Source: Candidatus Marinacidobacterium sp. (lineage in GTDB: Bacteria > Acidobacteriota > Vicinamibacteria > Marinacidobacterales > Marinacidobacteraceae). Taken from it: 64,000 nucleotides of DNA. The stretch lies in contig OZ242011.1 of the NCBI GenBank assembly GCA_965204755.1, positions 2,016,001 through 2,080,000 on the forward strand, in the 5' to 3' direction. Positions within the stretch are counted from its first letter, which is position 1. Every line of letters begins with the position of its first letter. Both the position numbers and the translations under genes were made by a program. Shown here piece after piece: positions 1 to 64,000 of this stretch. The notes beneath the pieces are model-generated. The model was given only the letters and a program-made list of their open reading frames with translations. It was not told the DNA's origin and ran no database searches.

Positions 1-3
1 GCG

Positions 4-1485
4 GTGTCCGACTCCGGGAAGCCGAGCCGGACGGCGCGGCGGTTCCTCGAAGAGACCACCGGCGCGGAACGGCCGCGGGCGCACCGGAACGCGGTCCTGC
101 TGGTCGTCCCCGGGCGGGACGGCCTGCTGTCGGCGGAGTTGGCGGCGCGGACGCTCCTCGGCTGGGAGGAAGTCGAGCGCGAGTTGTCTTCCCACGCGGT
201 GGACCCCGCCCAGAGGGAGCGGCTCCGGGCGAGGCTCGGGGAAGCGCGCCGGAACCTCCCGGGCCAGGTGCGGCAGGCCTACTCCGTCGTCGTGACGCTG
301 GACGAAGACGGGAAGGTCGCGGCGTTCCGGCTGCCGGGTTCCGCCGAGCCGCTCTTCCGGCAGATCCGGGACGACCGCCGGTCGCGCGTCCGCGACCAGG
401 AGGTGAACTCGGCGGCGCTCATGCCGGACGGGCCGTACGACCTGTGGCGCGAGGGGGAGGACGCGCGGCCGCTCAAGGACATCGTGGGGTCGTTCTCGCG
501 GTTGCCCCGGATGCCGAAACTGCTGCGGCCGGAACTGGTGGTGGATACGGTGATGCAGGGCGTGGAGAACGGCCGCTTCGCGGCGCGGCTGCGGCGCCCC
601 GACGGCACGGCGCGCACTTGGTGGCGCGAGCCGGTGGACGCGGCTTCGCGCGAGGACGCGCTGGAGATCGTCCTCCCGGAGAAGGCGGAGTTGAGCGAAC
701 TCGCGCCGGGGCTGCTCGCGCCGGGGGTCCTGCCCGACCTGTGGAGCGGGGAGGGGCCGGGCACGCTCCTGCGGTGGGACGACCTGCTCGCGTACTTCGC
801 GGGGGGGCGCGCCGCGCCGATTCCCGGCGAAGAGCCGGTGTTCGTTCCCCGGTGCGGGGAGTCGGAGGTCGCGGCGGCGGCGGCCGCGGCGGTGGAGGAC
901 GGGACGGTCTGGCTGGACGGCGGGGCCTACTCGCTGTGGAAGGAGCCGGTTCCGGCGGGGGCGTTCCGGTCGGGGGCGGCGCTGCGCCCGCCGCCGCGGA
1001 AGTTGGAGCCGGCGGAGATCGGGGAGGACGGGCTGCCCGCGGCGTGGGAGAACGGGGCGACCACCGGCGCGGCGCTGCTCCGGGCGGCGTCCCACGAGTC
1101 GCGGCAGTCGCTCCCGTGGGGCGTCCTGCGGGACTCGATCCGGGGCGCGGTGGACGCCCGCTGGCTGAAGTTGAGCGACGACAGCGGCCCGGTGGACTGC
1201 GATGTGGACGCGGCGGCGCTGCTGCGGCTGACGCGGCCGTCGCGCCGGGAGGGGCCGCCGGTGCCGCCGCCGATCCCGCCGGGGCCGATCGCAGCCGGCG
1301 CGGAGTTGGACGACGCCCAATTCATGGACCTGGCCGAGAAGGTGGGCGATCTCCGGTCGGCCAGCGCCGGCCACGAGTTGCGCTTCGAGGTGCGCGTCTC
1401 CGTCGCGGAGGACGCTCCCGCTGCGGTGCGCGCGGAGATCGACCGCCTGCTGGGCGAGATCTCGGAGGCCCTGAAAACCGGCTGA
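4..1485 (+). CDS. C-terminal part of a DUF499-type AAA+ ATPase-associated protein (5' end outside window)
   Basis: Long ORF with GC3-rich coding bias running in from the window edge. Segments such as RNAVLLVVP..DGL and SFSRLPRMPKLL resemble DUF499 proteins as I recall them. Confidence 0.55.
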   Translation: MSDSGKPSRTARRFLEETTGAERPRAHRNAVLLVVPGRDGLLSAELAARTLLGWEEVERELSSHAVDPAQRERLRARLGEARRNLPGQVRQAYSVVVTLDEDGKVAAFRLPGSAEPLFRQIRDDRRSRVRDQEVNSAALMPDGPYDLWREGEDARPLKDIVGSFSRLPRMPKLLRPELVVDTVMQGVENGRFAARLRRPDGTARTWWREPVDAASREDALEIVLPEKAELSELAPGLLAPGVLPDLWSGEGPGTLLRWDDLLAYFAGGRAAPIPGEEPVFVPRCGESEVAAAAAAAVEDGTVWLDGGAYSLWKEPVPAGAFRSGAALRPPPRKLEPAEIGEDGLPAAWENGATTGAALLRAASHESRQSLPWGVLRDSIRGAVDARWLKLSDDSGPVDCDVDAAALLRLTRPSRREGPPVPPPIPPGPIAAGAELDDAQFMDLAEKVGDLRSASAGHELRFEVRVSVAEDAPAAVRAEIDRLLGEISEALKTG

Positions 1486-1579
1486 CGCCGGGGCGTCGGC
1501 GCGCGCGGCGGAGGCCGTTCCGGCGGGGCCGCCGAGTTACCATCCGCGCCCGGCCGGGCAGCCGGACCCGTCAGGCGCA

Positions 1580-1666
1580 GGAGAGGTGCTGGAGTGGCTG
1601 AACAGGGCTGCCTGCTAAGCAGTTGCGCGGGCAACCGCGCCGAGGGTTCGAATCCCTCCCTCTCCG
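1580..1666 (+). tRNA. tRNA-Ser(GCT)
   Basis: Acceptor GGAGAGG/CCTCTCC, anticodon arm GCTGC-CT-GCT-AA-GCAGT, long variable arm GCGCGG-GCAA-CCGCGC, T arm GAGGG-TTCGAAT-CCCTC. CCA not encoded (CCG follows). Confidence 0.96.
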
Positions 1667-1695
1667 CCGCCCGTTTGCGCACTACTCCGGGATTC

Positions 1696-4581
1696 GTGGC
1701 GAGCAGTTCGAGATTGCGGTCGTTCTCGTTGCCGAGGCTTCTCGCGTTCGGGCTCGCCGGCGCTCTCGCGCTCTCGGCGCCCGCGTTCGCGCAGCCCACC
1801 GGTGGGGTCGGCGGGGTGGTGGAGGACGCGACCGGGGCGGTGTTGGCGGGGGCGCGGGTCACGCTGGTGGAGACGGGCCGCGGGCTCTCCCGCGCCCAGG
1901 CCGCCGGGGCGAACGGGCGGTTCGGGTTCGCGGGGCTTCGGCCGGGGCGCTACGCGGTGTCCGCCGCGCATCCGGGGTTCGCGGAGGGGGCGCCCGTCGA
2001 AGTGCTGGTGGAGGCGGGGTCGGCGCCGGAGGTGGTGTTGCGGCTCTCGCTCGCCGGGGTCACGGAAAGCGTCGTCGCGGAGGGGGCGCGGCGGCCGCTG
2101 GACATCCGGGGGACCGGGGTGCGGGAGACGGTGGATCGGGCGGTGCTCGACGACCTGCCGAACGGGCGGGACATCTGGACGGTGCTCGAACAGACGCCGG
2201 CCGTCCTCATGAACAAGGTGAATGTGGGCGGACAGGAGAGCGGGCAGCAGTCGCTCTTCTCCGCCGCCGGTTCCGCCTGGACGCAGAACCAGTACTACCT
2301 GAATGGCGTGAATGTGACCGACCCGGCCGCGATGGGGGCGTCGCTCACCTACTACGCGTTCGACAGTTTCGAGGAAGTCGAGGTTTCGACCGCCGGGCAC
2401 CGAGCCGAGATCCAAACGCCCGGCGTCTTCCTGAACATCGTCGCCAAACGGGGCGGCAACGACTTCGCCGGAGGCGGCAGCGTGTTCTACGAACACGAGC
2501 GGTTCCAGGCGCAGAACCTGGACGACCGGCTCCGCGCCAGAGGCGTCGGGCAGGCGAACCGCCTGAAGGCGCTGCTCGACTGGTCGTTCGATCTCGGCGG
2601 GCCGATCCGGCGGGAACGCGCCTGGTTCTACCTGAACCGGTCGCGGGTGAAGATCGAGCCGTACTTGCCCGGTTTCTTCCTCGAGAGCGGCGAGCCCGGA
2701 GTGGACCTCACCCAACTCGACAACACGCTCGCCCGGGTGAGCGTCGAAGTGGCCGACGGGCACGAAGTCGGCCTCTTCTACTTCCGCAACGACAAGTTCC
2801 GGCCGTACCGGGGCGCCGGGCTCTTTCGTCCGGCGCCGCAGACGACCTTCTACCAGGACTCGGTGAGCGCGCTCGGCCAGTTGAACTGGTCGGCGGTGCT
2901 CGGGGAGTCCGCGCTCGTCGAAACCCGTTTCAGCCTGCTCGACCTCGACTTCCCCTACGGGCAGCAGCCGGACGCGGAACCCGCCGTTTCCCGCTGGGAA
3001 CTGAACACCGGGGTATGGCGCGGCGGTTCCGGAGCGAACATCCACTACGAGCGGAACCGCTACCAGGCGAGCGGGACGGCCACCGTATTCCGGGACGGCC
3101 TGTTCGGCGCGACGCACGAGTTCCGCGCCGGTTTCGAGTTCAGCCACAACCCGGCGCGAACCACGCGCAACCTCCACCAGGCCATCGTCTATACCCACGA
3201 CCGCGTCCGCCCCATCGAAGTGACCCTCTACAACGATCCCGTCGTGACCCGGAACCGGACGCGCAACCTCGGCGTGTTCGTCCAGGACAGTCTGGTGCGC
3301 GGGCGGTGGGCGTTCGAGATCGGGGCGCGCGCCGACTGGTGGGGCGGCGGGTTCCCCGACCAGACCAACGAACCCGGCCGGTGGAGCGCGGTGTTCGAGT
3401 CACTCGGCGTCGGCCGCCGCACCGACGGGAACCCGTCCGTCGTCTCCTGGTTCGGGATCGCGCCGCGGGTCGGCGCCAGTTACCGGTTGACCGCGGACGG
3501 CCGGACGCTCCTTCGCGCTTCCGCCGGCCGGTACCTCCACCAACTCGCGCTCCATGTCCCGGCCTACGCGAACTCCAACGAGCAGGCGTCCGCGCGTTTC
3601 CGCTTCGACGACCGGGACTTCGACGCGCTGGTGGACGACGGCGAAGTGGACTTCTCGGCGCCGCTCGAGGTCTTCCTGCCCTCGCGCAACGAAGTCGATC
3701 CCGACCTGAAGCAGCCCTACACCGACGAACTCACGCTGGGTATCCACCGGGAGTTCGGCCGGGGCGTGACCCTCGGCCTCACCGGGATCGTCCGGAGCGA
3801 ACGAAACCTCCTGGAGGACACCGATGTGGGCGTTCCGGCGAGCGCTTGGACGCCGACAGCCCACTCCGACCCCGGCCGCGACTTCGTTCGCGGCACGGAA
3901 GACGACAACCCGGTGACCCTCTACCTGCAGGATCCGGCCACGCTGGGGCAGAGCCGCTTCCGCCTCTACAACCCCGGCATCACCGCGAGTTACCGGGGAC
4001 TCGTCTTCGAAGCGCGCAAACGGATGGAAGACCGCTGGCAACTGCTCGCGTCAGTCTCGGTGAGCCGTTCGCGGGGATGGCTGCCGGGCGCCGGCGACCA
4101 GAGCGAAGAAGGAACCGGTTTCCCCGGCGCGCTCTTCAACGACCCGAACCACGACAGCGACCTCCACTACGGCCCGACCTTCTGGGACCGCCCCTTCGTC
4201 GCCCGGGTCTCCGGCAGTTACCGCCTGCCGTGGGGTTTCGCCGCCGCCGCTTCGGCCCGCGCCCACTCCGGCTGGCCGAACTACCGCTCGGTCATCTTTA
4301 CGGAAACGCTCGACGGGCAGCCCTTGCCCCAAGGCAGCACCGAAGTGATCGTCGAACCGCCCGGCGCCGCCCGCTCGCCCATCGTCCCGCTCCTCGACCT
4401 CCGCCTCGACCACCGCCTCACCCTCGGCGGAGCCGTGGAACTCTCGACCTACCTCGATGTGTTCAACGCGCTGAACCTGAACAGCGTCGTCGGCGAAGGC
4501 TCCCGCGACGATTCCTTCGGCGCCGTCGTCGGCATCCTCCCTCCCCGGGTCGCCCGGATCGGTCTCCGCCTTCGGTTCTGA
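1696..4581 (+). CDS. TonB-dependent receptor with N-terminal carboxypeptidase regulatory-like domain (Oar-like)
   Basis: Signal peptide ending AFA-Q, GVVEDATGAVLAGARVT, plug motif YYLNGVNVTD, C-terminal RIGLRLRF. Start moved to GTG 1696 because the track start (1594) lies inside tRNA-Ser. Confidence 0.88.
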   Translation: MASSSRLRSFSLPRLLAFGLAGALALSAPAFAQPTGGVGGVVEDATGAVLAGARVTLVETGRGLSRAQAAGANGRFGFAGLRPGRYAVSAAHPGFAEGAPVEVLVEAGSAPEVVLRLSLAGVTESVVAEGARRPLDIRGTGVRETVDRAVLDDLPNGRDIWTVLEQTPAVLMNKVNVGGQESGQQSLFSAAGSAWTQNQYYLNGVNVTDPAAMGASLTYYAFDSFEEVEVSTAGHRAEIQTPGVFLNIVAKRGGNDFAGGGSVFYEHERFQAQNLDDRLRARGVGQANRLKALLDWSFDLGGPIRRERAWFYLNRSRVKIEPYLPGFFLESGEPGVDLTQLDNTLARVSVEVADGHEVGLFYFRNDKFRPYRGAGLFRPAPQTTFYQDSVSALGQLNWSAVLGESALVETRFSLLDLDFPYGQQPDAEPAVSRWELNTGVWRGGSGANIHYERNRYQASGTATVFRDGLFGATHEFRAGFEFSHNPARTTRNLHQAIVYTHDRVRPIEVTLYNDPVVTRNRTRNLGVFVQDSLVRGRWAFEIGARADWWGGGFPDQTNEPGRWSAVFESLGVGRRTDGNPSVVSWFGIAPRVGASYRLTADGRTLLRASAGRYLHQLALHVPAYANSNEQASARFRFDDRDFDALVDDGEVDFSAPLEVFLPSRNEVDPDLKQPYTDELTLGIHREFGRGVTLGLTGIVRSERNLLEDTDVGVPASAWTPTAHSDPGRDFVRGTEDDNPVTLYLQDPATLGQSRFRLYNPGITASYRGLVFEARKRMEDRWQLLASVSVSRSRGWLPGAGDQSEEGTGFPGALFNDPNHDSDLHYGPTFWDRPFVARVSGSYRLPWGFAAAASARAHSGWPNYRSVIFTETLDGQPLPQGSTEVIVEPPGAARSPIVPLLDLRLDHRLTLGGAVELSTYLDVFNALNLNSVVGEGSRDDSFGAVVGILPPRVARIGLRLRF

Positions 4582-4614
4582 CAGCCGCCCGCTCGGCCGC
4601 GCCGCCCGGCGGGG

Positions 4615-6795
4615 TCAGGGGCCGGGGTCGGGGGTGGCGCCCAAGGCGGCCAGGCGTTCGCGGACTTGGGGTTGGTCGGCGTTCAACTCCAGGGAGCGCT
4701 CGAAGGTGGCGCGGGCGTCTTCCGGGCGGTCGGTGCGGTCGTAGGCTTCGGCGAGGACATTCAGGACGGAGGGGACCGGGGCGCGGAGGCCGATGGCGCG
4801 TTCGAGGTGTTCGACGGACTCCTCGAAGCGGCTTTGGAAGAACCGCGTGAAGCCGAGGCCGGTGGCGACTTCGTGGGAATCGGGGAAGGCCTCCTCCATC
4901 GGTTCGAGCAGCGCCGCCGCTTCGGGGACGCGCCCGGTCTGGAGGTATCCGTGGGCGAGTTTCCAGCGGGCGGCCGGCAGTTGGGGATTGTCGGCGGCGA
5001 CGGCGGCTTCGTATTCGGCCAGGGCCTCCTCGAAACGGGACAGCGCGAGGAACTGGTCGCCGCGCACCATCGGCAGCAGGCCGGGGACCTCCGCGTTGAA
5101 GCCGCGCCGGTACACGAAGCCGCTCCTCGGGACGCCGGCGCGGGGGGAGACCTGGATGCGGCGCTCCCGGCGGTCGAGCACCGCGCCCGTTTCGTCTTCG
5201 AGTTGCGCGGCGAGCCAGTAGTTCCCGCCGACGCCGACATCGAGGGGCAGGCGGGCTACGACGGCCCCGGTTCCCCGGGCGGGCTCCTCGGCTTCGGAGA
5301 GCACCCGGTCGCCCGGGTTGCCGGCGTCCTCGTCCAGGATGCGGAAGCGCACGACCTGACCCGGTTCGGCGCCGAGCACCGGGGCGAAGGCGTGGAGGGT
5401 GTCGCCGAGCGCGAAGACGCCGCCGGCGGCCGGTTTCACTTCGACGCTTCCGATCTGGAAGGTGCGCACCGCGTCTTCGGTCGGGGCGTCCACGAGCAGG
5501 TTGCTGTCGAAACCGGGGATCACATCCACCAGCCGCGCGTCGGCGCCGGCGCCGCCGAGCGCGGCGTCGGAGAGGTCGAGCGTGTCCTCGAAGACGGTGA
5601 ACTGCTGGGCGGCGCGGTTTCTGACGACGACGCTCACTTCATACACGCCGGGGAGCAGCGGCACGCTGTCCTGGTAGGCGAAGGGGGAGGACCGGACCTG
5701 GTCCACCTGGCTGCGGGTCAACTCCAGGAACGCCGGGCGGTCCACCGTGAGCACGGTGACTTCGTCCTCGTTCACCGCCTCCACGCTGATGTCCAGGGTG
5801 GTGTAGAACCGGGTTTGGTCTTCGTCGGTTTCGAGGGTGAAGTTCTGCGGATCGATTTCGACGGTGAAGTGGACGAAGGGCGTGTCCTGCGGGCCGCCGG
5901 TGATGCCGAAGATGCCGCGGCTCTCGACGAAGTTGAACGAGTACTCGGTCGAAACCCGGTCCCGGTACCGCAGCCAGGCGTCGGCGTAGTCGCTGCGGAT
6001 CGCCCGGCGCGGGGAATCCTCGACCCGGGCCATGAGCAGGTCGGTGGCCATCGAGGCGCGCCCGGTGGTCCAGTCGCCCGGCTCCGAGGGATCGAACGAG
6101 AGCGAGGCGTTCGCCAACTCCACATCCACCCGCTGCAGCGCCTCGTAGGCCTGGATGTTCCCCTCCGGGGTGGACGCCTGCGCGTACTGGCCGCGCACCA
6201 GCGAGCCGGGGCCGTCCACGATCGGGTGGTAGATCCGGTACTCGCCGATGTCGTGGCGCTTGAAGAACAGCAGGTAGAAGAACGACGGCAGCCCCAGCCG
6301 CACATCGCCCTGGTAGAACCACAGTTCCGACGAAACGACTTCGTTGTAGCCGTCGAAGGAATGGCGCTCGCGCGGCTCGCCGAGCATGATGTAGTAGCGG
6401 CCGCGGTCGGTGCGCCAGCCTTCGCGGAAGGTTTCGCGGCCGAGGAACTTGTTGGCGTACTCCAGCCGGGCGTAGTGCTCGTCGCGGAACTCGTTCTCCA
6501 GCGTGGCCGGGTGGGGGTCGCGCTTTTGCCAGAAGACTTCGATGAAGCGGTTTCGTTCTTCGAGGGTCTCGAGGCTGAGGAAGACTTCCTCTTCCCGGTC
6601 GGTGATGATGTAGGTGACCTCTTTCTCCAGCCAGTCGCGGTGTTCCGGCCGGAGGCGTTCGAGTCGCTCGCTCTTGCTGAGTTCTTCCTGCGCGGCGGCG
6701 CCCGAAGGGAGCGAAACAGCCGACAGGAAGGCGAAGGCGCCGGCGAGCACGACGGCGACGGGGGCGGAGAGCGCGCGGCGCGCGGCGGGGGTCAT
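4615..6795 (-). CDS. GWxTD domain-containing protein with C-terminal TPR repeats
   Basis: GWRTDRGRYYIMLGEP and FIEVFWQKRDP motifs, signal peptide, TPR helices at the C-terminus. ATG 6795 overlaps the stop of the upstream gene (ATGA). Confidence 0.9.
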   Translation of the reverse strand: MTPAARRALSAPVAVVLAGAFAFLSAVSLPSGAAAQEELSKSERLERLRPEHRDWLEKEVTYIITDREEEVFLSLETLEERNRFIEVFWQKRDPHPATLENEFRDEHYARLEYANKFLGRETFREGWRTDRGRYYIMLGEPRERHSFDGYNEVVSSELWFYQGDVRLGLPSFFYLLFFKRHDIGEYRIYHPIVDGPGSLVRGQYAQASTPEGNIQAYEALQRVDVELANASLSFDPSEPGDWTTGRASMATDLLMARVEDSPRRAIRSDYADAWLRYRDRVSTEYSFNFVESRGIFGITGGPQDTPFVHFTVEIDPQNFTLETDEDQTRFYTTLDISVEAVNEDEVTVLTVDRPAFLELTRSQVDQVRSSPFAYQDSVPLLPGVYEVSVVVRNRAAQQFTVFEDTLDLSDAALGGAGADARLVDVIPGFDSNLLVDAPTEDAVRTFQIGSVEVKPAAGGVFALGDTLHAFAPVLGAEPGQVVRFRILDEDAGNPGDRVLSEAEEPARGTGAVVARLPLDVGVGGNYWLAAQLEDETGAVLDRRERRIQVSPRAGVPRSGFVYRRGFNAEVPGLLPMVRGDQFLALSRFEEALAEYEAAVAADNPQLPAARWKLAHGYLQTGRVPEAAALLEPMEEAFPDSHEVATGLGFTRFFQSRFEESVEHLERAIGLRAPVPSVLNVLAEAYDRTDRPEDARATFERSLELNADQPQVRERLAALGATPDPGP

Positions 6796-8222
6796 GCGCC
6801 GGTGATTTCCCGCAGCGCCTCCGGCGAGGCGTTCTTGCGGGAGGGGCGGATGCCGTGGCGCTTGAGCATCTCGTTGAGCGTCGTGGGTTTCATGCCGAGC
6901 ATCCGGGCGGCGCGCTTCTGGATGCCCTCCGCGCGGTCCAAGGTGTCCAGCAGCACCTGCCGTTCGATGCTCAGGATGTATTCGCGGAAGGACACGCCGT
7001 TCGCCAGCGAGGTGGCCGGCGCGGGGAACGACCGGCCGGAGCGGCTGCGCACCGCGTCCGGGAGGACGGCGGCGCCGAGTTCCCGGTCGGTGCCGAGCAC
7101 CACCGCCCGCTCCACCGCGTTTTCGAGTTGGCGCACATTGCCCGGCCAGGCGAAGTCGAGGAGCACCTGCATCGCGGCGGTGGAAAAACGCAGCCCGGTC
7201 TTCCCGTTCTCGCTCCCGTACTTCTTCAGGAAGTGCTGGGTGAGCGCGGGGATGTCCTCCCGGCGCTCGCGCAGCGACGGGAGGTGGATGTTGATCACAT
7301 CCAGCCGGAAGTAGAGGTCCTCGCGGAACTTCCCCTGCTCCGCCAGCCGTTTCAGGTCGGTGTTCGTCGCGGCGATGACGCGGACATCCACCTTGATGGT
7401 GTCCACGCCGCCGAGGTTCATGAACTCCTTCTCCTGGATCACCCGGAGCAACTTCGCCTGGGTTTCCTGGTGCACCGTCCCGATCTCGTCGAAGAAGATG
7501 CTGCCGCCGTCGGCGATTTCGAACAGCCCTTTCTTCGGGGAGATCGCGCCGGTGAAGGCGCCTTTCACATGGCCGAACAGGTTGCTCTCGAGGAGTTCCG
7601 GCGGGAGGCTGCCCGAGTGGACGGTGACGAAGGGCCGCTTGCGGCGGGGGCTGAGGCGGTGGATCGCCTTCGCCACCAGTTCCTTCCCGGTGCCGCTCTC
7701 GCCGGTTACCAGCACATTCGACCGCGAAGCCGCCACCTGCTCGATCAGCGCGTACACCTCCTGCATCCGGGGCGACTTCCCCACCAGTTCGTCGAATTTG
7801 TCCCGGCGCACCAGTTGTTCGCGGAGGCTGCGGTTCTCCCGCGCCAGCCGGCGCTGGCGGACGCCGTTCTGGACCAGGTTGAGCACTTCGTCGTTCTTGA
7901 AGGGCTTGGTCAGGTAGTCGAACGCGCCGCACTTGATCGCGGTGACCGCGGTGTCCACCGAAGCGAACGCGGTCAGCATCACCACGGAGATCTCCGGGTC
8001 GATCTCCCGGATGCGGCTCAGCACCTTGAGGCCGGAGATGTCCGGCAGCATCACATCCACGATGGCGAGGTCCACCGGCTCCCGGTCGGCGATGCGGACG
8101 CCGTGTTCGCCGGTTTCGGCGATGCGCACCGCGTAACCGGCCTGCTTGAGGAGCGCTTCGAGGATCTCGCGCATCACCTGCTCGTCGTCCACGACGAGGA
8201 TCGTTCCCTTGAGTCGGCTCAT
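6792..8222 (-). CDS. Sigma-54-dependent response regulator (NtrC/AtoC family)
   Basis: Receiver ILVVDDE..DVMLP, Walker A GESGTGKE, GAFTGA loop, WPGNVRQL, C-terminal Fis-type HTH. Confidence 0.95.
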   Translation of the reverse strand: MSRLKGTILVVDDEQVMREILEALLKQAGYAVRIAETGEHGVRIADREPVDLAIVDVMLPDISGLKVLSRIREIDPEISVVMLTAFASVDTAVTAIKCGAFDYLTKPFKNDEVLNLVQNGVRQRRLARENRSLREQLVRRDKFDELVGKSPRMQEVYALIEQVAASRSNVLVTGESGTGKELVAKAIHRLSPRRKRPFVTVHSGSLPPELLESNLFGHVKGAFTGAISPKKGLFEIADGGSIFFDEIGTVHQETQAKLLRVIQEKEFMNLGGVDTIKVDVRVIAATNTDLKRLAEQGKFREDLYFRLDVINIHLPSLRERREDIPALTQHFLKKYGSENGKTGLRFSTAAMQVLLDFAWPGNVRQLENAVERAVVLGTDRELGAAVLPDAVRSRSGRSFPAPATSLANGVSFREYILSIERQVLLDTLDRAEGIQKRAARMLGMKPTTLNEMLKRHGIRPSRKNASPEALREITGA

Positions 8223-11200
8223 GCGCCGGCCTCCTTGCGGGCTCGCGCCCGGTTTCCGGCGGCGGCGCGCGCCGAGGCCGACGCCGCCCGCCCCGCGGGT
8301 TCGGGCGCCCCGACGGCCGAGGCGTCCGCCGCCGGGAAGCGGATCACGAACCGCGTGCCGCTGTTCAGCCCGCTCTCCACCTCCATCACGCCGCCGTGCT
8401 CCTGCACGATCCCGTAACTGATGGACAGGCCGAGCCCGTTGCCTCCGCTCTTCTTCCGCGTGGAGAAGAACGGGTCGTAGATGCGCCGGATGTCCTCCGG
8501 CGCGATGCCTTCGCCGGTGTCCGCGACTTCCGCGATCACCTGGTCACCGTCGACGCGGGTGGTCAGCGTGAGCCAGCCGCCGGCCGGCATGGCGTCGAAG
8601 GCGTTCACCGAGAGGTTCACGAAGACCTGCTGGAGCCGGTTCCCGTCGCCCCGGATCGGGGGCAGCCGCGCGTCGAGGTCGCGGCGGATGCGGATGCGCG
8701 AGGCCCGCAACTGGTGGTCGAGCAGCGACAGGACTTCGCCGAGCACCCGGTTCAGGTCCACCGGGGCGAACTCGGTCTGCCGGTGGCGGGCGAAGTTGAG
8801 GAGGCCGTTCACGATCCGCGAGGCGCGCTCGGTCTGCTGCTCGATCTTGTTCAGCAGCGGCCGCCGCGGGTCTTCGCCTTCGGTCTGGTCCTGGAGCATC
8901 TGCGTGAAACTGGAGATGCCGGCGAGGGGGGTATTGACTTCGTGCGCGACGCCGGCGGCGAGGACGCCGAGCGAACTCATCTTCTCGCGCAACTGCATCT
9001 CGTTCTCCATGCCGACGCGTTCGGTGATGTCCTCGAAGATGAGCAGGGCGCCGTGGTGCTCGCCGCCGCCGGAGACGAAGGGCGCCGCCTTCACATTCAC
9101 CACGCGCTCGATGCCGTCGGCGGACTTCAGGTTGTGCCGGGAAACGCCGCCGCGGGCGCCGCCGGTGAGCCAGCCGGCGCCGAGGCCGGCGTCGAGCGCG
9201 CGGATCAACTCCGGCGGGAACACCGCCTGGTAGGAGGAATGGGACACCTCGTGGCGGCTGCGGCCGTAGATCCGCTCCATGGAGCGGTTCCAGCGGATCA
9301 CCCGGCCGCCCAGGTCGAGCACCACCACCCCGGCGGCCAGCGACTCGATGGTGTCTTCGCTCTGCTCCCGGAGGGCGACGACTTCCTCGTGTTTCGCCTG
9401 GAGCGAACTGTAGAGCCGGGCGTTCACCAGCGCGGTCGCCGCCTGCGCCGCCAGCGTGCGCAGCAGGTCGAGGTCCTCCGAAGAGAGGTCGTCGCCGTCC
9501 TCCGTCGCGCCGAGCGCGATGACGCCCACCACTTCGCCCCGGGCGTAGCAGGGAAGCGCGTTCCGCACCCAGGCGCCTTCGCTCACCCGCGGCGGGAGGT
9601 CGGCGGTGGAAGCGGGCGAGCCGACGGCGAGGCGCTTCCGCACCGAGGCGGAAGCGACGAACGCCTCCGCCGCCTCGACCTCGTCGTCGTCGAGGCCGCG
9701 CGAAGCGACCGCGCGCAGCGTCGGGTCCGCCGGGGCGCCGGTCGCGGTCAGCAGCGTCACCCGCTCCATGCGGAAAGTGGACGCGATGCGCTCCACGATC
9801 TGGTTGCCCAGCGGGACGAGGTCCAACTGCGAGTTCATCTCGCCGGCGAGGTCGGTGAAGGCGCGGCGGAAGTCGTAGCGCTCCCGGTAGAAGAGCCGGT
9901 CGAGGAACCGCTCCGCGCGCTGGCGGAACGCCGGCACCAGCAGCGCGGCCACGATGGCGGACAGCACCGCGATGATGAGCGAGTGCTCGTCGCCGCCGAG
10001 CCAGGAAGTGCCGAGCAGGAACGCGGCGAGATAGACCGCGGCGATTCCCGCCATCAGGCCGGCGAACAGCAGGCCCCGCTTGAACAGGATCTCCACATCC
10101 ATCAGCCGGTACTTGACGATGGCGTAGGCGAACGAAAGCGGCGCGAGCACCATCGCCGCGAGCGAGAGTTCCATCGCCGGCGTGGGGGAGATGCCGGAGA
10201 AGTACGGCACCGCATACACCAGCGCGAAGGGCAGCATCCCGGCGCCGGTTCCCCAGACGATCCACTTCAACTGCTTGCGGACGGTCACGCTGCGGGCGGC
10301 GCGGAAGGCGTCCACGAAGGCGGCGAAGGCGGCGAAGGAATAGACCGCCCAGAGCACCGGCTCCAACCGGTCGAGCACCGTCTCGCTGACGGTGATGACG
10401 CCCGGCCCCGGACTCAGCGCCGAGAAGTAGAGGAGGCGGGCGAAGAGCGAGAGCCCGAGCAGCGCGAAGGGCGCGGCGTAGGCCCAGCGGAGCAGGCGCG
10501 GTTCGCGCTCCAGGAACCGGCTGCGGCTCGGGAAAGTGAGCGCGAAGTGCAGGAAGACCGCCGGGAAGAACAGGACGCCGACGCGGTCGAGCCAGAAGAA
10601 GAGGTGGTCGAAGAAGTCCAGTTCGCCGGTGAACGAGAACGAGAAGGCCAGCAGCCAGAGGACGCAGAGCCCGTAGAAGTGCGCCGCCGCCGAAACGCCG
10701 CGGCGGAAGGCGTAGACGAAGGTGCCGACGCCGGCGGCGAAGACGCCCACCGCGGCGAGGAACAGGTAGAGCGAGACATTGCCGGCGGGCAGCGGGGCGA
10801 CGGTCAGGGTCAGGCCGCGCCGCTCGCCCTCCCGGACGAGGACATACCGCAGGTGGGACTCGGCGTCCACGCTGCGGAGGATCTCCGGCACCTCGTCGGC
10901 GCGGTTCACCTCGAACACGCCGCCCCCGGCCGGGTGGCTGATCGCCTGGAGCGAGTCGCCGGGGCGGATGCCGGCCAGGTCGCCCGCGCCGCCCGCCTCG
11001 ACGCGGCTGGCGACCACCCGTCCGAGGTCGTCCGCCCAGAGCACGCCGTCGTCCATGACCCCGGCCGCGATCTGCCGGGTGGCGTTCGTCGCCGCCAGCG
11101 CGAAGAGGAGGGAGGTGGCGGCGACCGCGAGGACGGATCGGGCGCCGCCGCCGACAGCCCGGGGGAGAAGCGCCCCGCCCTTCGCTCTTCGACCGGAGGG

Positions 11201-11389
11201 TGGCAGGTCCGCGTTCGGTTTCGGCGCGGGGCGCTCCTCCCCCGGGCGGGCGGCGTGAACCGCTGCGCGATTCCCCCCGCCATCTATCGCGGGGAGGGGG
11301 CCACCCCCTCCCCGCACCCCTCCCCGGTCGTCGCTTCGCGCCGACGGGACCTCCCGGGACTTTCTCCACGGGCTGCTGGGGGAGGGCAT
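8219..11389 (-). CDS. Membrane sensor histidine kinase (PDZ, multi-TM, GAF, PAS, HisKA, HATPase)
   Basis: H-box AGVAHEVNTP, N-box QVFVNLSVNA, DTGEGI and GNGLGL G-boxes, PDZ-like AGIRPGD. The start is uncertain because the N-terminus runs through a MITE. Confidence 0.9.
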   Translation of the reverse strand: MPSPSSPWRKSREVPSARSDDRGGVRGGGGPLPAIDGGGNRAAVHAARPGEERPAPKPNADLPPSGRRAKGGALLPRAVGGGARSVLAVAATSLLFALAATNATRQIAAGVMDDGVLWADDLGRVVASRVEAGGAGDLAGIRPGDSLQAISHPAGGGVFEVNRADEVPEILRSVDAESHLRYVLVREGERRGLTLTVAPLPAGNVSLYLFLAAVGVFAAGVGTFVYAFRRGVSAAAHFYGLCVLWLLAFSFSFTGELDFFDHLFFWLDRVGVLFFPAVFLHFALTFPSRSRFLEREPRLLRWAYAAPFALLGLSLFARLLYFSALSPGPGVITVSETVLDRLEPVLWAVYSFAAFAAFVDAFRAARSVTVRKQLKWIVWGTGAGMLPFALVYAVPYFSGISPTPAMELSLAAMVLAPLSFAYAIVKYRLMDVEILFKRGLLFAGLMAGIAAVYLAAFLLGTSWLGGDEHSLIIAVLSAIVAALLVPAFRQRAERFLDRLFYRERYDFRRAFTDLAGEMNSQLDLVPLGNQIVERIASTFRMERVTLLTATGAPADPTLRAVASRGLDDDEVEAAEAFVASASVRKRLAVGSPASTADLPPRVSEGAWVRNALPCYARGEVVGVIALGATEDGDDLSSEDLDLLRTLAAQAATALVNARLYSSLQAKHEEVVALREQSEDTIESLAAGVVVLDLGGRVIRWNRSMERIYGRSRHEVSHSSYQAVFPPELIRALDAGLGAGWLTGGARGGVSRHNLKSADGIERVVNVKAAPFVSGGGEHHGALLIFEDITERVGMENEMQLREKMSSLGVLAAGVAHEVNTPLAGISSFTQMLQDQTEGEDPRRPLLNKIEQQTERASRIVNGLLNFARHRQTEFAPVDLNRVLGEVLSLLDHQLRASRIRIRRDLDARLPPIRGDGNRLQQVFVNLSVNAFDAMPAGGWLTLTTRVDGDQVIAEVADTGEGIAPEDIRRIYDPFFSTRKKSGGNGLGLSISYGIVQEHGGVMEVESGLNSGTRFVIRFPAADASAVGAPEPAGRAASASARAAAGNRARARKEAGA
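11155..11375. mobile_element. ~220-bp MITE-like element, copy 1
   Basis: Collinear similarity to 20611-20830 (shared core CGCTGCGCGATTCCCCCCGCCATCTATCGCGGGGAGGGG). Imperfect terminal inverted repeats CAGCCCGGGGGAGAAG...CTTTCTCCACGGGCTG. Confidence 0.75.
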
Positions 11390-11424
11390 GAGGGCGGGAA
11401 AGGGTTGGGGCCGGTGGGCGCGCC

Positions 11425-11453
11425 ATTCTATCCAACATCACGGATATGACGAA
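11425..11453 (-). promoter_or_regulatory. Putative sigma-70 promoter of the kinase-regulator-GWxTD operon
   Basis: On the minus strand TTCGTC-17 bp-TAGAAT in an AT-rich patch, about 35 nt upstream of ATG 11389. Confidence 0.45.
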
Positions 11454-11577
11454 ACTCGTTACGCATATTTGGATGATCCGTCCGGCGCACCCCGGCGCGG
11501 CCAGGAGCCCGCGGGCACAAAAAAAGCGGCGGCCGGACGGGGCCGCCGCGGGGAGCGCGAAGAGCGCCGGGAACCGG

Positions 11578-13491
11578 TCAGAAACGGACGGCCAGTCCCC
11601 CGACCACGCGGCGGGGGGCGCGGGCGACGGCCAACTCGTCGAGCAGCGAGCGGCCCATGAGGTCGCGGAAGAAGAGGTCGCGCACCGCGAAGGAGAGTTC
11701 CCACTCGGTGCCGCTCCACTCCGTGAACGGGATCAACTGGAGGATCTCCACATCGAACCGCGCCGTCCGCCCGTCGCCCGGCGCAGCCGGCCCGGCGCCC
11801 GCCGCCGGGCCGGCCACTGCCGCCGCCGTGATCCCGTCGTGGTTGATGAGCCGGTACACCGCGTTCAGCCGGGTGCCCGAGGGACGCCACTGCGCCTCGA
11901 CCTCGGCGGAGAGGTCGTGGAGCACCGCGCCGTCCGAGACCGCGAGCACGCCGATCGGGGCCCCGCCCGCCCCGGACTCCGGGGAGCCGCCCACCACCGC
12001 CATCAGGTAGGAGACCCGGCCGCCCAGGTCCACGCCGCGCGCCACCGGCGCCATCTCGCGGATCCAGTCGAGGGCCACGCCCTGCGCGGTGAAGTTCCCG
12101 GCGGACGCCACCTCGAACCGGCCGCCCTGCCGCGGGCGGGACTCGAAGGAGCGGACCAACTGGTCGGTGGTGACTTCCCGGAAGCCGCGGACGCCGAGCG
12201 TGGCGTTCGGGGCGAGCCGGTGCTGGACGCCGGCCTGGTACCGGGCGCTCCGCTGCGCCGGCATGGTCGGGAACCCGGAGGGGTCGAGCGCCAGCAGGTC
12301 GGCGTGCGCGATCCGGGAGAGGAGCGCCGCGTCGTCGCCGATGGGCCCGTCCACCCGCACCGCCATCCCGCCGACCAGTTCCCAGTTGTCCGACGCCCGG
12401 TAGCGGAGCACCGCGCGGGGCGCGAGGCCCCGGTGGCCGGAGAGGTAGGAGAAGCGGCGGTAGGTCAGGCCGGTGCTCAGCGAGGCCCGGCCCAGCGAGA
12501 AGTCGTCCGCGACGAAGGCGGCGCCGTCCCAGGCGGCCTGCGGCTCCTGCAGCAGGTCGGCGTTCAGGATCGGGGCCGCTTCCGGCCGGTAGTCCGGGGC
12601 GTCGCCATAGACATGGCGCTGGTAGCCGAGGCCGGCGCTGAACCGGTGGCCGTCCAGCGGGGCCATCCGGTAGGCCAGGTTCGCCGCCCACGAAGCGAAC
12701 GCCGACTCCATCAGGCGCGCCTCCGCCTCCCAGTCGCCGCGGGCGGTGGAAGGCAACTCGAACCGGGTGTAGGCGATGCCGGAGTCCAGCGCGCGGCCTT
12801 CCGCGAGGCCGAGCGAACTGCCGGAGGCGGCGAAGACGCCGAACTCCCCGTCGAAGGCGCCGAGCGCCGGGACATGCGGGCGGGACTCCGACCGGAACCA
12901 CTCGTCCTCGTCGTCCCACCGGGAACCGGCCGAGGCCTGGCGCTCCTTCAGCACATTGCGGCGGCCGCGCTGGAGGAGCCAGCGCAACTCGGAGAGCGTC
13001 CCCGCGCCCGGCTCCGCCCCCACCGCCGCCATCTGCAGGAGCAGCGTGTCCGTGATGGCGGCGCCGCTCGAGACCTGCACCCGCGTCCGGGGGGAGGGGA
13101 GGAACCCGGCGAGGAAGGCGCGGAGGCTGTAGAGGCCTTCGCTGGCTTCGTCCACCTCGAAGCGGCCGTCGTCGCCGGTCACCGCGAACCGCGCCTCTTC
13201 CGGCTGCTCGGAGGCGAAGACCGAGACCAGCGCGCCGGGCAGCGGCTGGCCGTCGTTCGTGACCACCATGCCGCTGATCTGCGCCAGCACGACCACTCCG
13301 GCGGCGTTCGGCGCCGCCGCCGTCTCCCCGGCGGCGAGCCGCGCCGCCGCCAGTGTCGGCGCCGGGGGGGTCGCCGCCGGGGGCTCGGAGGCCGCCGCCG
13401 CGCCGGAAACGAGCAGCGAAACGCCCGCCGCGAGACCCGGAATCCGAGGCCGGGAGGCGGGGCGCGAACGCCGGGCGGGCTGGCGGAACAT
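11578..13491 (-). CDS. Outer-membrane beta-barrel / TonB-receptor-like protein with carboxypeptidase regulatory-like domain
   Basis: ISGMVVTNDGQPLPGALVSV...TGDDGRFEV, amphipathic beta strands, C-terminal GGLAVRF. Confidence 0.75.
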   Translation of the reverse strand: MFRQPARRSRPASRPRIPGLAAGVSLLVSGAAAASEPPAATPPAPTLAAARLAAGETAAAPNAAGVVVLAQISGMVVTNDGQPLPGALVSVFASEQPEEARFAVTGDDGRFEVDEASEGLYSLRAFLAGFLPSPRTRVQVSSGAAITDTLLLQMAAVGAEPGAGTLSELRWLLQRGRRNVLKERQASAGSRWDDEDEWFRSESRPHVPALGAFDGEFGVFAASGSSLGLAEGRALDSGIAYTRFELPSTARGDWEAEARLMESAFASWAANLAYRMAPLDGHRFSAGLGYQRHVYGDAPDYRPEAAPILNADLLQEPQAAWDGAAFVADDFSLGRASLSTGLTYRRFSYLSGHRGLAPRAVLRYRASDNWELVGGMAVRVDGPIGDDAALLSRIAHADLLALDPSGFPTMPAQRSARYQAGVQHRLAPNATLGVRGFREVTTDQLVRSFESRPRQGGRFEVASAGNFTAQGVALDWIREMAPVARGVDLGGRVSYLMAVVGGSPESGAGGAPIGVLAVSDGAVLHDLSAEVEAQWRPSGTRLNAVYRLINHDGITAAAVAGPAAGAGPAAPGDGRTARFDVEILQLIPFTEWSGTEWELSFAVRDLFFRDLMGRSLLDELAVARAPRRVVGGLAVRF

Positions 13492-13603
13492 AGGCAGGGT
13501 AGTGAAGCGCGGCGGGGCCTTCCTGTCAAACGCGTTTCCCGACGCATTCCCGCGGATCGGGCGGTTCCGGCGGCCCGGCGGGTACTAGAATCCGACCCCG
13601 CCG

Positions 13604-14923
13604 ATGCCGGACGACGAACCGACCCTGATCGACCGGATCGGCGCCCGCGAGATTCTGGACTCGCGCGGCTATCCGACGGTGGAGGCCGAAGTCCGGCTGG
13701 ACGGCGGGGGATTCGGACGGGCCGCCGCCCCCTCCGGCGCCTCCACCGGGACGCACGAGGCGGTGGAGCGCCGGGACGGCGAGGCGAAGCGCTACCGGGG
13801 CAAGGGCGTCCGGGAAGCCGTCCGCGCCGTCGAGGACCGGATCGCCGCGGAACTCGTCGGCGAGGACGCCCTGTGCCAGGCCGCGCTCGACGAACTGCTC
13901 GTCGAACTCGACGGCACGCCGGACCGCTCCGGGCTGGGCGCGAACGCCATCCTCGCGGTCTCGCTGGCGGTCGCCCGCGCCGCCGCCGACGCCTGCGGCC
14001 TCCCGCTCTACCGGGCGCTCGGCGGCTTCAACGCCGACCGCCTGCCGGTCCCGTTCTTCAATGTGCTCAACGGCGGCGCCCACGCGGACAACCGCCTCAC
14101 CGTCCAGGAGTTCATGGTCGTCCCGCAGGGCTACGAGAGTTTCTCCGAGGCCCTCGAAGCGGGGGCGGCGGTTTACCACTCACTCCGCGAGGTGCTCTCC
14201 CGGCGCGGGCTCTCCACCGCGGTCGGTGACGAGGGCGGGTTCGCGCCGCAGTTGGACGACGCGGAGGCGGCGCTCGGCCTGCTGATCGAGGCGGTCGAGG
14301 CCGCCGGGCTGACCCCCGGCGAGCGGATGGGGCTCGCGCTGGATGTGGCGGCGAGCGAGTTCCACGACGACGCCGGCTACCGCTTCGACCCCGACGGCGC
14401 CCCGATCCCGGCGGAGGCGATGATCGAGAAGTACGCCGGCTGGCTCGACCGCTTCCCGGCGCTCCTCTCCATCGAGGACGGGCTCGCCGAGGACGACTGG
14501 GAGGGGTGGCGGGCGCTGACCCGAGAGTTGGGCGGCCGCGCGCAACTCGTGGGGGACGACCTGTTCGTCACGCAGTCCGACCGGCTCCGCCGCGGGATCG
14601 AGGGCGGCGCCGCGAACGCGATCCTGGTGAAGCCGAACCAGGTGGGGACGCTCACCGAGACCCTCGAAGTCGCCAGGCAGGCCCGCGCCGCCGGCTTCGG
14701 CGTGATGCTCAGCCACCGCTCCGGCGAAACCGCGGACACCGCGATCGCCCATATCGCGGTCGCCGCCGGCGCCGGGCAAGTCAAGGCCGGGGCGCCCTGC
14801 CGGGGGGAGCGGGTGGAGAAGTACAACGAACTGCTCCGCATCGAGGAGGAACTGCGCGAGGGCGGCCGGGCCCGCGGCCGGCTGGCGGCGGAGCCGCGCC
14901 GTCCCGGACGGGAGCGCGCTTGA
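13604..14923 (+). CDS. eno: Enolase
   Basis: [56 protein letters not shown]. Confidence 0.97.
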
Positions 14924-15528
14924 CCGAGGCGGAGGCGCCGGGGCGCGTCCGGCAGTACCCGCTGGAGCGCGGCTCGCTCGAAATCCAGTTCATCGAGGAG
15001 TTCTTCGGCGAGTTCGACCGGAAGAAGACCGCCGGCGAGATCCGGAAGCGGCTGGGCGGACGGGAGCACGGCATCTTCATGGTGGAGGCGCCGCTCCCCG
15101 GGGACCCGGCCCGCCTCGCCCCGGTCGCCTACCGGGTGGTGCACGAGATCCGCGCCGAGGAGCGCGACCCCCAACTGGCGGACCTGGTCTCCCGGCTCGC
15201 CGGGGCGGTGCGGTTCTCCGGGCAGCGCGTCCTCTACGCCTGGCTCGGCGGGACCCGGAGCGACTGGCGCGGGCAGGGGCACTTCCGGGCGCTCAGCGAG
15301 TACGAGGAGGAGTGGGCGCTGGAGAAGGGGTTCCGCGAGATCGTGGTGAAGACCAAGAACCGCTACTACGAGATGCGCGGCGCGCTCACCCACCTGCAGT
15401 TCGATGTCATCCACTACGAGCGCCACCCGGTGGAGCCCGGCGAGTCGAAGGTCTATCTCTCGAAGCGCCTGGGCGGCGGCCGCCGCCCCGCCCGGACGGC
15501 GCCGCTCGCGGGAGTCACCGAAGCCTGA
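14920..15528 (+). CDS. GNAT-fold acetyltransferase-like protein
   Basis: [18 protein letters not shown] (acetyl-CoA motif A) and [13 protein letters not shown] start overlaps the eno stop. Confidence 0.65.
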
Positions 15529-15602
15529 CCTTCCCGACCGGCTGATACTTTCGCCGGTTCGACTCTCCCCGGTTCGACATTCCCCAGCGGAGGTTTCCGG
15601 CC

Positions 15603-17681
15603 ATGACGGGACGGCACTACGGGCGCGGCTTCGCGTCCCGGCGGCGGTGGCTGCCGACTCTCCCCCTCCTGCTCGCGCTCGGGGCGCCGGCGGCCGCCGA
15701 AGTCGTCCGGTTCGAGGTCACCGAGCGGGGCGACCTGCTGGGCGGGCGGGCCTTCGGGCTGGCCGGGGCCTACGAGCGGATCGCGGGCGTCGTCCACTTC
15801 GCCTTCGACCCGGAGAACCCGGCGAACCGGATCGTCGCGGACCTCGGGCTCGCCCCGGTGAACGCCGACGGCAAGGTCGAGATGTCCGCCGACTTCCACC
15901 TCCTCCGCCCGAAAGTGATGGCGAAGGGGCGCGGGACGCTGCTGCTCGAAGTGAACAACCGGGGGCGGAAGGGGCTCCTCTCCTACTTCAACATGGCCGA
16001 GGGCAGCCTCTGGCCGGAGACCGGGGCGCACTTCGGCGACGGCTTCCTGCTGCGCCGGGGATTCACCCTGCTCTGGCTGGGCTGGCAGTGGGATGTCCCC
16101 GACGACGACCCGCTGCGGATGCGGATGTTCCCGCCGGTCGCGACGAACCCGGACGGCTCGACGATCACCGGCCTCGTCCGCGCCGACTTCTCGGTGCGGA
16201 CCGAGACGCCGCACCACACCCTCGCCGACCGGAACCACCGGCCCTACCGGGTGGCCGACCCCGACGACGAAGCGAATGTCCTCACCGTCCGCCGCCGGGT
16301 CGAGGACGAGCGGGAAGTCGTCCCCCGCGGGCAGTGGGGCTTCGGGCGGATCGAGGACGGCGCCCCGGTCCCCGACGACGGCGCGGTCTGGATCGAAGGC
16401 GGCTTCCAACCCCACCGCATCTACGAAGTCGTGTACCGCTCGGAAAACCCGCCGCTGGTGGGCCTCGGCCCGGCGGGGATCCGCGACCTGGTCAGCCGCC
16501 TCCGCCACGACGGCGCGGACGCGCTGGGCATCGGCGCCGACGACCTCGACAGCGCCCTCGGCTTCGGAATCTCCCAGAGCGGCCGGTTCCTCCGCACCTT
16601 CCTCTACTACGGGTTCAACGGCGACGAGCGCGGGCGCCGGGTCTTCGACGGCGTGATCTCCGATGTGGCCGGCGGCGGGCGCGGCAGTTTCAACCACCGC
16701 TTCGCCCAAGCCTCCCGCGACGCCCACCCCTACCTCAACCAGTTCCACCCGACGGACATCTTCCCGTTCACCGACATCGAACAGACCGACCCGGAGACCG
16801 GCCGCACCGAAGGACTGCTCACCCGCCAGCGCGAACGGTTCTACCCCCGCGTCTTCTACACGAACTCCTCCTACGAGTACTGGGGCCGGGCGGCCAGCCT
16901 GATCCACACCACGGTGGACGCCGCGGAAGACGCGGTCATCCCCGACCACGCGCGGGTCTATCTCTACGCCGGCACCCAGCACGGGCCGGGGCGGTTCCCG
17001 CCGCAGGTCACCATCGGGCAGCAGCCGGCGAACCCGAACAACTTCCGCTGGGGCCAGCGGGCGCTGCTGCTGGCCATGGACGAGTGGAGCCGGGGCGGGG
17101 CCGAGCCGCCGCCGAGCCGCTACCCCAGCGTGGAGGCGGGCACCGCCGTCGCGGCGGAGGACCTCGCCTTCCCCGCCGTCCCCGGCGTGACCACCTCCGA
17201 CCGGGTGCACTACGCCTACCGCGCCGACTACGGGCCCCGGTTCGCCGACGAGGGCATCGTCACGAAGGAGCCGCCGGAGATCGGGCGCCGCTTCCCCATC
17301 CGGGTCTCCGCGGTGGACGCCGACGGGAACGAAACCGCCGGCATCCGGCTGCCGGAAGTCGCGGTCCCGCTGGCCACCTACACCGGCTGGAACCTGTTCC
17401 GCGCCGAGGCCGGCCCGCCGGACGAACTCTCCAGCATGGTGGGTTCGTTCCTGCCGTTCCCGCGGACGGCGGGCGAACGGGAGGCCTCCGGCGACCCCCG
17501 GCCCTCGGTCGAGGAGCGCTACGCGAGCCGGGAGGACTACCTCGGCCGCTACACCGCCGCGGCGCTCGAACTCATCGACGCCGGCTACCTGCTCGGCGAG
17601 GACCTGCCGGCGCTCACCCGGATCGCGCTGGAGCGCTGGGAGCATGTGATGGGCGCCCCCGCCTCCGCCGGCAGCCGCTGA
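15603..17681 (+). CDS. Secreted alpha/beta hydrolase domain protein
   Basis: Signal peptide, nucleophile elbow GISQSG, EVNNRGRK, GWQWD, EYWGRAASL, GIRLPEVAVPLATYTGWN. Confidence 0.8.
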   Translation: MTGRHYGRGFASRRRWLPTLPLLLALGAPAAAEVVRFEVTERGDLLGGRAFGLAGAYERIAGVVHFAFDPENPANRIVADLGLAPVNADGKVEMSADFHLLRPKVMAKGRGTLLLEVNNRGRKGLLSYFNMAEGSLWPETGAHFGDGFLLRRGFTLLWLGWQWDVPDDDPLRMRMFPPVATNPDGSTITGLVRADFSVRTETPHHTLADRNHRPYRVADPDDEANVLTVRRRVEDEREVVPRGQWGFGRIEDGAPVPDDGAVWIEGGFQPHRIYEVVYRSENPPLVGLGPAGIRDLVSRLRHDGADALGIGADDLDSALGFGISQSGRFLRTFLYYGFNGDERGRRVFDGVISDVAGGGRGSFNHRFAQASRDAHPYLNQFHPTDIFPFTDIEQTDPETGRTEGLLTRQRERFYPRVFYTNSSYEYWGRAASLIHTTVDAAEDAVIPDHARVYLYAGTQHGPGRFPPQVTIGQQPANPNNFRWGQRALLLAMDEWSRGGAEPPPSRYPSVEAGTAVAAEDLAFPAVPGVTTSDRVHYAYRADYGPRFADEGIVTKEPPEIGRRFPIRVSAVDADGNETAGIRLPEVAVPLATYTGWNLFRAEAGPPDELSSMVGSFLPFPRTAGEREASGDPRPSVEERYASREDYLGRYTAAALELIDAGYLLGEDLPALTRIALERWEHVMGAPASAGSR

Positions 17682-17685
17682 CGGG

Positions 17686-18744
17686 ATGCGACCGGCGGCC
17701 CCCGGCCTCCTCGCGCTGGGGCTCCTCGCCGCCGCGCCGGGGTGCCGGGGCGGCGGCGAGCCCGGCGGCAGGGGGGAGCCCGGCGGGGGGCCGCTGGTGG
17801 TGCGGCTGGGGCATGTGGGGTTCCCGGGGTCGCCGTTCGACCACGCCGCCCGCCATTTCGAGGAACTGGTCGAGCAGCGGTTCCCCGGCCGGGTGGACAT
17901 CCGCATCTTCGGGGCGAGCCAGTTGGGCGAGGACAAGGAGATGCTGGAAGGGCTCCGGCTGGGGACGCTGGAGATGCATGTCCCCTCGTCGGTGCTCCAC
18001 TCGCTCGCGCCGGAATTCGGCCTCTTCGACCTGCCGTTCCTCATCGAGGACCGGGCGCACTTCCAGCGGATCGCCGAAGGCGAGATCGGGCGGGAACTGG
18101 CCGCGCTCCTCGAAACCGAACACGGGATCACCCTGCTCGCCTACTGGGAGAACGGGTTCCGGGTCATCACCAACGATGTCCGCCCGATCGTCGTCCCCGC
18201 CGACCTCGACGGGATCCGGCTCCGCACGCCGAAGGACCCGGAGCGGGTGCGGCTCTTCGAAACGCTCGGCGCCAGCCCGGCCTCGATGAGTTTCGGCGAG
18301 GTGTTCACCGCGCTGCGGCAGGGCGTGGTGGACGGGCAGGAGAACCCGCTGGCGCAACTCACCGCCGCCCGGTTCCACGAGGTGCAGCGCTTCCTTTCGG
18401 TCTCGAACCATGTGTACACCCCGGCCTACCCGCTGGTCGGCAGCGCCTGGTTCGCGCGCCTGCCGGAGGATCTCCGCGAGGGGCTCCGGGAGGCCGCCTT
18501 CGAGACCGGGCGGTTCGTCCGCGGGTTCCTCGCGGAGGAGGACGCGCGCCTGCTGGCGTCGTTCGACGGGGAACCGGCGGTGAACGAGGTGGACCGCGAC
18601 GCGTTCGTCCGCGCCGCCGCGCCGGTGTTCGACCACTACCGCGAGCGCTTCGGCGCCGGGCGGATCGAAGCCGCCCGGGCGTTGGCCGCGCCGCCGGCCG
18701 ACCCTCCCGACAACTCTCCCGACAACTCTCCCGACGGCCGGTAG
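17686..18744 (+). CDS. dctP: TRAP transporter substrate-binding protein (DctP family), possible lipoprotein
   Basis: FDLPFL, YWENGFR, ALRQGVVDGQENP. Confidence 0.92.
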   Translation: MRPAAPGLLALGLLAAAPGCRGGGEPGGRGEPGGGPLVVRLGHVGFPGSPFDHAARHFEELVEQRFPGRVDIRIFGASQLGEDKEMLEGLRLGTLEMHVPSSVLHSLAPEFGLFDLPFLIEDRAHFQRIAEGEIGRELAALLETEHGITLLAYWENGFRVITNDVRPIVVPADLDGIRLRTPKDPERVRLFETLGASPASMSFGEVFTALRQGVVDGQENPLAQLTAARFHEVQRFLSVSNHVYTPAYPLVGSAWFARLPEDLREGLREAAFETGRFVRGFLAEEDARLLASFDGEPAVNEVDRDAFVRAAAPVFDHYRERFGAGRIEAARALAAPPADPPDNSPDNSPDGR

Positions 18745-18756
18745 GCGTCCGCGGAG

Positions 18757-19281
18757 GTGGCCGGGCCGACGACCCCTCCCGCGTCCGGCGGCGCGAATGC
18801 CGACGCGCCGCGCGGCCGCCGCGGCCCCCTCGAAACCGCCTGCTCGGTCCTCCTCGCCGCGATGGCGGCGCTCTGCCTCGTCGAAGTCGGCCTCCGCTAC
18901 GGGTTCGGCGGGACGCTCGGCTTCTACGACGAACTCGCCGGGTTCCTGCTGGTCTGGCTGACCTTCCTCGGGTCCTGCCTCGCCCGGCGCGACCGCGCCC
19001 ACATCGGCATCCGCGACCTGGTGGAGCGCCTCCGCCCCGGACGGCGCCGCGCCGCCGCGCTGCTCGAACACGCGGCGATGCTGACCCTCCACGGCGTCCT
19101 CCTCTGGTTCGGCGCCGCGCTCGCGCTCCGGTTCGCCTCGGAGCGGGCGATCACCATGCCCCTGCCGATGGGCCTGTTCTACCTGGTGCTCCCGCTCTCC
19201 GCGCTCCTCACCGCCGCGCTGGAAGTCCGCAGCCTCCTCGCCCTGCTCCGCCCGCGCCCCGCCCCTGACGCCGGCCGCTGA
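18757..19281 (+). CDS. dctQ: TRAP transporter small permease
   Basis: Four TM segments, DELAGFLLVWLTFLG..RDRAHI, position between dctP and dctM. Confidence 0.88.
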   Translation: MAGPTTPPASGGANADAPRGRRGPLETACSVLLAAMAALCLVEVGLRYGFGGTLGFYDELAGFLLVWLTFLGSCLARRDRAHIGIRDLVERLRPGRRRAAALLEHAAMLTLHGVLLWFGAALALRFASERAITMPLPMGLFYLVLPLSALLTAALEVRSLLALLRPRPAPDAGR

Positions 19282-19300
19282 CCCCGGCCGCTGACCCCCG

Positions 19301-20587
19301 ATGGAGATCCTGGTCGCGCTGCTCGCCGCCGCCGGGCTGGTCCTCACCGGGATGCCGGTCGGCTATGTGCTCATCGCGGCCTCGGTGCTGGCGATCTGGC
19401 TGACCACCGGCACGCCGCTCACCGTCGTCCCGCTCCGGCTCTTCAACGGCACCGACTCCTTCCCGCTGGTCGCGGTGCCGCTGTTCATCCTCGCCGGGGC
19501 GCTCATGAACCGCGCCGGCATCTCGCAGCGGCTCACCGACTTCGCCGCCTCGATCGTCGGCTGGATGCGCGCCGGGCTGGCGATGACCACGACGACTTCC
19601 TCGATGCTGTTCTCGGAGATGTCCGGCTCCGCGGTGGCGGACGCGGCGGCCCTCGGCAGCGTCCTGATCCCGGCGATGAAGGAGCGCGGCTACCCGGCCC
19701 GCTTCGCCGCGGCGGTGCTGTCCTCGTCCGCCACCATCGCCATCCTGATCCCGCCCTCGATCCCGATGATCCTCTACGGGGCGGTCGCCGGCGCCTCCGT
19801 CGCCCGGCTCTTCCTCGCCGGGGTGGTTCCCGGCGTGCTCGCCGGTGTCTTCATCATGGCGGTCAGCCGGGCGCTGGCCCGGCGCGGCGGCTTCGGCGAG
19901 TCGGAGCCCTTCTCCGCCCGCCGCGCCGGCGCCGCGCTCCGCGCCGCCGCCGGGCCGCTGCTCATCCCGGCGGTGATCCTCGGCGGCATCTTCTTCGGCT
20001 GGTTCACGGCTACCGAGGCGGCGGCGGTCGCGGTGCTGCTCGCGCTGCTGCTCGGCGGCGCGGTCTATCGGAACTTCCGCCGGGCGGACCTCGGCGAGGC
20101 GTTCGGCGAGGCCTCCCGGCAGACCGCGGTGGTCATGATCCTGGTCGCCGGCTCCGCCGTCCTCGGCTGGTACCTGGCGAACCAGCAGGCCCCGGAGCGG
20201 CTGGCCGGCTGGGTCCTCTCCCGGGTGGAGGCGCCCTGGGCGGTGGCGCTGGTGCTCGACGGCATCCTGCTGCTCGCCGGGACGATCCTCCACAGCGCCG
20301 CCGCGGTGGTGCTGCTCGTCCCCATCCTCCTCCCGCTGGCCGAGTCGGTCGGGATCGGCCCGGTGCACTTCGGGATGATGGTCACCGTGAGCCTCGCGGT
20401 GGGGCAGCAGACCCCGCCGGTGGCCTCGGTCCTCATCACCACCTGCTCGCTGGCCAAGACCTCGATCTCCGAGGTGATGCGGGTGAATGTCTTCTTCATC
20501 GGCGCCCTGCTCGTCGTGCTGGCGCTGGTTACCTTCTGGCCGCAGTCGGCGCTCTTCCTCCCGGACCTGCTGCTCGGCGCCGGGTGA
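19301..20587 (+). CDS. dctM: TRAP transporter large permease
   Basis: AVPLFILAG, SGSAVAD, LIPPSIPMI, TATEAA, TPPV. Confidence 0.93.
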   Translation: MEILVALLAAAGLVLTGMPVGYVLIAASVLAIWLTTGTPLTVVPLRLFNGTDSFPLVAVPLFILAGALMNRAGISQRLTDFAASIVGWMRAGLAMTTTTSSMLFSEMSGSAVADAAALGSVLIPAMKERGYPARFAAAVLSSSATIAILIPPSIPMILYGAVAGASVARLFLAGVVPGVLAGVFIMAVSRALARRGGFGESEPFSARRAGAALRAAAGPLLIPAVILGGIFFGWFTATEAAAVAVLLALLLGGAVYRNFRRADLGEAFGEASRQTAVVMILVAGSAVLGWYLANQQAPERLAGWVLSRVEAPWAVALVLDGILLLAGTILHSAAAVVLLVPILLPLAESVGIGPVHFGMMVTVSLAVGQQTPPVASVLITTCSLAKTSISEVMRVNVFFIGALLVVLALVTFWPQSALFLPDLLLGAG

Positions 20588-20610
20588 GCGGCGGCGCGGC
20601 GGGCAGGTAT

Positions 20611-20830
20611 CAGCCCGTGGAAAAAGCGCCCCGCCCTCCGCTCCACGACCGGAGGGCGCCGAGTCTCCGTCCGGTTTCGAGGCGGGGCGCTCTTCCCACG
20701 GGCCGGCGGTGTGAATCGCTGCGCGATTCCCCCCGCCATCTATCGCGGGGAGGGGCCGCCCCCTCCCCGCGCCCCTCCCCGGTCGGCGCTTCGCGCCGAC
20801 GAGCGCTCCCCGGACTTTCTTCACGGGCGG
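20611..20830. mobile_element. ~220-bp MITE-like element, copy 2
   Basis: Diverged same-orientation copy of 11155-11375. Ends CAGCCCGTGGAAAAAG...CTTTCTTCACGGGCGG. Confidence 0.75.
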
Positions 20831-20898
20831 CTAAAATGACGCCTGGATCGCGGGGCCGGCGAACGGCCTTCTTCGCGGTCCCGAAGAACGACCGGGTT

Positions 20899-20971
20899 GG
20901 GGCTGTGGCGCAACTGGGAGCGCGCGTGAATGGCATTCACGAGGTCACGGGTTCGATCCCCGTCAGCTCCA
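20899..20971 (+). tRNA. tRNA-Ala(GGC)
   Basis: GGGGCTG/CAGCTCC acceptor with G3:U70, anticodon GGC, T arm ACGGG-TTCGATC-CCCGT. CCA not encoded. Confidence 0.96.
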
Positions 20972-21017
20972 CCGGTTCCCTCCTCCGCCTCCGGCGGGGA
21001 GGGTCGGAGTCCGACCG

Positions 21018-21112
21018 GGAAGCGCATGGGGTCTGGCGGCCCCCGCGGACTTCAAATCCGTTGATTCCGGGTTAGTCCCCGGGATGGTGGGTTCGATTCC
21101 CACACGCTTCCG
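21018..21112 (+). tRNA. selC: tRNA-Sec(TCA)
   Basis: GGAAG 5' end, 6-bp D stem GGGGTC-TGGC-GGCCCC, anticodon arm GCGGA-CT-TCA-AA-TCCGT, long variable arm, 8/5 acceptor/T fold, G discriminator. Confidence 0.93.
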
Positions 21113-21165
21113 CCCGCCCGCGGCGAACCACCGGGCGACACCTTCCGCAGTCCCGACTGAGCCCC

Positions 21166-23646
21166 TTGCCCGAGGCCGGCGAGCCGCCCCGCCCGCCCGA
21201 TCCGGCGGACCCGCCGGAGACGCCATCGCCCGACCGAAGCGCCGACGCGCCCGCCGGGTCCGTCGTCCGCCAGACCGCCATCCGGAACCTCGTCTCCGCG
21301 CTCGCAGACGGCTCCGCCCTCCCCGGCGTCACCGCGCTCCGCCACTTCCCGGCGCAGGCCGCGCAGTACCGGGACTTCCCCCCCTACGCCGCGCCGAAAC
21401 TCCGCGAGGCCTACGAATCCCGCGGCGTCACCCGCCTCTATTCCCACCAGCGCGACGCCTGGGACCGCGCCCGCGCCGGCGAACAGGTCGCGGTGGTGAC
21501 CCCGACCGCCTCCGGCAAGACGCTTTGCTACAACGCGCCGATCCTGAACCGGATCCTGGAGGAGCCGGACGCCCGCGCGCTCTACCTGTTCCCGACCAAG
21601 GCGCTCTCGCAGGACCAGAAGCAGGAACTGCTCGAACTCACCGAAGCGGCGGACGCCGGGATCGGCGTCGAGGTGTACGACGGGGATACGCCGGGGGACC
21701 GCCGCCGGACGATCCGCGCCCGGGCGCACCTGGTCATCACCAACCCGGACATGCTCCACGCCGGGATCCTCCCCCACCACACCAAGTGGGCCAAGTTGTT
21801 CGAGAACCTGCGCTTCGTGGTGCTCGACGAGATGCATACCTACCGCGGCGTCTTCGGGAGCCATCTCGCCAACCTGCTCCGCCGCCTCCGCCGGGTCTGC
21901 CGCCACTACGGCGCCGACCCGCAGTTCCTGATGAGTTCCGCGACCATCGCCAACCCGAAGGAGTTGGGCGAGCGCCTCATCGAACGCGAGGTTTCGCTGG
22001 TCACGGAGAGCGGCGCGCCGCGCGCCGAACGGTTCTTCCTGTTCTACAACCCGCCGGTGGTGAACGCGCAACTGGGGATTCGCCGTTCGGCGCTCGCGGA
22101 AGCGCGGCGCATCGCCCGGGGTTTCCTCGAGAAACAACTGCAGACGGTGGTCTTCGCCCGCTCCCGCACGGACACCGAAGTCCTGGTCAAGTACCTGAAG
22201 AAGGACCTCGAAGACCGCCCCGACCGGCGCGGCCTCATTCGCGGTTACCGGGGCGGTTACCTGCCGAAGAAGCGGCGGGAGATCGAGGAAGGACTGCGCA
22301 GCGGAAGCGTGCTCGGCGTGGTTTCCACGAACGCGCTGGAGTTGGGGATAGACATCGGCGGCCTCGACGCCTCGGTGCTCGCCGGATATCCGGGAACCAT
22401 CGCCTCCACCTGGCAGCAGGCCGGACGCGCCGGACGCCGGGGCGGAGCGGCGGCTTCGGTGCTGGTCGCCAACTCCTCGCCGGTGAACCAGTTCGTCATC
22501 CGCCACCCCGACTACTTCTTCGAAGGTTCGCCGGAGCGCGGGCTCGTCAACCCGGACAACCTCTCCATCCTGCTCGAGCAGGTGAAGTGCGCGGCGTTCG
22601 AGTTGCCCTTCTCCGCCGGCGAGGAGTTCGGCGGCGAGGACCTCGAAGCCCTGCTCGGCGTCCTGGAAGAAGAGCAGATGGTCCTCCGTTCCGGCGACCG
22701 CTGGTTCTGGACGAAGGACGCGTATCCGGCGAACAGCGTGAGTCTGCGTTCGCTCAGTTCGGACAACTTCGTCGTGCAGGATCGGGAGAGCGGCCGGATC
22801 ATCGGCGAAGTCGATTTCGTGAGCGCCCATTCCACGGTGCACGAAAAGGCGATCTACATGGTGGAGAGCGATACCTGGTTCGTCGAGCGCTTCGACCACG
22901 AAGCCCGCCGCGCGGAAGTGCGTCCGGTGGACAGCGACTACTACACCGACGCGATCACCCATACCCGGGTGAACATCCTCGACCGCTTCGCCGCCGCGCC
23001 GGAGAACGCCGCCCCGGCCAGCCACGGCGAAGTCCATGTGGTGAAACAGGTCGTGGGTTTCAAGAAGATCAAGTTCTATACGAACGAGAATGTGGGTTCC
23101 GGCGAGTTGGAGATGCCGCCGGTGGAGATGCACACCACCGCGTTCTGGCTGGAGGCGCCGCTCGAAGTCCTGCTCGCGGTCCCGTTCGGCCCGGAGGACC
23201 GGCGCGACGGCGTGCGCGGGATCAAGAACGCGCTCGCCGCGGTCGCTTCCACATTCCTCATGTGCGAGCCGAGCGACCTCGGCTCGGCGATCGGCACCGG
23301 CGAAGGCGACGAGTCGGTGGGCGGCGGGCGGGTCGCGGACGCCGGGGAGGCGGCGGGCGACCCGGCCGCGCCGCCGAAGATCTTCCTCTACGACGACTAC
23401 CCCGGCGGCATCGGGTTTTCCGAGCCGCTGTTCGAAGCGCGGGCGACGCTGCTGCGCGAAACGCTGGGGCTGATCGAGCGCTGCGAATGCCGGAACGGGT
23501 GCCCGTCCTGCGTCGGGCCGGCGGAGGAGGTGGGTCTGCGGGGCAAGGACGCCGCGGTGGCCATCCTCCGGCGTCTCGCCGTTTCGCCGGAGGAGGAGGC
23601 GGAGACGCCGGCGCCCGCCGCCGCGGCGGCCTCCGGGGCGGCGTGA
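21166..23646 (+). CDS. mrfA: DEAD/DEAH-box helicase with C-terminal DUF1998 zinc-binding domain (MrfA/Hrq1-like)
   Basis: TPTASGKT, YLFPTKALSQDQ, DEMH, SAT, LELGIDIG, QQAGRAGR, CECRNGCPSC. Confidence 0.9.
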   Translation: MPEAGEPPRPPDPADPPETPSPDRSADAPAGSVVRQTAIRNLVSALADGSALPGVTALRHFPAQAAQYRDFPPYAAPKLREAYESRGVTRLYSHQRDAWDRARAGEQVAVVTPTASGKTLCYNAPILNRILEEPDARALYLFPTKALSQDQKQELLELTEAADAGIGVEVYDGDTPGDRRRTIRARAHLVITNPDMLHAGILPHHTKWAKLFENLRFVVLDEMHTYRGVFGSHLANLLRRLRRVCRHYGADPQFLMSSATIANPKELGERLIEREVSLVTESGAPRAERFFLFYNPPVVNAQLGIRRSALAEARRIARGFLEKQLQTVVFARSRTDTEVLVKYLKKDLEDRPDRRGLIRGYRGGYLPKKRREIEEGLRSGSVLGVVSTNALELGIDIGGLDASVLAGYPGTIASTWQQAGRAGRRGGAAASVLVANSSPVNQFVIRHPDYFFEGSPERGLVNPDNLSILLEQVKCAAFELPFSAGEEFGGEDLEALLGVLEEEQMVLRSGDRWFWTKDAYPANSVSLRSLSSDNFVVQDRESGRIIGEVDFVSAHSTVHEKAIYMVESDTWFVERFDHEARRAEVRPVDSDYYTDAITHTRVNILDRFAAAPENAAPASHGEVHVVKQVVGFKKIKFYTNENVGSGELEMPPVEMHTTAFWLEAPLEVLLAVPFGPEDRRDGVRGIKNALAAVASTFLMCEPSDLGSAIGTGEGDESVGGGRVADAGEAAGDPAAPPKIFLYDDYPGGIGFSEPLFEARATLLRETLGLIERCECRNGCPSCVGPAEEVGLRGKDAAVAILRRLAVSPEEEAETPAPAAAAASGAA

Positions 23647-25247
23647 GCGGCGCGCGCGGATCCCTCGCGGAGCGGCTGGCCCGCCAGCGCGGCCGCGTCG
23701 CCGGGGACCGGGGGCCGGCCGTGGCGCCGATGCCCCCCGTGGAAGCGTCGGCCGGTTCGCCGCCCGCCGAGAACCGGACGGTGCCCGCGGCCGATCCGCC
23801 CCCCGCCTTCGCCGAGCCTCCGGCTCCCGCCGCCGGCCTCCCGGCGAGCAGCCTCCCGGCGAGCGGCCTCCCGGTGAGCGGACCACCGGGCGAGAGCCGC
23901 GAGGAGAAACTCGCCCGCCTCCGAACCGCCCTCCGGCGCACCGAAGCGGGTTGGAAGGCCCCGCGTTCGCCCCGCCCGGCGCCCGAAACCGCGCCCGACG
24001 CGGACGACGACTCGCCGCGGCCGTCCGACGAGACCCGCCCGAACCCGCGCCTCGACCACCGCTCGCTCCGCCGGCGGATGTCCCGCATCCGCAGCGCCCG
24101 CGCCCTCCGCCCGGCGGAAGCCCCGCCGGCGGCGCCGCCGTCCGGCCCCGGCCACGAGCGGAGCGACCACGACTTCCCGACGGACGCCGCCTACGGCGGA
24201 CACCCGCTCTCCCGACTGGCGACTCTCCCCCGGTCACTCTCCGCCCGACTGGAAGCGACCCCGGACGCGGAGGGCGTCGCCCTCGACCGCGCGTTCTTCC
24301 TCGACACCGAAACCAGCGGCCTCGCCGGCGGCACGGGCACCTTCGCCTTCCTCATCGGCATCGGCGCGCTCTCCGGCGACCGGTTCCGCGTGACCCAGTT
24401 CCTCCTCCGCTCCCCGGCGGCGGAGCGCGAGATGCTCGAAGAGTTCCTCGCCGAGATCGGCGACCGCCCGGAGTTCGTCACCTACAACGGAAAGAGTTTC
24501 GACCTCCCGCTCCTCGAAGCCCGCCTCGCCCTGAACGGCCTGCCGAATCCCTTCGCGGACGCGCCGCACCTCGACCTGCTCACTCCCGCGCGCCGCCTGT
24601 TCCTGCCCCGCCACGAAAGCGCCAAGTTGTTCCACCTCGAAAACCGGGTGCTCGGCGTCGAACGCCACGACGACATCCCGGGCGCGCAGATCCCGGCGAT
24701 CTTCTTCGAGTTCCTGCGAAACGGCGAACACCCGGCGATGGAGTCCGTGCTGGAACACAACCGATACGACCTCCGCTCGCTCGCGGCGTTGACCGTCGAG
24801 TCGGCGCTCCGACTGGCGGAGGATTGGGACACCGAACACGGCGCCGACCTCCACGGCGTCGGCGCGCACCTCCTGAAACGCGAGGAACACGAAGCCGCCA
24901 ACCGCCTCTTCGAACGCGCCCTCGCCGCCGGCCTCTCCGGCCGCAACCGCGACCGCTGCCTCCTCCACCTCGGCGAAGAACGAAAACGCCGCGGCGACTG
25001 GCCCGCCGCCGTCGCCCTCTGGCAACGAATCGAGGAAGCCGACACCCCGGAATACCTCGAAGCCCTCCGCTGGTTCGCCAAGTACGAAGAACACGAAAAC
25101 CACGACTACGCCCGCGCCCTCGCCCATGTCCACGACGCCCAAGACCGCCTCGACCGAGTCCCGGCGCGTTTCGACGAAACCCTCCCCCGCCGCCGCGAAG
25201 ACTGGGCCCGCCGCGCCGCCCGCCTGGAAGAAAAGTCGGCGGACTGA
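23643..25247 (+). CDS. mrfB: RNase H-like (DEDDh) exonuclease with TPR C-terminus (MrfB-like)
   Basis: FLDTETSGL, TYNGKSFDLP, HLDLL, EHNRYD, TPR-like tail. GTG start overlaps the helicase stop. Confidence 0.85.
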   Translation: MSGARGSLAERLARQRGRVAGDRGPAVAPMPPVEASAGSPPAENRTVPAADPPPAFAEPPAPAAGLPASSLPASGLPVSGPPGESREEKLARLRTALRRTEAGWKAPRSPRPAPETAPDADDDSPRPSDETRPNPRLDHRSLRRRMSRIRSARALRPAEAPPAAPPSGPGHERSDHDFPTDAAYGGHPLSRLATLPRSLSARLEATPDAEGVALDRAFFLDTETSGLAGGTGTFAFLIGIGALSGDRFRVTQFLLRSPAAEREMLEEFLAEIGDRPEFVTYNGKSFDLPLLEARLALNGLPNPFADAPHLDLLTPARRLFLPRHESAKLFHLENRVLGVERHDDIPGAQIPAIFFEFLRNGEHPAMESVLEHNRYDLRSLAALTVESALRLAEDWDTEHGADLHGVGAHLLKREEHEAANRLFERALAAGLSGRNRDRCLLHLGEERKRRGDWPAAVALWQRIEEADTPEYLEALRWFAKYEEHENHDYARALAHVHDAQDRLDRVPARFDETLPRRREDWARRAARLEEKSAD

Positions 25248-25290
25248 ACTCGAGGGTTCGACCGACTCGCCGATCGAGCCTTACGCGGCC

Positions 25291-25320
25291 TTGAAAAGTC
25301 TGCTTGAGCGCGCTAAAACT
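25291..25320 (+). promoter_or_regulatory. Putative sigma-70 promoter
   Basis: TTGAAA-17 bp-TAAAAC, followed by the RBS AAGGAG before ATG 25350. Confidence 0.45.
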
Positions 25321-25349
25321 AGTTCCTTCACGCTTGAAGGAGAGTAGAG

Positions 25350-25826
25350 ATGAAGAGGAAAGTCCTCATCGGCTTCGTCGCCCTGTTCCTGAGCGCCGCC
25401 CTCTGGGTCGCCTGCGAAGTGGGACAGCAGGCGCCGCGCTCCGCTCCGGCGGTCACTTCCGCTGTCGGGGCGCCGGATCCGACGCCCGGCTCGCAAAACC
25501 CGAGTACCGACACGATAACGCCGGGATCTCTCGCGCACCGGGAGGAACTCGCCGAGAGGGCCAGACTGGACTTCGCCCGGAGGGTCGAGCGGTACCGGGC
25601 GGAGGGGAAGTCGGAGGAGTACATCGCCTACATGCGGGAGAACGCGCTGGAGGGATACCTGCGGGATGTGCGGACCCGGCCGGCGGAGTGGTTCACGATC
25701 GAGGCGATTCTCGAACGGGCCCGCGCACGGCACGAGCGCGACATTCCGCTGTTCCTCGAAGCCGGTATCCCGCGGGAGAAGGTGGACGCGCTCCTGGCCG
25801 CCCACCCGCAGCCGTCGAAGCCGTAA
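25350..25826 (+). CDS. Hypothetical exported protein / possible lipoprotein
   Basis: Good RBS and MKRK + hydrophobic stretch + WVAC. No family recognised. Confidence 0.7.
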   Translation: MKRKVLIGFVALFLSAALWVACEVGQQAPRSAPAVTSAVGAPDPTPGSQNPSTDTITPGSLAHREELAERARLDFARRVERYRAEGKSEEYIAYMRENALEGYLRDVRTRPAEWFTIEAILERARARHERDIPLFLEAGIPREKVDALLAAHPQPSKP

Positions 25827-25875
25827 GGCATCTTCGCCGGCGTCCTCGCTCGCTGTCGGAGTGATGCGGCGACCT

Positions 25876-26220
25876 GTGGGACTGCGCCTGGTAGTCCCGC
25901 GGGGTCGCGCACAGCGGGCTTCGAGACCGCTGCTCGCCAATGACGAGTCCCGTTGTTATCGGGTTTCCGGGCGCCCCTCAGCGCCGCCGGGACGCGGGCA
26001 AAGTGGGAGCGCGACCCTTGCCCGAATACTACCGAGACTGACCGGGCCAAGCGGAAAGCGTCGCGTGCTATCCTCTGTTTCCAAGGGCCGCATCCTACTA
26101 GCTCTCCCAAAAGGTGAGGAGTGCCTGGCAACTCCAAAAAAGGGACTCGGCTTTGCCGAGCGGAGGGTAGTCGCGGCGCCACCGGGCGGCCCCACGGGGA
26201 CTACCAGGCGCAGTCCCCAC
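25876..26220. repeat. 345-bp element bounded by ~33-35-bp inverted repeats (REPIN/MITE-like or structured RNA)
   Basis: Left arm GTGGGACTGCGCCTGGTAGTCCCGCGGGGTCGC (25876-25908) is nearly the reverse complement of GCGGCCCCACGGGGACTACCAGGCGCAGTCCCCAC (26186-26220). Confidence 0.75.
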
Positions 26221-26491
26221 CCCCTTCAGGGTTTGCGAAGGACCTCTCGCGTTCGGCCGAGCCGGTTGGCGAGTTGCTGCTCGGTCGTCCCTCGCGGGAA
26301 GAAACCGATCAGATCGATCTTGTCGTTCACCGGGTCGCGCGAATCAGAACTTCCCGTCGACTTGAGCGATGCCCCTCGCTGATGCCGCAGGCCGCGGCCG
26401 GCCGGTCGAGGGTCGGCGTTCGTCCGATCGGGTGGGTCTCAGCGAGGGCAGCGAAGCGCGAGTCCGCGCGCCTCGCCGCCGCGCAGTCGGG

Positions 26492-26797
26492 TCAGCCGCC
26501 GCTGACCGGGGGGAGGAAGGCGAGTTCGTCGCCGGGCTCGAGCGGGGTGTCCTTCGGGCGGAACCGGTGGTTGACCGCCACGCTGATCGAGGCGGAGAGC
26601 GGGGCGAGTGCCGGGTGTTCGTCGGCGAGGCGTTCCCAGACCGCTTGGGCGGTCAGCCCCGGGGTCGGGGGGACTTCGACGCGTCCGCGCCCGGCGGCCT
26701 CCCGCGCGGCGGCGAAGAGGAGGACGGTGACCGGTTTGCTCGCGCCGGGGTCAACCGTTGTCGGCGCGGCCGAAGCGCGTTCCTCCGGGGCGGTCAT
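26492..26797 (-). CDS. moaD: Molybdopterin synthase sulfur carrier
   Basis: VLLFAAARE...AVN...GDELAFLPPVSGG with C-terminal GG. Confidence 0.92.
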   Translation of the reverse strand: MTAPEERASAAPTTVDPGASKPVTVLLFAAAREAAGRGRVEVPPTPGLTAQAVWERLADEHPALAPLSASISVAVNHRFRPKDTPLEPGDELAFLPPVSGG

Positions 26798-27231
26798 TCG
26801 GTTACCGGTTCCTTCGGGCCTTCCACCCAGACTTCGCCGTCCTCGAACACTTCGCGTTTCCAGATCGGGACGATGCGCTTGATCTCGTTCATCGTGTGCC
26901 TGGCCGCGTCGAACGCGTGCCCCCGGTGCGGCGAAGCGGCGGCGACCAGCACGCTCGCTTCCCCGATCTCCACCCGGCCGGTGCGGTGGTGGACGCGCAG
27001 CCGCTCCACCCCGAACCGGGCTCGCGCGTCCTCCGCGACCCGCGCCAGCACCGGGAGCGCCATCTCCTCGTACGCCTCGTATTCCAGGTAGCGCACCGCC
27101 CGGCCCCGGTTCCGGGCGCGGACGATCCCGGCGAAGACCACGACCGCGCCGTCGGCGGAGACTTCCAGCCCTTCGCGGATCGCCGTCTCGCTCAGCGGCT
27201 CGGCGGTGAGCCGGAACGGGCTTCCGCTCAC
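26794..27231 (-). CDS. moaE: Molybdopterin synthase catalytic subunit
   Basis: [31 protein letters not shown]. Confidence 0.95.
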
Positions 27232-28043
27232 GACGCGGCGAGTCCGGCGGGCAGGTGGCCGAGGGGCCCGTGGCCCCGGCCGAGCGGCGCGGCCCGGAGC
27301 ATCGCCGTCCGCACATAGGCGAGCGCTGCTTCCACCGACTCCCGGAGCGTGCGGCCCCGGGCGAGTCCGGCGGCCACCGCCGCCGACAGCGTGCAGCCGG
27401 TCCCGTGCGTCGCCGGCGTCTCGATCCGGGGAGCGCGGAACACCGCTTCGTCGCGGCCGTCGCTGAAGAAGTCCACGACTTCGCCGCCGGGCAGGTGCCC
27501 GCCCTTCACCAGCACCGCCCTCGCGCCCATCTTCAGCAACCGCTCGGCGGCGCCCCGCATCGCGGATTCGTCTTCGACCGCCCGCCCGGTGAGGTCGGCC
27601 GCCTCGGGCAGGTTCGGGGTGAGGAGCGCGGCCAGCGGAAGCAGGCGCTCCCGCAGCGCGTCCACCGCGTCCGGACGCAACAGCCGGTCACCGGTCTTCG
27701 CCACCATCACCGGGTCCACCACCAGCGGCAGCCGCCGCCTCGCCATCGCCTCGGCCACCGCGCGGATGATGGCCGCCGACGAAAGCATCCCGGTCTTCGC
27801 CGCCGCCACCGGGAAGTCGTCGCACACCGCGGTGATCTGGGCGCGGATCAACTCCGGGTGGACTTCGGCGACGGCGGCAACCGCCACCGTGTTCTGCGCG
27901 GTGATCGCCGTGATCGCGGAGACGCCGTACGTCTCGTGGGCGGCGAAGGTCTTGAGGTCGGCCTGGATGCCGGCCCCGCCGCCGGAGTCGGAGCCGGCGA
28001 TGGTCAGGGCCACCGGGGGCGCCGGCGGGGGCGCCGCGGTCAA
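27228..28043 (-). CDS. thiD: Hydroxymethylpyrimidine/phosphomethylpyrimidine kinase
   Basis: [50 protein letters not shown] start inferred. Confidence 0.95.
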
Positions 28044-28063
28044 CGGTGGAGTCCGGGGGCGGG

Positions 28064-29416
28064 TCAGGAGGGAGCGGTGCGGAACGCCAGCACCCGCGCC
28101 GCGTCCTCGCCCCACTCCGCGGCCTCCGGGCCCGGCTCCAGGTTCTGCCCGTGCAGGTCGCGGATTTCGCGGTAGAGCAGCAGCCGCAACTCCCGGTCGG
28201 CTTCGAGCGGCGCATGCGGCCGCACCACCAGCGTCCGGCTGCCCTCGTCGTAGGCCACTTCGAGGTCGGGGAACGGGTTCCCGTCCGGCTCGTCCTCGTA
28301 GAGCAGGTCCACCGCCGCGTGGAAACTGTCCGCGATCATCCGGTTGGAGAACTGCACCCGGAACTCGCTGTCCAGCGGAATCTCCCGCTCGCCGTCCAGC
28401 GGCAGCGAGAAGACCACCCGCAGCGGCCCGAACTCGGCCTCCCGCGCTTCGCGTTCGGCGATGCGGATGTCCACCGGTTCGAGCGCCGGGTCGCCCGGCG
28501 CCTCCGCGATCTCGAGGCGCTCGGCGCGCAGGTAGGTCTGGCCGTCCGCGGTCCACGGCCGGCCGTACACGCGCAGCCACTTGCCGGTGTCGCGGCGGCG
28601 TTTCGGGTCGAGCCGGAAGCCCTTGCCGGCGGGGCGCATCCCGGTGACCCAGATGGCGGTCTCGCCGGTCTTGATGACGAAGTCGCGCGGCGTCTTCTTG
28701 GTCTTGATCGAGAGGTCGCCGAACAGGTTGTTCCCCCGGAACTTGCCGACGACTTCGACGCGGCGGCCGATGTACGGCTCGGGGTCGGCGAGCAGCCCGT
28801 CGAGGCCGATCGCGGCGGCGCTCCCCGGGGCGATCTCGATGCGGTCGCCGGCGGCCATCTCTTCCTTCGCCTCGCGCTCGCGGCGGTCGGAGAGGTCTTC
28901 GGTGTCGCCGATCGTGGAGACGGAGACGACGGCGAGGAACCCTTCGGTGCGGCGGTCGAGGGTGTTGCCGGAGATCCACGCCGGATCGAACGGGTAGTTC
29001 CGCAGGATCGGGTGCATCTGGAGGGTGTAGGAGTCGAGCATCCGGGTGGAGAAGAACCAGCCCTCGACTTCGACTTCGCTCGCGCCGAGGAACATCAACT
29101 GGTTCCCGGACATGTAGGAGGCCGCCATCAGGATTTCCCGCGAGAGTTCGTCCGGGTCTTCGAGCACCTGCACCCGGTGGTCGGTCCCGAAGGAGAACCC
29201 GACCTTGCCGCGCACCATCACGGCGGACTCGTGGTACCGGCCGGGTAGGCGGGAGAGGTCGGCGACGGAGACCAGTTCCGGCTGGTCGGGGAAGTAGCCG
29301 AACTGCGCGGCGGCCGGGGTCGCGGCGAGGAGCGTCGCGGCGAGGAGGGTCGCGGCGGCGGCGGGCGCGGCCGGTGTCGGGCGGGGTCCGATGCGGACGC
29401 GAACCGCGGGAGTCAT
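28064..29416 (-). CDS. Secreted protein with OB-fold-like segments and C-terminal Ig-like (Big_5-like) domain
   Basis: Signal peptide ending AAA-Q and C-terminal [30 protein letters not shown] 29416 preferred because ATG 29473 overlaps a likely -10 element. Confidence 0.7.
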
Positions 29417-29471
29417 GGTGCCTCGGGTCTCCGCAGGGCGTGTCCCGTCGGGCGTTTGCGGAGGGTCGGCC

Positions 29472-29480
29472 ATCGTAGCA
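29472..29480 (-). promoter_or_regulatory. Putative extended -10 promoter (TG-C-TACGAT) for the Ig-like protein-thiD-moaE-moaD run
   Basis: Minus strand TGCTACGAT. Its -35 position would overlap the first copy of the repeat array. Confidence 0.35.
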
Positions 29481-29497
29481 CCGGGGGCGCGGGCGGC

Positions 29498-29920
29498 GAA
29501 TTGTGTATAGCTGCCGACGGGCGGCGGCGAATTGTGTATAGCTGACCGGTCGGCGGCGAATTGTGTATAGCTCCGGCCTGGCGGCGCGGAATTGTGTATA
29601 GCTCGGGCTCGGCGGCGCGGAATTGTGTATAGCTGCCGGAACCGCGCTCCGAATTGTGTATAGCTTCGGATCGGCGCTCCGGATCGCGCAGGGACGCCCC
29701 CGGTGCGCCCCGGAGGGCGCGCATCGGCCCGAATTCACCCGGAATCGCGTGTGTACGCCGGTGTAGATGCCCCGGATCGCCTACGGCCGCAAGGGGTTGA
29801 GCGGAATTGTGTATAGCTGCCCGGAATTGTGTATAGCTCGACCGAATTGTGTATAGCTGCCGCGCGAATTGTGTATAGCTGCCGCGAATTGTGTATAGGT
29901 GCCGGGAATTGTGTATAGGT
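29498..29920 (+). repeat. Array of 12 direct repeats GAATTGTGTATAG(C/G)T in two blocks of six
   Basis: Copies start at 29498, 29529, 29558, 29589, 29620, 29651 (periods 31,29,31,31,31) and 29804, 29824, 29844, 29866, 29886, 29906 (periods 20,20,22,20,20). Confidence 0.97.
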
Positions 29921-30013
29921 GGACGACTCCGCTCCCGCGGGGCGCCGGGGGGTCTGCGCGATCCGCCGGCGGCGCGGAGGGCGGCTGGTAGGGTTGCCTC
30001 GCGGCGGGTGAGC

Positions 30014-31135
30014 ATGGCGGATCGGCAACTCCTCCCGGACTCTCCCGAGGAACCCCCCGGACTCGACCGGATCCGCGGGTGGCTTCGCCGGCCGCGCCCC
30101 CGGCTGCGGGCGGTCTGGCTCTGGTTGCGCTGGCTCGGTCGGGGAATCGCCGGCGGCGCGGGCTGGGTCGGCCGGAACGCGCTGCCGGCGGCGCGGGGCG
30201 TGGGCCGGATCGCCGCCGGCGGAGCGAGGGTGGCGCGCGCCGCCGCGCACATCGGCCGGAGCGCCGGGAAGGTCGGCGCGAGTCTGGGCGAGATGGGGAG
30301 CGGGATGAGCGCCGCCGGCGGCCGGTTCGGGCGGATCGGTTCGGCGCTCTCGAACGCCGGCGGGCGCGTGCGCCGGTTCGGCCGGGGACTCCGCCGCACC
30401 GGCCGGGGCGCCGCCGAAGGCCTCGACAGCGTGTCCGTCCTGGGGCGTCACCTCGAATCCGACGCCCCCCTCGGCCCCCCGCCCGCGGAGGAACTCCCGC
30501 CCCCGGCGCCCGAGGAACCGGAGAGCGGGTCGCCGCCCGTCGAACCGCCGCGGACGCCGCGCACCCGGAAGACCGCGAGTTCCGCGACCGCCTCTTCCGC
30601 CCCGCCGCCGACCCCGCCCGAACCGGCGCAACCCGAACCGCCTGCGGAAGCGGATCGGCCCGCGAAGCCGGCCGCCGGCGCCGCCCGGAAGGCCGCCGCG
30701 AAGCGGAAGCGGAAGCGGTCTTCGCCGCCGCCCGCCCCCACGCCGGCGAAGGAGACCGACGCCCCGCCGAAGGCGAGAGACGAACCGCCGAAGGCGAGGG
30801 ACGAACCGCCGAAGAAGAGCGACGCCGCGCCGAAGGCGCCGCCCGAAACCCCGCCCTCCGACGCCGTGCCGGACGCGCTGCCCGAAGCCTTGCGAGCCCG
30901 CATCGCGGCCCTCGGCAAACGGCCCCGCAAGCAGGCGCTCCGGTCCCTCATCCTGGACATCTGCCGCGTCCGCGAGTGGACGACCGCCACCGAACTGGCC
31001 GCCATCCTCGGGGTGGGCCGGCGGTCGCTCTCCACCCGCCACATCGCCCCGATGGCCGACGCCGGCCTCCTCGAACGGCGCTACCCCGACAACCCCACCA
31101 ACCCCGCCCAGGCCTACCGCGCCCCCGCCGCGTGA
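30014..31135 (+). CDS. Protein with Gly/Arg-rich amphipathic N-terminus, Pro-rich linker and C-terminal winged HTH (Fic-like/RecG C-terminal type)
   Basis: ILDICRVREWTTATELAAILG...HIAPMADAGLLERRYPDNPTNPAQAYR, with PPKARDE tandem repeats in the linker. Confidence 0.7.
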   Translation: MADRQLLPDSPEEPPGLDRIRGWLRRPRPRLRAVWLWLRWLGRGIAGGAGWVGRNALPAARGVGRIAAGGARVARAAAHIGRSAGKVGASLGEMGSGMSAAGGRFGRIGSALSNAGGRVRRFGRGLRRTGRGAAEGLDSVSVLGRHLESDAPLGPPPAEELPPPAPEEPESGSPPVEPPRTPRTRKTASSATASSAPPPTPPEPAQPEPPAEADRPAKPAAGAARKAAAKRKRKRSSPPPAPTPAKETDAPPKARDEPPKARDEPPKKSDAAPKAPPETPPSDAVPDALPEALRARIAALGKRPRKQALRSLILDICRVREWTTATELAAILGVGRRSLSTRHIAPMADAGLLERRYPDNPTNPAQAYRAPAA

Positions 31136-31728
31136 ACCCCCCTCCCGGCCCCGTCCGTCCCCGCCCCGCGTCCGCCGCGCGAGCCCTGCCGCCCCGGCTC
31201 ACCAAGTGGCAGGTCGCCGTCGCCGCCCTCTACCGCCTGCGCGGCGCCGTCGTCCGCCGAGACAGCGAGGACATCGCGCTCGAATGTTTCGAGTTGGCCC
31301 CCCGCCGGTTCGGCTGGCGATCCCATCCCCAGTTGGCGCCGGCCCGCGCCGCCCTCCGCGCCGCGCGCCGCTCCGCCCTCATCTCCGGCGACCACGCCGG
31401 CTGGCTGCTGACCCCCGCCGGCGTTTCCTGGTGCGAAGCCCACTTGCCGGAAGCGAAGCCGCGGCGCCGGCTGCGCGGCTGGTCCGCGCTGGAACGGCGC
31501 GAAGCCGAAGCGTTGCGCCGCCTGCTGCGCCAGCCCCTCCATACCTGCTGGAAGTCCGGGCAGCGCGCGCCCACGCTGCCGGAAGTGGCCCACACCCTCG
31601 GTTACACCGCCGACACCCCGGTCGCCGCCGTGCTACGCCGCCTGGACGACCTGTCCGCCCTCGCCCGATTCGCCGACCTCTCCGAAGTCCGGCGCTACCT
31701 GGACTGGCTCCGAAGCGGCGCCGCCTGA
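31132..31728 (+). CDS. Hypothetical protein, probable winged-helix fold
   Basis: GTG overlaps the upstream TGA. The pattern SEDIALECFELAPRRFGWRSHP...WLLTPAG suggests a wHTH with wing. Confidence 0.6.
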   Translation: MNPPPGPVRPRPASAARALPPRLTKWQVAVAALYRLRGAVVRRDSEDIALECFELAPRRFGWRSHPQLAPARAALRAARRSALISGDHAGWLLTPAGVSWCEAHLPEAKPRRRLRGWSALERREAEALRRLLRQPLHTCWKSGQRAPTLPEVAHTLGYTADTPVAAVLRRLDDLSALARFADLSEVRRYLDWLRSGAA

Positions 31729-31750
31729 AGTCCCGGCGGCCGCCTGCTGG

Positions 31751-33085
31751 TCAGGTTCGGACCCACCGGTACACGCACTTGCGGATCTCCCGTCGGCCGA
31801 ACCGCCCCATCTGCTGGCTGGCGTTTCCCTTGCCGCGCGGCAGGACGCGGATGCTTTCGCAGGCGAAGCCGACCGTTTCGGCGAAGTCGGAGAGGATCAG
31901 GTCCACCGGCGCTTCTTCGCCGTGGTACTGGACATTGTCGTTGACCATCGCGACGACGCCGCCCGACCGGACGACGCGGGACAGTTCGCAGATGACGACC
32001 GCCATCTCGAGGAAGTACCCCTCGATGAGTCGAATCACCTGGGGGTTGCCGAGTTCGCCGCGATGGTCGCGCAGGATGTCGGTGACCTCCCGAACGCCGC
32101 CCTGTTCCCGGAACATGCGAAGGGCGCTCCGGACCAGCGCCGGATCGCCGTAACTGTCCAACAGCCGGCGCTCCTTGGAGCGGTTCTCGACCGTGGCGGA
32201 CAGCATGTCCTGCCGAAGATCGGAGAAGCGTTCGCGGTCGTAACCCAGCCAGGCGAGTTCGAGCGCGTAGGTGCGCGTGTAGTCGTACCGGTTGGCGTAG
32301 GGCGGGGAAGTGATGACCAGGTCCACCGAATCCCCCGGAAGGTCCTGGAGTCGCTCGAGACTCGAACCGAGGACCAGCGTCGGGGCGCCCCCGCCGTAGA
32401 GGGTCCGGAGCGCGGGGATGTCCGCATCCATCTGCCGGAGCCGCTCGGCGAGCGCTTCGGCGAAGGGCAGGATGGTTCCCTTGTCGACGCGGGATTTCAG
32501 CGGGCGGCCGGAGCGGTAATCCCACCGGAGGTACTGCCCGTCCTTGCGCGTGTAACTCACCGACTCCAGAACGCTCATGCACGCGAAGTCGAGCAGGCGG
32601 GCGAGTTCGCGGTTGCGCATCGCCGCGAGGAACTGCCGCGCGCGGGCCAGGGCCGCTTCCGTCTCTTCCGGGAATGCCCGCTGCGTGATCGGGACATGGG
32701 GAAAGGAATGACGGGAGGGCGCCGGGCCGCCGGCTTCCACCTGCTTCACGAGACGGGCGCCGGCGCGCCGGAAAGCGCTGCGGTCGAGACCCTTCGCGGC
32801 GCGCACGATGGCTTGGGCGGCCCGCGCGCCCACGGGCATGATTTCGATACCGGTGGCGCGAAGCCCCCGTCCGGCGGCGATGAGCGGCGCCGTGCCGAGT
32901 CCGGCGAAGGGATCCAGCACGGATTCCGGTTGGACTTCGGCCAACAGGCTTTCGACGAGGTCCGCGGAGAAGCCCTCCTTGTATTTCATCCACCGAAAGC
33001 CGGGGAGTCGCCGGTTCCCCTGGAAGGACACGGCCCGCCGGGTCAGGGTCGGATCCACGAAGATCCGGTCCTCGAATCTCGCCAT
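31751..33085 (-). CDS. Orphan amino (N4-C/N6-A) DNA methyltransferase
   Basis: Motif I VLDPFAGLGT precedes motif IV VITSPPY, plus WMKYKEGFS. No cognate restriction gene recognised. Start placed at ATG 33085. Confidence 0.88.
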   Translation of the reverse strand: MARFEDRIFVDPTLTRRAVSFQGNRRLPGFRWMKYKEGFSADLVESLLAEVQPESVLDPFAGLGTAPLIAAGRGLRATGIEIMPVGARAAQAIVRAAKGLDRSAFRRAGARLVKQVEAGGPAPSRHSFPHVPITQRAFPEETEAALARARQFLAAMRNRELARLLDFACMSVLESVSYTRKDGQYLRWDYRSGRPLKSRVDKGTILPFAEALAERLRQMDADIPALRTLYGGGAPTLVLGSSLERLQDLPGDSVDLVITSPPYANRYDYTRTYALELAWLGYDRERFSDLRQDMLSATVENRSKERRLLDSYGDPALVRSALRMFREQGGVREVTDILRDHRGELGNPQVIRLIEGYFLEMAVVICELSRVVRSGGVVAMVNDNVQYHGEEAPVDLILSDFAETVGFACESIRVLPRGKGNASQQMGRFGRREIRKCVYRWVRT

Positions 33086-33379
33086 CAACGCGCGCCGCTC
33101 CCGCGTGGCGCCGCCGTTCGGGGAGGTAACGGCCTGTCGGTAGGGGCGCAGCCGCAGCGCCGGTTCGGCGGGCGGCGCCGGAGCGCGGGGAGCGCCCGGC
33201 AGGCGCGGCGGGAGGGTGACGCCGAGCCCGGCCGCCGGCGGAATGCCCGGAAGACCGGCGGTCGGGTCGGGGAAGATCGCGTCGTGGCGCACTCGGCAGG
33301 AGGCCTCCGTCGGGGAGGCGCTGATGATGAGCAGCCCGAGCGACACATTTCGCCACCCCCCGCGGGGCGAAGCGCGCCG

Positions 33380-33910
33380 ATGCGAGACTTCCCGCCCCCC
33401 GTCGTGCCCGACCCCTCTCGTCCCCGGAAGCCGCCGCGACTGCGCAGCGTGAGGCCCGCGCCGCCGACGGAGACGGACTTCGCGGAGTTCGAGCGGGAAG
33501 TGGCCGCCGCCGAGCCCGAAGCGGTGCGGGCGGCGTCGGGAGCGGATGCGCCGCCGGCCCCGGAGCGGCCGCGGTCGGCCGCAGCCGTGCTACGCGAGGC
33601 TCAGGGCGGGCGGGAGATCGAGGGTGAGCGGTCTCTCTCGGTGCGCGGGATGACGCAGGCGCAGGCGCGTTCGCTGTTGGAGGGGTTCCTCCGGAAGATG
33701 CGCGGGGCGGGCGTTCGCTGCGTGAAGGTGATCCACGGCAAGGGGAATCGCAGCGACGGCGAGCCGGTGCTCCGGCGGAAGGTGCCGGAGTGGCTCGGCG
33801 AGTGGAAGCCGGAGTTGGTCGCCGGTTACGAACCGGTGCGCCGCGAGCGGAAGGGCGGGAGCGGAGCGCTCTTCGTCGCGCTCACCCCGCCCGCTTCCCG
33901 CGTTCCGTAG
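33380..33910 (+). CDS. Smr/MutS2-domain endonuclease
   Basis: LSVRGMT..A, VKVIHGKGNRS..PVLRRKVPEWL, GGSGALFV. Confidence 0.88.
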   Translation: MRDFPPPVVPDPSRPRKPPRLRSVRPAPPTETDFAEFEREVAAAEPEAVRAASGADAPPAPERPRSAAAVLREAQGGREIEGERSLSVRGMTQAQARSLLEGFLRKMRGAGVRCVKVIHGKGNRSDGEPVLRRKVPEWLGEWKPELVAGYEPVRRERKGGSGALFVALTPPASRVP

Positions 33911-33935
33911 GCGCCGCCGGCGTTACGGCGGCGCC
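33910..33935. terminator. GC hairpin between convergent genes (possible bidirectional terminator)
   Basis: GGCGCCGCCG-GCGTTA-CGGCGGCGCC, no U-tract. Confidence 0.4.
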
Positions 33936-33949
33936 GGGTCGCGTCGGCG

Positions 33950-36037
33950 TCAGTTCGCTCCCGCGGCCGTCCGGTAGCGGTCGAACCAGGCCACGATGTT
34001 CGCGACCTTCGCGATCAACTGGCTCGGGCGGCGGCTCATGTTGTGGAACGCGCCGGGCAAACGCACGACGCCCGTATCGATCCCCCGCAACTTGAGCGCG
34101 TGGAACAACTGGTAGGACTCCGACAGCGGCGTCCGCAGGTCCGCTTCGCCGGTGACGATCAGCGTCGGCGTGTTCACATTCCCGACCAGCGAGAGCGGCG
34201 AGAACTTCCAGTAGCCCTCCAGGTTATCCCACGGGAGTCCTTCGTACCGCGTATGGAAGTAACCGAACCAGTTGTCCGCCGTCAGCGTCTTGCTGATCCA
34301 GTTCACCACCGGCTTCTGCGAGACCGCGGCGCGGAAACGATCCGTCTTCCCGACGATCCACGCGGTCAGGATCCCGCCCGCGCTGCCGCCGGTGACGAAC
34401 AGGTTCTCCTCGTCGACATAACCACGCGCGATTACCGCGTCCACGCCCGACATCAGGTCGTCGTAGTCCTCGCCCGGATAGTTGTGGTAGAGGAGATCGC
34501 CGAACTCCTCGCCGTAGCCGGTGCTGCCGCGCGGGTTGGCGTAGAGGACGACATACCCGGCGGCCGCCATCAACTGCATCTCCGCCGAGAAGCGGTCGCC
34601 GTAGTTGGAGATCGGGCCGCCGTGGATCTCGAGGATCAGCGGATACCGCCGGCCCGGATCGAAGTCCGGCGGCTTGACGATCCAGCCCTGGATCGGCCGG
34701 CCGTCGAACGAGGAATCCCACCAGATCTCTTCGACTTCGCCCAGCATCTTGCCGGCGAGCAGGTCGTCGTTGAGCGAAGTGACGCGGCGCAATTCGCTTC
34801 CCGGCCTTCCGACCGCCACTTCGCCGGGGGAATCCGGTCGGGTCCGGTTGAGCGCGAAGGAACCGTCCTCCGCCACCGAGAACGAACCGCCGCCGTACGG
34901 CCGGCCGTACTGCGCGCCGAGGTCCGCCGCGAGCGCCTCCACCCGGCCGTCCAGCGTGGTGAAACCGATCTTGGTGTTGCCTTCGTCGTCGTACTGGAAG
35001 TAGAGGACGCTGCCGTCAGCCGCCCACACCGGGCTCGACACGCTGCGGTCGAGGTCGGCGGTCAGCACGCTCCGCTCGCTCCCGTCGAGGCGCATGACTT
35101 CCAGCCGGGCGACCTGGTAGGTGCGCATCCTGTCTTCGAACGAAACGAACGCGATCCGTTCCCCGTCGGGCGACACCGCCGGGCTCCGGTCCGGGCCGCT
35201 GCGGTCGGTGAGCCGCCGAACCTCGCCGCCCCCGACCGGCGCCGAGTAGATCTCCGTGTTGCGGAAGTCGCGCTCCCAGTCCGCGCTCCGGTTCGCGGCG
35301 AACACCAGGCGCCGGCCGTCCGGCGTCCACGAGGCCGGGTTCGGATGGTGGAAGTCGCCGGCGGTGACCTGCACCGGCGTCCCGCCCTCCGCCGAAACCA
35401 CGAAGAGGTGCGCGTACCCGAAGTCGAGGTATCCCACGCCGTCCTGCCGGTTCCGGAAGCGGTCCTCCAGGATCGGCGGGTCGGCCCACTCCGCTCCCGG
35501 CGGCGGCTTCGGCGGGTCGGCGATGCGCGGCGGCGGGTAGGGGACGAGCATGTTGAAGGCGATCGAGCGGCCGTCCGGCGACCAGCGGATCCCCCGGGGC
35601 GATTCGGTGAGTTGCGTGATCGCCGCGGTCTCGCCGGTATCCATCCAGCGCACCCGGATCTGTCCGCCGGAGGTGAACGCGATCCGCGTCCCGTCCGGCG
35701 ACCAGCGCGGCGACGAGCCGGCCCCGACGCGCCGGTGCCCGCTCCCGTCGGCGTTCACCAGCCACAGTTCCGACCGCTGGCGGTCGCGCATGAGGTCCAT
35801 CGAGGTGCGGACATAGACGACCCGGCCGCCGTCCGGCGAGATCTGCGGGTCCTCCGGGAACTCGATCTGGAAGACATCCATCGGCGCGAACGGCGTCTTC
35901 GCGGGGCCTTCCTGCGCCGCAGCGTCGGCGAGCGTCGGAAGCGCCGCCGACGCCAGCGCGGCGGCGAAGACGACGGCCGCGGCCCGGACGAGCGAAGACG
36001 CGGGCGAACGGTGGAGGCGGAGCGGGTCGGGATGCAT
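33950..36037 (-). CDS. S9 family (acylaminoacyl/prolyl oligo-) peptidase with PD40 propeller
   Basis: Repeated WSPDG, IHGGP, NPRGSTGYG, catalytic GGSAGG, D (GEADLR) and H (GAFH). Confidence 0.93.
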   Translation of the reverse strand: MHPDPLRLHRSPASSLVRAAAVVFAAALASAALPTLADAAAQEGPAKTPFAPMDVFQIEFPEDPQISPDGGRVVYVRTSMDLMRDRQRSELWLVNADGSGHRRVGAGSSPRWSPDGTRIAFTSGGQIRVRWMDTGETAAITQLTESPRGIRWSPDGRSIAFNMLVPYPPPRIADPPKPPPGAEWADPPILEDRFRNRQDGVGYLDFGYAHLFVVSAEGGTPVQVTAGDFHHPNPASWTPDGRRLVFAANRSADWERDFRNTEIYSAPVGGGEVRRLTDRSGPDRSPAVSPDGERIAFVSFEDRMRTYQVARLEVMRLDGSERSVLTADLDRSVSSPVWAADGSVLYFQYDDEGNTKIGFTTLDGRVEALAADLGAQYGRPYGGGSFSVAEDGSFALNRTRPDSPGEVAVGRPGSELRRVTSLNDDLLAGKMLGEVEEIWWDSSFDGRPIQGWIVKPPDFDPGRRYPLILEIHGGPISNYGDRFSAEMQLMAAAGYVVLYANPRGSTGYGEEFGDLLYHNYPGEDYDDLMSGVDAVIARGYVDEENLFVTGGSAGGILTAWIVGKTDRFRAAVSQKPVVNWISKTLTADNWFGYFHTRYEGLPWDNLEGYWKFSPLSLVGNVNTPTLIVTGEADLRTPLSESYQLFHALKLRGIDTGVVRLPGAFHNMSRRPSQLIAKVANIVAWFDRYRTAAGAN

Positions 36038-36164
36038 CGGGGACTCCTCGATTCGGTGGGAAAGAGCGGCCGGTCAAGTTACCAGAGCGGCGCCGCGCCG
36101 CATATGGACGGCCGAGGCCCTCCGCCGGCCGCTCCCGGCCGACCGCCGGCCGGCGGGCCGGACT

Positions 36165-36476
36165 TCAGCGCCCGCCGGCGGCCTGCTCGAGACGCCAGCG
36201 GGCGGCGTCCCGGTCATCGTCGGTGAACAGCGACCGGAACCGTTCTTCGTTGGCCACCAGGTGTTCGATCGAGAGGTTGAGCCGCTTCATCGCCGCGAGC
36301 CTCCTCAGCCCGCTTTGGAGGTCGCCGCTGCGGACGAGTTGCTTGGCGTACCGAACCGCGTCCCTCTCGTCCAGGACCATGAGGAACCGGGTCGGGTAGT
36401 ACCCCAACCCGGCGGACTCGGCGCACGACGCGCGCATCGCCTGCTCGAACTCCCGCCCCAGCCGCTCCGAGTCCAT
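36165..36476 (-). CDS. Small hypothetical protein (domain recalled as an N-terminal module of some nucleases)
   Basis: Motif GYYPTRFL..GLRRL..RLNLSIEHLV..RFRSLFT..ARWRL, with an RBS-like GGCGGGA. Confidence 0.7.
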   Translation of the reverse strand: MDSERLGREFEQAMRASCAESAGLGYYPTRFLMVLDERDAVRYAKQLVRSGDLQSGLRRLAAMKRLNLSIEHLVANEERFRSLFTDDDRDAARWRLEQAAGGR

Positions 36477-36566
36477 TTCCCGCCCCCCGGCAATCGTAGG
36501 GGATCACCGCCCGGCGGCCCGGGCGCCGCGCCGCTTCCCGGCGGCCGCGCCTAGAATTCGCCGCCC

Positions 36567-37973
36567 ATGAGCGAAGACACCCGCCGGTTCCTCGACCGCT
36601 TCTGGGAGGACGAGATCCTCCCCAGCCTCACCGCCTACATCGCGGTTCCCAATGTCTCCGTGATGTTCGACGCGGACTGGGAAGCCCACGGGCACATGGA
36701 GCAGGCCCTCGAAATGGGCCGGGCCTTCATGCAAAAGCACGCCCCCGAAGGCGCCGCCCTCCATGTGGGCCGCATTCCCGGACGCACGCCGCTGCTGCTC
36801 CTCGACTGCCCCGGCGACGCCGAAGGAACGATCCTCATGTACGGCCACCTCGACAAGCAGCCGGAGATGGTCGGCTGGCGGGACGGGCTCGGCCCCTGGA
36901 CTCCCGTGCGCGACGGCGACCGCCTCTACGGCCGGGGCGGCGCCGACGACGGCTACGCGCTCTACGCCGCGCTGGCCGCGCTCAAGGCGGTCGCCCGCGA
37001 GGGCAAACCCCGCGCGCGGGTCGTCCTGCTGGTGGAGTTCTCCGAGGAGAGCGGCTCCCCGGACCTCCCGGCGTACATGGAGCACTTCGCGGAAGTCATC
37101 GGCCGCCCCGACCTGGTCATCTGCCTCGACTCCGGCGCCGGCAACTACGACCAGTTGTGGTCCACCACTTCGCTGCGCGGCATGGTCGGCGGGACGCTCC
37201 GCGCCGAAGTGCTCACCGAGGGCGTCCATTCCGGCGACGCCGGGGGAGTCGTGCCGCCGCCGTTCCTGGTGCTGCGCAAACTCCTCGACCGGATCGAACA
37301 CCCGGAAACCGACCGCGTCGTCCCCGACGCGCTCCACGCGGAAATCCCCGAAGAGCGCGCCGAGCAGGCCCGCGCCGCCGCCGAAGCGCTCGGCGAAGAC
37401 CTGTTCTCCCGATTCCCCTGGGCCGGGAACACCGGGCCGGCCCCCGGCAAGAGCGCCGCCGAACTCATCCTGAACCGCACCTGGCGCCCGACGATGGCGG
37501 TAACCGGGCAGGGCGGGTTGCCGCCGCTGGAGAAGGCGGGGAATGTCCTCCTGCCGCAGGTCACGCTGAACCTGTCGATCCGCCTGCCGCCCACGGTGTC
37601 GCCGAAGGCGGCGCAACAGGCGCTTCGCGAAGCCGTCGAAGACCCGCCGTTCGGCGCGAAGGTGACGCTCGACTTCCACGAACCCGCCGCCGGCTGGAAC
37701 GCCCCGCCGCTCGCGCCGTGGCTCGGCGAGGCGCTGCGCGACGCTTCGATGGGCGCCTTCGGCAAACCGGCGATGTTCATGGGCGAGGGCGGCTCGATCC
37801 CGTTCATGGCGATGCTCGGCGAGCGCTTCCCGGAGGCGCAGTTCGTGGTTACCGGCGTCCTCGGCCCGCAGTCGAACGCCCACGGCCCGAACGAGTTCCT
37901 GCACATCGCCTACGCGAAGCGGCTCACGGAAGCCGTCGCCACCGTCGTCGCCCGCCACGCCGTCCGCGGCTGA
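36567..37973 (+). CDS. M20 family metallopeptidase
   Basis: YGHLDKQP, LYGRGGADD, EESGS, GGSIP, NAHGPNE. Confidence 0.93.
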   Translation: MSEDTRRFLDRFWEDEILPSLTAYIAVPNVSVMFDADWEAHGHMEQALEMGRAFMQKHAPEGAALHVGRIPGRTPLLLLDCPGDAEGTILMYGHLDKQPEMVGWRDGLGPWTPVRDGDRLYGRGGADDGYALYAALAALKAVAREGKPRARVVLLVEFSEESGSPDLPAYMEHFAEVIGRPDLVICLDSGAGNYDQLWSTTSLRGMVGGTLRAEVLTEGVHSGDAGGVVPPPFLVLRKLLDRIEHPETDRVVPDALHAEIPEERAEQARAAAEALGEDLFSRFPWAGNTGPAPGKSAAELILNRTWRPTMAVTGQGGLPPLEKAGNVLLPQVTLNLSIRLPPTVSPKAAQQALREAVEDPPFGAKVTLDFHEPAAGWNAPPLAPWLGEALRDASMGAFGKPAMFMGEGGSIPFMAMLGERFPEAQFVVTGVLGPQSNAHGPNEFLHIAYAKRLTEAVATVVARHAVRG

Positions 37974-38019
37974 GGGCGCCGGCGCCGCTCCGCGGGATCG
38001 GCGCCGCTCCGCAGCGCCG

Positions 38020-38487
38020 GTGATGGCCGCGGCGAAACCCGTCCTGCTCTCCGGCGGGAACCCGCAGATCGCGAAGGCCGACGGCGACGCCCCGGTGCAG
38101 GCGTACATCGCGGCCATGCCCGGCTGGAAGAGCGAAGTCGGACGCCGCCTCGACGAGATCGTCATGCGGAACGCGCCCGGAGCGACCAAGGCCGTCCGTT
38201 GGAACTCGCCGTTCTACGGAAACGAGGGCCGCGGCTGGTTCGCGTCGTTCCATGTCTTCACCCGCTTCGTCCGGATGACCTTCTTCGCGGGGGCGTCGCT
38301 GCACCCGCCGCCGCCCGGCGCGGGCAAGGACGCCGCCGCGCGCTGGGTGGACCTCTACGAGGACGCCGGCCTCGACGAAGAGCGGATGGCGAACTGGGTT
38401 CGCCAGGCGGCCGCGCTGCCCGGCTGGGGAAAGGTCCCGCCGGCGGAGGGCGGCGGCGGTCGGCCCGGGCGCCGCCGGGCTTCGTAA
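38020..38487 (+). CDS. DUF1801 domain protein
   Basis: LLSGGNPQIAKADGDAPVQAYIAAMPGWK..AVRWNSPFYG. Confidence 0.85.
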   Translation: MMAAAKPVLLSGGNPQIAKADGDAPVQAYIAAMPGWKSEVGRRLDEIVMRNAPGATKAVRWNSPFYGNEGRGWFASFHVFTRFVRMTFFAGASLHPPPPGAGKDAAARWVDLYEDAGLDEERMANWVRQAAALPGWGKVPPAEGGGGRPGRRRAS

Positions 38488-38613
38488 CGCCTTCGCCGCC
38501 TTCGTCACCCCTCGCGTCGGGCCGCTCCGCGCGGGTGATGTAATTGCCGCGGTCGGCGGCGCGCCCGCATTCCGCGGCGGCCGGCCGTCCCGAAACCGCC
38601 GGAGGAAACCGCA

Positions 38614-39879
38614 ATGCCAGCAACCCCGAAAACCCGCAGCGCCGCTGCCGGCGCCGCTCTCGCCCTCGCCTTCCTGACCCTCGGCTGTCCGGCCCCCGAG
38701 CCGACCTCGAACGCCCTCGTCTTCGAAGGCATGCGCATCATCGTCGGCGACGGAAGCGCGCCGATCGAGAACGGCGTCTTCGTCGTCGAAGAGGACCGCT
38801 TCCTCGCCGCCGGCGCCGCCGGCCAGGTCGAAACGCCGCCCGGCGCGCACCGCATAGATCTGACCGGCCGCACGGTGATCCCCGCGCTGCTGGACACCCA
38901 TGTCCACCTCTCCGTCCCGCGCGAGGAACTGATCGACGACCTGCACCGCCGCGCCTACTACGGCGTCGGCGCCGCGCTGAGTCTGGGCCACGACGACGGC
39001 GACGCCGCCCTCGAGGTGAGAGCCGAACCGATCCGCGGCGCGGCGCGCGCGATGACCGCCGGGCGCGGCATCACCCGCCCCGAACCGGGCCGCTCCGAGG
39101 CGCCCTACTGGGTGGACACCGAGGAAGAAGCCCGCGCCGCGGTGCGCGAACTCGCCGAGAAGCAAGTGGACATCGTGAAGATCTGGGTGGACGACCGCGG
39201 CGGCCGATACGAGAAGATGACTCCCGAACTCTACGGAGCGGTCATAGACGAAGCTCACACGCAAGGCCTGCGCGTCACCGCCCACATCTACACGCTGGAA
39301 GACGCCAAGGGACTGCTCCGCGCCGGCGTGGACTCCTTCGCCCACGGCGTGCGCGACATGGAAGTGGACGACGAGTTCGTGGAGTTGGTCCGCGAACGCC
39401 CGGAAGTGGTGCTGGTTCCCAACATGGGAAGCCGCGGCGTCCTCGAGGATCTCGGCTGGCTCTCCGGGACGATCGGGCCGGACGAACTCGCCGAGTTGCA
39501 GGCGGGTTACCAAGATCGCCCGGAAGCCCAGGCGCGCCACGCCATCGAGGCCGCCAACCTCGCGCGGCTCCACGCCGAAGGAATGAAGATCGCCCTCGGC
39601 ACCGACGGCAACGCCGGCTGGCGCCCCCACATAGAAATGGCGGACATGGTGGCCGCCGGCCTGACCCCGCACGAAGTCCTGGTGTCCGCAACCAGCAGCG
39701 CCGCCGAGTTCCTGCGCCTCGACGACATGGGCACGATCGCCGCCGGCAAGAGCGCCGACTTCGTGGTCCTGGAGGGCAACCCCCTCGATGACATCACCAA
39801 CACCCGCCGCATCGAGTCCGTATACCTACGCGGCAAACCGGTGGACCGCGAGGTGATGAGCGCCAACTGGCTCCGGTAG
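38614..39879 (+). CDS. Amidohydrolase family lipoprotein
   Basis: Lipobox TLGC, PALLDTHVH, TAHI, AHG, LGTD, GKSADFVVL..NPL. Confidence 0.9.
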   Translation: MPATPKTRSAAAGAALALAFLTLGCPAPEPTSNALVFEGMRIIVGDGSAPIENGVFVVEEDRFLAAGAAGQVETPPGAHRIDLTGRTVIPALLDTHVHLSVPREELIDDLHRRAYYGVGAALSLGHDDGDAALEVRAEPIRGAARAMTAGRGITRPEPGRSEAPYWVDTEEEARAAVRELAEKQVDIVKIWVDDRGGRYEKMTPELYGAVIDEAHTQGLRVTAHIYTLEDAKGLLRAGVDSFAHGVRDMEVDDEFVELVRERPEVVLVPNMGSRGVLEDLGWLSGTIGPDELAELQAGYQDRPEAQARHAIEAANLARLHAEGMKIALGTDGNAGWRPHIEMADMVAAGLTPHEVLVSATSSAAEFLRLDDMGTIAAGKSADFVVLEGNPLDDITNTRRIESVYLRGKPVDREVMSANWLR

Positions 39880-39939
39880 GCCGACTCCGGCGAACTGGCC
39901 AACGGCTTCAACACAACCACTACGACGAAGGAGAACTTC

Positions 39940-40218
39940 ATGGGACTGCACGATCGCATTCGCGAGCACCTGAAGGAGAACAGGGACTCGCTTCTTCAAC
40001 TTCAAGGCGACGGACGGTTCGCTATCCGCGCCGGGGATGTCGCCGACAGTATGGATCTGCGTAATCGAATGCCGAGCATCTGCAATGTCCTGGCTGGCGA
40101 GAACTACCAAGAACAGGCGGGGCTCACACTCGTTGATCGAGAAGTGCCACCATCAGGGTACGGAAGAACGGCCACCTTCTTCTATGTGCCGCGCGGCTCC
40201 GGTCGCGGCTATCGGTGA
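39940..40218 (+). CDS. Small winged-helix-like protein (module recalled from N-termini of McrB/HNH nucleases)
   Basis: RBS AAGGAG and IRAGDVADSMDLRNRMPSICNVL...PPSG..TATFFY. Confidence 0.7.
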   Translation: MGLHDRIREHLKENRDSLLQLQGDGRFAIRAGDVADSMDLRNRMPSICNVLAGENYQEQAGLTLVDREVPPSGYGRTATFFYVPRGSGRGYR

Positions 40219-40712
40219 CGCCTTCGGCACTGCTGCGGGAAGTCGTGCCGCGGACCGAATCGGCTTCGCTACCTGCAGCGGACCTCTGCCTCGTCTCGTG
40301 CGGTCGCCGGAAGGTTCAGAATGCTGTCCCGGCGAAGGATCTCTACTGCTCCCCTCAGTTTCGCAAGACGCGGGAACTCGTGGAGAGTCAGGGTTGGCCT
40401 TGGTTCATCCTCTCGGCGAAGCACGGGTTGTTGGACCCGGAGCGGATGACCGAGCCCTACGACAAGACACTCAACACCATGAGTGCAGCGGAACGAAGGG
40501 AATGGGCGGAGACCGTCATGGACGCCCTTCACCCGCGCTTGGCCCGGGTGCGCGTGGTCGTCATCTTCGCCGGTGAGGTTTACCGGAAGTACTTGGAGCC
40601 GGAACTGCGTCGCCGAGGCATCGAAATCCAAGTGCCGATGGAAGGACTGCGCCAAGGGGAACAGTTGGCATGGCTGAGTGCGCAGTTGGCCCGACTCAAA
40701 AAACCGAGATGA
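40215..40712 (+). CDS. DUF6884-like protein, copy 1
   Basis: LVSCGRRK..PAKDLY.S..F..WFILSAKHGLL.P....PYDKTL..M..ERREW, AGEVY, PMEGLRQGEQL. Confidence 0.8.
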   Translation: MTPSALLREVVPRTESASLPAADLCLVSCGRRKVQNAVPAKDLYCSPQFRKTRELVESQGWPWFILSAKHGLLDPERMTEPYDKTLNTMSAAERREWAETVMDALHPRLARVRVVVIFAGEVYRKYLEPELRRRGIEIQVPMEGLRQGEQLAWLSAQLARLKKPR

Positions 40713-41464
40713 GATTCGTGCACCGCGCCGACACGGGCCGCTTCTACTCGCTGCTGGCGCAGATCCAGGAGAAAGTCGGCGGGCGTCGTCGCCTCGCCGA
40801 GTGCGACGGCGGAATGGACTGGCCCGAGCGAGGCGTGTACTTCTTCTTCGAGCCCGGAGAGCGCAGGAGAGATTCCGAGGACGGCGACCGCATAGTGCGC
40901 GTCGGCACCCACGCCCTGAAGACCGGAGCGGTGTCAACCCTGTGGAAGCGGCTCGACCAGCACCGCGGTCGCGCCGGCGCCGGCGTAGGAAGCCATCGCT
41001 CCTCCGTCTTCCGCGGCTTGGTGGGTCGGGCCTTGGCTGCTCGCGGTGACTGCGAACTTCCCCCGACTTGGAGATCGGCGAACGAAGACCCGCGAACCAA
41101 GAACGGCATGACCAGCGCGGTGGCCCGCCGGTTCGGCCTGACCCGCGCGGAAGTGTTGGCGAGCGAGGCGGACCTGGAAGGGCGTGTCAGCGACTACATC
41201 GGCCGGATGCCGTTCCTCTGGCTCGGCGTCCCCGACGCCGCGGGGCCGGAGAGCGCGCGCGGCCGCGTCGAGCGCGGCGCTATCGGTCTCCTGAGCCACT
41301 ACTCGACGCCGGCGGAGGACCCGCCCTCCGTGCACTGGCTCGGCCACCACAGCGACCGCGAGCGCATCCGCGAGTCGGGTCTCTGGAACAGCCAGCATGT
41401 GGACAAGCCCTACGACCCGGCGTTCCTCGACGAAATGGAGCGACTCATCGCCGCATGGCTGTAA
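40709..41464 (+). CDS. GIY-YIG-like nuclease, copy 1
   Basis: GVYFFFE...VRVG, RL.QH, SVFR, ERGAI, GLWN. ATGA coupling with the upstream gene. Confidence 0.7.
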   Translation: MRFVHRADTGRFYSLLAQIQEKVGGRRRLAECDGGMDWPERGVYFFFEPGERRRDSEDGDRIVRVGTHALKTGAVSTLWKRLDQHRGRAGAGVGSHRSSVFRGLVGRALAARGDCELPPTWRSANEDPRTKNGMTSAVARRFGLTRAEVLASEADLEGRVSDYIGRMPFLWLGVPDAAGPESARGRVERGAIGLLSHYSTPAEDPPSVHWLGHHSDRERIRESGLWNSQHVDKPYDPAFLDEMERLIAAWL

Positions 41465-42207
41465 AACGCCGGCTCGCCGACACCGCACGCTTCTACGCGC
41501 TGCTGGCTCACATCGAAGAGAAGGTCGGCGGGCGCCGTCGGCTTGCGGAGTGCGATGGTCGAATGCACTGGCCCAGGCGCGGCGTGTACTTCTTCTTCGA
41601 GCCCGGCGAGCGCCGGAGCCTCTCCGGCGAGGGCGACCGCGTGGTGCGCGTCGGTACTCACACCGGATCGAAGACAAAACTCTGGAGTCGGCTCAGCACG
41701 CACCGCGGCCCCACCAAGACCGGCTTGGGCACCCATCGTAACTCTGTCTTTCGCGGTTTGATCGGTCGGGCGCTGGCCTATCGCGGCGACTGCGAACTTC
41801 CGCCTACTTGGAGGCGGGCTAACAACGACCGGCGAACGAAGACCGGAACGATCAACGCGGTCGCGCGCCGATTCGGTATGACCAAAGAGCAAGTAGAGAG
41901 CAGCGAGGAGGACCTGGAGCGGCGGGTGAGCAACTACATCGGCCGAATGCCCCTCCTCTGGCTCAGCGTGCCCGACCCTCCGGGACGCGGCAACGAGCGC
42001 CGCCTCCGCATCGAACGGAATGCCATCGCGCTCCTGAGCGCTTACGCCCTCCGGGCGCTCGACCCGCCGTCCGCCAACTGGCTCGGAAACCACAGCGAAC
42101 ACGAGGACATCCGCGAATCGGGTCTCTGGAACAGCAAACATGTGGACGAGCCCTACGACCCGGCGTTTCTCAACGAGATGGAAGACCTCATCGCCGCTTG
42201 GCCATAA
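41455..42207 (+). CDS. GIY-YIG-like nuclease, copy 2
   Basis: Close paralog of 40709-41464 (RFYALLA.I.EKVGGRRRLAECDG...YDPAFL.EME.LIAAW). Confidence 0.75.
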   Translation: MAVKRRLADTARFYALLAHIEEKVGGRRRLAECDGRMHWPRRGVYFFFEPGERRSLSGEGDRVVRVGTHTGSKTKLWSRLSTHRGPTKTGLGTHRNSVFRGLIGRALAYRGDCELPPTWRRANNDRRTKTGTINAVARRFGMTKEQVESSEEDLERRVSNYIGRMPLLWLSVPDPPGRGNERRLRIERNAIALLSAYALRALDPPSANWLGNHSEHEDIRESGLWNSKHVDEPYDPAFLNEMEDLIAAWP

Positions 42208-42277
42208 GAGCCAAGAGTGTGACATCAGGGCTGTCTCACGTTCACGCGGGAAGGCCGGAGCAACGGAGACGATTGAG

Positions 42278-42751
42278 ATGACGCGGTCCGCGGGGTTGCC
42301 GGAGGATGGGCGATCGAGTGATTGCCGAGTTCTGCCTGCCTACGCTCTCTGTCTTGTATCCTGTGGACGCTGTAAGTTGAACCACGCCGCCCCGGCAAAG
42401 TGTCTCTACCGATCGGAACGTTTCCAGAGGACGCGCCGGTTCGTGGAAGAACGAGGCTGGCCGTGGTTCATTCTCTCCGCAAGACACGGACTGCTGTGCC
42501 CGGATCGAAAGATAGGTTGGTACGATGAGACACTCTGTACTATGCCCGAGGAAGATCGAAAGAAGTGGGCCGAGGGTGTGCTCGGCGATCTTCGACCACG
42601 GCTTGGCGATGTGCGGTCCATCGTTATCTTCGCTGACCCAAAATACTCGGAGCACTTGGCCCCTCGTCTTCTCGATCTCGGCCTTCAGGTCTGTTGCCGG
42701 GAGCGGGATTGGGTCGTGAGGAACTGCAATTCCGACCTGCAGATCGATTGA
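42278..42751 (+). CDS. DUF6884-like protein, copy 2 (diverged, Cys-rich)
   Basis: LCLVSCGRCK..PAKCLY..WPWFILSARHGLL..YDETL, lower GC, divergent C-terminus. Confidence 0.7.
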   Translation: MTRSAGLPEDGRSSDCRVLPAYALCLVSCGRCKLNHAAPAKCLYRSERFQRTRRFVEERGWPWFILSARHGLLCPDRKIGWYDETLCTMPEEDRKKWAEGVLGDLRPRLGDVRSIVIFADPKYSEHLAPRLLDLGLQVCCRERDWVVRNCNSDLQID

Positions 42752-42773
42752 ATCACCCGATTCAGGATGCCCG

Positions 42774-43517
42774 ATGATCCGCGTCGCTGACACGGTGCGC
42801 TTCTACGCGCTGTTGGCGCAGATCGAGGGGAAAGTCGGCGGGCGTCGCTGCCTCGCCGAGTGCGATGGCGGAACGGACTGGCCCGCACGCGGCGTCTACT
42901 TCTTCTTCGAGCCCGGCGAACGCCGGAAACTCTCCGGCAAGGGCGACCGCGTCACGCGCGTCGGCACGCACACCGGCCTGACGACCTCCCTCTGGAATCG
43001 GCTGAGCCAACACTGTGACCCATTCAGCACTGGCCCGGAGTGCCATCGCATCTCCGTCTTCCGCGGCTTGGTCGGTCGGGCGCTGACCTATCGCGGCGAC
43101 TGTGAACTTCCGCGCACTTGGAGATGGGCGAATGACGACCGGCGAACCAAGAGAGGGAGGACGACAGAGGTCGCGCCCCGATTCCGCATGACCACCGAGC
43201 AAGTGGAGGCGAGCGAGGCGGACTTGGAGCGGCGAGTGAGCGACTACATCGGTCGAATGCCGCTCCTCTGGCTCCGCGTGCCGGACGCCGGGAAACGCGG
43301 CAGCATGCGCCGCCGCCGCATCGAACGCCAAGCCATCGCGCTCTTGAGCGGTTACTCCCGCCCGGCGCTCGACCCGCCCTCCGCGCACTGGCTCGGAAAC
43401 CACAGCGACCGCAGGAAGAACCGCGAGTCGGGTCTCTGGAACAGCAAACATGTGGACGAGCCCTACGACCCGACGTTCCTCGACGAGATGGAAGACCTCA
43501 TCGCCGCCTGGCGATAG
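42774..43517 (+). CDS. GIY-YIG-like nuclease, copy 3
   Basis: Third paralog with the same motifs. Confidence 0.75.
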   Translation: MIRVADTVRFYALLAQIEGKVGGRRCLAECDGGTDWPARGVYFFFEPGERRKLSGKGDRVTRVGTHTGLTTSLWNRLSQHCDPFSTGPECHRISVFRGLVGRALTYRGDCELPRTWRWANDDRRTKRGRTTEVAPRFRMTTEQVEASEADLERRVSDYIGRMPLLWLRVPDAGKRGSMRRRRIERQAIALLSGYSRPALDPPSAHWLGNHSDRRKNRESGLWNSKHVDEPYDPTFLDEMEDLIAAWR

Positions 43518-43583
43518 CGCGAAGTCCATTCCCGGTTCCCGCACGAAGGGAACCGAACCGGGCCGGGGGCGCCGTCGCCAGGG

Positions 43584-45989
43584 TCAGAGCGTTCGCAGGA
43601 CGACGGACGGTTCCGGCCGGACCACGCGCTTCGCGGCGAGGAAACACGCCGCGCCCACCACGGCGAGCACGAGAGCGACCGGCGCTGCGTAGAGCAGCGG
43701 CAACCCGGTCTCGACCCAGAGCACGCGGCTGCCCACGAACCGGACCACGACCCAGCCGGCGAAACCTCCGATCCCGACCCCGGCGACCGCGACCGCGGCC
43801 GTCTTCCGCGCGACTTCCCCGACCACCCTCCGGTTCGGCGCGCCGAGCGCCCGGCGGATCGCGACCGCCCGTTCGCTGCGGGCCACGGTCTCCAGCACCT
43901 GGCCCGCCGCGCCGACCGCCGCCAGCAGCAGGCCGGCGGCGGCGAAAACGACCAGCGCGAACGCGCCGAACACCGGACTGCCGAGCGCCCGGATCCGGCG
44001 GTCGCGCACCGCTTCCGTTCGCAGCACGCGAAACGCCGGATCCACTGCGCGCGGCACGCGGGAAAGCGCCGCGAGCCACTCCGTGGACACCGGAGCGTCG
44101 AAACGCGCCACGACTTCGACCTTCCACAGCGGGGCGCGGCTCGAACGCTGCGCGAACGGGACATAGAGCGTGGCCGGCGCTTCGGCGCGACCGAACATCC
44201 GTGCCTCCGGGACGATGCCGACAATGCGGACGGACTCCGAGCCCGAAGGTTCCGGACGACCGAGCGGGTCGGGATGTTCGGACATCGCCGCGGCCCGGCG
44301 ACCGAGCGCGCCCACCGTTTCGGCGCCGGGCCGGTCGGTTTCGACGAAACCCCGACCGCGCAGCACGGGCATTCCGAGCGCCGCGAAGAGTCCGGCGCTG
44401 ACGGCGCGGCGCCGTCCGGAATACATCCCGGCGCCGGGCGGTTGCGGCGGGACGCCCGACGGAAGCCACGCGTCGCCGGACCTCTCGTCCGGGAGGGTGT
44501 CGGCGTATCCGACCGCGGAGACTCCGGCCATTCCCCCGATGCGGTCGGCGAGGCGGTCGAGCGCCTCCACCTGCGCCGCGAACGGAAGCGGACTCCCTCC
44601 GGCCGCTCCGAAGTCCACGGTTACCTGCGCGAGGCCCGCGTCCGAATAGCCGTGGGCGCCGCCGAGCAGCCGTAGCGCGCTTCCCGAAACGACCCCGGCG
44701 GCGATCAGCATCGCGCTCGCGGTCGCGGTCCCGAGAACGAGGAAGACTCCGGCGAGCGGCGTTCGCGGGGTCGAACGCGAGAGGAGGACACCGGGCGCCG
44801 AGCGAACCGCCGCCAGGAACGAGGGTGCCTCCGCCACGAGGGCGGCGCCGGCCGCGAGCAGCGCGCCCCGGACCGCGATCCCCTCGCCCATACCCTCCGC
44901 GAGCGCGTCGCCGGAGCCGCCGGCGTAGTAGCGAACGAGCGGATACAGCCAACGCGCGAGCAGTGAGCCGAGCAGGAAGACGCCCCCGGCGACCGCGACG
45001 ACGCGAAACCACGCGGTCGCGGCCCCGTCCCACCGGCCGGCCCCGACCGAACGCCGTATGGCTTCCGACCGCCGTTCGCGGAGGGCGCGCGCCCCGCGCA
45101 ACCCGACGACGCTCACCGCCGCCGCCAGCAGAAGCAGGAAGGCCCCCACTCGCAGGATTTCCAGGGTCGGCCGGATACCGGCGGTCGCCGCGTCCTCGAG
45201 CGATACGAGGCGAACGGACGGATTCGGGCGTTCGCCGGCGTTCTCGAGCCGCGCGACCGCTTCCTCCCGCGCGGCGGCGAGCGACCGGCCCTCGTTCAGC
45301 CGAGCGACGGTCGGTGACGCGCTCATCGTGAACGACCCGAAAGTCGGTTTCGGTTCCGGCCCGGGCGTCGGTATCCAGCCGTCCCAACTCCCGTCGGGGA
45401 ATCGGAACGAGTCCGGCATCACGCCCACGATGCGAACCGGCGCCCCGTCGAGCGTCGTTTGCGTTCCCACGACTCCGGTATCGCCGCCGAACGCCGTTCG
45501 CCAGAGATCGTGGCTCAGGAGGAGAACCGAGGCGTCCTGCCCTCCCCCCTCGTGCTCTTCGGGCAGGAACCATCGCCCGGCGTAGGGCCGCGCGCCGAGC
45601 ATCTCCAGCAAACCCGGCCCCAGCCGCGCCAGCCGCAGGGTTCGGGCGCTCTCGCCGGAACCGAGGATCGCCCGCGTCCCGGCCCAGCGCTCCATCCCGG
45701 AAAACGCGGCGGACTCGTCGCGCAACAGCAGGATTTCATGTCCGAACGGCGGCGCGAACGCTCCGCTCGCCCCGGCTCCCGCTGCGCCGGCGGCGACTTC
45801 GACGGTTACGAGGCGTTCGGGCGTTTCGTACGGGAGCGGGCGGGCCACGACCTGCTCCCACACGGATTCCACGATCCCGCTCGCCGCCGCGGCCGCGGAC
45901 AGGACGACGAGGAGGGCGGCGGCGTTACCCGGAGACCGCCGGAACGACCTCGCCGCCGCCTTCCACGCGGCGCCCAGCCGTACGAACAT
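43584..45989 (-). CDS. MacB-like duplicated ABC permease (ADOP type), no ATPase partner adjacent
   Basis: RPLPY..PERLV, IVGVMPDSFRFP, two FtsX-type halves (AIRRSVGA, AIRRALGA). Confidence 0.85.
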   Translation of the reverse strand: MFVRLGAAWKAAARSFRRSPGNAAALLVVLSAAAAASGIVESVWEQVVARPLPYETPERLVTVEVAAGAAGAGASGAFAPPFGHEILLLRDESAAFSGMERWAGTRAILGSGESARTLRLARLGPGLLEMLGARPYAGRWFLPEEHEGGGQDASVLLLSHDLWRTAFGGDTGVVGTQTTLDGAPVRIVGVMPDSFRFPDGSWDGWIPTPGPEPKPTFGSFTMSASPTVARLNEGRSLAAAREEAVARLENAGERPNPSVRLVSLEDAATAGIRPTLEILRVGAFLLLLAAAVSVVGLRGARALRERRSEAIRRSVGAGRWDGAATAWFRVVAVAGGVFLLGSLLARWLYPLVRYYAGGSGDALAEGMGEGIAVRGALLAAGAALVAEAPSFLAAVRSAPGVLLSRSTPRTPLAGVFLVLGTATASAMLIAAGVVSGSALRLLGGAHGYSDAGLAQVTVDFGAAGGSPLPFAAQVEALDRLADRIGGMAGVSAVGYADTLPDERSGDAWLPSGVPPQPPGAGMYSGRRRAVSAGLFAALGMPVLRGRGFVETDRPGAETVGALGRRAAAMSEHPDPLGRPEPSGSESVRIVGIVPEARMFGRAEAPATLYVPFAQRSSRAPLWKVEVVARFDAPVSTEWLAALSRVPRAVDPAFRVLRTEAVRDRRIRALGSPVFGAFALVVFAAAGLLLAAVGAAGQVLETVARSERAVAIRRALGAPNRRVVGEVARKTAAVAVAGVGIGGFAGWVVVRFVGSRVLWVETGLPLLYAAPVALVLAVVGAACFLAAKRVVRPEPSVVLRTL

Positions 45990-46032
45990 CCCGCGCCCCG
46001 AGGAATGCCGCCGCTTTTCGACCGACGGTCAG

Positions 46033-46890
46033 TCAGTCAGGCCGACCCGGCCGGGCGACCTCGCCGGCGGCGTTCCGAACGAGATCCCCGATGGGGCCGG
46101 GCGCCGCCAGGAAGGTCTGACGGACGCGAGGATTCGGAATCGCTTCGAGCGAAGCGCCGTGTTCGAGGAGCAGCGCCACCAACTCCTCGTCTCCCGAGAA
46201 CAGCGCCATCTCGAACGGAGGAATCCCGCGGAACTCGTTCGGGTCGGCGCCGCCCGCCAGCAGGCGCCGCGCGATCGCCAGCCGCTGCGGCGCCCGCGCG
46301 GACGGCGCTCGATTCGCGCTTTCGCCGGCGAACTGGCCGATGTGCCAGGCGCTCATCAACTGATCGAGGGGTTTGCCGAAGTCGGGCGGCGCCGCGTGGT
46401 TCGGGTCGGCGCCGGCGTCCAGCAACACGGTCGCGCTGTCGGCGGCTCCCATGTAGGCGGCCCAGGTCAGCGCCGACCAACCCCGCCCGTCCGGCGAGTC
46501 CACTTCGGCGCCGGCGCGCAGCAGGCGCCGGACCGTCGCCGGGGCATCGTCGGCCGCGGCTTGGTGGAGAGGGCCGTAGCCGTGCGCGTCCCGCGCATTC
46601 GGCCCGACGCCGGCGGCGAGCATCTCTTCCACTCCCTGCGTATCGCCTACCGCCGCCGCGGCGACGAGTTGGCCGGCCGGGCTGTCGTCGTGGCGTCGTC
46701 CGGTGACCAGGTCCGCCAAGCCGTCTTCCGGGCGAGGCTCCTCCGGCCCGCCGGCCGGGCGCGCGTCAGCGGCTTCGGTCGGCGCCGGCGGCGGTTCCTC
46801 CGCCGACCGGAACGACCGGACGCCCGTCCAGACACCCAGCAGGCCGGCGGCGCCGAGCGCCGCGTAGAGGAGTTTGCGGGCGAGGGTCAC
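46033..46890 (-). CDS. Membrane-anchored ankyrin repeat protein
   Basis: N-terminal TM, GYGPLHQAA, GWSALTWAA, LLDAGADPN, LLAGGADPN. Confidence 0.88.
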   Translation of the reverse strand: MTLARKLLYAALGAAGLLGVWTGVRSFRSAEEPPPAPTEAADARPAGGPEEPRPEDGLADLVTGRRHDDSPAGQLVAAAAVGDTQGVEEMLAAGVGPNARDAHGYGPLHQAAADDAPATVRRLLRAGAEVDSPDGRGWSALTWAAYMGAADSATVLLDAGADPNHAAPPDFGKPLDQLMSAWHIGQFAGESANRAPSARAPQRLAIARRLLAGGADPNEFRGIPPFEMALFSGDEELVALLLEHGASLEAIPNPRVRQTFLAAPGPIGDLVRNAAGEVARPGRPD

Positions 46891-46960
46891 GGGGTTCCGC
46901 GTTCCGGGGTTCGGGAGTCTCCCACGGGATTCGGCGGCTGTCGAATCTCGTTCGGGACTC

Positions 46961-48295
46961 TCAGCCGGTCAGGTACCGCGCCGTTTCGTCCAGGCGTTCG
47001 CCGGCGGCGTCCAGGATCGGTTCGCTGACCTCCGGGGGGAAGTCGTCGGGCAATCGGGCCCGCGCCCGGTCGAACGCTTCGCCGCGGGTCTCGACCAGTT
47101 CCGTCAGGATTTCGCGGGTCACCGCGGCGGGGATGCCGGCGGCTTCGCCGCTCTCGACGAAGTGGCGCGGCGTGATCTTGCCGACCGCCCGGGTCGGTTC
47201 GGTGGTCCCTACCGTGAACGACATGCCCAAATCGTTCGCGCCGAAGACTTCGCGGTGGATCGTCCACTGGAAGGAAACGATGTCGAAGAACGGCGCGAGT
47301 CGGTACTCCCCGCCGGGGAGGAGCCGCAGGCAGTAGTTCTTCGGATGGCCGTCGATCGCGGCCAGCAACCAGAAGACGACCTGCGCTTTCAGGAAGGTTC
47401 GCCGGTCTTCGTCCGCCGAGACCGAGCCTCGCAGCAGTTCGAACATCCGGGTCAGGTTCGGGCCTCCGTCCCCCTCGTACTTGCAGAACACGGAGTTGCC
47501 GATGGCCTGCAGGAAGTCTTCGTGCGGCGCGCGCAGCAACCGGCCGTCGTCGGTCCATTCGCGGTCGAACCGCTCCACGACGATGGCGCGTTGATCCCCG
47601 AACTCCCCGATCTCCGTCGGGGCGGTGGAAAGCCCGAAGGCCGGGGTGAGCGCCTGGCAGAGGAACTCGTTCTCGACGCTGTCCGGGAAGGTCGTCCCCA
47701 TCAGCCGGCCGATCTGCGGCTTCAGGATGTGGGTCGTCGGCGTGCAGCCGGCGGGGCGGCGCCATTCCCCGTCCACCCGGAGCAGGGCGGTCTTGCGCTG
47801 CGCTCCGGCCAAGGCGAGGGGAAAGTCGCGATCGACGCCCAGCGGCCGCTCTTCGAGGTTGGCCAGGACGCTCTCGACCTCCTCGTCCGGGACGGGCGCC
47901 CCGGAGACCGCGCCTTCCGGCCCGGGATCTTCGCCTTCGGGAACGAAGACGACCGCGCCCGCCGCGCGCCGCCCCAAACACGCGATCAAGGAGAAGGGAT
48001 CCGCCCGCTCGAAACCGAAGCACTCCGCCAGACTCTCGCGGTACGGCATGGACTCCGGCAGGAGGTTGCCCAGGAAGTCGTCCACCCGATACCCGCCGTG
48101 GGGCGCCTCCTGCAGCGGCAGCGAAAGCGAGATCGGCGTCGCCCCCTCCCAGGCGAGGTAGTCGCGGTCGTAGCGGAGCGACAGCCGAGGCACTCCGTGC
48201 TTGTCCCGGCCGCGCGCGATCTTTCCCAGGCGTCTGCCGTGGTGGTAGAGATCGAGCGCCGAGATGCCCGGGTCCTTGCTCAGGGCCTTGCGCAT
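46961..48295 (-). CDS. hipA: HipA-family Ser/Thr kinase toxin
   Basis: Couple_hipA N-domain (PISLSLP, NLLPE), LAGAQRK, THILKP, ENE, VERFDR, DGHPKN, APFFD. Confidence 0.9.
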   Translation of the reverse strand: MRKALSKDPGISALDLYHHGRRLGKIARGRDKHGVPRLSLRYDRDYLAWEGATPISLSLPLQEAPHGGYRVDDFLGNLLPESMPYRESLAECFGFERADPFSLIACLGRRAAGAVVFVPEGEDPGPEGAVSGAPVPDEEVESVLANLEERPLGVDRDFPLALAGAQRKTALLRVDGEWRRPAGCTPTTHILKPQIGRLMGTTFPDSVENEFLCQALTPAFGLSTAPTEIGEFGDQRAIVVERFDREWTDDGRLLRAPHEDFLQAIGNSVFCKYEGDGGPNLTRMFELLRGSVSADEDRRTFLKAQVVFWLLAAIDGHPKNYCLRLLPGGEYRLAPFFDIVSFQWTIHREVFGANDLGMSFTVGTTEPTRAVGKITPRHFVESGEAAGIPAAVTREILTELVETRGEAFDRARARLPDDFPPEVSEPILDAAGERLDETARYLTG

Positions 48296-48322
48296 GTTGC
48301 CGCTCCTTTCCCCGGTCGGGGT

Positions 48323-49153
48323 TTACGGCGTCCCGGCGTCGTCCGAAGAGGGCCCCGCGTCGCTGCGGCGAAAGAGTAGCGATTCGGCGGCGGCGCGCGT
48401 CGCGGCGTCCAGCAGCAGGTTCTTGGTTCCCGCGAAACTCAACACCTGCCGATACTCGCGCTCGTCGCCGGCGCCGTCGGCCGCGCCCATCGCGCCGGCC
48501 TCATGTCTTCGCCGCAGGATTCCTTCCGCGAGAGTGATGATGCTCCCGATGGCGGCTTCGACGGCCGGAGCGGCCGGCATCGCCCCGAAGGCGCCGTCCG
48601 CTCCGAGCGGCCGCAAGCCGAACCACGAGAACCGGGTCCAAGTCCCCCGGCGCTCGTCCCGCGTATGCATCGCGAGCCGTTTGCCGAGTTCCCCGGCGCC
48701 GGCGCCGCCCCGGTGCGCCGCAGTCCAGGGCCGGTCCTCGTCGCCGTGCAGCAGGTACGCGCCGCCTTGCCCGGCGAAGTCCACCTGGCCGCGCCGCGCC
48801 GCGTTCATCTTCCTGGCCGTCCCGACGATCCGGGGCGCCGCGCTCCACTCCACCGCGGCCCTCGCCCAGAAGATCCCGAACGAAGTCACGATCGGCGGAA
48901 GCCGGTAGCCGCCCGTCTCGTCGGCCCGCCGCAGCCGGAAGCGGCGTCCCGGCGCCCGGACGAACGGCGACTCCGAACCCTCCGTCCGGAGCGAATGCGT
49001 CAGCGTCTCGGCCACCACGATCTTCGGAGGCCGGGAGCCCCGGCTCGCGAGCCCCCGGCTCACGATCCACTCCGCGATCTCCCGCTCGGTAAGCGGCTTC
49101 CGCGCCTCCCCGAGCGCCCGAACGACCGCGTCCTTCCAAGCCGACGCCGCCAC
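48323..49153 (-). CDS. HARE-HTH + degenerate GIY-YIG protein
   Basis: WKDAVVRAL..KPLTEREI..RGL, SFGIFW, GAYLLH, RL..H, W.RFSWFG. Paralog of 49165-49953, GTG start inferred. Confidence 0.7.
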   Translation of the reverse strand: MAASAWKDAVVRALGEARKPLTEREIAEWIVSRGLASRGSRPPKIVVAETLTHSLRTEGSESPFVRAPGRRFRLRRADETGGYRLPPIVTSFGIFWARAAVEWSAAPRIVGTARKMNAARRGQVDFAGQGGAYLLHGDEDRPWTAAHRGGAGAGELGKRLAMHTRDERRGTWTRFSWFGLRPLGADGAFGAMPAAPAVEAAIGSIITLAEGILRRRHEAGAMGAADGAGDEREYRQVLSFAGTKNLLLDAATRAAAESLLFRRSDAGPSSDDAGTP

Positions 49154-49164
49154 TGGGGGTGAAC

Positions 49165-49953
49165 CTACAGTTGGTCGATGGCTCGTCGAGCCGTTTCCCT
49201 CTTCACTTCGGGATCGGGGACTTGGCGATACTCGAACCCTCGCACCCTTTTCCCTTGCTGACGATTCTGGCGGGGTTCCACCGCTTCGATCAGTATCGCC
49301 TCGACGATCTCGATCAGGAACTCCATGTCGAGTCGACGGGGAAGGCTGCCGACTTTCGGGCCCAGCGTTCCGTCCCTGTGCACGGGCCGAAAACCGAACC
49401 ACGAGAATCGGCCCCACCGTCCCTGCAGGCGATCCCTGGTGTGATCGAAGAGCCGTTTGCCGAGATCGCCGGTTGTGGTGCACCCGACATAGATGACCTC
49501 GCGACCATCGTGAAGCAGGTACACACCGTGTTGTTCCGAGAAGTCCACCTGCTGCGGCTCGGACTTCGAAACGCCGTCGGTTTGAAAGACGCCGAGCAGC
49601 GCCGGGTGAGTCTTCCAGACCACATCCTCTCGGTTCCAGTGCACGCCGTACGAAGTGAGGATCCGTGGGTTTTCTTCCTCCTCGATCGGCGGCTCCGCCT
49701 TCCGTCCGGAAATGTCCGAGCCGGATCGCCGGAGCCGATAAGTGCCGCGCTCGACTCGTTCATACGGTGAATCGGCGCCCTTGTTCTTGATCGAGTCCGC
49801 GAGAACGGCAGCCACCGTAGCGGGTGGAGTGGCGCCGACTCTCTTGCGAAGACCCTGTTCGACGATACGGTTCGCGATCTCCGTGTAGTGCAGCGGGCCG
49901 TCGTTGGCCTGCAGCACCCGATCGATGGCGTCCCGCCACGGCATGTCAGTCAT
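49165..49953 (-). CDS. HARE-HTH (HB1/ASXL/restriction-endonuclease HTH) + GIY-YIG protein
   Basis: PLHYTEIANRIVEQGL...TPPATV..L, GVYLLH..VIYVG, RL.DH, EAILI..EP.QN. Confidence 0.82.
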   Translation of the reverse strand: MTDMPWRDAIDRVLQANDGPLHYTEIANRIVEQGLRKRVGATPPATVAAVLADSIKNKGADSPYERVERGTYRLRRSGSDISGRKAEPPIEEEENPRILTSYGVHWNREDVVWKTHPALLGVFQTDGVSKSEPQQVDFSEQHGVYLLHDGREVIYVGCTTTGDLGKRLFDHTRDRLQGRWGRFSWFGFRPVHRDGTLGPKVGSLPRRLDMEFLIEIVEAILIEAVEPRQNRQQGKRVRGFEYRQVPDPEVKRETARRAIDQL

Positions 49954-50001
49954 GGTTACTGGCTCCTGTTGTGGATGATCTTGACCGATGCGGTCGTCCC
50001 G

Positions 50002-51948
50002 TCAACCGGCGCGGGCGCGGCGGAGGGGGATTTGGACGAGGATCCAGCCCAGGGCGGCGAAGACCAGGAAGCCCGGGACGCCCGAAGGCATGGCCACGAG
50101 GGACGGCAACTGGTAGTTCAGCACGGCGAAGCCGGACAGGCCCACGCCCATCAGCGCCTCGCCGGCGATCAGGCCCGACGCGATCAGCGTTCCGGCGCTT
50201 TCGCCCAGCGTCCGCCTCTCCGGCGGGAGCGACGCCATCCGGCGGTCGGAGAGCCAGCGGAGGCCGCCGCCGACGAAGATGGCGAAAGTCGTCTGCAACG
50301 GCAGGTACATCCCCACCGCGATCAGCATCGGCGACGGCGCCTGGATCAGGATGAGGAACAGGCACAGCGCGATCCCGAACACCACCAGCGGCCAGCGCAT
50401 CTCGCCGCCCACGATTCCCTGCGAGAGGAGCGCCATCAACCCGGCCTGCGGGGCCGGCAACTCTTCTCCGCCGACGCCGACGCCGCCGGCGGCGATGTCC
50501 CCGCGATGCAGCAGCATCATCGGCAGCACCAGGAACAGCGAAGCGAACGCGACGCCGATGATTTCCGCCCATTCCATGCGGAACGGCGTCCCGCCGAGGA
50601 TCTGCCCGACCTTCAGGTCCTGCAGCATGTCCCCGGCGACGGCGCAGGCGCAGCAGACCACCGCCGCCACGCCGAGCACCGCCGCGACGCCCTCGGTCCC
50701 GGTAACGCCGAGGAAAGTCATCAGCAGCGCCGCGAGCAGCAGCGTCGAGATCGTCAGGCCGGACACCGGGTTCGACGAACTGCCGATGATGCCGACCAGG
50801 TAACCCGCGACCGCGGAGAAGAAGAACCCGGCGATGATCATCACGATCGCCGAGCCGAGCGCGCCGAGCGGTTGGCCGGTGTAGTAGTTGTAGAGGAAGA
50901 AGGTGGGTATGACCAGCGCGGCGACTCCCGCCGCGGTCCAACTGAACGGGATGTCGCGGTCGGACTCTTCGGCGGCGGCCGCGTGCGAACCGCGCAACTC
51001 CGCGACCGAGCGGCGCAACCCCTCCGCGAGCGGTTTGCGCATCCGGAGGAGCGTCCAGACCGCGCCGGCGATCATCGCGCCCACCGCGATCGGCCGCACC
51101 AGTTCCGCCCATACCACGCCGCTCACCGCGCTCCAGTCCGCGCCCGACGCGGCCATCCGGCCGGTATCGGCGAACTCCGGGTTGAAGAAGAGGACCGCCG
51201 GGATCATGAACCACCACGCGAAGACGCCGCCGGAGAAACAGATCGCCGACAGCCGGAACCCGATGATGTATCCCACTCCCAGGTACGCCGGCGACGCCGC
51301 CGGGGTCGAGAACGGGAGGATGCCCGGTTGCGCCGCCGCGCCGAACGAAGTGGAGCCGACCGCGAGCGTTCCCCGGAACGAGCCGTAGCCGAACGCGCCG
51401 GCGATGCGGTCGGTGAACAACTGGATGCCCTTCGAGTTCTTCAGCAGTTCGATGAGCGCGCCCACCCCCATCATCTGGAACAGCAGCCGTCCGCCGCTCG
51501 CGCCCTTGCCGGCGCGGTGGATCTCCGCCGCGGCGACGGACTCCGGGAACGGCAACTCCGGATCGCCCACCATGCTCCGGCGCAGGATCACGACGAACAG
51601 GATCCCGAGCAGCCCGCCCACCAGCATCAGCAGCGTGCTCTCTAGGTAGTGGAACTCCTCCCAGGCGCCGGCCATGAGGAACGCCGGCAGGGTGAAGATC
51701 GCGCCGGCGGCGAGCGCTTCACCCACCGAAGCGGTCGTCCGGGCGATGTTCTCTTCGAGCAGACTGCCGCGGAAGAGGCCGCGGATCACCACCATCGAGA
51801 CGACCGCGGCGGGGAAGGTGGCCGCGACAGTCTGCCCGGCGCGGATGCCGAGGTACGCGTTCGCCGCGCCCAGCACCACCGCCATCAACAGGCCGAGCAG
51901 CAGCGCGCGCGCCGTGAACTCGCGCGCCGGGCCGGAAGAATTCGCCAT
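50002..51948 (-). CDS. OPT family oligopeptide transporter
   Basis: EFTARA, ANAYLG, LPFPE, SSNPVSG, QDLKVG, LPAPQA, ASGLIAGE. Confidence 0.93.
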   Translation of the reverse strand: MANSSGPAREFTARALLLGLLMAVVLGAANAYLGIRAGQTVAATFPAAVVSMVVIRGLFRGSLLEENIARTTASVGEALAAGAIFTLPAFLMAGAWEEFHYLESTLLMLVGGLLGILFVVILRRSMVGDPELPFPESVAAAEIHRAGKGASGGRLLFQMMGVGALIELLKNSKGIQLFTDRIAGAFGYGSFRGTLAVGSTSFGAAAQPGILPFSTPAASPAYLGVGYIIGFRLSAICFSGGVFAWWFMIPAVLFFNPEFADTGRMAASGADWSAVSGVVWAELVRPIAVGAMIAGAVWTLLRMRKPLAEGLRRSVAELRGSHAAAAEESDRDIPFSWTAAGVAALVIPTFFLYNYYTGQPLGALGSAIVMIIAGFFFSAVAGYLVGIIGSSSNPVSGLTISTLLLAALLMTFLGVTGTEGVAAVLGVAAVVCCACAVAGDMLQDLKVGQILGGTPFRMEWAEIIGVAFASLFLVLPMMLLHRGDIAAGGVGVGGEELPAPQAGLMALLSQGIVGGEMRWPLVVFGIALCLFLILIQAPSPMLIAVGMYLPLQTTFAIFVGGGLRWLSDRRMASLPPERRTLGESAGTLIASGLIAGEALMGVGLSGFAVLNYQLPSLVAMPSGVPGFLVFAALGWILVQIPLRRARAG

Positions 51949-52078
51949 GGAAACGCTCCTTCGGGAGGAATCCGGCGCGTTATATCAAGACGGGCGCGGC
52001 GCGGCTTCCGGTCGAGGCGCCGCGCGGCCGGCGGTCGGGCGCCGCGCTCCCGCGGTACGGTTCCGTCCGAATCGCCCC

Positions 52079-52777
52079 ATGTGCGCCCGGTTCATGCAGG
52101 AACTCCAGCGGCAGGCGGTCCGCGACCTGTACCGGGTCGCCGCGGAAGACGACCCGCCGCCGCTCCTGCCCCGCTTCAACGGCGCGCCGACCCAGGACTT
52201 CGCGGTCTGCCGGAACGCGGCCACCGCCGCCGGCGCCGCCCGTAAGCCCCGCCGGGAGATCGCCCGCCTGCGCTGGGGGATGGGCCGGGCGCCCGGCCGC
52301 GGCTCACCGCTCATCAACGCCCGGGCCGAGTCCGTCCACCGCCGGGAGGCCTTCGCCGACGCCTTCCGCAGCCGCCGGTGCCTCGTCCCGGCGAACGGCT
52401 GGTTCGAGTGGATCCGCGCCGGACGGCAGCGCCTCCCCTACTTCATGGCCCCGGAGGACGGCGGCGTCCTCTCGTTCGCCGGCGTTTGGGAGTCGGCGCC
52501 GGGCGCGCCCTCCGAATCCTTCGCCGTCCTCACCACCGCCGCCCTTCCCGAACTGCAACGGATCCACGACCGCCAACCCGCGATCGTGCCCCCCGCCGCG
52601 TTCGCCGACTGGCTCGATCCGGCGACTCCCGAAACCCGCCTGCTGGAAATCGCACGGGAACCGCCGACCGGCCCCTACGAAGTCCGTCCGGTGAGCGTCC
52701 GCGTCAACTCGGTCGCCAACGACGACCCCGACCTCCTGAAACCGCGCCCGGAACTCTTCGCGCCCCCCGCCGGCTGA
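52079..52777 (+). CDS. SOS response-associated peptidase (SRAP/YedK/HMCES)
   Basis: N-terminal MC, INARAE, RRCLVPANGWFEW, IHDRQP, VNSVAND. Confidence 0.92.
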   Translation: MCARFMQELQRQAVRDLYRVAAEDDPPPLLPRFNGAPTQDFAVCRNAATAAGAARKPRREIARLRWGMGRAPGRGSPLINARAESVHRREAFADAFRSRRCLVPANGWFEWIRAGRQRLPYFMAPEDGGVLSFAGVWESAPGAPSESFAVLTTAALPELQRIHDRQPAIVPPAAFADWLDPATPETRLLEIAREPPTGPYEVRPVSVRVNSVANDDPDLLKPRPELFAPPAG

Positions 52778-52799
52778 ACGCCGACGCGCCCGCGCCGCC

Positions 52800-53867
52800 T
52801 CAGCGGTAACGCCGCGACCGGCGCGGCCCGCTCTCGCCCAGCCGGAGTTCCGTGTTCGCCGTCAACTCCGGCCCCGACGCCTCCCCCCGCCGCAGCGACA
52901 GCCAACCGGCCGCCGCGATCATCGCCGCGTTGTCCGTCGAAAGCGCCACCGACGGATAGAACACCGGCAGCCCCCGCTCCTCCCCCAACTCGCGGAACCG
53001 CTTCCGCAACGCCGAATTCGCCGCCACTCCCCCCGAAAGCAGCACCGACCGCGCCGGGAACTCGCCGAGCGCCCGCTCCACCGACCGGGAGAGCGCCCGC
53101 ACCACCGCCGCCTGGAACGACGCCGCCAGGTCGCGGATCTCGGCGCGCGCCGCCGGGTCCTCCCCCTCCGCCACGGCAGCGATTCCTTCGCTCTCGATGA
53201 ACCGCAGCACCTGCGTCTTCAACCCGGAGAAACTGAAGTCCCACTGCGCCCCGTCCGAAAACACCGGCAGCGAAAACCGCCGCGACGCCGGGTCGCCCGC
53301 CGCCGCCAGCCGGTCGAGCACCGGCCCGCCGGGGTAACCGAGCCCGAGCCGTTTGGCCAACTTGTCGTAGGCCTCCCCGGCGGCGTCGTCCCGCGTCTTC
53401 CCCAGCAGCCGGTATTCGCCGTCGCCTTCGACGAGGAACAGGTTGGTATGCCCGCCGGACACCACCAGCGCGATCGCCGGATGGGACGGCGCCGGCTCGC
53501 ATTCCAGGTAACAGGCGCGGATGTGGCCCTCGATGTGGTCCACCCCGACCACCGGGATGCCCCGGGCGAAGGCGAACGCCTTGGCGAAGCACACCCCGGA
53601 CAGCAGCGCCCCCACCAACCCCGGCCCTTCGGTAACCGCCACGCCCTCGATGTCCGCCGCGGTCACCCCGGCGTCGGCGAGCGCCTGCGTAACCACCGGC
53701 GTCAGGTTCGTCAGGTGCTGGCGCGAAGCGATCTCCGGGACGACGCCGCCGTAGGGGGCGTGCGCCGCCGCCTGCGAACTCACCACATTCGACCGGATGC
53801 GGACGCCGTCCTCGACCACCGCCGCCGAGGTTTCGTCGCACGAAGTCTCGATTCCCAGGATCAGCAC
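52800..53867 (-). CDS. tsaD: tRNA N6-threonylcarbamoyladenosine synthase TsaD
   Basis: LGIETSCDETS, GGVVPE, HIEGH, VSGGHT, DDAAGEAYDK, DNAAMIA. Confidence 0.96.
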   Translation of the reverse strand: MLILGIETSCDETSAAVVEDGVRIRSNVVSSQAAAHAPYGGVVPEIASRQHLTNLTPVVTQALADAGVTAADIEGVAVTEGPGLVGALLSGVCFAKAFAFARGIPVVGVDHIEGHIRACYLECEPAPSHPAIALVVSGGHTNLFLVEGDGEYRLLGKTRDDAAGEAYDKLAKRLGLGYPGGPVLDRLAAAGDPASRRFSLPVFSDGAQWDFSFSGLKTQVLRFIESEGIAAVAEGEDPAARAEIRDLAASFQAAVVRALSRSVERALGEFPARSVLLSGGVAANSALRKRFRELGEERGLPVFYPSVALSTDNAAMIAAAGWLSLRRGEASGPELTANTELRLGESGPRRSRRYR

Positions 53868-54607
53868 GGCGGTGAGCCCCCCGGCGGCGGCGGCTCGGCG
53901 GGACCGGCCCCGTCCTCTTCCGAAACCCCTTCGGCGTTGAACTCCCAGGCGATCGGTTTCCGGCACTTCGCGCAGTGGGCGTATCGCAACCGGCGCGAGA
54001 GCCGGTGCCGCGTCCACCGCCGGTCGCACCCGCACGCGCCGACCCACTTCGGCCGGGTGTGCTCGGTGTCGTGGCAGGCCTCCGGGCCGGCGCCGATCCG
54101 CACCGCGGTCCGCTTCCATACCTCGTCGTGGCCGTGGTCGATGCCGACGATGGCGTGCGCGATCTCGTGGAGGATGGTCTTCTCGACCGCCTCCCGCCCG
54201 GCGCGCAGGCAGTAACTCACCGAGATCTCGATCCGGCGCTCCGAGGGGCGGCACACCCCGGCGCGCACCTTCGCCAGGTCGAAGCCGAACTCCCAGCCCG
54301 GCGCCAACTCGCCCGAAGCGGTGTGGCGGCGCAGGAATTCCCGCCCTGCGCGGTCGGCCTCCTCGAGCGAACAGCGCGGCGGCGGCGCGCCGGGGGCCCG
54401 CTGCAGCAGTGAGTAGGGCACGCTCCACGCCTGCCCCTCCCGGTCGGCGACCGAAGCGCCGCGCAGCGCGAGCGAAGTCACCTTCGCGGCGCGGCGGACC
54501 CCGCGGTGCTCGAACGAGACCGGGCAGCCGACCGGGAACGCCCCGCCGGGGAAGTCGGGGCCGATCAGGTACCGCGTCGGTAGGCGCGGAACGCCCGGCG
54601 GGAGCAT
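53861..54607 (-). CDS. SprT-like zinc metalloprotease
   Basis: RAGVC, TILHEIAHA..GH..VW, C-terminal CGC...CAKC. Confidence 0.85.
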   Translation of the reverse strand: MLPPGVPRLPTRYLIGPDFPGGAFPVGCPVSFEHRGVRRAAKVTSLALRGASVADREGQAWSVPYSLLQRAPGAPPPRCSLEEADRAGREFLRRHTASGELAPGWEFGFDLAKVRAGVCRPSERRIEISVSYCLRAGREAVEKTILHEIAHAIVGIDHGHDEVWKRTAVRIGAGPEACHDTEHTRPKWVGACGCDRRWTRHRLSRRLRYAHCAKCRKPIAWEFNAEGVSEEDGAGPAEPPPPGGSPPC

Positions 54608-54638
54608 CCGGCGGGGGAGCGTACGCGCTCGGGCCGCG

Positions 54639-55715
54639 TCACCCGGCGAGCGCGGCGAGCGACTCGCGGTACGGCGGCCGCGCGATGCCGCGCTCGGTAA
54701 CGATGGCGGAGATGAGCCGCGCCGGCGTCACATCGAACGCCGGGTTCCAGGCGGCGGCGCCCGGCGGCGCGACCCGCTTTCCGGAGAGTTCGGTTACCTC
54801 GGAGGCGGCGCGTTCCTCGATGGGGATGCCGGCGCCGTCGGCGGTGGCGAGGTCCACCGTGGAAAACGGCGCCGCGACCCAGAAGGGGACGCCGTGCTCG
54901 CGGGCGAGCACCGCCGCCTGGTAGGTGCCGATCTTGTTCGCGGTGTCCCCGTTCGCGGCGATCCGGTCGGCGCCGACCACGACCGCGTCCACCCGCTCCC
55001 GCGCGAGCAGCGCCCCCACCGTCCCGTCGGTGATCAGCGTCACCGGGATGCCCGCGGCGAGGAGTTCCCACGCGGTGAGCCGGGCGCCCTGCAGCCGGGG
55101 GCGGGTCTCGCAGGCGAAGACTTCCACCCGCCGGCCGGACTCCGCCGCCGACCGGACGATGCCGAGGGCGGTCCCGTAGCCGCCGGTGGCGAGCGAGCCG
55201 GTGTTGCAGTGGGTGAGGAAGCGCGTCGGGGCGGGGGCGGCGGGGAGGAGCGACCGGCCGAGTTCGCCGATCCGCCGGTTGGCGGCCACATCCTCCGCGG
55301 CGATGGCGTCCGCTTCCGCCAGCAGCGCGCGGGCGGCCCGCTCCGCGAGACCGGCAGGGTTACCGGCGGCGAGCGTCCCGGACAGTCGGCCCCGCTGGCG
55401 TTCGATGGCGGCGGCGAGGTTCACCGCGGTCGGCCGCGCGGCGAGGAGCAGCCGGGCCGCGTCCTCGAACCGCTCCCGGATTTCGCCGGCGTCACCGGCG
55501 CCGCCGGCGGGCGGCCGGGCCAGCGCGAGGGCGACGCCGTACGCGGCGGCGATCCCGATGGCCGGGGCGCCGCGGACGGCCATCTCCCGAATCGCCTCCG
55601 CCGCGGAGGCCGGGTCGGGACACTCGATCCACCGCTCTTCCTCCGGAAGTTTCCGCTGGTCGAGCAGCCGGAGGGTCGGCCCCTCCGGGTCGAAGCGGAT
55701 CGGCGAGTCGAGCAT
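54639..55715 (-). CDS. mtnA: Methylthioribose-1-phosphate isomerase
   Basis: LLDQRKLP, VRGAPAIG, RPTAVNL, THCNTGSLAT, ETRP.LQG, GADRI, NKIGTY, NPAFDVTP. Confidence 0.95.
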   Translation of the reverse strand: MLDSPIRFDPEGPTLRLLDQRKLPEEERWIECPDPASAAEAIREMAVRGAPAIGIAAAYGVALALARPPAGGAGDAGEIRERFEDAARLLLAARPTAVNLAAAIERQRGRLSGTLAAGNPAGLAERAARALLAEADAIAAEDVAANRRIGELGRSLLPAAPAPTRFLTHCNTGSLATGGYGTALGIVRSAAESGRRVEVFACETRPRLQGARLTAWELLAAGIPVTLITDGTVGALLARERVDAVVVGADRIAANGDTANKIGTYQAAVLAREHGVPFWVAAPFSTVDLATADGAGIPIEERAASEVTELSGKRVAPPGAAAWNPAFDVTPARLISAIVTERGIARPPYRESLAALAG

Positions 55716-55865
55716 CGGCGAGCAATGGGGGCTGCCCCGGCGGGACGCCGGCCCGGCTCGGGGGCGGGCGCCCGCCGCCGCGCCGGCGTGAGACATTTCT
55801 CACGGCCGGCGGACGACCCGGAGCGGCGCCGCGTCGGCGCCCGGCCCCGGGCCGGGGTCAGTCCG

Positions 55866-56189
55866 TCAGATGTTCCAGCGGACGAAGAAGACGATGAGCG
55901 CGGTTACGAAGGCGTAGATGACCAGCGACTCGATCAGCACCAGCCCGAGGAGCAGCGCGAACCGGATCTGGTCGGAGGCGCCGGGGTTCCGGGCCAGGCC
56001 TTCGCAGGCGCCGACCACCGCCTTGCTCTGGGCGATCGCGCCGGCGGCGGCCGCGAGCGCGATCACGCCGGTGGCGGAGATGAGCGCCCACTTGGTGACC
56101 ATCGGGTCCCAGGTTCCCTGGGCGAAGACCGGAGCGGCGAAGACGACGGCGAGGACGGTGAAAAGAGCCGTCCGCAGTTTGGTGGACAA
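55866..56189 (-). CDS. atpE: ATP synthase Fo subunit c with N-terminal extension
   Basis: ARNP loop, catalytic E in IESLVIY. Confidence 0.93.
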   Translation of the reverse strand: MSTKLRTALFTVLAVVFAAPVFAQGTWDPMVTKWALISATGVIALAAAAGAIAQSKAVVGACEGLARNPGASDQIRFALLLGLVLIESLVIYAFVTALIVFFVRWNI

Positions 56190-56262
56190 TTTCTGTTGCT
56201 CTCCTTGAAGAGGGGATGGAGTCGGGGGAATCGGGGAAATCGGGGAACGGCGGTTCCGGGCG

Positions 56263-56952
56263 TCAGTGTTCGTCCGCGGTAACCGCGCCGCCGAGGTAGA
56301 TGACGGTGAGCATGGTGAAGACGAACGCCTGCAGGAAACTGCCGAAGACGCCGAAGGCCATCATCGGCACCGGAATCACCAGCGGCACCAGGAAGGCGAG
56401 GACCACGACGACGAGTTCCTCGCCGAAGATGTTGCCGAAGAGCCGCATCGAAAGCGAGAGGATGCGGCTCAGGTGGCTGATGATTTCGATCGGCAGCATC
56501 ACGATCGCCAGGTACGGACTCGGCCCGAGGAAGTGCGCGAAGTACTTCTTCGCGCCGTGCTCGCGGATGCCCTGGTAGTTGTAGTAGGCGAACGCGACCA
56601 GCGCGCAGCCCACCGGCATGTTCACATTCACCGTGGGCGACGAGAAGAAGGGAATGAGTCCCAGCAGGTTCCCCACCAGGATGAACAGCCCGATGGTGCC
56701 CACCATTCCCAGGAACGGGCGGCCCTTCGCGCCCACATTGTCCCGGAGCAGCGAGAGGAGCCCGCCGATCAGCCCTTCGAGGACGAGTTGCAATTTGCCC
56801 GGGTTCTCGAGCGAGATGCGCCGCCGGAAGAAGAACGCGAAACCGGACAGGAACACCGCCGCGAACACCGCCATCACGATGTGGTCCGGCGGGTGTACGT
56901 GGAATACCGCCTCGATCCAGTGCGTCAGCGCTGACGAGTGGGTGATTTCCAT
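56263..56952 (-). CDS. atpB: ATP synthase Fo subunit a
   Basis: NLLGLIP, SLSMRLFGN, LQAFVFTML..YL. Confidence 0.95.
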   Translation of the reverse strand: MEITHSSALTHWIEAVFHVHPPDHIVMAVFAAVFLSGFAFFFRRRISLENPGKLQLVLEGLIGGLLSLLRDNVGAKGRPFLGMVGTIGLFILVGNLLGLIPFFSSPTVNVNMPVGCALVAFAYYNYQGIREHGAKKYFAHFLGPSPYLAIVMLPIEIISHLSRILSLSMRLFGNIFGEELVVVVLAFLVPLVIPVPMMAFGVFGSFLQAFVFTMLTVIYLGGAVTADEH

Positions 56953-56994
56953 GGTGGTTGCCGCGAGGCGGGAGGGGGGAGCCGGGGCGTCCGG

Positions 56995-57537
56995 CTAACT
57001 CTGCGGGGGCCGGGTTTCCGACTCGGAGGGAGGCGGCCCGGAAGGAGGCGGCCCGGAGGAAGACGGAGGGGGCTGCCGGGTGGAGGGCGCGGCGCGAAAC
57101 GCCCCGAAACCCTCGGTTCCCACCTCCGGGAGGATGGCCAGCAGCGGCGCACCCAGTCCGCACACCACGCCGATCGGGTCGGCGTTCCAAGCGCCAATTA
57201 TGGCGAACAGGACGGCGCCGAGCAAGATGTAGCGCAGCCCGGTGAACGCGGCTGCCCGCAGCGCGGCGCGGGCGGAGAGCGAGGCGGTGAACGACCGCGC
57301 CACCCGCCGGAGGAGGTGCATGTTGGCGGCGGAAACCGCCGCGCCGGCGAGGACGGAGAGACCGGGGCGGACGCCGAAGGCGGCGAAGCCGACCAGCGTG
57401 GCCGCGGCGCCGAGGGCGACGGCGCGCCGGAGCATCCGGGACTCGCGCTCCGGGAGCGGCATCCCCTTCGGCGGGGCGCCGCCGCCGGAGGCCGGCGCCG
57501 CCTGGGCCGGCGTTTCCTCGGTAACGGTCGGGTTCAC
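56995..57537 (-). CDS. atpI: ATP synthase subunit I-like protein
   Basis: Four TM segments directly upstream of atpB. Confidence 0.75.
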   Translation of the reverse strand: MNPTVTEETPAQAAPASGGGAPPKGMPLPERESRMLRRAVALGAAATLVGFAAFGVRPGLSVLAGAAVSAANMHLLRRVARSFTASLSARAALRAAAFTGLRYILLGAVLFAIIGAWNADPIGVVCGLGAPLLAILPEVGTEGFGAFRAAPSTRQPPPSSSGPPPSGPPPSESETRPPQS

Positions 57538-57752
57538 GGTCGGCGGGGAGTCGGGGCGGAATCACCCGGCGGGTCGGGTCGGTCGGGCTGCCGCCCGCCC
57601 CCGGGCGCGGCGGCGGAGGCGGCGCGCACCACATTGCGGATCCCGGCGGCGACGCCGAAGCCGAGGAACAGCAGCGAGAGCCACGGCAGCGTTCCCAGCG
57701 CCCGGTCGAGGAGGAACCCGACCGCCCCGCCGCCGACGACGGCGATCGGCAC
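57534..57752 (-). CDS. atpZ: AtpZ/AtpI family small membrane protein (start uncertain, ORF open to ~57851)
   Basis: GFLLDRALGT.PW..L.LGFG..AG. Confidence 0.8.
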   Translation of the reverse strand: MPIAVVGGGAVGFLLDRALGTLPWLSLLFLGFGVAAGIRNVVRAASAAAPGGGRQPDRPDPPGDSAPTPRRP

Positions 57753-57847
57753 CGAGAACCCGAGGCTCAGCAGCGTCAGCGTCCGGGCGCGGGGCGGAGC
57801 GCCGCCGGGCCCGGTTCCGGGCCCGGGGTCGGGCGCCGGCGGAACGC

Positions 57848-59623
57848 TCAGTCGTTCGCGGCGGAACGCGCGGTCGGGGAATCCCCCGAAACGCCCGCGG
57901 CGTCCCCCGCGCCCGCGGCGTCCCCCGCGCCCGCGGCGTCCCCCGAAGCGCCAGCGGCGTCCCCCGAAGCGCCCGCGGCGTCCTCGACGGCCGAGACGCC
58001 GATCCCGTCCGGAAGCGGCGTCCCGCCCCCCGCCGGAGGAACTTCGCCGGCGCCTTCTTCCGCGTCGCCCTCATCGTCGGCGGCCGCCCCGGTCGCTTCC
58101 GCCGAAGCCGTCTGCCCCGCGGTCGGGTCGAGCCGCTCGACGATGTTCGCCACCGGCACCGCCAACTTGTCGAGGAACGGCTTGGGATACACCCCGATGA
58201 AGATGCACAGCGCGACGATCGGGATCAGCGTGGCGTTCTCGCGCCGGGTCACATCGACGAGCGCGCGGTTCTCCTCCCGGTCCAACTTGCCGAACATGAG
58301 CCGCTGGTAGAGCCACAGCAGGTACGCCGCGCCGAGCACGATCCCCGAAACCGCGAACGCCGCGTAGATCCAGTTCACCTGGAAGATCCCCTGCAGGATC
58401 AGGAACTCGCCGATGAACCCGTTGAGCATCGGCAGCCCCATCGAAGCGAGCGCGATCACCAGGAACATCGCCGCGTACACCGGCACCACCTTCGCGATGC
58501 CGCCGTAGGCCGCGATCTCCCGGGTATGCCGCTGCTCGTACATGATGCCGACCAACAGGAAGAGCCCCCCGGTGGAGAGCCCGTGGTTGATCATCTGCAG
58601 GATGCCGCCTTCGAGGCCGAGCGTGTTCAGCGCGAAGATGCCCAGCATCACGAAGCCGAGGTGGCTCACCGAACTGTAGGCGACCAGACTCTTCCAGTCC
58701 TTCTGGACGAGCGCGACCAGCGCGCCGTAGATGATGCCGATGATGGCGAGCGTGGCCACCCACCAGACCGCGTCCCGGCTGGCTTCCGGCAGCAGGGGAA
58801 TGGAGAACCGGACGAACCCGTAGGTCCCCATCTTCAGCAGGACGCCGGCCAGGATGACCGAACCGGCGGTCGGCGCTTCCACATGGGCGTCCGGGAGCCA
58901 GGTGTGGAACGGGAACATCGGCACCTTGATGGCGAACCCGACGAAGAACGCGAGGAACACCCAGAACTGCAGGCCCGAAGCGTAGGAAGTCTCCATGAGC
59001 CGCAGCAGGTCGAAGGTGTATTCCCCGGTGGCCGCGTGGTGCGCGAAGTAGAGCGCCAGGATGCCGAGCAGCATCAGGACGCTGCCGACCAGCGTGTACA
59101 GGAAGAACTTGATCGCCGCGTAGAGTTTCCTCGCCCCGCCCCAGACCCCGATGAGGAAGTACATCGGGACCAGCATGACTTCCCAGAACACATAGAACAG
59201 GAAGAAGTCGAGGGCGACGAACACGCCCAGCATCCCCGTCTGCAGGAACAGCAGGAACACATAGTACTGCTTGACCCGCTCGGTAACCGCCTTCCACGAG
59301 GACAGGATGGCGATGAAACCGAGCAGCGTGGTCATCAGGATCAGCAGCAGGCTGATCCCGTCCATCGCGATGTTGTATTCCACGCCGATACTCGGGATCC
59401 AGGAGTACCGCTCGCCGAACTGGAACTGCGGCCCGGAGGCGTCGAACGCGAACCAGAGCGGCAGCGACAGCAGGAACCCGATGAACGCGGCGATGTTCGC
59501 CAGCCAGCGGATGCGGCCTTCGTCCTTCTTGTTCACGAAGAACAGGATGCCGAGCGCGGCGAGCGCCGGGAAGAAGACCACCAGCGACAGCAGCGGGAAA
59601 TCGAAGGGGTTGTTCTCGAACAT
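57848..59623 (-). CDS. nuoM: NADH-quinone oxidoreductase subunit M
   Basis: DGIS, FWEVMLVP, KVPMFPFHTWLPDAHVEAPT, LLKMG, AYSSVSH. Confidence 0.95.
   Translation of the reverse strand: MFENNPFDFPLLSLVVFFPALAALGILFFVNKKDEGRIRWLANIAAFIGFLLSLPLWFAFDASGPQFQFGERYSWIPSIGVEYNIAMDGISLLLILMTTLLGFIAILSSWKAVTERVKQYYVFLLFLQTGMLGVFVALDFFLFYVFWEVMLVPMYFLIGVWGGARKLYAAIKFFLYTLVGSVLMLLGILALYFAHHAATGEYTFDLLRLMETSYASGLQFWVFLAFFVGFAIKVPMFPFHTWLPDAHVEAPTAGSVILAGVLLKMGTYGFVRFSIPLLPEASRDAVWWVATLAIIGIIYGALVALVQKDWKSLVAYSSVSHLGFVMLGIFALNTLGLEGGILQMINHGLSTGGLFLLVGIMYEQRHTREIAAYGGIAKVVPVYAAMFLVIALASMGLPMLNGFIGEFLILQGIFQVNWIYAAFAVSGIVLGAAYLLWLYQRLMFGKLDREENRALVDVTRRENATLIPIVALCIFIGVYPKPFLDKLAVPVANIVERLDPTAGQTASAEATGAAADDEGDAEEGAGEVPPAGGGTPLPDGIGVSAVEDAAGASGDAAGASGDAAGAGDAAGAGDAAGVSGDSPTARSAAND
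57882..57983. repeat. Five 18/21-bp tandem units in the nuoM 3' extension
   Basis: TCCCCCG(AAA/AAG)CGCCCGCGGCG units encoding DAAGA(S)G. Confidence 0.85.
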
Positions 59624-59664
59624 TTCGGGGGGTTATCGCCGGTCGGTCGAACGGGGAGGGAGGG

Positions 59665-61695
59665 TCAGGCCCAGAAGTAGAGGGCGGCGCCGAACAGCAC
59701 GACCGCGAACACCGTGAGCAGCGCGTAGTTCTGGAAGAGTCCGGTCTGCATCCGGCGGAACCGCGCGGACAGGGCGCCGAGGGTTTCCGCCACCAGGTTC
59801 ACCGCCCGGTCCACCAGGTTCTGGTCGGAGAGGTCGGAGAGGTCGCCGGAGAGGCGCGTCAGCGAAGCGGCGCCGTTCACCGCGCCGTCCACCACCCGCT
59901 GGTCGAAGCGGAACAGGGTCTCGCCGCCGGAGATCGCGCCGGAAACCGCGGTGGCGTCGTAGATCTCGTCCACGAAGTACTTGCCGCGGAGCGTCCGGTA
60001 CGCCCGGCTGCCGACCAGGTGTTCGTCGCGCGTCGGCTGCTCCCGGTAGCGGCGCCAGGCGAACAGGATCCCGGCGACGGCGAGCCCCACCGATACCGCC
60101 ATGAAGGCGTACTCGACCACCGCCGAGCCGTGGTGCGCCTCGGCGGCGGCGTGCCCCCCGGCGAGGATCGCCGGCTCGAGGAAGTGCTCGATGCGGTTCG
60201 AGCCGCCGAGCACCGCCGGCACCCCCACGAAACCGGCGACCACCGAGCCGGCCGCCAGCACGATCAGCGGGATCGTCATCGAAGGGACGGACTCGTGGAG
60301 TTTTTGCTCCATCGCCGCCCCGCCCCGGAACTTCCCGCAGAAGGTCATGACCACCTGCCGCGTCATGTAGAACGCGGTCATCGCCGCCGCGGCGGCCCCG
60401 AACACCCAGAGAAGCGTCACATGCCCGCCGTGGGTCGCCTTCCACAGGATTTCGTCCTTGCTGAAGAAACCCGCCAGCGGCGGCAGCCCGGCGAGCGCCG
60501 CGGTGGCGATCATGAAGGTCCACGCGGTGCGGGGCATGTGGCCGAGCAGCCCGCCCATGTTCCGCATGTCCTGCATCTCGGTGTAATGCCGATGCCCGCC
60601 GGAGGCGTGTTCGGCGTGCTCCATCGCGTGGATCACGCTGCCGGAGCCGAGGAACAGGCAGGCCTTGAAGAAGGCGTGCGTCATCAGGTGGAAGATCGCC
60701 GCCGCGAACGCCCCGACGCCCGCGCCGAGGAACATGTACCCGAGTTGCGAGACCGTCGAGTAGGCGAGGACCTTCTTGATGTCGTTCTGGAAGAGCGCGA
60801 TGGACGCGGCGAAGAGCGCGGTTACCGCCCCCACCGTCGCGACCACGGACATCGCCGCCGGCGCGTGCGAGAACAGCACGCCGCTCCGGGCCACCATGTA
60901 CACGCCGGCGGTGACCATCGTCGCCGCGTGGATCAGCGCCGAGACCGGCGTCGGCCCTTCCATCGCGTCCGGCAGCCAGACATAGAGCGGGATCTGCGCC
61001 GACTTCCCGGCGGCGCCCACGAACAGCAGGATCCCGATCGCGGTGAGGACGCCGCCGGTCATCTCCCCGGCGGAGATCTGCCCCATGACCTCGTAGAAGT
61101 CCAGCGTGCCGAAGGTCACGAAGACCAGCATCACCGCGAGGATGAACCCGGCGTCGCCGATCCGGTTCACCACGAACGCCTTCTTCCCGGCCACCGCCGC
61201 CGCCGGCCGCTCGAACCAGAAGCCGATGAGCAGGTAGGAGCAAAGCCCCACCCCCTCCCAGCCGATGAACATCAGCAGGAAGTTCGCCCCCAGCACCAGG
61301 TTCAGCATGAAGAAGGTGAACAGGTTGAGGTAGGCGAAGAACCGGCTGAATCCGGCGTCGGCGCTCATGTAGCCGACCGAGTAGATGTGGATCAGCAGCC
61401 CGATGCCGGTAACCACCAGCGTCATCAGCATCGAGAGCGAATCCAGCCGGTAGGCCCACTCCACCCCCATGCTCGGGATCCAGGGGAAGAGCGACTGCTC
61501 CAGCCGCGCGGAGGCCCCGCCGTCGGCGAGGAAGACCGTGAAGAAGAACGAAACCGCGATCAGGAACGAGCCGGCGACCGCGCCGCAGGCCACCGCCGCG
61601 CTCCCCCGCTTCCCGAGGCGCCGGCCGAACAGGCCGCACAGCGCCGCGCCGATCCCCGGCAGGAGGGGGATGAGCCAGAGGAGCGAGGAGTTCAA
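59665..61695 (-). CDS. nuoL: NADH-quinone oxidoreductase subunit L
   Basis: GWEGVGLCSY, GKSAQIP..WLPDAMEGPTPVSALIHAATMV, HAFFKA. Confidence 0.95.
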   Translation of the reverse strand: MNSSLLWLIPLLPGIGAALCGLFGRRLGKRGSAAVACGAVAGSFLIAVSFFFTVFLADGGASARLEQSLFPWIPSMGVEWAYRLDSLSMLMTLVVTGIGLLIHIYSVGYMSADAGFSRFFAYLNLFTFFMLNLVLGANFLLMFIGWEGVGLCSYLLIGFWFERPAAAVAGKKAFVVNRIGDAGFILAVMLVFVTFGTLDFYEVMGQISAGEMTGGVLTAIGILLFVGAAGKSAQIPLYVWLPDAMEGPTPVSALIHAATMVTAGVYMVARSGVLFSHAPAAMSVVATVGAVTALFAASIALFQNDIKKVLAYSTVSQLGYMFLGAGVGAFAAAIFHLMTHAFFKACLFLGSGSVIHAMEHAEHASGGHRHYTEMQDMRNMGGLLGHMPRTAWTFMIATAALAGLPPLAGFFSKDEILWKATHGGHVTLLWVFGAAAAAMTAFYMTRQVVMTFCGKFRGGAAMEQKLHESVPSMTIPLIVLAAGSVVAGFVGVPAVLGGSNRIEHFLEPAILAGGHAAAEAHHGSAVVEYAFMAVSVGLAVAGILFAWRRYREQPTRDEHLVGSRAYRTLRGKYFVDEIYDATAVSGAISGGETLFRFDQRVVDGAVNGAASLTRLSGDLSDLSDQNLVDRAVNLVAETLGALSARFRRMQTGLFQNYALLTVFAVVLFGAALYFWA

Positions 61696-62032
61696 GTCAG
61701 GGAGTCCGGGTCGGTCGGCGCGGGATGGCGGTCAGCGGCGGCGCCGCCGGCCGGCGCGGCCGACGAGCGCCGCCGGTCGGGCCCGGCGGGAGAACCGTCC
61801 TCCCCGCATCGCCGCCGTCTTTCGACCGGCGAACGCCGGGCCGCCGCCGGTGGATCGCGGATCGAAACCCCGCCGAAACCGGCGCGGAAAATACCGGATA
61901 CGCCCAGCCGGGTCAACGACTCCGGGCCTCCCGCCCCGGCCCCGCCGGGCGCGGACCGGGCGAACGCGCCCTCCGCCGGCCCCGGCCCGCCGGGTTCGGG
62001 GAGCGCCCCTCGGCGCGAAACGCCGGGGGGCG

Positions 62033-62060
62033 GCGGGGAGAGGGGCTCCCCTTTCCCCGC
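62033..62060. terminator. Hairpin just downstream of the SDR gene
   Basis: GCGGGGAGAGGGG-CT-CCCCTTTCCCCGC, no clear U-tract. Confidence 0.35.
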
Positions 62061-62066
62061 GGGCCG

Positions 62067-62858
62067 TCAGTAGAGGCTCTTGATGTGGCCGCCGTCCACC
62101 TGCAGCGTCGTCCCGGTGATGTAACTCGCCCGCTCCGACGCCAGGAAGGCCGCCGCCGCCCCGAACTCCTCCGGCTCGCCCACCCGGCCGAGCGGGATGT
62201 CCTTCGCCCACTCGGCATAGACCGCTTCCTCCGGCGTCCCGCGGCTCTCGGCCAGGTGGGCGGCCAACTCGGCGAGCCGGTCGGTGCGGGTGAAGCCGGG
62301 GCACAGCACATTCGCCAGCACCCCGTAGGGCGCCGCCTCGTTCGCCAGCGACTTCATGAACCCGGCGATCCCGGCGCGGGCGGTGTTCGACAGGATGATG
62401 TCCGGCACCGGCTGCTTCACCGACACCGAGGCGATGGCCAGGATCCGCCCCCAGCGCCGCTCCCGCATCCCGGGCAGGGCCGCCCGCACCAGGTGGACGC
62501 AGGACAGGAGGTTCTCGTCCAGCGCCCGCTTCCACTCCTCCGGGGTGGTGTTCGCCAGCCGGGTCGGCGGCGGCCCCCCGGCGTTGGTGACCAGGATGTC
62601 CACCTGCCCGAACTCCGCCTCGGCGGCGCGGACGAAGCCGGCCGCCGCCTCCGGGTCGCCCACATCCACCGGATGGGCCAGCACCGCCGCGCCGCTGCGG
62701 GCGCGGATTTCGGCGGCGGTCCGCTCCAGCGCCTCCGCCCCGCGGGCGCCGAGCGCCAGCCGCGCGCCTTCGGCGGCCAGCGCCTCCGCCACCGCCCGCC
62801 CGAGGCCCCGGCTCGCCGCCGCGACTACGGCGACCCGCCCGCTGATCCCGAGATCCAA
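62067..62858 (-). CDS. SDR family oxidoreductase
   Basis: AASRGLG, NAGGPP, GRI..IAS, VLCPG..TDR, YITG..LQVDGG. Confidence 0.92.
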   Translation of the reverse strand: MDLGISGRVAVVAAASRGLGRAVAEALAAEGARLALGARGAEALERTAAEIRARSGAAVLAHPVDVGDPEAAAGFVRAAEAEFGQVDILVTNAGGPPPTRLANTTPEEWKRALDENLLSCVHLVRAALPGMRERRWGRILAIASVSVKQPVPDIILSNTARAGIAGFMKSLANEAAPYGVLANVLCPGFTRTDRLAELAAHLAESRGTPEEAVYAEWAKDIPLGRVGEPEEFGAAAAFLASERASYITGTTLQVDGGHIKSLY

Positions 62859-62942
62859 GTCAGCCCGTCCGCGCCGCGCCCGGCCGGGCCCGGCGCCGGG
62901 CTGCGGCCGATCCCCCGAACCGCCCCCGCCCGTCCGGAGGGG

Positions 62943-63275
62943 TCACCCGTACTGGCGTTCCTTGCAGTCCACGCACACCCGCGTCCAGGGCACGGCGCGC
63001 AGGCGCGGCTCGGGGATCGGCTCCTCGCACTCGGAGCAGACGCCGAACACGCCCTCCCGGATGCGGGTCAGCGCCTTCTCGATCGCCCGGAGCAATTTGG
63101 CGTCGTTCTGCTGCAGTTGGATGACGATCTCGTCGTCGCTGGCGACCATGGAGCGGTCGCCGTCGTCCCCCCGCGCCTGGCTCCGCGAGAACTCCCGGGT
63201 GTGCACCAGCCCCTCGATCTCGGCCTTCTTGTCGAGCAGCCGCCGCTCGTGCTGCGCCAACTCTTCGGGGGTCAT
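62943..63275 (-). CDS. TraR/DksA family C4 zinc-finger regulator
   Basis: AL.RI..G.FGVCSECEEPI...RL.A.PW...CVDC. Confidence 0.92.
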   Translation of the reverse strand: MTPEELAQHERRLLDKKAEIEGLVHTREFSRSQARGDDGDRSMVASDDEIVIQLQQNDAKLLRAIEKALTRIREGVFGVCSECEEPIPEPRLRAVPWTRVCVDCKERQYG

Positions 63276-63650
63276 GTGGTCGGTCTCGCCGGTGTCTTCG
63301 CGGGAGGAGGGGCGCCGCGTGAGCCGCCCCGCCGGGGTCGCCGGGAGACGCCGTCCGCAAAAACGCCGAACCGCTGATTCTAGCCGGAGACCGGCCCGGA
63401 TCTTGGCCGCCCGGCCCTCGACTGGTACCCTCCGGCGCCCTGTGGAGCCGCGGCGCGGGCCGTCGGCCGCGGCGCCCGAACCCTCCCGGGGCGCGGGCGC
63501 TCACCGGAGGCGCCGATCCTCCCTCCCCCTGCGGGGGCGCGCTCCGAACCGTTGATTCGAAGCCCCTCCACGGGCTGTACCCGGGCGCCGGGCGGACCCG
63601 GCGCGGCGTTTTTCGCCGGCCTCGGCCCCTCTTCGTGCACGGAGGTAGTT

Positions 63651-64000
63651 GTGCGATTTACCCCCCCCCCCCCCCCCCCCCTACTTTTTGTTGCGCTTCG
63701 CTCACCGGCCGGGAGCGCCCGACATCGAGGGCGCTGACAGCGGCGTTCCTCGTCGCGTTCGCGGTCATTTCCATCGGTTGTAGCGAACAGTCGGCGTCCA
63801 CCGCGCCGGCGCCGGCTCCTCCCCCGGCAGCCGCGCCGGCCGCGCCCGCGCCGGGTGCGCCGGCGGACCTCCGGGTCTCGGCGACCGGCGTGGATTTCAT
63901 CGAGGTCTCCTGGAGCGCCGTCGAGGGGGCGACCGGCTACGAAGTCCAGTTGAGTCTTCTCGCCGCCGCCGACTTCAGTTCGGTAACGGCGGCGAATGTC
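63651..64000 (+). CDS. Fibronectin type III-domain lipoprotein, frameshifted at the poly-C tract (runs off window)
   Basis: GGAGG + GTG 63651. The downstream frame reads ALTAAFLVAFAVISIG-C (lipobox), a Pro/Ala linker and APADLRVSATGVDFIEVSWSAVEGATGYEVQ (FN3), but is out of frame with the GTG. Confidence 0.7.
63661..63681. repeat. Homopolymer C21
   Basis: 21 consecutive C, starting 7 nt after the GTG at 63651-63653. Confidence 0.95.

Follow-up and report, generated by a model that had tools for sequence, protein, structure and literature searches.

The tetranucleotides AGCT and ACGT have been lost almost completely from the genome that carries the sequence studied here (G000; 3.98 Mb, 71.7% GC). 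Both words were most probably selected against over a long period as palindromic restriction targets, which would make this an extreme case of classical restriction-site avoidance. There were 332 AGCT sites as compared with 7,448 expected from a second-order Markov model (observed/expected ratio, O/E, 0.045; z = -133), and 265 ACGT sites as compared with 7,148 expected (O/E 0.037; z = -129), the strong depletion that a first-pass annotation, made by eye, had anticipated for Markov-corrected scores. The window, by which we mean the whole 64,000-nucleotide stretch of DNA analysed (1-64000), is part of this genome-wide taboo, with Markov-2 O/E values of 0.098 for AGCT, a repeat array being counted in, and 0.047 for ACGT.

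The depletion was thus confirmed, and was stronger than the annotation had claimed. When amino-acid sequence and global codon usage were held constant (five shuffles of 2,775 gene calls), 142 AGCT sites were observed against 8,482 expected (O/E 0.017) and 176 ACGT sites against 7,015 (O/E 0.025), leaving both ratios far from 1 after codon correction; all gene-based counts depend on our own simple gene caller. Native intergenic DNA (1,240 spacers, 143 kb) gave the same picture, with 3 AGCT sites against 144.5 expected (O/E 0.02) and 2 ACGT sites against 146.8 (O/E 0.01). The non-palindromic analogues AGGT/ACCT were spared (O/E 1.25, whole genome). The loss of both words thus acts at the DNA level and throughout the genome.

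The codon bias that had been noticed by eye (GAG-TTG, GAA-CTG, GAT-GTC) proved to be quantitatively extreme. Glu ahead of CTN was encoded by GAA in 99.3% of cases (n = 4,532; 32% elsewhere), Leu following NAG by TTG in 97.1% (n = 2,744; 4.7% elsewhere) and Asp ahead of GTN by GAT in 98.4% (n = 2,410; 10% elsewhere). These pairings are almost obligatory because site removal in genes went via synonymous changes. For sites beginning at codon position 3 no C-to-T change is synonymous, and these too were depleted 5- to 6.5-fold (O/E 0.15 and 0.20). Sites were removed by whichever single change was tolerated.

The first-pass annotation had attributed the pattern to long-term m5C methylation or restriction avoidance, and had taken AGTT/AACT and ATGT/ACAT as a signature of deamination. 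The elimination of the two palindromes is long-term and lineage-specific, which is compatible with restriction avoidance, and there are m5C methyltransferase genes that track it within the family; the deamination argument did not hold. Decay of m5C-methylated AGCT and ACGT by unrepaired C-to-T deamination, without selection, could draw on the six C5 methyltransferases in the genome, and on the finding that M3 and M6 (modules described below) have no adjacent Vsr gene, unlike M1, M2 and M5, each of which has one. In genes, moreover, AGTT, AACT and ATGT were 1.8- to 3.0-fold above the codon-shuffle expectation, and Ser AGC ahead of T became AGT. However, in the two dominant reading frames the deamination products are also the sole synonymous single-step escapes, so that the genetic code alone predicts these words. 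Native intergenic DNA had no product excess (O/E 0.79 for AGTT/AACT and 0.89 for ATGT/ACAT), and relatives that keep both AGCT and ACGT showed an equal Markov 'excess' (AGTT, 1.2-1.5; ATGT, 1.37-1.46). Thr ACG ahead of T was exchanged for ACC or ACT rather than for the deamination product ACA, the parS-like site was altered by T to C or G, and the variants in the repeat arrays (AGGT/AGCC) involve C-to-G or T-to-C changes, AGTT/AACT never being seen there. Vertebrate CpG has an O/E of roughly 0.2, and the values of about 0.01-0.02 found here are far lower. We consider decay by deamination very unlikely.

The sites that remain are located in structural RNAs, in low-GC3 genes of recent acquisition, and in nine repeat arrays, each of them bipartite. 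AGCT was kept in 23 of the 68 tRNA/tmRNA genes, one of them the tRNA-Ala(GGC) of the window (20899-20973, + strand; AGCT at 20965). Genes with GC3 of at least 0.85 held 53 AGCT sites in 3,031 kb, and the 187 genes with GC3 below 0.8 held 76 in 219 kb, an amelioration gradient. A full count of the window gave 13 AGCT sites, ten of them within an array; the three outside it (20965, 26100 and 39252) are exactly those that had been spotted by eye. The second (26100-26103) lies in uncalled intergenic sequence in the context CTAGCTC, and the third (39252-39255, + strand) in a gene at 38614-39879, where it starts at codon position 3, the weakest-depleted frame. For ACGT, two of the five sites had been listed correctly and three overlooked. 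The listed sites lie in a phosphomethylpyrimidine-kinase gene (site 27929-27932, - strand; gene 27228-28043) and in a gene at 56263-56952 (site 56897-56900, - strand). The others are a pair at 42238 and 42418 (spanning 42238-42421) in uncalled sequence (42208-42773), and one at 43473-43476 (+ strand) in a gene at 42774-43517 with GC3 of 0.84.

Among 40 order-level relatives (41 genomes with G000; samples of up to 20 kb for 39, larger pools for some), AGCT loss was common to G000 and one genome of the same genus only, the sister species G001, which was depleted for both words (AGCT, 21/214; ACGT, 35/205). ACGT loss was also found in two other genera: G005 had lost ACGT alone (5/74), and G007 had 16/89. 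The remaining sampled relatives were normal for both words. G000 has a single parS-like site, with CACGCG, where G001, G005 and G007 have CACGGG; in 32 of the 37 relatives without ACGT loss a parS-like site is kept with CACGTG. Because parS also lacks ACGT in five relatives with no depletion of this word (G006, G010, G013, G015 and G012), its change may reflect shared ancestry and not the taboo.

Methyltransferase genes are unusually numerous in this genome, the six C5 genes being accompanied by about 28 N6/N4 matches. Two paralogous four-gene modules, M3 and M6, each comprise a C5 methyltransferase, a GHKL-type ATPase (A), a beta-sandwich protein (B) and a DUF6339 protein (C), and their distribution within the family follows the loss. 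An M3-like methyltransferase was present in two of the 41 genomes, exactly the two depleted for AGCT, and was syntenic in both. An M6-like methyltransferase was present in three of the four ACGT-depleted genomes and in none of the other 37; in G005 it is the single C5 methyltransferase. In G007, a draft of 410 contigs that is 86% complete, ACGT was lost and no C5 methyltransferase was found. Three N6/N4 methyltransferases were common to the depleted genomes and were also frequent in non-depleted kin; about 20 further N6/N4 genes and all other methyltransferase classes lay outside the comparison. Modules of the same architecture occur without AGCT or ACGT depletion in G298, G389, G421, G189 and G585, with methyltransferases 53-61% identical and conserved target-recognition regions, as do more distant ones in G601, G608, G712 and G475. 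As equivalent modules elsewhere come without depletion, M3 and M6 are no more than candidate drivers, and a pairing of AGCT loss with M3 and of ACGT loss with M6 is a tentative possibility.

The M3 methyltransferase reading frame is intact, and the C gene of this module is interrupted by an in-frame TGA in G000. The three M3 partners, encoded together, matched PDC-M33A/B/C of the PADLOC candidate defence system PDC-M33 (E = 8e-93, 3e-40 and 1e-22), and M3 thus resembles that system in having three matching partners beside a C5 methyltransferase. The M6 module differs, its A protein alone giving a marginal match (4e-6) and B and C none; its C protein scored 6e-4 against Pfam DUF6339, below the cut-off. 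We found no papers on DUF6339 or PDC-M33, and thus no published function or target. The A protein gave no match in Pfam or PDB sequence searches. Eight aligned A sequences conserve the motifs E..NS.DA, NTTGL and GSYGIGK, which we take to be the N-box, G1 and G2 of GHKL ATPases. GHKL ATPases accounted for all 42 Foldseek matches listed, of 75 at E <= 0.001, the best being Hsp90, TopoVI-B and MORC3 (E = 2e-6 to 3e-4), with a low-confidence model (pLDDT 57.6) as the query. Motifs and predicted fold together identify A as a putative GHKL (Bergerat-fold) ATPase, and in both it resembles the GHKL/MORC-type ATPases that Iyer, Abhiman and Aravind reportedly linked to restriction-modification genes in 2008. 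A search for a nuclease fold in the A and B proteins found none, and neither an orthodox endonuclease/methyltransferase pair nor a cognate endonuclease was identified in the genome.

This last result, and the occurrence of M3/M6-like modules elsewhere without depletion, would also fit a taboo unrelated to restriction-modification, in which a DNA-level process (site-specific nicking, recombination or repair) makes both palindromes harmful. Such a process has been proposed for the clade-A pandoraviruses, from which AGCT has been erased and where restriction-modification was excluded by digests and PacBio data (Poirot et al., 2019; bioRxiv 10.1101/712018). The two cases are alike in an AGCT count near zero, a high-GC megabase genome, clade specificity and non-directed replacement. 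They differ in that the pandoraviruses are viruses of eukaryotes with ACGT untouched and restriction-modification experimentally excluded, whereas the present genome is bacterial, encodes many methyltransferases and has lost ACGT too. Speaking against such a process, both words are 4-bp palindromes, the classic form of a Type II target, with non-palindromic analogues spared; methyltransferase genes abound in the genome; and the two losses are independent, G005 having lost ACGT only, as expected for two separate enzymes. A process of the pandoraviral kind is, in our judgement, unlikely.

The nine arrays of G000 comprise 104 units at no more than one mismatch, and hold 70 of the 332 AGCT sites (21%) in 3.95 kb, or 17.7 per kb as compared with 0.066 per kb elsewhere. 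In the window, a first sub-array (29498-29666, + strand) consists of six direct units, GAATTGTGTATAGCT, with start-to-start distances of 31, 29, 31, 31 and 31 bp and AGCT in all six. A central GC-rich spacer (29667-29803, + strand) separates it from a second sub-array (29804-29922, + strand) of six direct units spaced by 20, 20, 22, 20 and 20 bp, of which four contain AGCT and the last two AGGT. AGCT was accordingly confirmed in ten of the 12 copies (at 29509, 29540, 29569, 29600, 29631, 29662, 29815, 29835, 29855 and 29877). A 13-nt core, GAATTGTGTATAG, is invariant in 100 units and is followed by S-T-S. The inter-unit spacers vary while the core does not, and the units are phased at about two or three helical turns (20-22 or 29-31 bp). 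The central spacers are not conserved in sequence among the nine arrays; in length they are rather uniform (142-224 bp, most of them 179-195), and they are 69-85% GC with no gene inside.

Divergent from the array of the window is a gene (28064-29416, - strand), conserved in G001, whose 450-aa product has a Big_5 Ig-like domain and an N-terminus resembling a signal peptide. On the other side lies a 375-aa ORF of no known family (30008-31135, + strand). At the syntenic locus of G001 both this ORF and the array are lacking; the paralogues of the ORF in G000 are not beside arrays. Across the nine arrays, the flanking proteins tested, 35 in all, were unrelated, many being housekeeping (hisF, aroA/aroB, amidase). 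No array adjoins M3 or M6. The suggestion that the array is recent was borne out in part: G001, which shares the depletion, had no array units, and the array was absent at both of the two syntenic loci checked. The array of the window is present at its locus in related strains from other runs; two of these (X3 and X7) carry C to G at 29511, a C/G polymorphism at the AGCT position. The arrays matched nothing in plasmid or phage collections, and were found nowhere beyond G000 and related strains.

Theta-plasmid iteron arrays (P1 incC/incA, RK2, F) and the R1 parC centromere have two clusters of conserved-core direct repeats at about two helical turns, and the arrays resemble them in their phased, conserved-core direct repeats and two clusters. 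As regards a plasmid-type iteron origin or centromere, the phased repeats fit, but a shared rep or par gene is missing: none lies beside any of the nine arrays, whose flanking proteins are unrelated. The arrays differ further in being present as nine chromosomal copies, in the GC-rich, gene-free spacer of 142-224 bp between clusters, and in matching no plasmid or phage.

A second comparison is with clusters of DnaA boxes that serve for titration, in the manner of datA or of the Bacillus DBC. Read as its reverse complement, CTATACACA, the core agrees at eight of nine positions with TTATNCACA, which we take to be the E. coli DnaA box consensus. The nine arrays are the only genomic clusters of [CT]TATNCACA (102 of 104 matches), the canonical TTATNCACA has a single genomic copy, and the surroundings of dnaA (1,823,291) contain no box cluster. 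However, the invariant bases include AATT and a preceding G, for which a 9-bp DnaA box does not account; the sister species has no arrays, though DnaA is universal; neither oriC nor datA is, to our knowledge, arranged with a phasing of 20-21 bp in a single orientation; and there is no AT-rich unwinding element, the central spacers being GC-rich. We regard a role as DnaA-box clusters as highly unlikely.

It has also been suggested that the array is a methylation-sensitive switch like the GATC sites of oriC. More broadly, the array might need AGCT, either because methylation of the iterons tunes protein binding or because the units are loading or titration sites of an AGCT-specific machinery. 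Among the 100 perfect-core units, 69 have CT at positions 13-14, and C outnumbers G by 75 to 25 at position 13, as against a near 50:50 ratio at the flanking GC-rich positions; the share of all AGCT sites within arrays and the intact M3 methyltransferase are likewise in line with such a need. On the other side, roughly one unit in three has no AGCT, the C/G polymorphism segregates among related strains, and the arrays stand apart from M3 and M6. With the C of AGCT replaced by G in a quarter of units, the switch found no support, and we regard any requirement for AGCT as very unlikely. More probably, AGCT occurs in the units solely through a preference for C-T at positions 13-14, the array being an iteron-like set of putative binding sites for a sequence-specific DNA-binding protein. 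Judged from array anatomy, shielding of the AGCT sites by protein is plausible.

The account that probably explains the data best is a purge driven by avoidance, with M3 and M6 as candidate drivers, and with iteron-like arrays that would be younger than the purge and exempt from it. AGCT within the arrays would then be tolerated through methylation, through occupation, or through decay of the cognate restriction arm. Avoidance of short palindromes in prokaryotic genomes was reportedly described by Gelfand and Koonin in 1997. The present case is like other restriction-site avoidance in that 4-bp palindromes are under-represented in one lineage only, that resident DNA is affected more strongly than DNA acquired recently, and that the effect can outlast the causative system. 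It differs in magnitude (O/E about 0.01-0.02 in native DNA, 98-99% codon-context compliance), in the loss of two words at once, and in that no candidates track the loss other than multi-gene GHKL-ATPase modules, which are not known to cause avoidance. Rusinov et al. (2015; PMC4687349) ascribe avoidance to orthodox Type II systems and mostly not to other types. The nine arrays might themselves belong to the taboo, as licensed and heavily methylated AGCT reservoirs read by an array-binding protein (self-marks, or titration or loading sites for an AGCT-directed GHKL module), with M3 and M6 representing a new class of ATP-dependent restriction directed at 4-bp targets, a proposal to which we give very little credence. 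If true, modules of the M3/M6 type could drive the near-total erasure of a word from a cellular genome.

AGCT and ACGT occur 13 and five times, respectively, in the window (71.3% GC), and the loss of both words is genome-wide, across a single contig of 3,975,858 bp with 71.7% GC. As compared with a Markov-2 expectation, AGCT was found 332 times rather than 7,448 (observed/expected, O/E, 0.045; z = -133) and ACGT 265 times rather than 7,148 (O/E 0.037; z = -129). The two are the lowest among all 256 tetramers; the third lowest, CTAG, stands at merely 0.34 once codon-corrected, and the non-palindromic analogues AGGT/ACCT show no depletion (O/E 1.25). A codon-aware null, holding protein sequences and global codon usage constant over five shuffles of 2,775 genes, gave 142 AGCT against 8,482 expected (0.017) and 176 ACGT against 7,015 (0.025); the gene set comes from our own codon-model caller, on which every gene-based count depends. 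Native intergenic spacers (n = 1,240; 143 kb), defined as those between genes with high GC at codon position 3 (GC3) after removal of RNA genes and arrays, held three AGCT against 144.5 expected (0.02) and two ACGT against 146.8 (0.01). The depletion proposed in the first-pass annotation is therefore genuine, because codon-aware values in genes and those in spacers are strongly low, clearly away from an O/E near 1. We conclude that the taboo operates at the DNA level, in coding and non-coding sequence alike.

The three AGCT sites that had been picked out by eye outside the repeat array, at 20965 (tRNA-Ala), 26100 and 39252, were recovered at exactly these positions, as was AGCT in 10 of the 12 array units, the last two units reading AGGT. 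Two of the five ACGT sites in the window had also been spotted; those at 42238, 42418 and 43473 had been overlooked. A tRNA-Sec gene (anticodon TCA, 21018-21114) lies immediately downstream of the tRNA-Ala.

Around the two words, codon choice depends on context. Before CTN, Glu is encoded by GAA in 99.3% of cases (n = 4,532) as compared with 32% elsewhere, Gln by CAA in 98% (10.5% elsewhere) and Lys by AAA in 98.9% (11% elsewhere), while Leu after NAG is TTG in 97.1% (n = 2,744; 4.7% elsewhere). Asp, Asn, His and Tyr before GTN take the T-ending codon in 98.2-98.4% of cases, against 6.5-14% elsewhere. Before T, AGC makes up 0.4% of Ser codons (26% elsewhere) and ACG 0.7% of Thr codons (40% elsewhere).

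AGTT/AACT and ATGT/ACAT had been taken as the mark of m5C deamination in the lost words. These products are the sole synonymous single-step exits for the frames NAG-CTN and NAC-GTN, which carry ~70% of expected sites. Native spacers, free of code constraint, show no excess of them (AGTT/AACT 0.79; ATGT/ACAT 0.89). The whole-genome Markov 'excess' of 1.56 and 1.66 is nearly equalled in relatives that keep the words (1.2-1.5 and 1.37-1.46), and the Markov bias of AGCA and ACGA is likewise nearly matched there. Words starting at codon position 3 can be lost synonymously only through changes other than C to T, yet they are depleted 5-6.5-fold (0.15, 0.20). Thr ACG before T gives way to ACC or ACT, not to ACA (2.1% against 1.3%), which deamination on the bottom strand would produce. 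Finally, substitutions at the parS site turned T into C or G, and those in the array variants turned C into G or T into C. Together these six results favour selection against the AGCT and ACGT sites themselves over deamination.

The distribution of surviving sites is uneven. Seventy of the 332 AGCT sites lie inside nine repeat arrays, 27 in tRNA or tmRNA genes (23 of 68 such genes are affected) and 143 in called genes. A further 25, two of them also in the tRNA tally, occupy a gene-free region (60-64% GC; 2,265,400-2,271,900), which is taken to be a putative rRNA operon because it includes tRNA-Ile and tRNA-Ala. Genes of low GC3 (below 0.8; n = 187, 219 kb) contain 76 AGCT and 76 ACGT, as compared with 53 and 71 in those whose GC3 is at least 0.85 (n = 2,349; 3,031 kb), and site density across the gradient goes from 0.33-1.1 per kb at the low end to 0.014-0.03 per kb at the high end. 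Such a steep gradient is the expectation if foreign DNA came in carrying AGCT and ACGT sites that were purged afterwards. In this genus the two words are very sharp markers of native as against foreign DNA, usable by codon-based gene finders and in tests of horizontal transfer. Two giant ORFs of native codon usage, at 507,401-539,089 (~31.7 kb) and 3,520,104-3,549,614 (~29.5 kb), have 3-4 taboo sites each.

Word counts were also made in 39 relatives (24 at family level, 15 at order level), on up to 20 kb each; some stretches were just 2.5-9 kb and larger pools were used for some, so that the counts refer to 2.5-120 kb and not to whole genomes. The unpublished genome G033 entered only the tallies of patterns and proteins (41 genomes), not this sampling, and no claim is made on it alone. 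G001, a sister species in the same genus, has lost both words (21 AGCT against 214 expected; 35 ACGT against 205). G005, from another genus, has lost ACGT alone (5 against 74; AGCT 200 against 215), and G007, from a third, shows partial ACGT loss (16 against 89; AGCT 160 against 178). The two losses are thus separable, since ACGT loss occurs in G005 and G007 without AGCT loss. Both words are near expectation in the remaining sampled relatives. CAGCTG, CTCGAG and GTCGAC are moderately rare family-wide in samples of genera g2, g4 and g6 (in g2, 15/45, 147/234 and 36/94 observed/expected), which suggests other, older avoidance signals.

The sole close parS-like site of the studied genome, TGTTTCACGCGAAACA, identified against the parS consensus, is at 1,819,116, ~4 kb upstream of dnaA (1,823,291). 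Its centre is the canonical CACGTG in genera g2 and g3, part of g4 and two sister families; it reads CACGCG here and CACGGG in G001, G005 and G007, so that ACGT is gone. Five genomes without present ACGT depletion, four of genus g6 plus G012, also have CACGGG, which may either preserve the trace of an older and wider episode or simply reflect common descent. Because the relatives are not independent, the pattern carries no statistics.

The genome is rich in methyltransferase genes, with six C5 enzymes (M1-M6) and ~28 N6/N4 matches. M1 is probably a CCWGG system, since an EcoRII-type endonuclease and Vsr adjoin it; M2 and M5 adjoin Vsr genes and lack relatives in the sister species, and M4 is located in an island of low GC. 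M3 (1,262,827, minus strand) and M6 (1,519,950) each belong to a four-gene module comprising the methyltransferase and A, B and C proteins. The A protein (545-656 aa) carries GHKL-ATPase motifs; its low-confidence model (pLDDT 57.6) nevertheless has Hsp90, TopoVI-B and MORC3 as top structural matches (E 2e-6 to 3e-4), and its profile matched nothing among PDB sequences. The B protein (~300 aa) is confidently modelled (pLDDT 88.9) as a beta-sandwich plus helices, with generic beta-sandwich matches only (Foldseek E > 1e-3; VIA Z <= 8.1) and no nuclease fold. The C protein is a DUF6339 protein. In the M3 module its gene (locus L073, 1,259,155-1,259,930) is broken by a single in-frame TGA, and the equivalent place in the sister species has an uninterrupted frame of 253 aa. 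PADLOC classes the M3 partner proteins as PDC-M33A/B/C, and a literature search on DUF6339 or PDC-M33 found no paper.

Among the 41 order-level genomes, an M3-like methyltransferase was present in the studied genome and its sister only (73% identical, syntenic), that is, in two of two AGCT-depleted genomes and none of 39 others. M6-like enzymes were present in the studied genome, in G005 (74%, full module), where it is the sole C5 methyltransferase, and in the sister species (43%, same chromosomal slot, diverged cassette), or in three of four ACGT-depleted genomes and none of 37 others. G007, an 86%-complete draft, had no C5 enzyme despite its ACGT loss. At the shared slot (1,519,950; 251,029 in the sister) the modules are 24-43% identical and the flanking genes 75-84%; the cassette appears, on these values, to have been swapped in place. 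Phylum- and class-wide samples, of 401 genomes each including the studied one, contained such modules in five genomes (G298, G389, G421, G189 and G585), their methyltransferases being 53-61% identical and their recognition regions conserved; AGCT and ACGT were entirely normal in number in all five. Counts were likewise normal alongside four more distant module versions (G601, G608, G712 and G475).

Other candidates and targets were considered. A large N6/N4 methyltransferase with a ResIII helicase beside the array at 2,895,447, and a pair of small N6/N4 enzymes common to ACGT-depleted genomes, were rejected as drivers because they are also frequent in non-depleted kin; this profiling left out ~20 N6/N4 and all N6_Mtase-class genes of the genome. 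CAGCTG, considered as a narrower M3 target, was found 0 times against 12 in G298, yet the count is uninformative because the word is moderately low across the family too (15 against 45 in g2). None of 1,260 relatives of the M6 target-recognition region bore a specificity-giving name, and the RE_ApaLI model (PF09499) matched nowhere.

Rusinov et al. (PMC4687349) report that orthodox Type II systems cause avoidance and other types mostly do not; according to them, avoidance may be missing merely because a system was acquired recently, and it can persist after the system itself has been lost. Recent systems and outlasting avoidance would both reconcile the module data. On balance we think it rather probable that restriction-type selection drives the loss of both words. 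The specific assignment of the M3 and M6 modules as candidate drivers is a good deal more tentative, because their tracking of the losses faces equally clear counter-evidence.

The window array (29498-29922, 12 units) is one of nine such loci, at 357,894, 756,031, 1,207,930, 1,659,915, 2,045,499 (window), 2,895,447, 2,970,772, 3,119,130 and 3,494,175. Each consists of a pair of sub-arrays, with 4-9 direct units apiece at a phasing of 20-22 bp or 29-31 bp, around a GC-rich central spacer that measures 142-224 bp and varies in sequence, the nine spacers giving no mutual alignment. The 13-nt core GAATTGTGTATAG is invariant across 100 perfect-core units. At position 13 of these units C outnumbers G by 75 to 25, at position 14 T outnumbers C by 91 to nine, and position 15 is G or C; later bases are free. 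AGCT is present in 69 of the 100 units and 70 times over the nine arrays, at 17.7 per kb as compared with 0.066 per kb elsewhere. The flanking genes are unrelated and share no common family, one array lying between aroB and aroA and another adjoining hisF; the 375-aa ORF next to the window array has paralogues, none of them at arrays. An Rfam search returned nothing besides tRNAs. The array showed no promoter-like site and one terminator-like site, at chance level.

The motif has 0 copies in the sister species and 0-8 scattered one-mismatch matches in each of the other 39 relatives. Both syntenic loci examined in the sister have a short spacer in place of the array, and at the window locus a 1.9-kb piece with the array and the 375-aa ORF is missing. 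Exact-pair scans gave AT-rich chance repeats only (two loci in genome_contigs, 19 in metagenome_contigs, 0 in viral_contigs) and BLAST against plasmids and phages gave nothing, in collections that may omit records of this or very near genomes. Related-strain contigs from other sequencing runs carry the window array, one from run X5 bridging 28600-30569; in runs X3 and X7, 29511 is changed from C to G, turning AGCT into AGGT at unit position 13. Eight runs labelled as sponge or marine metagenomes (X5, X6, X8, X10, X7 and X12-X14), of which just X5 and X7 were compared with the window, contain 27-52% of sampled array-region words; no RNA run containing them was among those listed.

We read the arrays as a family of phased predicted binding sites, with a core apparently under strong selection. 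They were presumably acquired after the split from the sister species and hence after the AGCT purge had begun, and AGCT would be the preferred yet dispensable reading of two semi-constrained unit positions. Read in reverse complement, the core (CTATACACA) agrees at 8/9 positions with the DnaA-box consensus, and no other box cluster exists anywhere in the genome, as would suit arrays that are DnaA-box clusters read by DnaA; this is nonetheless very improbable, because the units hold extra invariant bases besides the match and the arrays are absent from the sister species. GC skew and gene orientation were too irregular to place the replication origin. A cluster at 2,558,527-2,558,620, of six to seven GTTGACAAC units ~13-15 bp apart, lies immediately upstream of a 410-aa ORF with low GC; it was rejected as oriC and is another small array.

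Two further elements were observed. R1, of 17 nt, has 14 genomic copies at up to 2 mismatches, five of them within 600 bp of arrays (358,271, 755,721, 1,207,897, 2,895,837 and 2,970,738) against ~0.05 by chance; the copies right next to an array, on either side, are oriented away from it. A ~55-bp element with two sub-terminal direct repeats and a TGT end, resembling a transposon end, was found at 358,315, 585,880/585,905, 1,575,814, 2,970,680 and 3,119,676/3,119,701, with four of its seven repeat copies close to arrays and in either orientation relative to R1.

Restriction-site avoidance is a textbook phenomenon; what is unusual here is its degree, the pairing of two words and an exempt repeat family, the nine arrays having been found in none of the searched collections. 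In degree, the closest parallel is the erasure of AGCT in pandoraviruses, which stands unexplained and, unlike the present case, leaves ACGT untouched (10.1101/712018). Among the papers found on AGCT/ACGT avoidance, none mentions such a double erasure in a bacterium in its title or abstract opening, and a description under the organism's name could exist.

If restriction is the cause, this would be among the most complete word erasures in a cellular genome, with two tetramers reduced to ~1-2% of the expected number and the usual ACGT missing even from parS, the centromere site. Codon usage, with context-dependent choice of 97-99%, would then be an example of how far a defence system can reshape it. 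The two methyltransferase/GHKL modules, with one predicted 4-bp target apiece, offer a clean test bed, in which AGCT or ACGT reporters could be scored against a chromosome almost free of sites. Should something other than restriction be responsible, the finding would join the unexplained AGCT anomaly of the pandoraviruses, in a bacterium that is possibly easier to study.

Follow-up and report, generated by a model that had tools for sequence, protein, structure and literature searches.

What reads an array of twelve short words that lie on one strand between two divergent genes, and what purpose could it serve on a bacterial chromosome? The array sits in a window of 64,000 nucleotides (the whole stretch of DNA analysed here) that corresponds to positions 2,016,001-2,080,000 of the source genome, G000, a single 3,975,858-bp contig of 71.7% GC from Candidatus Marinacidobacterium sp. 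A preliminary description of the window regarded the array as a protein-loading platform, either for DnaA at an origin or titrating cluster, or for the winged-helix proteins encoded next to it. We consider it probable that the array is a high-occupancy docking platform for one of these proteins, p30014, encoded 93 bp downstream. The binding itself, its cooperativity, the autoregulation and the cellular role of the arrays (as anchor, organiser or regulator) are what we infer from the comparisons below.

Anatomy of the array and its copies on the chromosome

Twelve plus-strand copies of GAATTGTGTATAG(C/G)T occupy 29498-29920 of the window, ten of them exact and two, the last in the right half, with C>G at position 14, so that they read GGT in place of GCT (Table 1). 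The chance expectation for the 15-mer is 0.08 matches (100 shuffles; maximum 1). Start-to-start distances are 31, 29, 31, 31 and 31 bp in the left half and 20, 20, 22, 20 and 20 bp in the right half, and the halves stand 153 bp apart from start to start, leaving a centre of 138 bp. Copy number, orientation and spacing were thus reproduced as first described, and so was the position between divergent genes, of which the left one starts at 29416 (-) and encodes a secreted protein with a Big_5 domain and the right one starts at 30014 (+). The linkers are GC-rich and non-conserved, again as first described (0.87 GC; 26 of 43 five-nt linkers distinct genome-wide; mean pairwise identity 0.43), and the only GC dips at the array are the repeat cores themselves. 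Since the repeat periods are not multiples of three, the repeats are non-coding. A CRISPR array was considered and rejected: the repeats are 15 bp with linkers of 5-16 bp, as against ~23-50 bp with spacers of similar length, and the flanks hold no cas genes.

The array is not an assembly artefact, because contigs from independent public metagenome runs show the identical structure. One contig of 2589 bp (X5) covers 28900-30569 with the entire array included, another (X3) covers 29523-30795, and the contigs of a third source (X1) tile the array region with no differences. The recorded sources that carry the region are sponge and marine metagenomes, and the module built on this word, which we call motif 1, is also present in several metagenome strains.

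The preliminary description had placed copy 1 over the -35 element of a leftward promoter. This proposal did not hold, as a sigma-70 consensus scan of 29350-30080 returned 0 promoter-like sites. An autoregulated promoter of p30014 is presumed to lie in the leader; autoregulation is a conjecture, because no promoter was detected between array and gene. The negative promoter scan also bears on a possible function at the RNA level, in which the arrays would be transcribed and the word would sequester an RNA-binding protein or act as a small RNA. All copies within an array lie on one strand, as expected for an RNA motif. We nevertheless regard this as highly improbable, given that no Rfam match, promoter or convincing terminator was found, that phasing by two and three helical turns is a property of duplex DNA, and that the partner protein has a winged helix of the DNA type.

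Table 1 Coordinates of the array, its neighbouring gene and related features. Rows marked G000 use genome coordinates; all others use window coordinates.
Feature	Position	Strand	Remarks
Left half-array	29498..29665	+	6 exact 15-mers, 29-31 bp spacing, ~3 helical turns
Centre	29666..29803	+	138 bp, ~70% GC, 3 co-oriented CGGATCG words
Right half-array	29804..29920	+	6 copies, 20-22 bp spacing, ~2 helical turns
Leader, last repeat to start codon of cognate gene	29921..30013	+	93 bp
p30014 gene	30014..31135	+	373 aa, begins 93 bp downstream of array
Paralogue 1 (G000)	1047266-1048330		~105 bp downstream of bipartite AAAGACACAGGCT array
Five AAAGACACAGGCT arrays (G000)	245539-245968, 587948-588415 (-), 1046738-1047173, 2291687-2292220, 3356798-3357248		
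Paralogue 2 (G000)	2589968-2591251	-	81 bp from 2-kb tandem CGGATCGA(C/G)CCCC array, array downstream
Large tandem arrays (G000)	2587853-2589887 and 2780725-2782404; also 340348-341475, 755746-755990		
GAGGTTGCCCCGCTTTCGTGGACGGGT element copies (G000)	358261-358336, 755674-755748, 1207858-1207924, 2895829-2895857, 2970685-2970765, 245988-246065; plus 422207, 1902654		
76-bp element copies (G000)	358306-358371, 585869-585944, 1575798-1575879, 2970640-2970716, 3119661-3119737		
Dispersed ~120-bp repeat (G000)	2036568-2036726 and 2027154-2027270		

The locus is not unique. The genome-wide count of the word that the preliminary description had proposed was carried out on G000, where the 13-nt core occurs exactly 100 times. 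Allowing up to three mismatches to the 15-mer gives 107 matches, of which 104 lie within nine clusters of 9-14 copies; the remaining three are isolated, with three mismatches each. All nine clusters are bipartite and share a common anatomy, namely a half-array, a centre and a second half-array on the same strand, with centres of 138-220 bp (153-235 bp start to start). Spacings within the arrays (n=86) are 19-22 bp in 65 cases, 29-32 bp in 16 and other values in 5. Across the 104 copies, core positions 1-13 are conserved at 98-100%, position 14 at 73% and position 15 at 91%. The nine centres are mutually alignable yet strongly diverged, that of the window being weakly homologous to those of the other eight arrays, and because the centres are homologous, whole units must have been copied. 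A constant word amid drifted linkers and centres is, at the level of sequence, the signature of selection, or of word-specific conversion, acting on a recognition site. Neutral minisatellites, generated by slippage and functionless, would account for relatives in genus g2, whose nearly identical whole 32-bp units resemble young tandem amplifications. We judge such an origin very unlikely, since in G000 the cores are at least 98% identical while linkers and centres diverge, the spacing is quantised to helical turns and the arrays are linked to a specific protein family.

The nine arrays occupy both strands, are unrelated to the weak, irregular GC skew, and are spaced round the chromosome marginally more evenly than random (6.8% of simulations were as regular). 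The genes that flank the arrays are a heterogeneous mixture of housekeeping and island-type genes, the latter including SNF2 helicases, DUF4143 ATPases, Uma2, a PDC-M02B candidate defence protein and a Type II methyltransferase. One of the nine motif-1 arrays, that of the window, adjoins the p30014 gene.

Several other features recur in this genome. A conserved element of 44-80 bp, GAGGTTGCCCCGCTTTCGTGGACGGGT..., has eight copies in G000. Six of these lie within 300 bp of an array, invariably facing outwards from it; the element could be a promoter directed outwards or could belong to the copied unit. Another element, of 76 bp, begins with TGTC and contains two direct GACACC..ACTTTTACGCA half-repeats, with a likeness to a solo transposon end; three of its five G000 copies adjoin motif-1 arrays, and it has four matches in the closest congener, G001. 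A dispersed intergenic repeat of ~120 bp, with more than 50 genomic copies, is found at window positions 20568-20726 and 11154-11270. The window also encodes a Type II DNA methyltransferase (31751-33346, minus strand; PADLOC MTase_II, E 6e-111), convergent with the gene at 31132-31728.

The p30014 family and its words

The protein encoded beside the array has a conserved N-terminal motif, PPGLDRIR..W. An AlphaFold2 model computed from a 32-row alignment predicts a short helix (residues 17-25) followed by two long helices (29-100 and 104-150) that form a coiled-coil hairpin (pLDDT ~70-80), a disordered linker rich in Pro, Ala and Lys (151-285), and a confident winged helix at the C-terminus (290-370, pLDDT ~95). 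In Foldseek the winged helix aligns best with the C-terminal domain of the Fic protein 4rgl (E 0.01) and next with the ArsR and MarR families. Among the antiparallel coiled-coil hairpins matched by the N-terminal part is the chemoreceptor signalling domain 2ch7 (E 7e-7); composition probably drives this match. p30014 has no Pfam match above cut-off and belongs to no NCBIfam or PADLOC family, and none of these three collections reveals a transposase, recombinase or nuclease domain in it. Against the Pfam model Fic-like_C (PF21247) it scores 20.7 bits, with a cut-off of 27, and three distant full-length homologues have a precomputed PF21247 match. Sequence searches returned 8 close homologues at 84-91% identity and 9 more distant ones at 31-54% identity over 23-99% of the query, all of them unnamed; further matches were confined to proteins with the C-terminal domain in common. 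When 1.84 billion representatives were searched with a profile, 77 matches reached E <= 1e-30 and 1031 reached E <= 1e-10, the majority of the latter spanning the winged helix only.

G000 contains two paralogues of p30014, each beside arrays of another word (Table 1). The first is accompanied by AAAGACACAGGCT, or motif 2, whose five arrays each have, immediately ahead of the right half-array, an AT-rich segment of ~40 bp with a AATCAAGGAGTTA pattern that resembles an IHF site. Its orthologue in G001 (same genus, assembled as one contig) is 69.5% identical over the aligned 223 residues, and the word there is almost unchanged. The arrays of the second consist of units of ~120 bp in which CGGATCGA(C/G)CCCC appears every ~30-40 bp. 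The centres of the motif-1 and motif-2 arrays are rich in CGGATCG, a short form of this last word: 16 copies occur in 2683 bp, ~7 times the genome-wide density of 0.84 per kb, and 15 of the 16 are co-oriented. The enrichment hints at combinatorial occupancy by two paralogues. An ORF resembling a C5-cytosine methyltransferase follows the paralogue at 1047266-1048330 (from ~1048650; motifs judged by eye only).

Of 27 other genomes in the same taxonomic family, whole-genome searches located the p30014 family in 19, usually in several copies per genome; in two sister families it was found in none of the 8 and none of the 19 genomes searched. We oriented 30 homologue loci from 20 genomes by gene strand and scanned them for arrays. 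By a lax criterion (a 10-mer with at least four copies outside the gene) 27 of the 30 loci pass, with the array upstream in 20, downstream only in 5 and on both sides in 2, and three have no array; 197 of 1000 random 4-kb windows of G000 pass the same criterion. A strict criterion, which asks for five or more exact copies in succession spaced by 12-45 bp, retains 19 of the 30 loci, one of which has its array in coding sequence, and the background is 35 of 1000 random 4-kb G000 windows, many of which represent the same array families. No neighbour gene is conserved across the 30 loci. Relatives therefore do keep an array beside the winged-helix gene, a point that the preliminary description had raised; the pairing recurs with different words.

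These words include GCGACATGTTC, TATCGACCGGA, GACGC-containing words, GCTACTAGTAGC, TATCGCACCCAGTTC and GAATCACATAGGC, about 16 different ones being found in the family, and the arrays of relatives are spaced at 31-33 or 20-21 bp. In a tree of the winged helix, the six word groups with at least two rows that resolve are each monophyletic, and the predicted recognition helix (x-x-L-x-x-R-H) varies at residues that are common within word groups and different between them. Such congruence of clade and word is consistent with cognate recognition without being proof of it, since relatedness alone would yield much of the pattern. Gene-array linkage and congruence could both arise partly from joint inheritance of neighbours, and related genomes are not independent samples. 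In all four genomes checked, one gene goes with several arrays at dispersed positions (nine motif-1 and five motif-2 arrays in G000; five of the motif-2 word in G001; 3-4 in G008; five in G014).

The proposal that the array serves the adjacent winged-helix proteins is accordingly supported for one of them and unsupported for the other: recurrent gene-array pairing favours the product of 30014-31135, whereas an orthologue of the product of 31132-31728 occurs in G001 without any array. Docking by p30014 is our preferred explanation for several reasons. The core is at least 98% conserved while positions 14-15, linkers and centres have drifted; 81 of 86 within-array spacings fall at 19-22 or 29-32 bp; the C-terminus of p30014 is a confidently predicted winged helix; the pairing of gene and array recurs in the family with its own word for each clade; paralogues in the same genome also adjoin arrays; the layout of one gene with several arrays is found in every genome checked; and a p30014 orthologue and the 13-mer are jointly missing from the congener. 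A different binder, for example a host nucleoid protein or regulator, with the adjacency resulting from shared insertion sites, would fit the single gene-adjacent array among nine, the richness of the genome in repeat families, and the second co-oriented word of the centres, CGGATCG, which is similar to the word of the arrays beside another paralogue. We think this improbable, as adjacency recurs in 27 of 30 loci from 20 genomes with clade-specific words, and as arrays and gene are absent together from G001.

Docking by p30014 could operate as follows: (i) each asymmetric word of 13-15 bp would be read by one winged-helix domain, and the head-to-tail order with a spacing of two or three turns would align every bound domain along the same face of the double helix. 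(ii) The flexible linkers of ~135 residues would free the N-terminal hairpins to bundle with one another or to attach to another cell structure. Each locus would thereby present 9-14 coiled-coil hairpins, which may bridge half-arrays or distant arrays. (iii) The gene-adjacent array would probably also autoregulate p30014, and the other eight would act as trans sites that mark or anchor chromosomal loci. A wider extrapolation is that the family possesses an addressable system of chromosome landmarks, in which fast-diversifying paralogues each read their own word and mark 3-9 dispersed arrays that spread as copyable units and are bundled or tethered, thus forming motor-less, multi-locus 'centromere or insulator' arrays that have no described counterpart. 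We offer this as a speculative idea that we consider unlikely.

Gain of the module and the DnaA reading

At the window locus in G001 the two outer genes are neighbours at a distance of ~100 bp, and the DNA that separates them contains neither the array nor p30014. The syntenic sites for two other arrays, A8 and A9, are also empty, so the arrays are absent at 3 of 3 sites checked. The 13-mer was found in none of 40 relatives searched (G001 and 39 others), and the best p30014 match in G001 has 41% identity and is not an orthologue. Since the congener lacks the gene, the 13-mer and, at all three sites, the arrays, the motif-1 module (the gene and its nine arrays) is specific to the G000 lineage. 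On balance, we read gene and arrays as a module that this lineage gained recently and that belongs to a family-wide system with a separate word for each paralogue. A 14-nt exact match, GACTCCGCTCCCGC, joins the DNA right of the array (window 29925-29938) to the 5' end of the G001 orthologue of the gene at 31132-31728 (L176 3728-3741; E 0.005 in a small search), and may be a remnant of the sequence that preceded the insertion.

A further possibility is a selfish origin, with the arrays as a non-autonomous mobile or satellite element whose array-centre-array unit copies itself to new intergenic sites, the word as a means for the element to propagate itself, and p30014 as the element's accessory DNA-binding protein instead of a host factor. 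The arrays are missing at all three syntenic sites of the congener, their nine homologous centres indicate the copying of whole units, and many of their neighbours are island-type genes; the outward-facing 44-bp element lies within 300 bp of six arrays (six of its eight genomic copies), and the transposon-end-like 76-bp element lies beside three. We hold this origin to be unlikely, however. No transposase, recombinase or nuclease domain was found in p30014, nor any conserved neighbour gene; no terminal inverted repeats bound the unit; no target duplication is readable at the single empty site compared (A8 against G001, too diverged for boundaries); and the centres have diverged far beyond the cores, which argues for a long residence under selection on the word. 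A selfish origin would be compatible with binding of the arrays by p30014.

Beyond the taxonomic family, the exact 15-mer gave single chance matches only in genome_contigs and viral_contigs, in unrelated and mostly AT-rich organisms. A tandem-pattern scan of metagenome_contigs returned three contigs (L222-L224), all from one unrelated low-GC organism. They carry two 13-mer copies 22 bp apart within an oriC-like region crowded with TGTGGATAA boxes, and are the sole tandem occurrence of the 13-mer found in the metagenome collection.

This occurrence touches on the remaining proposal, that replication starts at the array or that the array titrates DnaA in the manner of datA, with the CTATACACA core acting as a DnaA box. 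The likeness noted at the outset is borne out: on the minus strand the core is one base from TTWTNCACA, every array copy having C at box position 1, and the relaxed E. coli DnaA-box consensus tolerates the deviating base. Strict TTWTNCACA boxes are very rare in G000 (6 in 3.98 Mb, none clustered, none in the arrays and none near dnaA), so that, with a DnaA of canonical specificity, most of its binding would be expected at the 104 near-boxes. The two 13-mer copies, 22 bp apart, in the apparent oriC with TGTGGATAA boxes of the unrelated low-GC organism point the same way.

Against this, dnaA lies at 1.824 Mb (1823684) and the array at 2.045 Mb, 221 kb apart. The preliminary description had itself seen no AT-rich unwinding element or rep gene, and both observations stand, with a centre of ~0.70 GC and no Rep family among the flanking products in Pfam, NCBIfam or PADLOC. 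The cumulative GC skew of G000 is weak and asymmetric (minimum ~2.5 Mb, maximum ~3.9 Mb); its broad minimum at ~2.1-2.9 Mb shows no switch at the array, where the description had suggested looking for one, and the nine arrays, in both orientations, are unrelated to it. The word occurs in 0 of 40 relatives, the congener included, the arrays co-occur with p30014 and not with DnaA, and the sister arrays of G000 and its relatives use words unlike any DnaA box. Given that the family uses ~16 words, it is unsurprising that one of them should come close to a degenerate 9-mer by chance (by an estimate of roughly 10%). Because the word co-occurs with p30014, is absent from the congener and has unrelated sister words, DnaA is unlikely to be the ligand, and we regard an origin or titrating cluster at this array as extremely unlikely. 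The replication origin of G000 is not obvious from sequence; a search for oriC near dnaA with strict boxes and CCACA-type 9-mers found no cluster.

Comparison with known systems

Phased direct-repeat arrays bound by the product of a neighbouring gene are already known from plasmid centromeres and iterons. Plasmid iterons, bound by Rep, and the E. coli datA and DARS loci have phased direct repeats of ~15-22 bp at a spacing of about two turns, and in datA and DARS the box clusters are accompanied by an IHF site. The arrays described here differ from them in that no rep gene, unwinding element or link to dnaA was found, and in being chromosomal, multi-copy and absent from the congener. RacA-ram, Noc-NBS and MatP-matS share with them the principle of one DNA-binding protein and a specific word at few to tens of dispersed sites, with a second domain (a coiled coil or an amphipathic helix) that bridges or tethers the sites. 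However, the sites of RacA, Noc and MatP are single, mostly palindromic boxes bound by dimers, whereas here 9-14 words are arranged head to tail; and those systems are broadly conserved with one word per organism, whereas here paralogue-word pairs diversify fast.

In the ParR-parC system of plasmid R1, two phased blocks of direct repeats flank a central segment, and the product of the adjacent gene binds cooperatively on one face and autoregulates. ParR is a ribbon-helix-helix protein, the parC repeats are 11 bp, the motor is ParM and the locus is single and plasmid-borne. The array resembles parC in its two phased blocks round a centre beside the gene of the putative binder, and differs in the fold of that binder, in repeat length, and in the motor and the single plasmid locus of R1.

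Among split centromeres of the tubC/parC kind, which we regard as the closest analogues of the arrays, tubC also matches in the class of fold. TubR is a winged-helix centromere-binding protein whose site lies upstream of its own gene as direct repeats split into blocks, and the TubR-tubC complex represses the promoter and builds a higher-order nucleoprotein structure, or segrosome (PMC6009700). The likeness therefore extends to a winged helix and to split direct-repeat blocks upstream of the gene of the known or putative binder; as in a partition centromere, the two six-copy blocks end 93 bp before the start codon, and arrays are upstream in 20 of 30 loci. However, TubR is small and has neither coiled-coil hairpin nor long linker, both of which are predicted for p30014, and what p30014 has in common with TubR is the winged-helix class of fold, its top structural matches being the Fic C-terminal domain, ArsR and MarR. 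The gene for the motor TubZ adjoins that of TubR, whereas no NTPase gene adjoins p30014 or its homologues; no motor gene of the ParM, TubZ or ParA type was found in the window flanks, and none is conserved at the 30 loci. Finally, tubC is a single plasmid or prophage site, as against nine chromosomal arrays and several paralogue-word pairs per genome here.

We know of no chromosomal version in which many arrays are dispersed, each genome has several paralogue-word pairs, words and locations turn over rapidly and a motor gene is lacking. Our search of the open-access literature found no description of such a gene-array system, and the pairing of gene and array with differing words across a family seems to be undescribed. 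If the arrays are anchors or organisers, they would offer a natural orthogonal set of protein-DNA address pairs and would help in studying how the nucleoid is organised in sponge- and marine-associated bacteria that have not been cultivated. Should they prove selfish, they would represent a new kind of satellite element, one that brings its own binding protein with it.

What the first reader, a model, noticed from the sequence alone, without database searches (positions are those of the whole stretch)
39940..43517. Tandemly expanded wHTH - DUF6884-like - GIY-YIG-like cluster: candidate new defence system
Seen: six co-oriented genes with lower GC than the flanks. The order is small wHTH, DUF6884-like A1, nuclease-like B1, B2, A2, B3, and the first four overlap at their stop/start codons. 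B paralogs are highly similar except in loops after RVGTH (ALKTGAVST../TGSKTK../TGLTTS.. and GRAGAGVGS/GPTKTGLGT/DPFSTGPEC). Known: GIY-YIG domains act in restriction and repair. As I recall, DUF6884 occurs with such nucleases and near queuine/deazaguanine-modification genes, and this wHTH is seen on McrB/HNH proteins. Inference: a sensor plus a diversified nuclease repertoire, possibly modification-dependent restriction of phage DNA, expanded by duplication with specificity-loop divergence.
Basis: partly seen in the sequence, partly recalled or inferred. Interest (0 to 1): 0.75.

Follow-up and report, generated by a model that had tools for sequence, protein, structure and literature searches.

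The report
Expanded reader-plus-nuclease defence candidate array
Six neighbouring genes encode a small DNA-binding protein, two copies of a DNA base-reading protein and three copies of a DNA-cutting enzyme; this is an enlarged, three-part version of a gene pair already listed, but never tested, as a possible anti-virus system.

Summary
The six genes are real and lie as described. A1 and A2 are DUF6884 proteins. B1, B2 and B3 belong to Pfam GIY_YIG_3. PADLOC already lists this pair as PDC-M57, an untested phage-defence candidate, and this scan has met it in at least 9 other genomes. So it is not a new system.

Three things are new here:
- **Third component.** The small first gene is a winged-helix domain with no Pfam family. 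It sits directly before the DUF6884 domain in 30 of 170 related loci, and is fused with both partners in single proteins. Elsewhere it is fused to HNH, McrB-like AAA_5, HEPN and Schlafen domains.
- **Tandem array.** None of 166 related loci with a B gene holds more than one. Each paralog nevertheless has close orthologs with the same type-specific loops. Several types share at least ten metagenome contig lengths.
- **Variable hotspot.** The array lies between two conserved flank genes. A2 looks degenerate.

The most likely function is modification-dependent, type IV-like restriction. This is inferred, not shown. Contigs from two studies reproduce the N-to-B2 stretch exactly, which argues against an assembly artefact.

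The parts
39940..40218 (+). N: small winged-helix protein (92 aa), third component of the system
   Evidence: No hit in Pfam, PADLOC, NCBIfam or PHROGs. 230 representative relatives at E<=1e-3. AF2 pLDDT 85.8. VIA hits are mostly winged-helix domains, Z 4.3-5.5. The domain lies directly before the DUF6884 domain in 30 of 170 related loci. It is fused with A and B in P0206, P0276 and P0277.
40215..40712 (+). A1: DUF6884 (YaaA/DpdC-like) protein, PDC-M57A
   Evidence: PF21818 8.9e-48, 162 bits against a cut-off of 30. PDC-M57A 4.9e-39 and DpdC 5.9e-5. The CxxxK (C29..K33) and LSAxxG (L66-G71) motifs are present. The GTG start overlaps the stop of N.
40709..41464 (+). B1: GIY_YIG_3 nuclease-like protein with a helical insert, PDC-M57B
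   Evidence: PDC-M57B 2.6e-76. PF26468 precomputed for the identical protein P0001. AF2 pLDDT 89.8. GIY-YIG structures at Z 4.3-6.0, and residues about 97-166 resemble HTH / sigma region 4.
41455..42207 (+). B2: second GIY_YIG_3 paralog, with no A gene of its own
   Evidence: PDC-M57B 2e-68. 69% identical to B1 and 74% to B3. Groups with P0010 and P0012 in the tree and shares its loops with them.
42278..42751 (+). A2: divergent DUF6884 paralog, probably degenerate
   Evidence: PF21818 2.1e-29, but only profile positions 2-112 of 135. An 8-residue gap removes the C-terminal motif, which is nearly invariant in the family. Longest terminal branch in the A tree, 1.29 against a median of 0.32. GC3 is 0.63.
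42774..43517 (+). B3: third GIY_YIG_3 paralog
   Evidence: PDC-M57B 1.5e-60. Groups with P0014 and P0013. Its type reads 'HCD' where the rest of the family reads the nearly invariant 'HRG'.
40698..40703 (+). A6 run at the A1/B1 junction; the -1 frame from here runs straight into B1
   Evidence: Read from the sequence. Close relatives P0316 and P0276 carry A and B in one ORF. Whether slippage occurs here is not tested.

Best explanation
The locus is a tandemly expanded, three-part version of the computationally predicted defence candidate PDC-M57. N is a small winged-helix DNA-binding protein. A is a DUF6884 protein of the YaaA/DpdC type, thought to bind DNA and flip a base into a pocket lined by its CxxxK and LSAxxG motifs. 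B is a GIY-YIG nuclease carrying its own helical, HTH-like insert.

Proposed mechanism (inferred): N and A recognise foreign DNA by an unusual or modified base, possibly a 7-deazaguanine-type base. They then direct or license B to cut it. No methyltransferase is needed, as in type IV restriction.

In this lineage the cassette has grown into an array, N-A1-B1-B2-A2-B3. The three B types are old, separately conserved paralogs that differ in loops next to the catalytic motifs, so they may differ in target preference. A2 appears to be decaying.

Shown here: family membership, folds, gene order, fusions, the array and its recurrence. Inferred: defence role, target and division of labour.
For: Identity:
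- PADLOC PDC-M57A and PDC-M57B hits, PF21818, and PF26468 = GIY_YIG_3.

Functional linkage:
- A lies next to B in 98 of 170 related loci and shares an ORF with it in 9 more.
- N lies directly before A in 30 of the 170 loci.
- Single proteins join all three parts: P0206 and P0276/P0277.

Nuclease:
- Six GIY-YIG structures fall in the top 18 VIA hits.
- Y44, R81, H85, H96 and N227 are invariant and E188 is nearly invariant over 49 sequences, including B1-B3.

Defence flavour:
- Among 40 mostly longer relatives of N that I picked from the 150 listed, Pfam found DUF6884 in 8, HEPN_Swt1 in 4, AAA_5 in 3, HNH_2 in 2, and Schlafen AlbA_2, HD_4 and MIT_C (BrxL C-terminus-like) in 1 each.
- B is patchy among relatives: 10 of 41 genomes including this one. 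This count includes the unpublished genome G033.
- tblastn found no match in 50,697 phage records.
- The cassette sits between amidohydrolase and OPT genes that are 73% and 95% identical to those in L004. L004's own single cassette has a B that matches B1 at only 61% (best tblastn segment).
- No methyltransferase is among the six genes.

Array:
- Each paralog has close orthologs that share its type-specific loops.
- Different paralog types share at least 10 identical 'longest contig' lengths.

DpdC link.
Against: - No experiment exists for PDC-M57. Payne et al. call the 145 PDC systems untested. Full-text searches for PDC-M57, PF26468, GIY_YIG_3 and PF21818 found no functional study.
- 21 of 35 related loci have only housekeeping or unknown genes among their four nearest ORFs, and I had no control set.
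- 43 of 170 loci have B with no detectable A, so B may act alone.
- The DUF6884 member YfjM was reported among proteins that bind abasic and RNA-base lesions, which points to repair.
- Similarity to DpdC is weak: E 5.9e-5 over about 60 residues.
- Structural Z-scores are below the tool's own level for confident fold assignment.
- Close relatives carry N-A-B as a single ORF, so the two frame changes here could be damage.
- A2 has lost a conserved motif.
- dN/dS gives no sign of positive selection.
Confidence: 0.5

Rival explanations
1. A DNA-repair or lesion-processing module. A recognises damaged sites (abasic sites, ribonucleotides or damaged bases) and B nicks beside them, much as the GIY-YIG domain of UvrC does.
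For: The Pfam paper states that YfjM (DUF6884) was found among interactors of abasic and RNA-base lesions, and that an AlphaFold3 model flips a nucleotide into its pocket (passage read). UvrC's GIY-YIG domain is among the structural hits. Most neighbours in 21 of 35 loci are housekeeping or unknown genes.
Against: Distribution is patchy even within one family: 7 of 24 genomes. The cassette lies in a variable hotspot and has diverged far more than its flanks. The N domain is fused to HNH, McrB-like AAA_5, HEPN and Schlafen domains, which are typical of defence proteins. A repair enzyme would not be expected to form a tandem array of diverged paralogs.
Confidence: 0.2
2. The first three genes are a frameshift-broken, decaying copy of a single-ORF N-A-B fusion. 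The array as a whole is eroding rather than working.
For: Close relatives P0276 and P0277 (525 aa) and P0316 (416 aa) carry the parts in one ORF. Here N, A1 and B1 lie in three different frames. A2 has lost the C-terminal motif and has the longest branch. The A gene in L004 has an in-frame stop at the invariant W97. An earlier scan note describes a decaying copy elsewhere.
Against: Each piece starts with GTG or ATG overlapping the previous stop. That is the usual form of translational coupling, which is established knowledge. Separate A and B genes are the commonest arrangement in the family, 98 adjacent against 9 fused. All invariant residues are kept in A1 and B1-B3. B pairs show purifying selection, dN/dS 0.38-0.42. 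The same sequence, with 0 differences, is held by contigs of two studies.
Confidence: 0.15
3. A restriction-modification-like pair. A chemically marks host DNA, as DpdC does within Dpd systems, and B cuts unmarked DNA.
For: DpdC is a DNA-modifying enzyme of an RM-like system (passage read) and is the nearest named relative of A in PADLOC.
Against: DpdC acts on preQ0 already inserted by DpdA/DpdB, and no such genes are in the cassette. There are more nucleases than modifiers (three B, one intact A). B occurs without A in 43 of 170 loci, which would be lethal under this logic.
Confidence: 0.07
4. Selfish GIY-YIG homing-type endonucleases that spread by copying themselves.
For: GIY-YIG fold. Horizontal spread across phyla at 50-63% identity. 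Tandem copies.
Against: There is no intron, intein or phage context, and no match in phage records. The stable partnership with A and N and the conserved paralog types do not fit homing elements.
Confidence: 0.04

Closest known systems
PADLOC phage-defence candidate PDC-M57 (Payne et al., bioRxiv 10.1101/2024.01.29.577857)
   Same: A and B hit its two models strongly and are adjacent and co-oriented. It is a predicted, untested system (passages read).
   Different: PADLOC has models only for A and B (PDC-M57A, PDC-M57B). Here a third winged-helix component is part of the unit. The cassette is also expanded to 2 A + 3 B, which none of the 166 other loci with a B gene shows. I could not see the preprint's supplementary tables that define PDC-M57.
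DpdC of the Dpd 7-deazaguanine DNA-modification/restriction system, and E. coli YaaA (PF03883)
   Same: A shares the region around CxxxK...LSAxxG with DpdC models (E 5.9e-5) and weakly with YaaA (E 0.26). Pfam describes DUF6884 as a distant YaaA relative.
   Different: A is about half the length of the DpdC models (165 aa against about 312 profile positions). It has no DpdA/DpdB partners in the cassette, and its partner is a nuclease.
GIY-YIG restriction and repair nucleases (R.Eco29kI 3mx4, T4 EndoII 2wsh, UvrC N-domain 1ycz, I-TevI 1ln0, 5hmC-specific PD-T4-3 9u75)
   Same: Structural similarity of the core, Z 4.3-5.4. A conserved Y...R..H...H...E...N pattern. That this pattern corresponds to the canonical GIY-YIG catalytic residues is recalled, not computed.
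   Different: No sequence-level match to any PDB chain or to Pfam GIY-YIG models in the local copy. A helical HTH-like insert of about 70 residues splits the core. The second motif reads RVG rather than YIG.
Type IV (modification-dependent) restriction enzymes with N-terminal reader domains, such as McrBC-like systems
   Same: A reader joined to a nuclease with no methyltransferase. The N domain also occurs on McrB-like AAA_5 and HNH proteins.
   Different: There is no GTPase/AAA motor here. Dependence on modified DNA is untested.
Defence DNA glycosylases (Brig1, PMC11078745; Dag1/Dag2, bioRxiv 10.1101/2025.10.29.685425)
   Same: Works-like analogy only: they recognise modified phage bases, including 7-deazaguanines (passages; listing only for Brig1).
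   Different: Different folds. Neither DUF6884, YaaA nor GIY-YIG is mentioned in the Dag preprint's main text.

Membership tests
PADLOC PDC-M57 candidate system | Protein matching the PDC-M57A model | tested here: met
   A1 4.9e-39, A2 1.1e-23
PADLOC PDC-M57 candidate system | Protein matching the PDC-M57B model, adjacent and co-oriented | tested here: met
   B1 2.6e-76, B2 2e-68, B3 1.5e-60. Gene order.
PADLOC PDC-M57 candidate system | Anti-phage activity | not testable with these tools
   Also untested in the source preprint. No later test found.
Pfam DUF6884 (PF21818) | HMM score above the gathering cut-off (30 bits) | tested here: met
   A1 162.3 bits; A2 102.8 bits, but only profile positions 2-112 of 135
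Pfam DUF6884 (PF21818) | CxxxK and LSAxxG motifs (as stated in PMC11701544) | tested here: met
   Both motifs are present in A1 and A2. C29, K33, S67 and G71 are invariant over 47 sequences.
GIY-YIG superfamily / Pfam GIY_YIG_3 (PF26468) | Membership in the Pfam family | tested here: met
   PF26468 is precomputed for P0001, which is identical to B1, and for all 120 listed relatives. The Atlas names it GIY_YIG_3. The model is not in the local Pfam copy, so I did not score it myself.
GIY-YIG superfamily / Pfam GIY_YIG_3 (PF26468) | GIY-YIG fold | tested here: inconclusive
   Six GIY-YIG entries at Z 4.3-6.0. These are below the tool's confidence level. Foldseek found nothing at E<=0.001.
GIY-YIG superfamily / Pfam GIY_YIG_3 (PF26468) | Catalytic Tyr, Arg, Glu and Asn conserved | tested here: inconclusive
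   Y44, R81, H85, H96 and N227 are invariant and E188 is nearly invariant. Their equivalence to canonical residues rests on my reading and recall, not on a residue-level structural alignment.
Type IV modification-dependent restriction | Nuclease plus reader, with no cognate methyltransferase in the operon | tested here: met
   None of the six genes has a methyltransferase domain.
Type IV modification-dependent restriction | Cleavage only of modified DNA | not testable with these tools
   Needs biochemistry or a phage challenge.
Dpd system | DpdA/DpdB partners and a full-length DpdC | tested here: not met
   The cassette holds only N, A and B. A matches about 60 residues of DpdC models of about 312 positions. 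The rest of the genome was not searched for dpd genes.
Winged helix-turn-helix fold (N) | Three-helix core plus beta wing | tested here: met
   The AF2 model has this order of helices and strands. Most of the top VIA hits are winged-helix domains, Z 4.3-5.5. The scores are modest.

The most novel reading that the evidence does not exclude
The array is a repertoire of nucleases with different target preferences, served by a shared winged-helix/DUF6884 reader. It is kept as a unit in a lineage of sponge-associated bacteria and is reshuffled by recombination between cassettes. B1-type nucleases are found joined to two different A types, and the conserved 3' ends could drive unequal crossing-over. 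That would make it a multi-specificity, modification-dependent restriction array, a layout not described for type IV enzymes.
Probability: 0.2. Interest if true: 0.7.

Novelty: new variant of a known kind. Interest (0 to 1): 0.45.

Why it matters
PDC-M57 is widespread: 3,756 relatives of B at E<=0.001, found in Pseudomonadota, Chloroflexota, Acidobacteriota, Nitrospirota and haloarchaeal plasmids. It has never been tested.

This locus adds two things an experimenter would need to know. First, the unit often includes a third, unannotated winged-helix domain. That domain is also attached to many other defence-type effectors, so it is probably a general nucleic-acid sensor worth characterising in its own right. 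Second, one lineage keeps several diverged nuclease types side by side. That offers a natural set of variants for mapping what decides target choice.

If the DpdC-like reader does recognise 7-deazaguanine-type bases, this would be a new class of restriction directed at phages with such modified DNA.

Tried and rejected
- **Complex prediction.** A1 with B1, each with its own alignment, returned no verdict (score 0.00). I do not use it either way.
- **Structure and sequence searches of B1.** Foldseek against PDB found nothing at E<=0.001. A profile search of PDB sequences found only chance-level hits.
- **Family libraries.** NCBIfam gave no hit for any of the six proteins. PHROGs hit only A, in families of unknown function.
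- **Small ORF.** The word-index homology search found one cluster only. The full HMMER search was needed. Foldseek on its model gave E 8.6e-3 at best.
- **Contexts of the closest paralog relatives.** Neither the JGI metagenome scan (best 57% identity) nor the GTDB genome scan (best 63%) returned members of the B1-B3 clade. The tool that fetches contigs by exact protein is closed.
- **Expression.** No RNA holder was listed among the sequencing runs, so nothing can be said.
- **Read-level hints.** Two weak joints were seen. In X9, 41443->42187 skips 743 nt, exactly one B unit, with a short side of 20. In X5, 39878->40278 skips 399 nt, with a short side of 29. Both are too weak to count as copy-number variants.
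- **Regulatory and repeat scans.** No sigma-70-like promoter was found, and the terminator-like hits are all on the minus strand. No flanking direct repeats mark an inserted island.
- **Upstream genes of 31 'B without A' loci.** These are mostly unrelated genes. Three have weak YaaA-like hits.
- **Size-limit error.** exceeded the residue limit and was repeated with fewer proteins.


Full report
**What is there.** The + strand carries six co-oriented ORFs:
- N, 39940-40218 (92 aa)
- A1, 40215-40712 (165 aa)
- B1, 40709-41464 (251 aa)
- B2, 41455-42207 (250 aa)
- A2, 42278-42751 (157 aa)
- B3, 42774-43517 (247 aa)

The junctions N/A1 (GTGA), A1/B1 (ATGA) and B1/B2 (10-nt overlap) overlap stop and start. 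The B2-A2 gap is 70 nt and the A2-B3 gap is 22 nt. GC of the six genes is 0.58-0.69, against 0.70 for the upstream gene and 0.69-0.75 for the flanking windows. The B paralogs are 69-74% identical in protein and 76-81% in DNA. A1 and A2 are 46% identical. The genome is a single 3.98-Mb contig and holds no other copy of N, A or B.

**Identity of A and B.** A1 and A2 match Pfam DUF6884 at 8.9e-48 and 2.1e-29. They match PADLOC PDC-M57A at 4.9e-39 and 1.1e-23. They also hit DpdC models weakly, 5.9e-5 at best. B1, B2 and B3 match PDC-M57B at 2.6e-76, 2e-68 and 1.5e-60.

B has 3,756 relatives at E<=0.001, and all 120 listed carry the precomputed label PF26468. The Atlas names this family GIY_YIG_3. 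The model is missing from the local Pfam copy, which explains the blank.

PDC systems are 145 untested candidates that Payne et al. predicted from genes embedded in known defence systems (passages read; bioRxiv supplements are closed, so I could not see the definition of PDC-M57). Full-text searches for PDC-M57, PF26468, GIY_YIG_3 and PF21818 found no functional study. This scan has met the pair in at least 9 other genomes. The core of the finding is therefore a known, untested candidate, not a new system.

**Fold of B.** An AF2 model built from 49 sequences has mean pLDDT 89.8. Foldseek found nothing. The VIA search of 48,161 chains placed six GIY-YIG structures in the top 18:
- 2lwf, Z 6.0 (that this plant Grx domain has a GIY-YIG fold is recalled, not computed)
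- T4 EndoII 2wsh, Z 5.4
- UvrC 1ycz, Z 5.2
- I-TevI 1ln0, Z 4.4
- R.Eco29kI 3mx4, Z 4.4
- the 5hmC-specific enzyme 9u75, Z 4.3

These Z values are below the tool's own mark for confidence. The agreement among six unrelated entries and the Pfam label point the same way. Residues about 97-166 match sigma region 4 and LuxR-type HTH domains at Z 3.6-4.9, so the nuclease core carries a helical insert that may bind DNA. Y44, R81, H85, H96 and N227 are invariant and E188 is nearly invariant across 49 sequences, including all three paralogs. I read these as the canonical GIY-YIG catalytic set. That reading is from recall.

**A.** The Pfam paper describes DUF6884 as a distant YaaA relative with CxxxK and LSAxxG motifs and a positively charged cleft. 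It notes that the member YfjM was found among interactors of abasic and RNA-base lesions (passages read). Both motifs are present in A1 and A2.

Across 47 sequences the C-terminal residues P141, G144, G148, Q150 and W153 are nearly invariant. A2 has an 8-residue gap that removes this stretch. No other reading frame restores it. A2 also has the longest terminal branch in the A tree, 1.29 against a median of 0.32, and the second-lowest GC3 of the six genes, level with N at 0.63. It is probably degenerate or strongly diverged. A passage in PMC11888242 reports that dpdC genes score as DUF6884. DpdC converts dPreQ0 in DNA to dADG (passage read).

**The small first gene is a real third component.** It has no hit in four libraries. 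None of the 30 nearest Atlas clusters has a common Pfam family. A full HMMER search nevertheless found 230 representative relatives at E<=0.001. The AF2 model has pLDDT 85.8. Its VIA hits are mostly winged-helix domains: GntR, E2F, ScpB, Z-alpha and the DpnI winged helix, at Z 4.3-5.5.

I scanned 40 relatives chosen from the 150 listed, mostly the longer ones. This selection favours fusion proteins. Pfam gave:

| Domain found | Proteins |
|---|---|
| DUF6884 | 8 (one weak) |
| HEPN_Swt1 | 4 |
| AAA_5 | 3 |
| HNH_2 | 2 |
| Protein kinase | 2 |
| Eight other families, including Schlafen AlbA_2, HD_4 and MIT_C | 1 each |
| No family | 13 |

PADLOC labels the MIT_C protein BrxL-like and the AAA_5 proteins restriction-enzyme-like. 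P0206 joins N, A and B in one 516-aa protein whose B part is 50% identical to B1. P0276 and P0277 (525 aa) are triple fusions from close relatives, and they begin almost exactly like the window's N. In 30 of 170 related loci the N domain lies directly before the A domain: 27 in the same open frame and 3 as a separate ORF.

**How typical is the arrangement?** I examined 170 loci from other genomes and metagenomes:

| Arrangement | Loci |
|---|---|
| A adjacent to B | 98 |
| A and B in one ORF | 9 |
| B with no detectable A | 43 |
| A elsewhere in the locus | 7 |
| Too little upstream DNA to tell | 9 |
| No long B match | 4 |

None of the 166 loci with a B gene has a second one. I scanned the upstream ORF of 31 of the 43 'B without A' loci. 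Most hold unrelated genes, and three have weak YaaA-like hits.

**The array is old and recurrent, not an artefact.**
- In a tree of 62 B sequences, B1, B2 and B3 fall in one clade of 21 (support 100/100). Each sits next to close metagenome orthologs: B1 with P0002 and P0003, B2 with P0010 and P0012, B3 with P0014 and P0013.
The B3 type even replaces the family's nearly invariant HRG with HCD.
- Members of different types share identical 'longest contig' lengths: 31371, 184934, 33797, 127357, 1298283, 9668, 151601, 168957, 48062 and 21354. This suggests that the multi-paralog array recurs in at least ten assemblies. Adjacency on those contigs could not be seen.
- Logan contigs of runs from two studies each hold 39800-42147 (flank through B2) in one piece with 0 differences. 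Separate pieces cover 42133-43457 and 43443-43700, also with 0 differences. The B2/A2 and B3/flank joins coincide with unitig ends at repeated 3' ends and are not bridged. One of these runs may be the sample from which the window was assembled.
- Pairwise dN/dS is 0.38-0.42. In 30-codon windows over residues 61-100 it reaches about 1 for B1-B2 only. Purifying selection is clear. Positive selection is not shown.

**Modular exchange.** The A part of P0316 is 82% identical to A1, and that of P0276 is 65% identical. Both carry a B1-type nuclease: P0276 sits in the same 90% cluster as P0003, and P0316 in that of P0002. A2 is closer to the A part of P0276 (58%) than to A1 (46%). So A and B types have been recombined within this clade.

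**Split versus fused.** Relatives carry N-A-B or A-B in one ORF. Here the three parts lie in three frames, with overlapping stop and start. The A1/B1 junction holds an A6 run (40698-40703), and the -1 frame from that run reads straight into B1. This may be a simple indel that split the gene, with translational coupling keeping expression. A slippage site is possible but untested.

**Context.** Upstream is an amidohydrolase gene. Downstream lie, in order, a MacB/FtsX permease, an ankyrin protein, HipA, two tandem HARE-HTH proteins with a GIY-YIG-like C-terminus, and an OPT transporter.

In L004 (record titled Candidatus Marinacidobacterium sp.) the amidohydrolase and OPT genes are 73% and 95% identical to the window's. 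They enclose only one N-A-B cassette, one unknown ORF and one HARE-HTH gene. L004's A gene has an in-frame stop at W97, and its B matches B1 at 61% (best tblastn segment). The site is therefore a variable hotspot whose cargo turns over far faster than its flanks.

B is patchy among relatives: 10 of 41 genomes including this one, and 7 of 24 in the same family (the tally includes the unpublished genome G033). It has no match in 50,697 phage records. It matches 10 plasmid records, mostly haloarchaeal, and 16 IMG/VR contigs.

I scanned the two nearest ORFs on each side of the cassette in 35 related loci, 138 ORFs in all. These were the first 35 of the 61 loci with full flanks. Of the 35 loci, 14 have a toxin-antitoxin, restriction-modification, candidate-defence or mobile-element gene among those ORFs, and 21 do not. 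Fourteen ORFs in 11 loci hit PADLOC at E<=1e-10, and about four of those hits look like generic domains. I had no control set, so enrichment is open.

**Mechanism.** The best-supported reading is a modification-dependent, type IV-like restriction unit:
- N and A read DNA. A is the nearest relative of an enzyme that acts on 7-deazaguanine bases in DNA, and N is shared with McrB-like, HNH, HEPN and Schlafen effectors.
- B cuts.
- No methyltransferase is present.

The steps from 'binds DNA' to 'recognises modified phage DNA' and 'licenses B' are inference. The main rival is a lesion-repair pair, suggested by the YfjM report. The patchy distribution, the hotspot location, the partners of N and the paralog array all argue against it. 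A further rival is that the split N/A1/B1 genes are decaying. A2 very probably is.

**Verdict.** This is a new variant of a known, untested candidate (PDC-M57). Its points of interest are the third winged-helix component and the conserved array of diverged nucleases.

Noticed in passing
window 48323-49483 (-) and 49165-49953 (-): Two tandem paralogs in a lower-GC stretch. Each has an N-terminal HARE-HTH domain (PF05066, 1.2e-6 and 2.2e-14) and a C-terminal part that reads like a canonical GIY-YIG motif ('GVYLLHDGREVIYVG...LGKRL..H'). Neither hits PADLOC. L004 has a single copy (8227-9015). So a second nuclease family is also duplicated in this hotspot.
   Followed up: partly
window 38614-39879 to 50002-51948; L004 3757-11227: The stretch between the amidohydrolase and OPT transporter genes is a variable hotspot. 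It holds about 10 kb of cargo here and about 4 kb in L004, while the flank proteins are 73% and 95% identical.
   Followed up: yes
window 46961-48295 (-): A HipA-family kinase toxin gene (HipA_C 1.1e-39, Couple_hipA 7.8e-19) lies in the same hotspot. I did not look for a partner antitoxin.
   Followed up: no
window 46033-46890 (-): An ankyrin-repeat protein that also hits PADLOC PDC-M72A (6.7e-17). This is probably a generic repeat match.
   Followed up: no
window 40698-40703: An A6 run lies just before the A1 stop and B1 start. A -1 shift here would give an A1-B1 fusion like those encoded in relatives (P0316, P0276). In run X5 the base at 40700 reads G, which breaks the run.
   Followed up: partly
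L004 5435-5974: The DUF6884 gene of the related cassette has an in-frame stop where the family has the invariant W97. It is probably a pseudogene.
   Followed up: partly
L031 3624-4814; L037 6879-7958; L108 2132-3253; L152 5196-5924; L163 2220-2918: Longer proteins with weak YaaA (PF03883) hits lie next to the cassette in two loci, or directly upstream of B where DUF6884 is missing in three loci. They may be an alternative reader partner.
   Followed up: no
P0122 (637 aa), P0123 (366 aa): Relatives of N occur as tandem repeats within one protein: four copies followed by DUF6884 in P0122, and three in P0123.
   Followed up: no
L014 2046-5933: In one 'B without A' locus the gene directly upstream of B is a DUF488 protein. 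Next to it are an AlkB-like 2OG-Fe(II) oxygenase and a type II/IIG methyltransferase.
   Followed up: no
window 51674-52777 (+): An SRAP (SOS response-associated peptidase) gene, 5.1e-52, lies just beyond the OPT gene.
   Followed up: no
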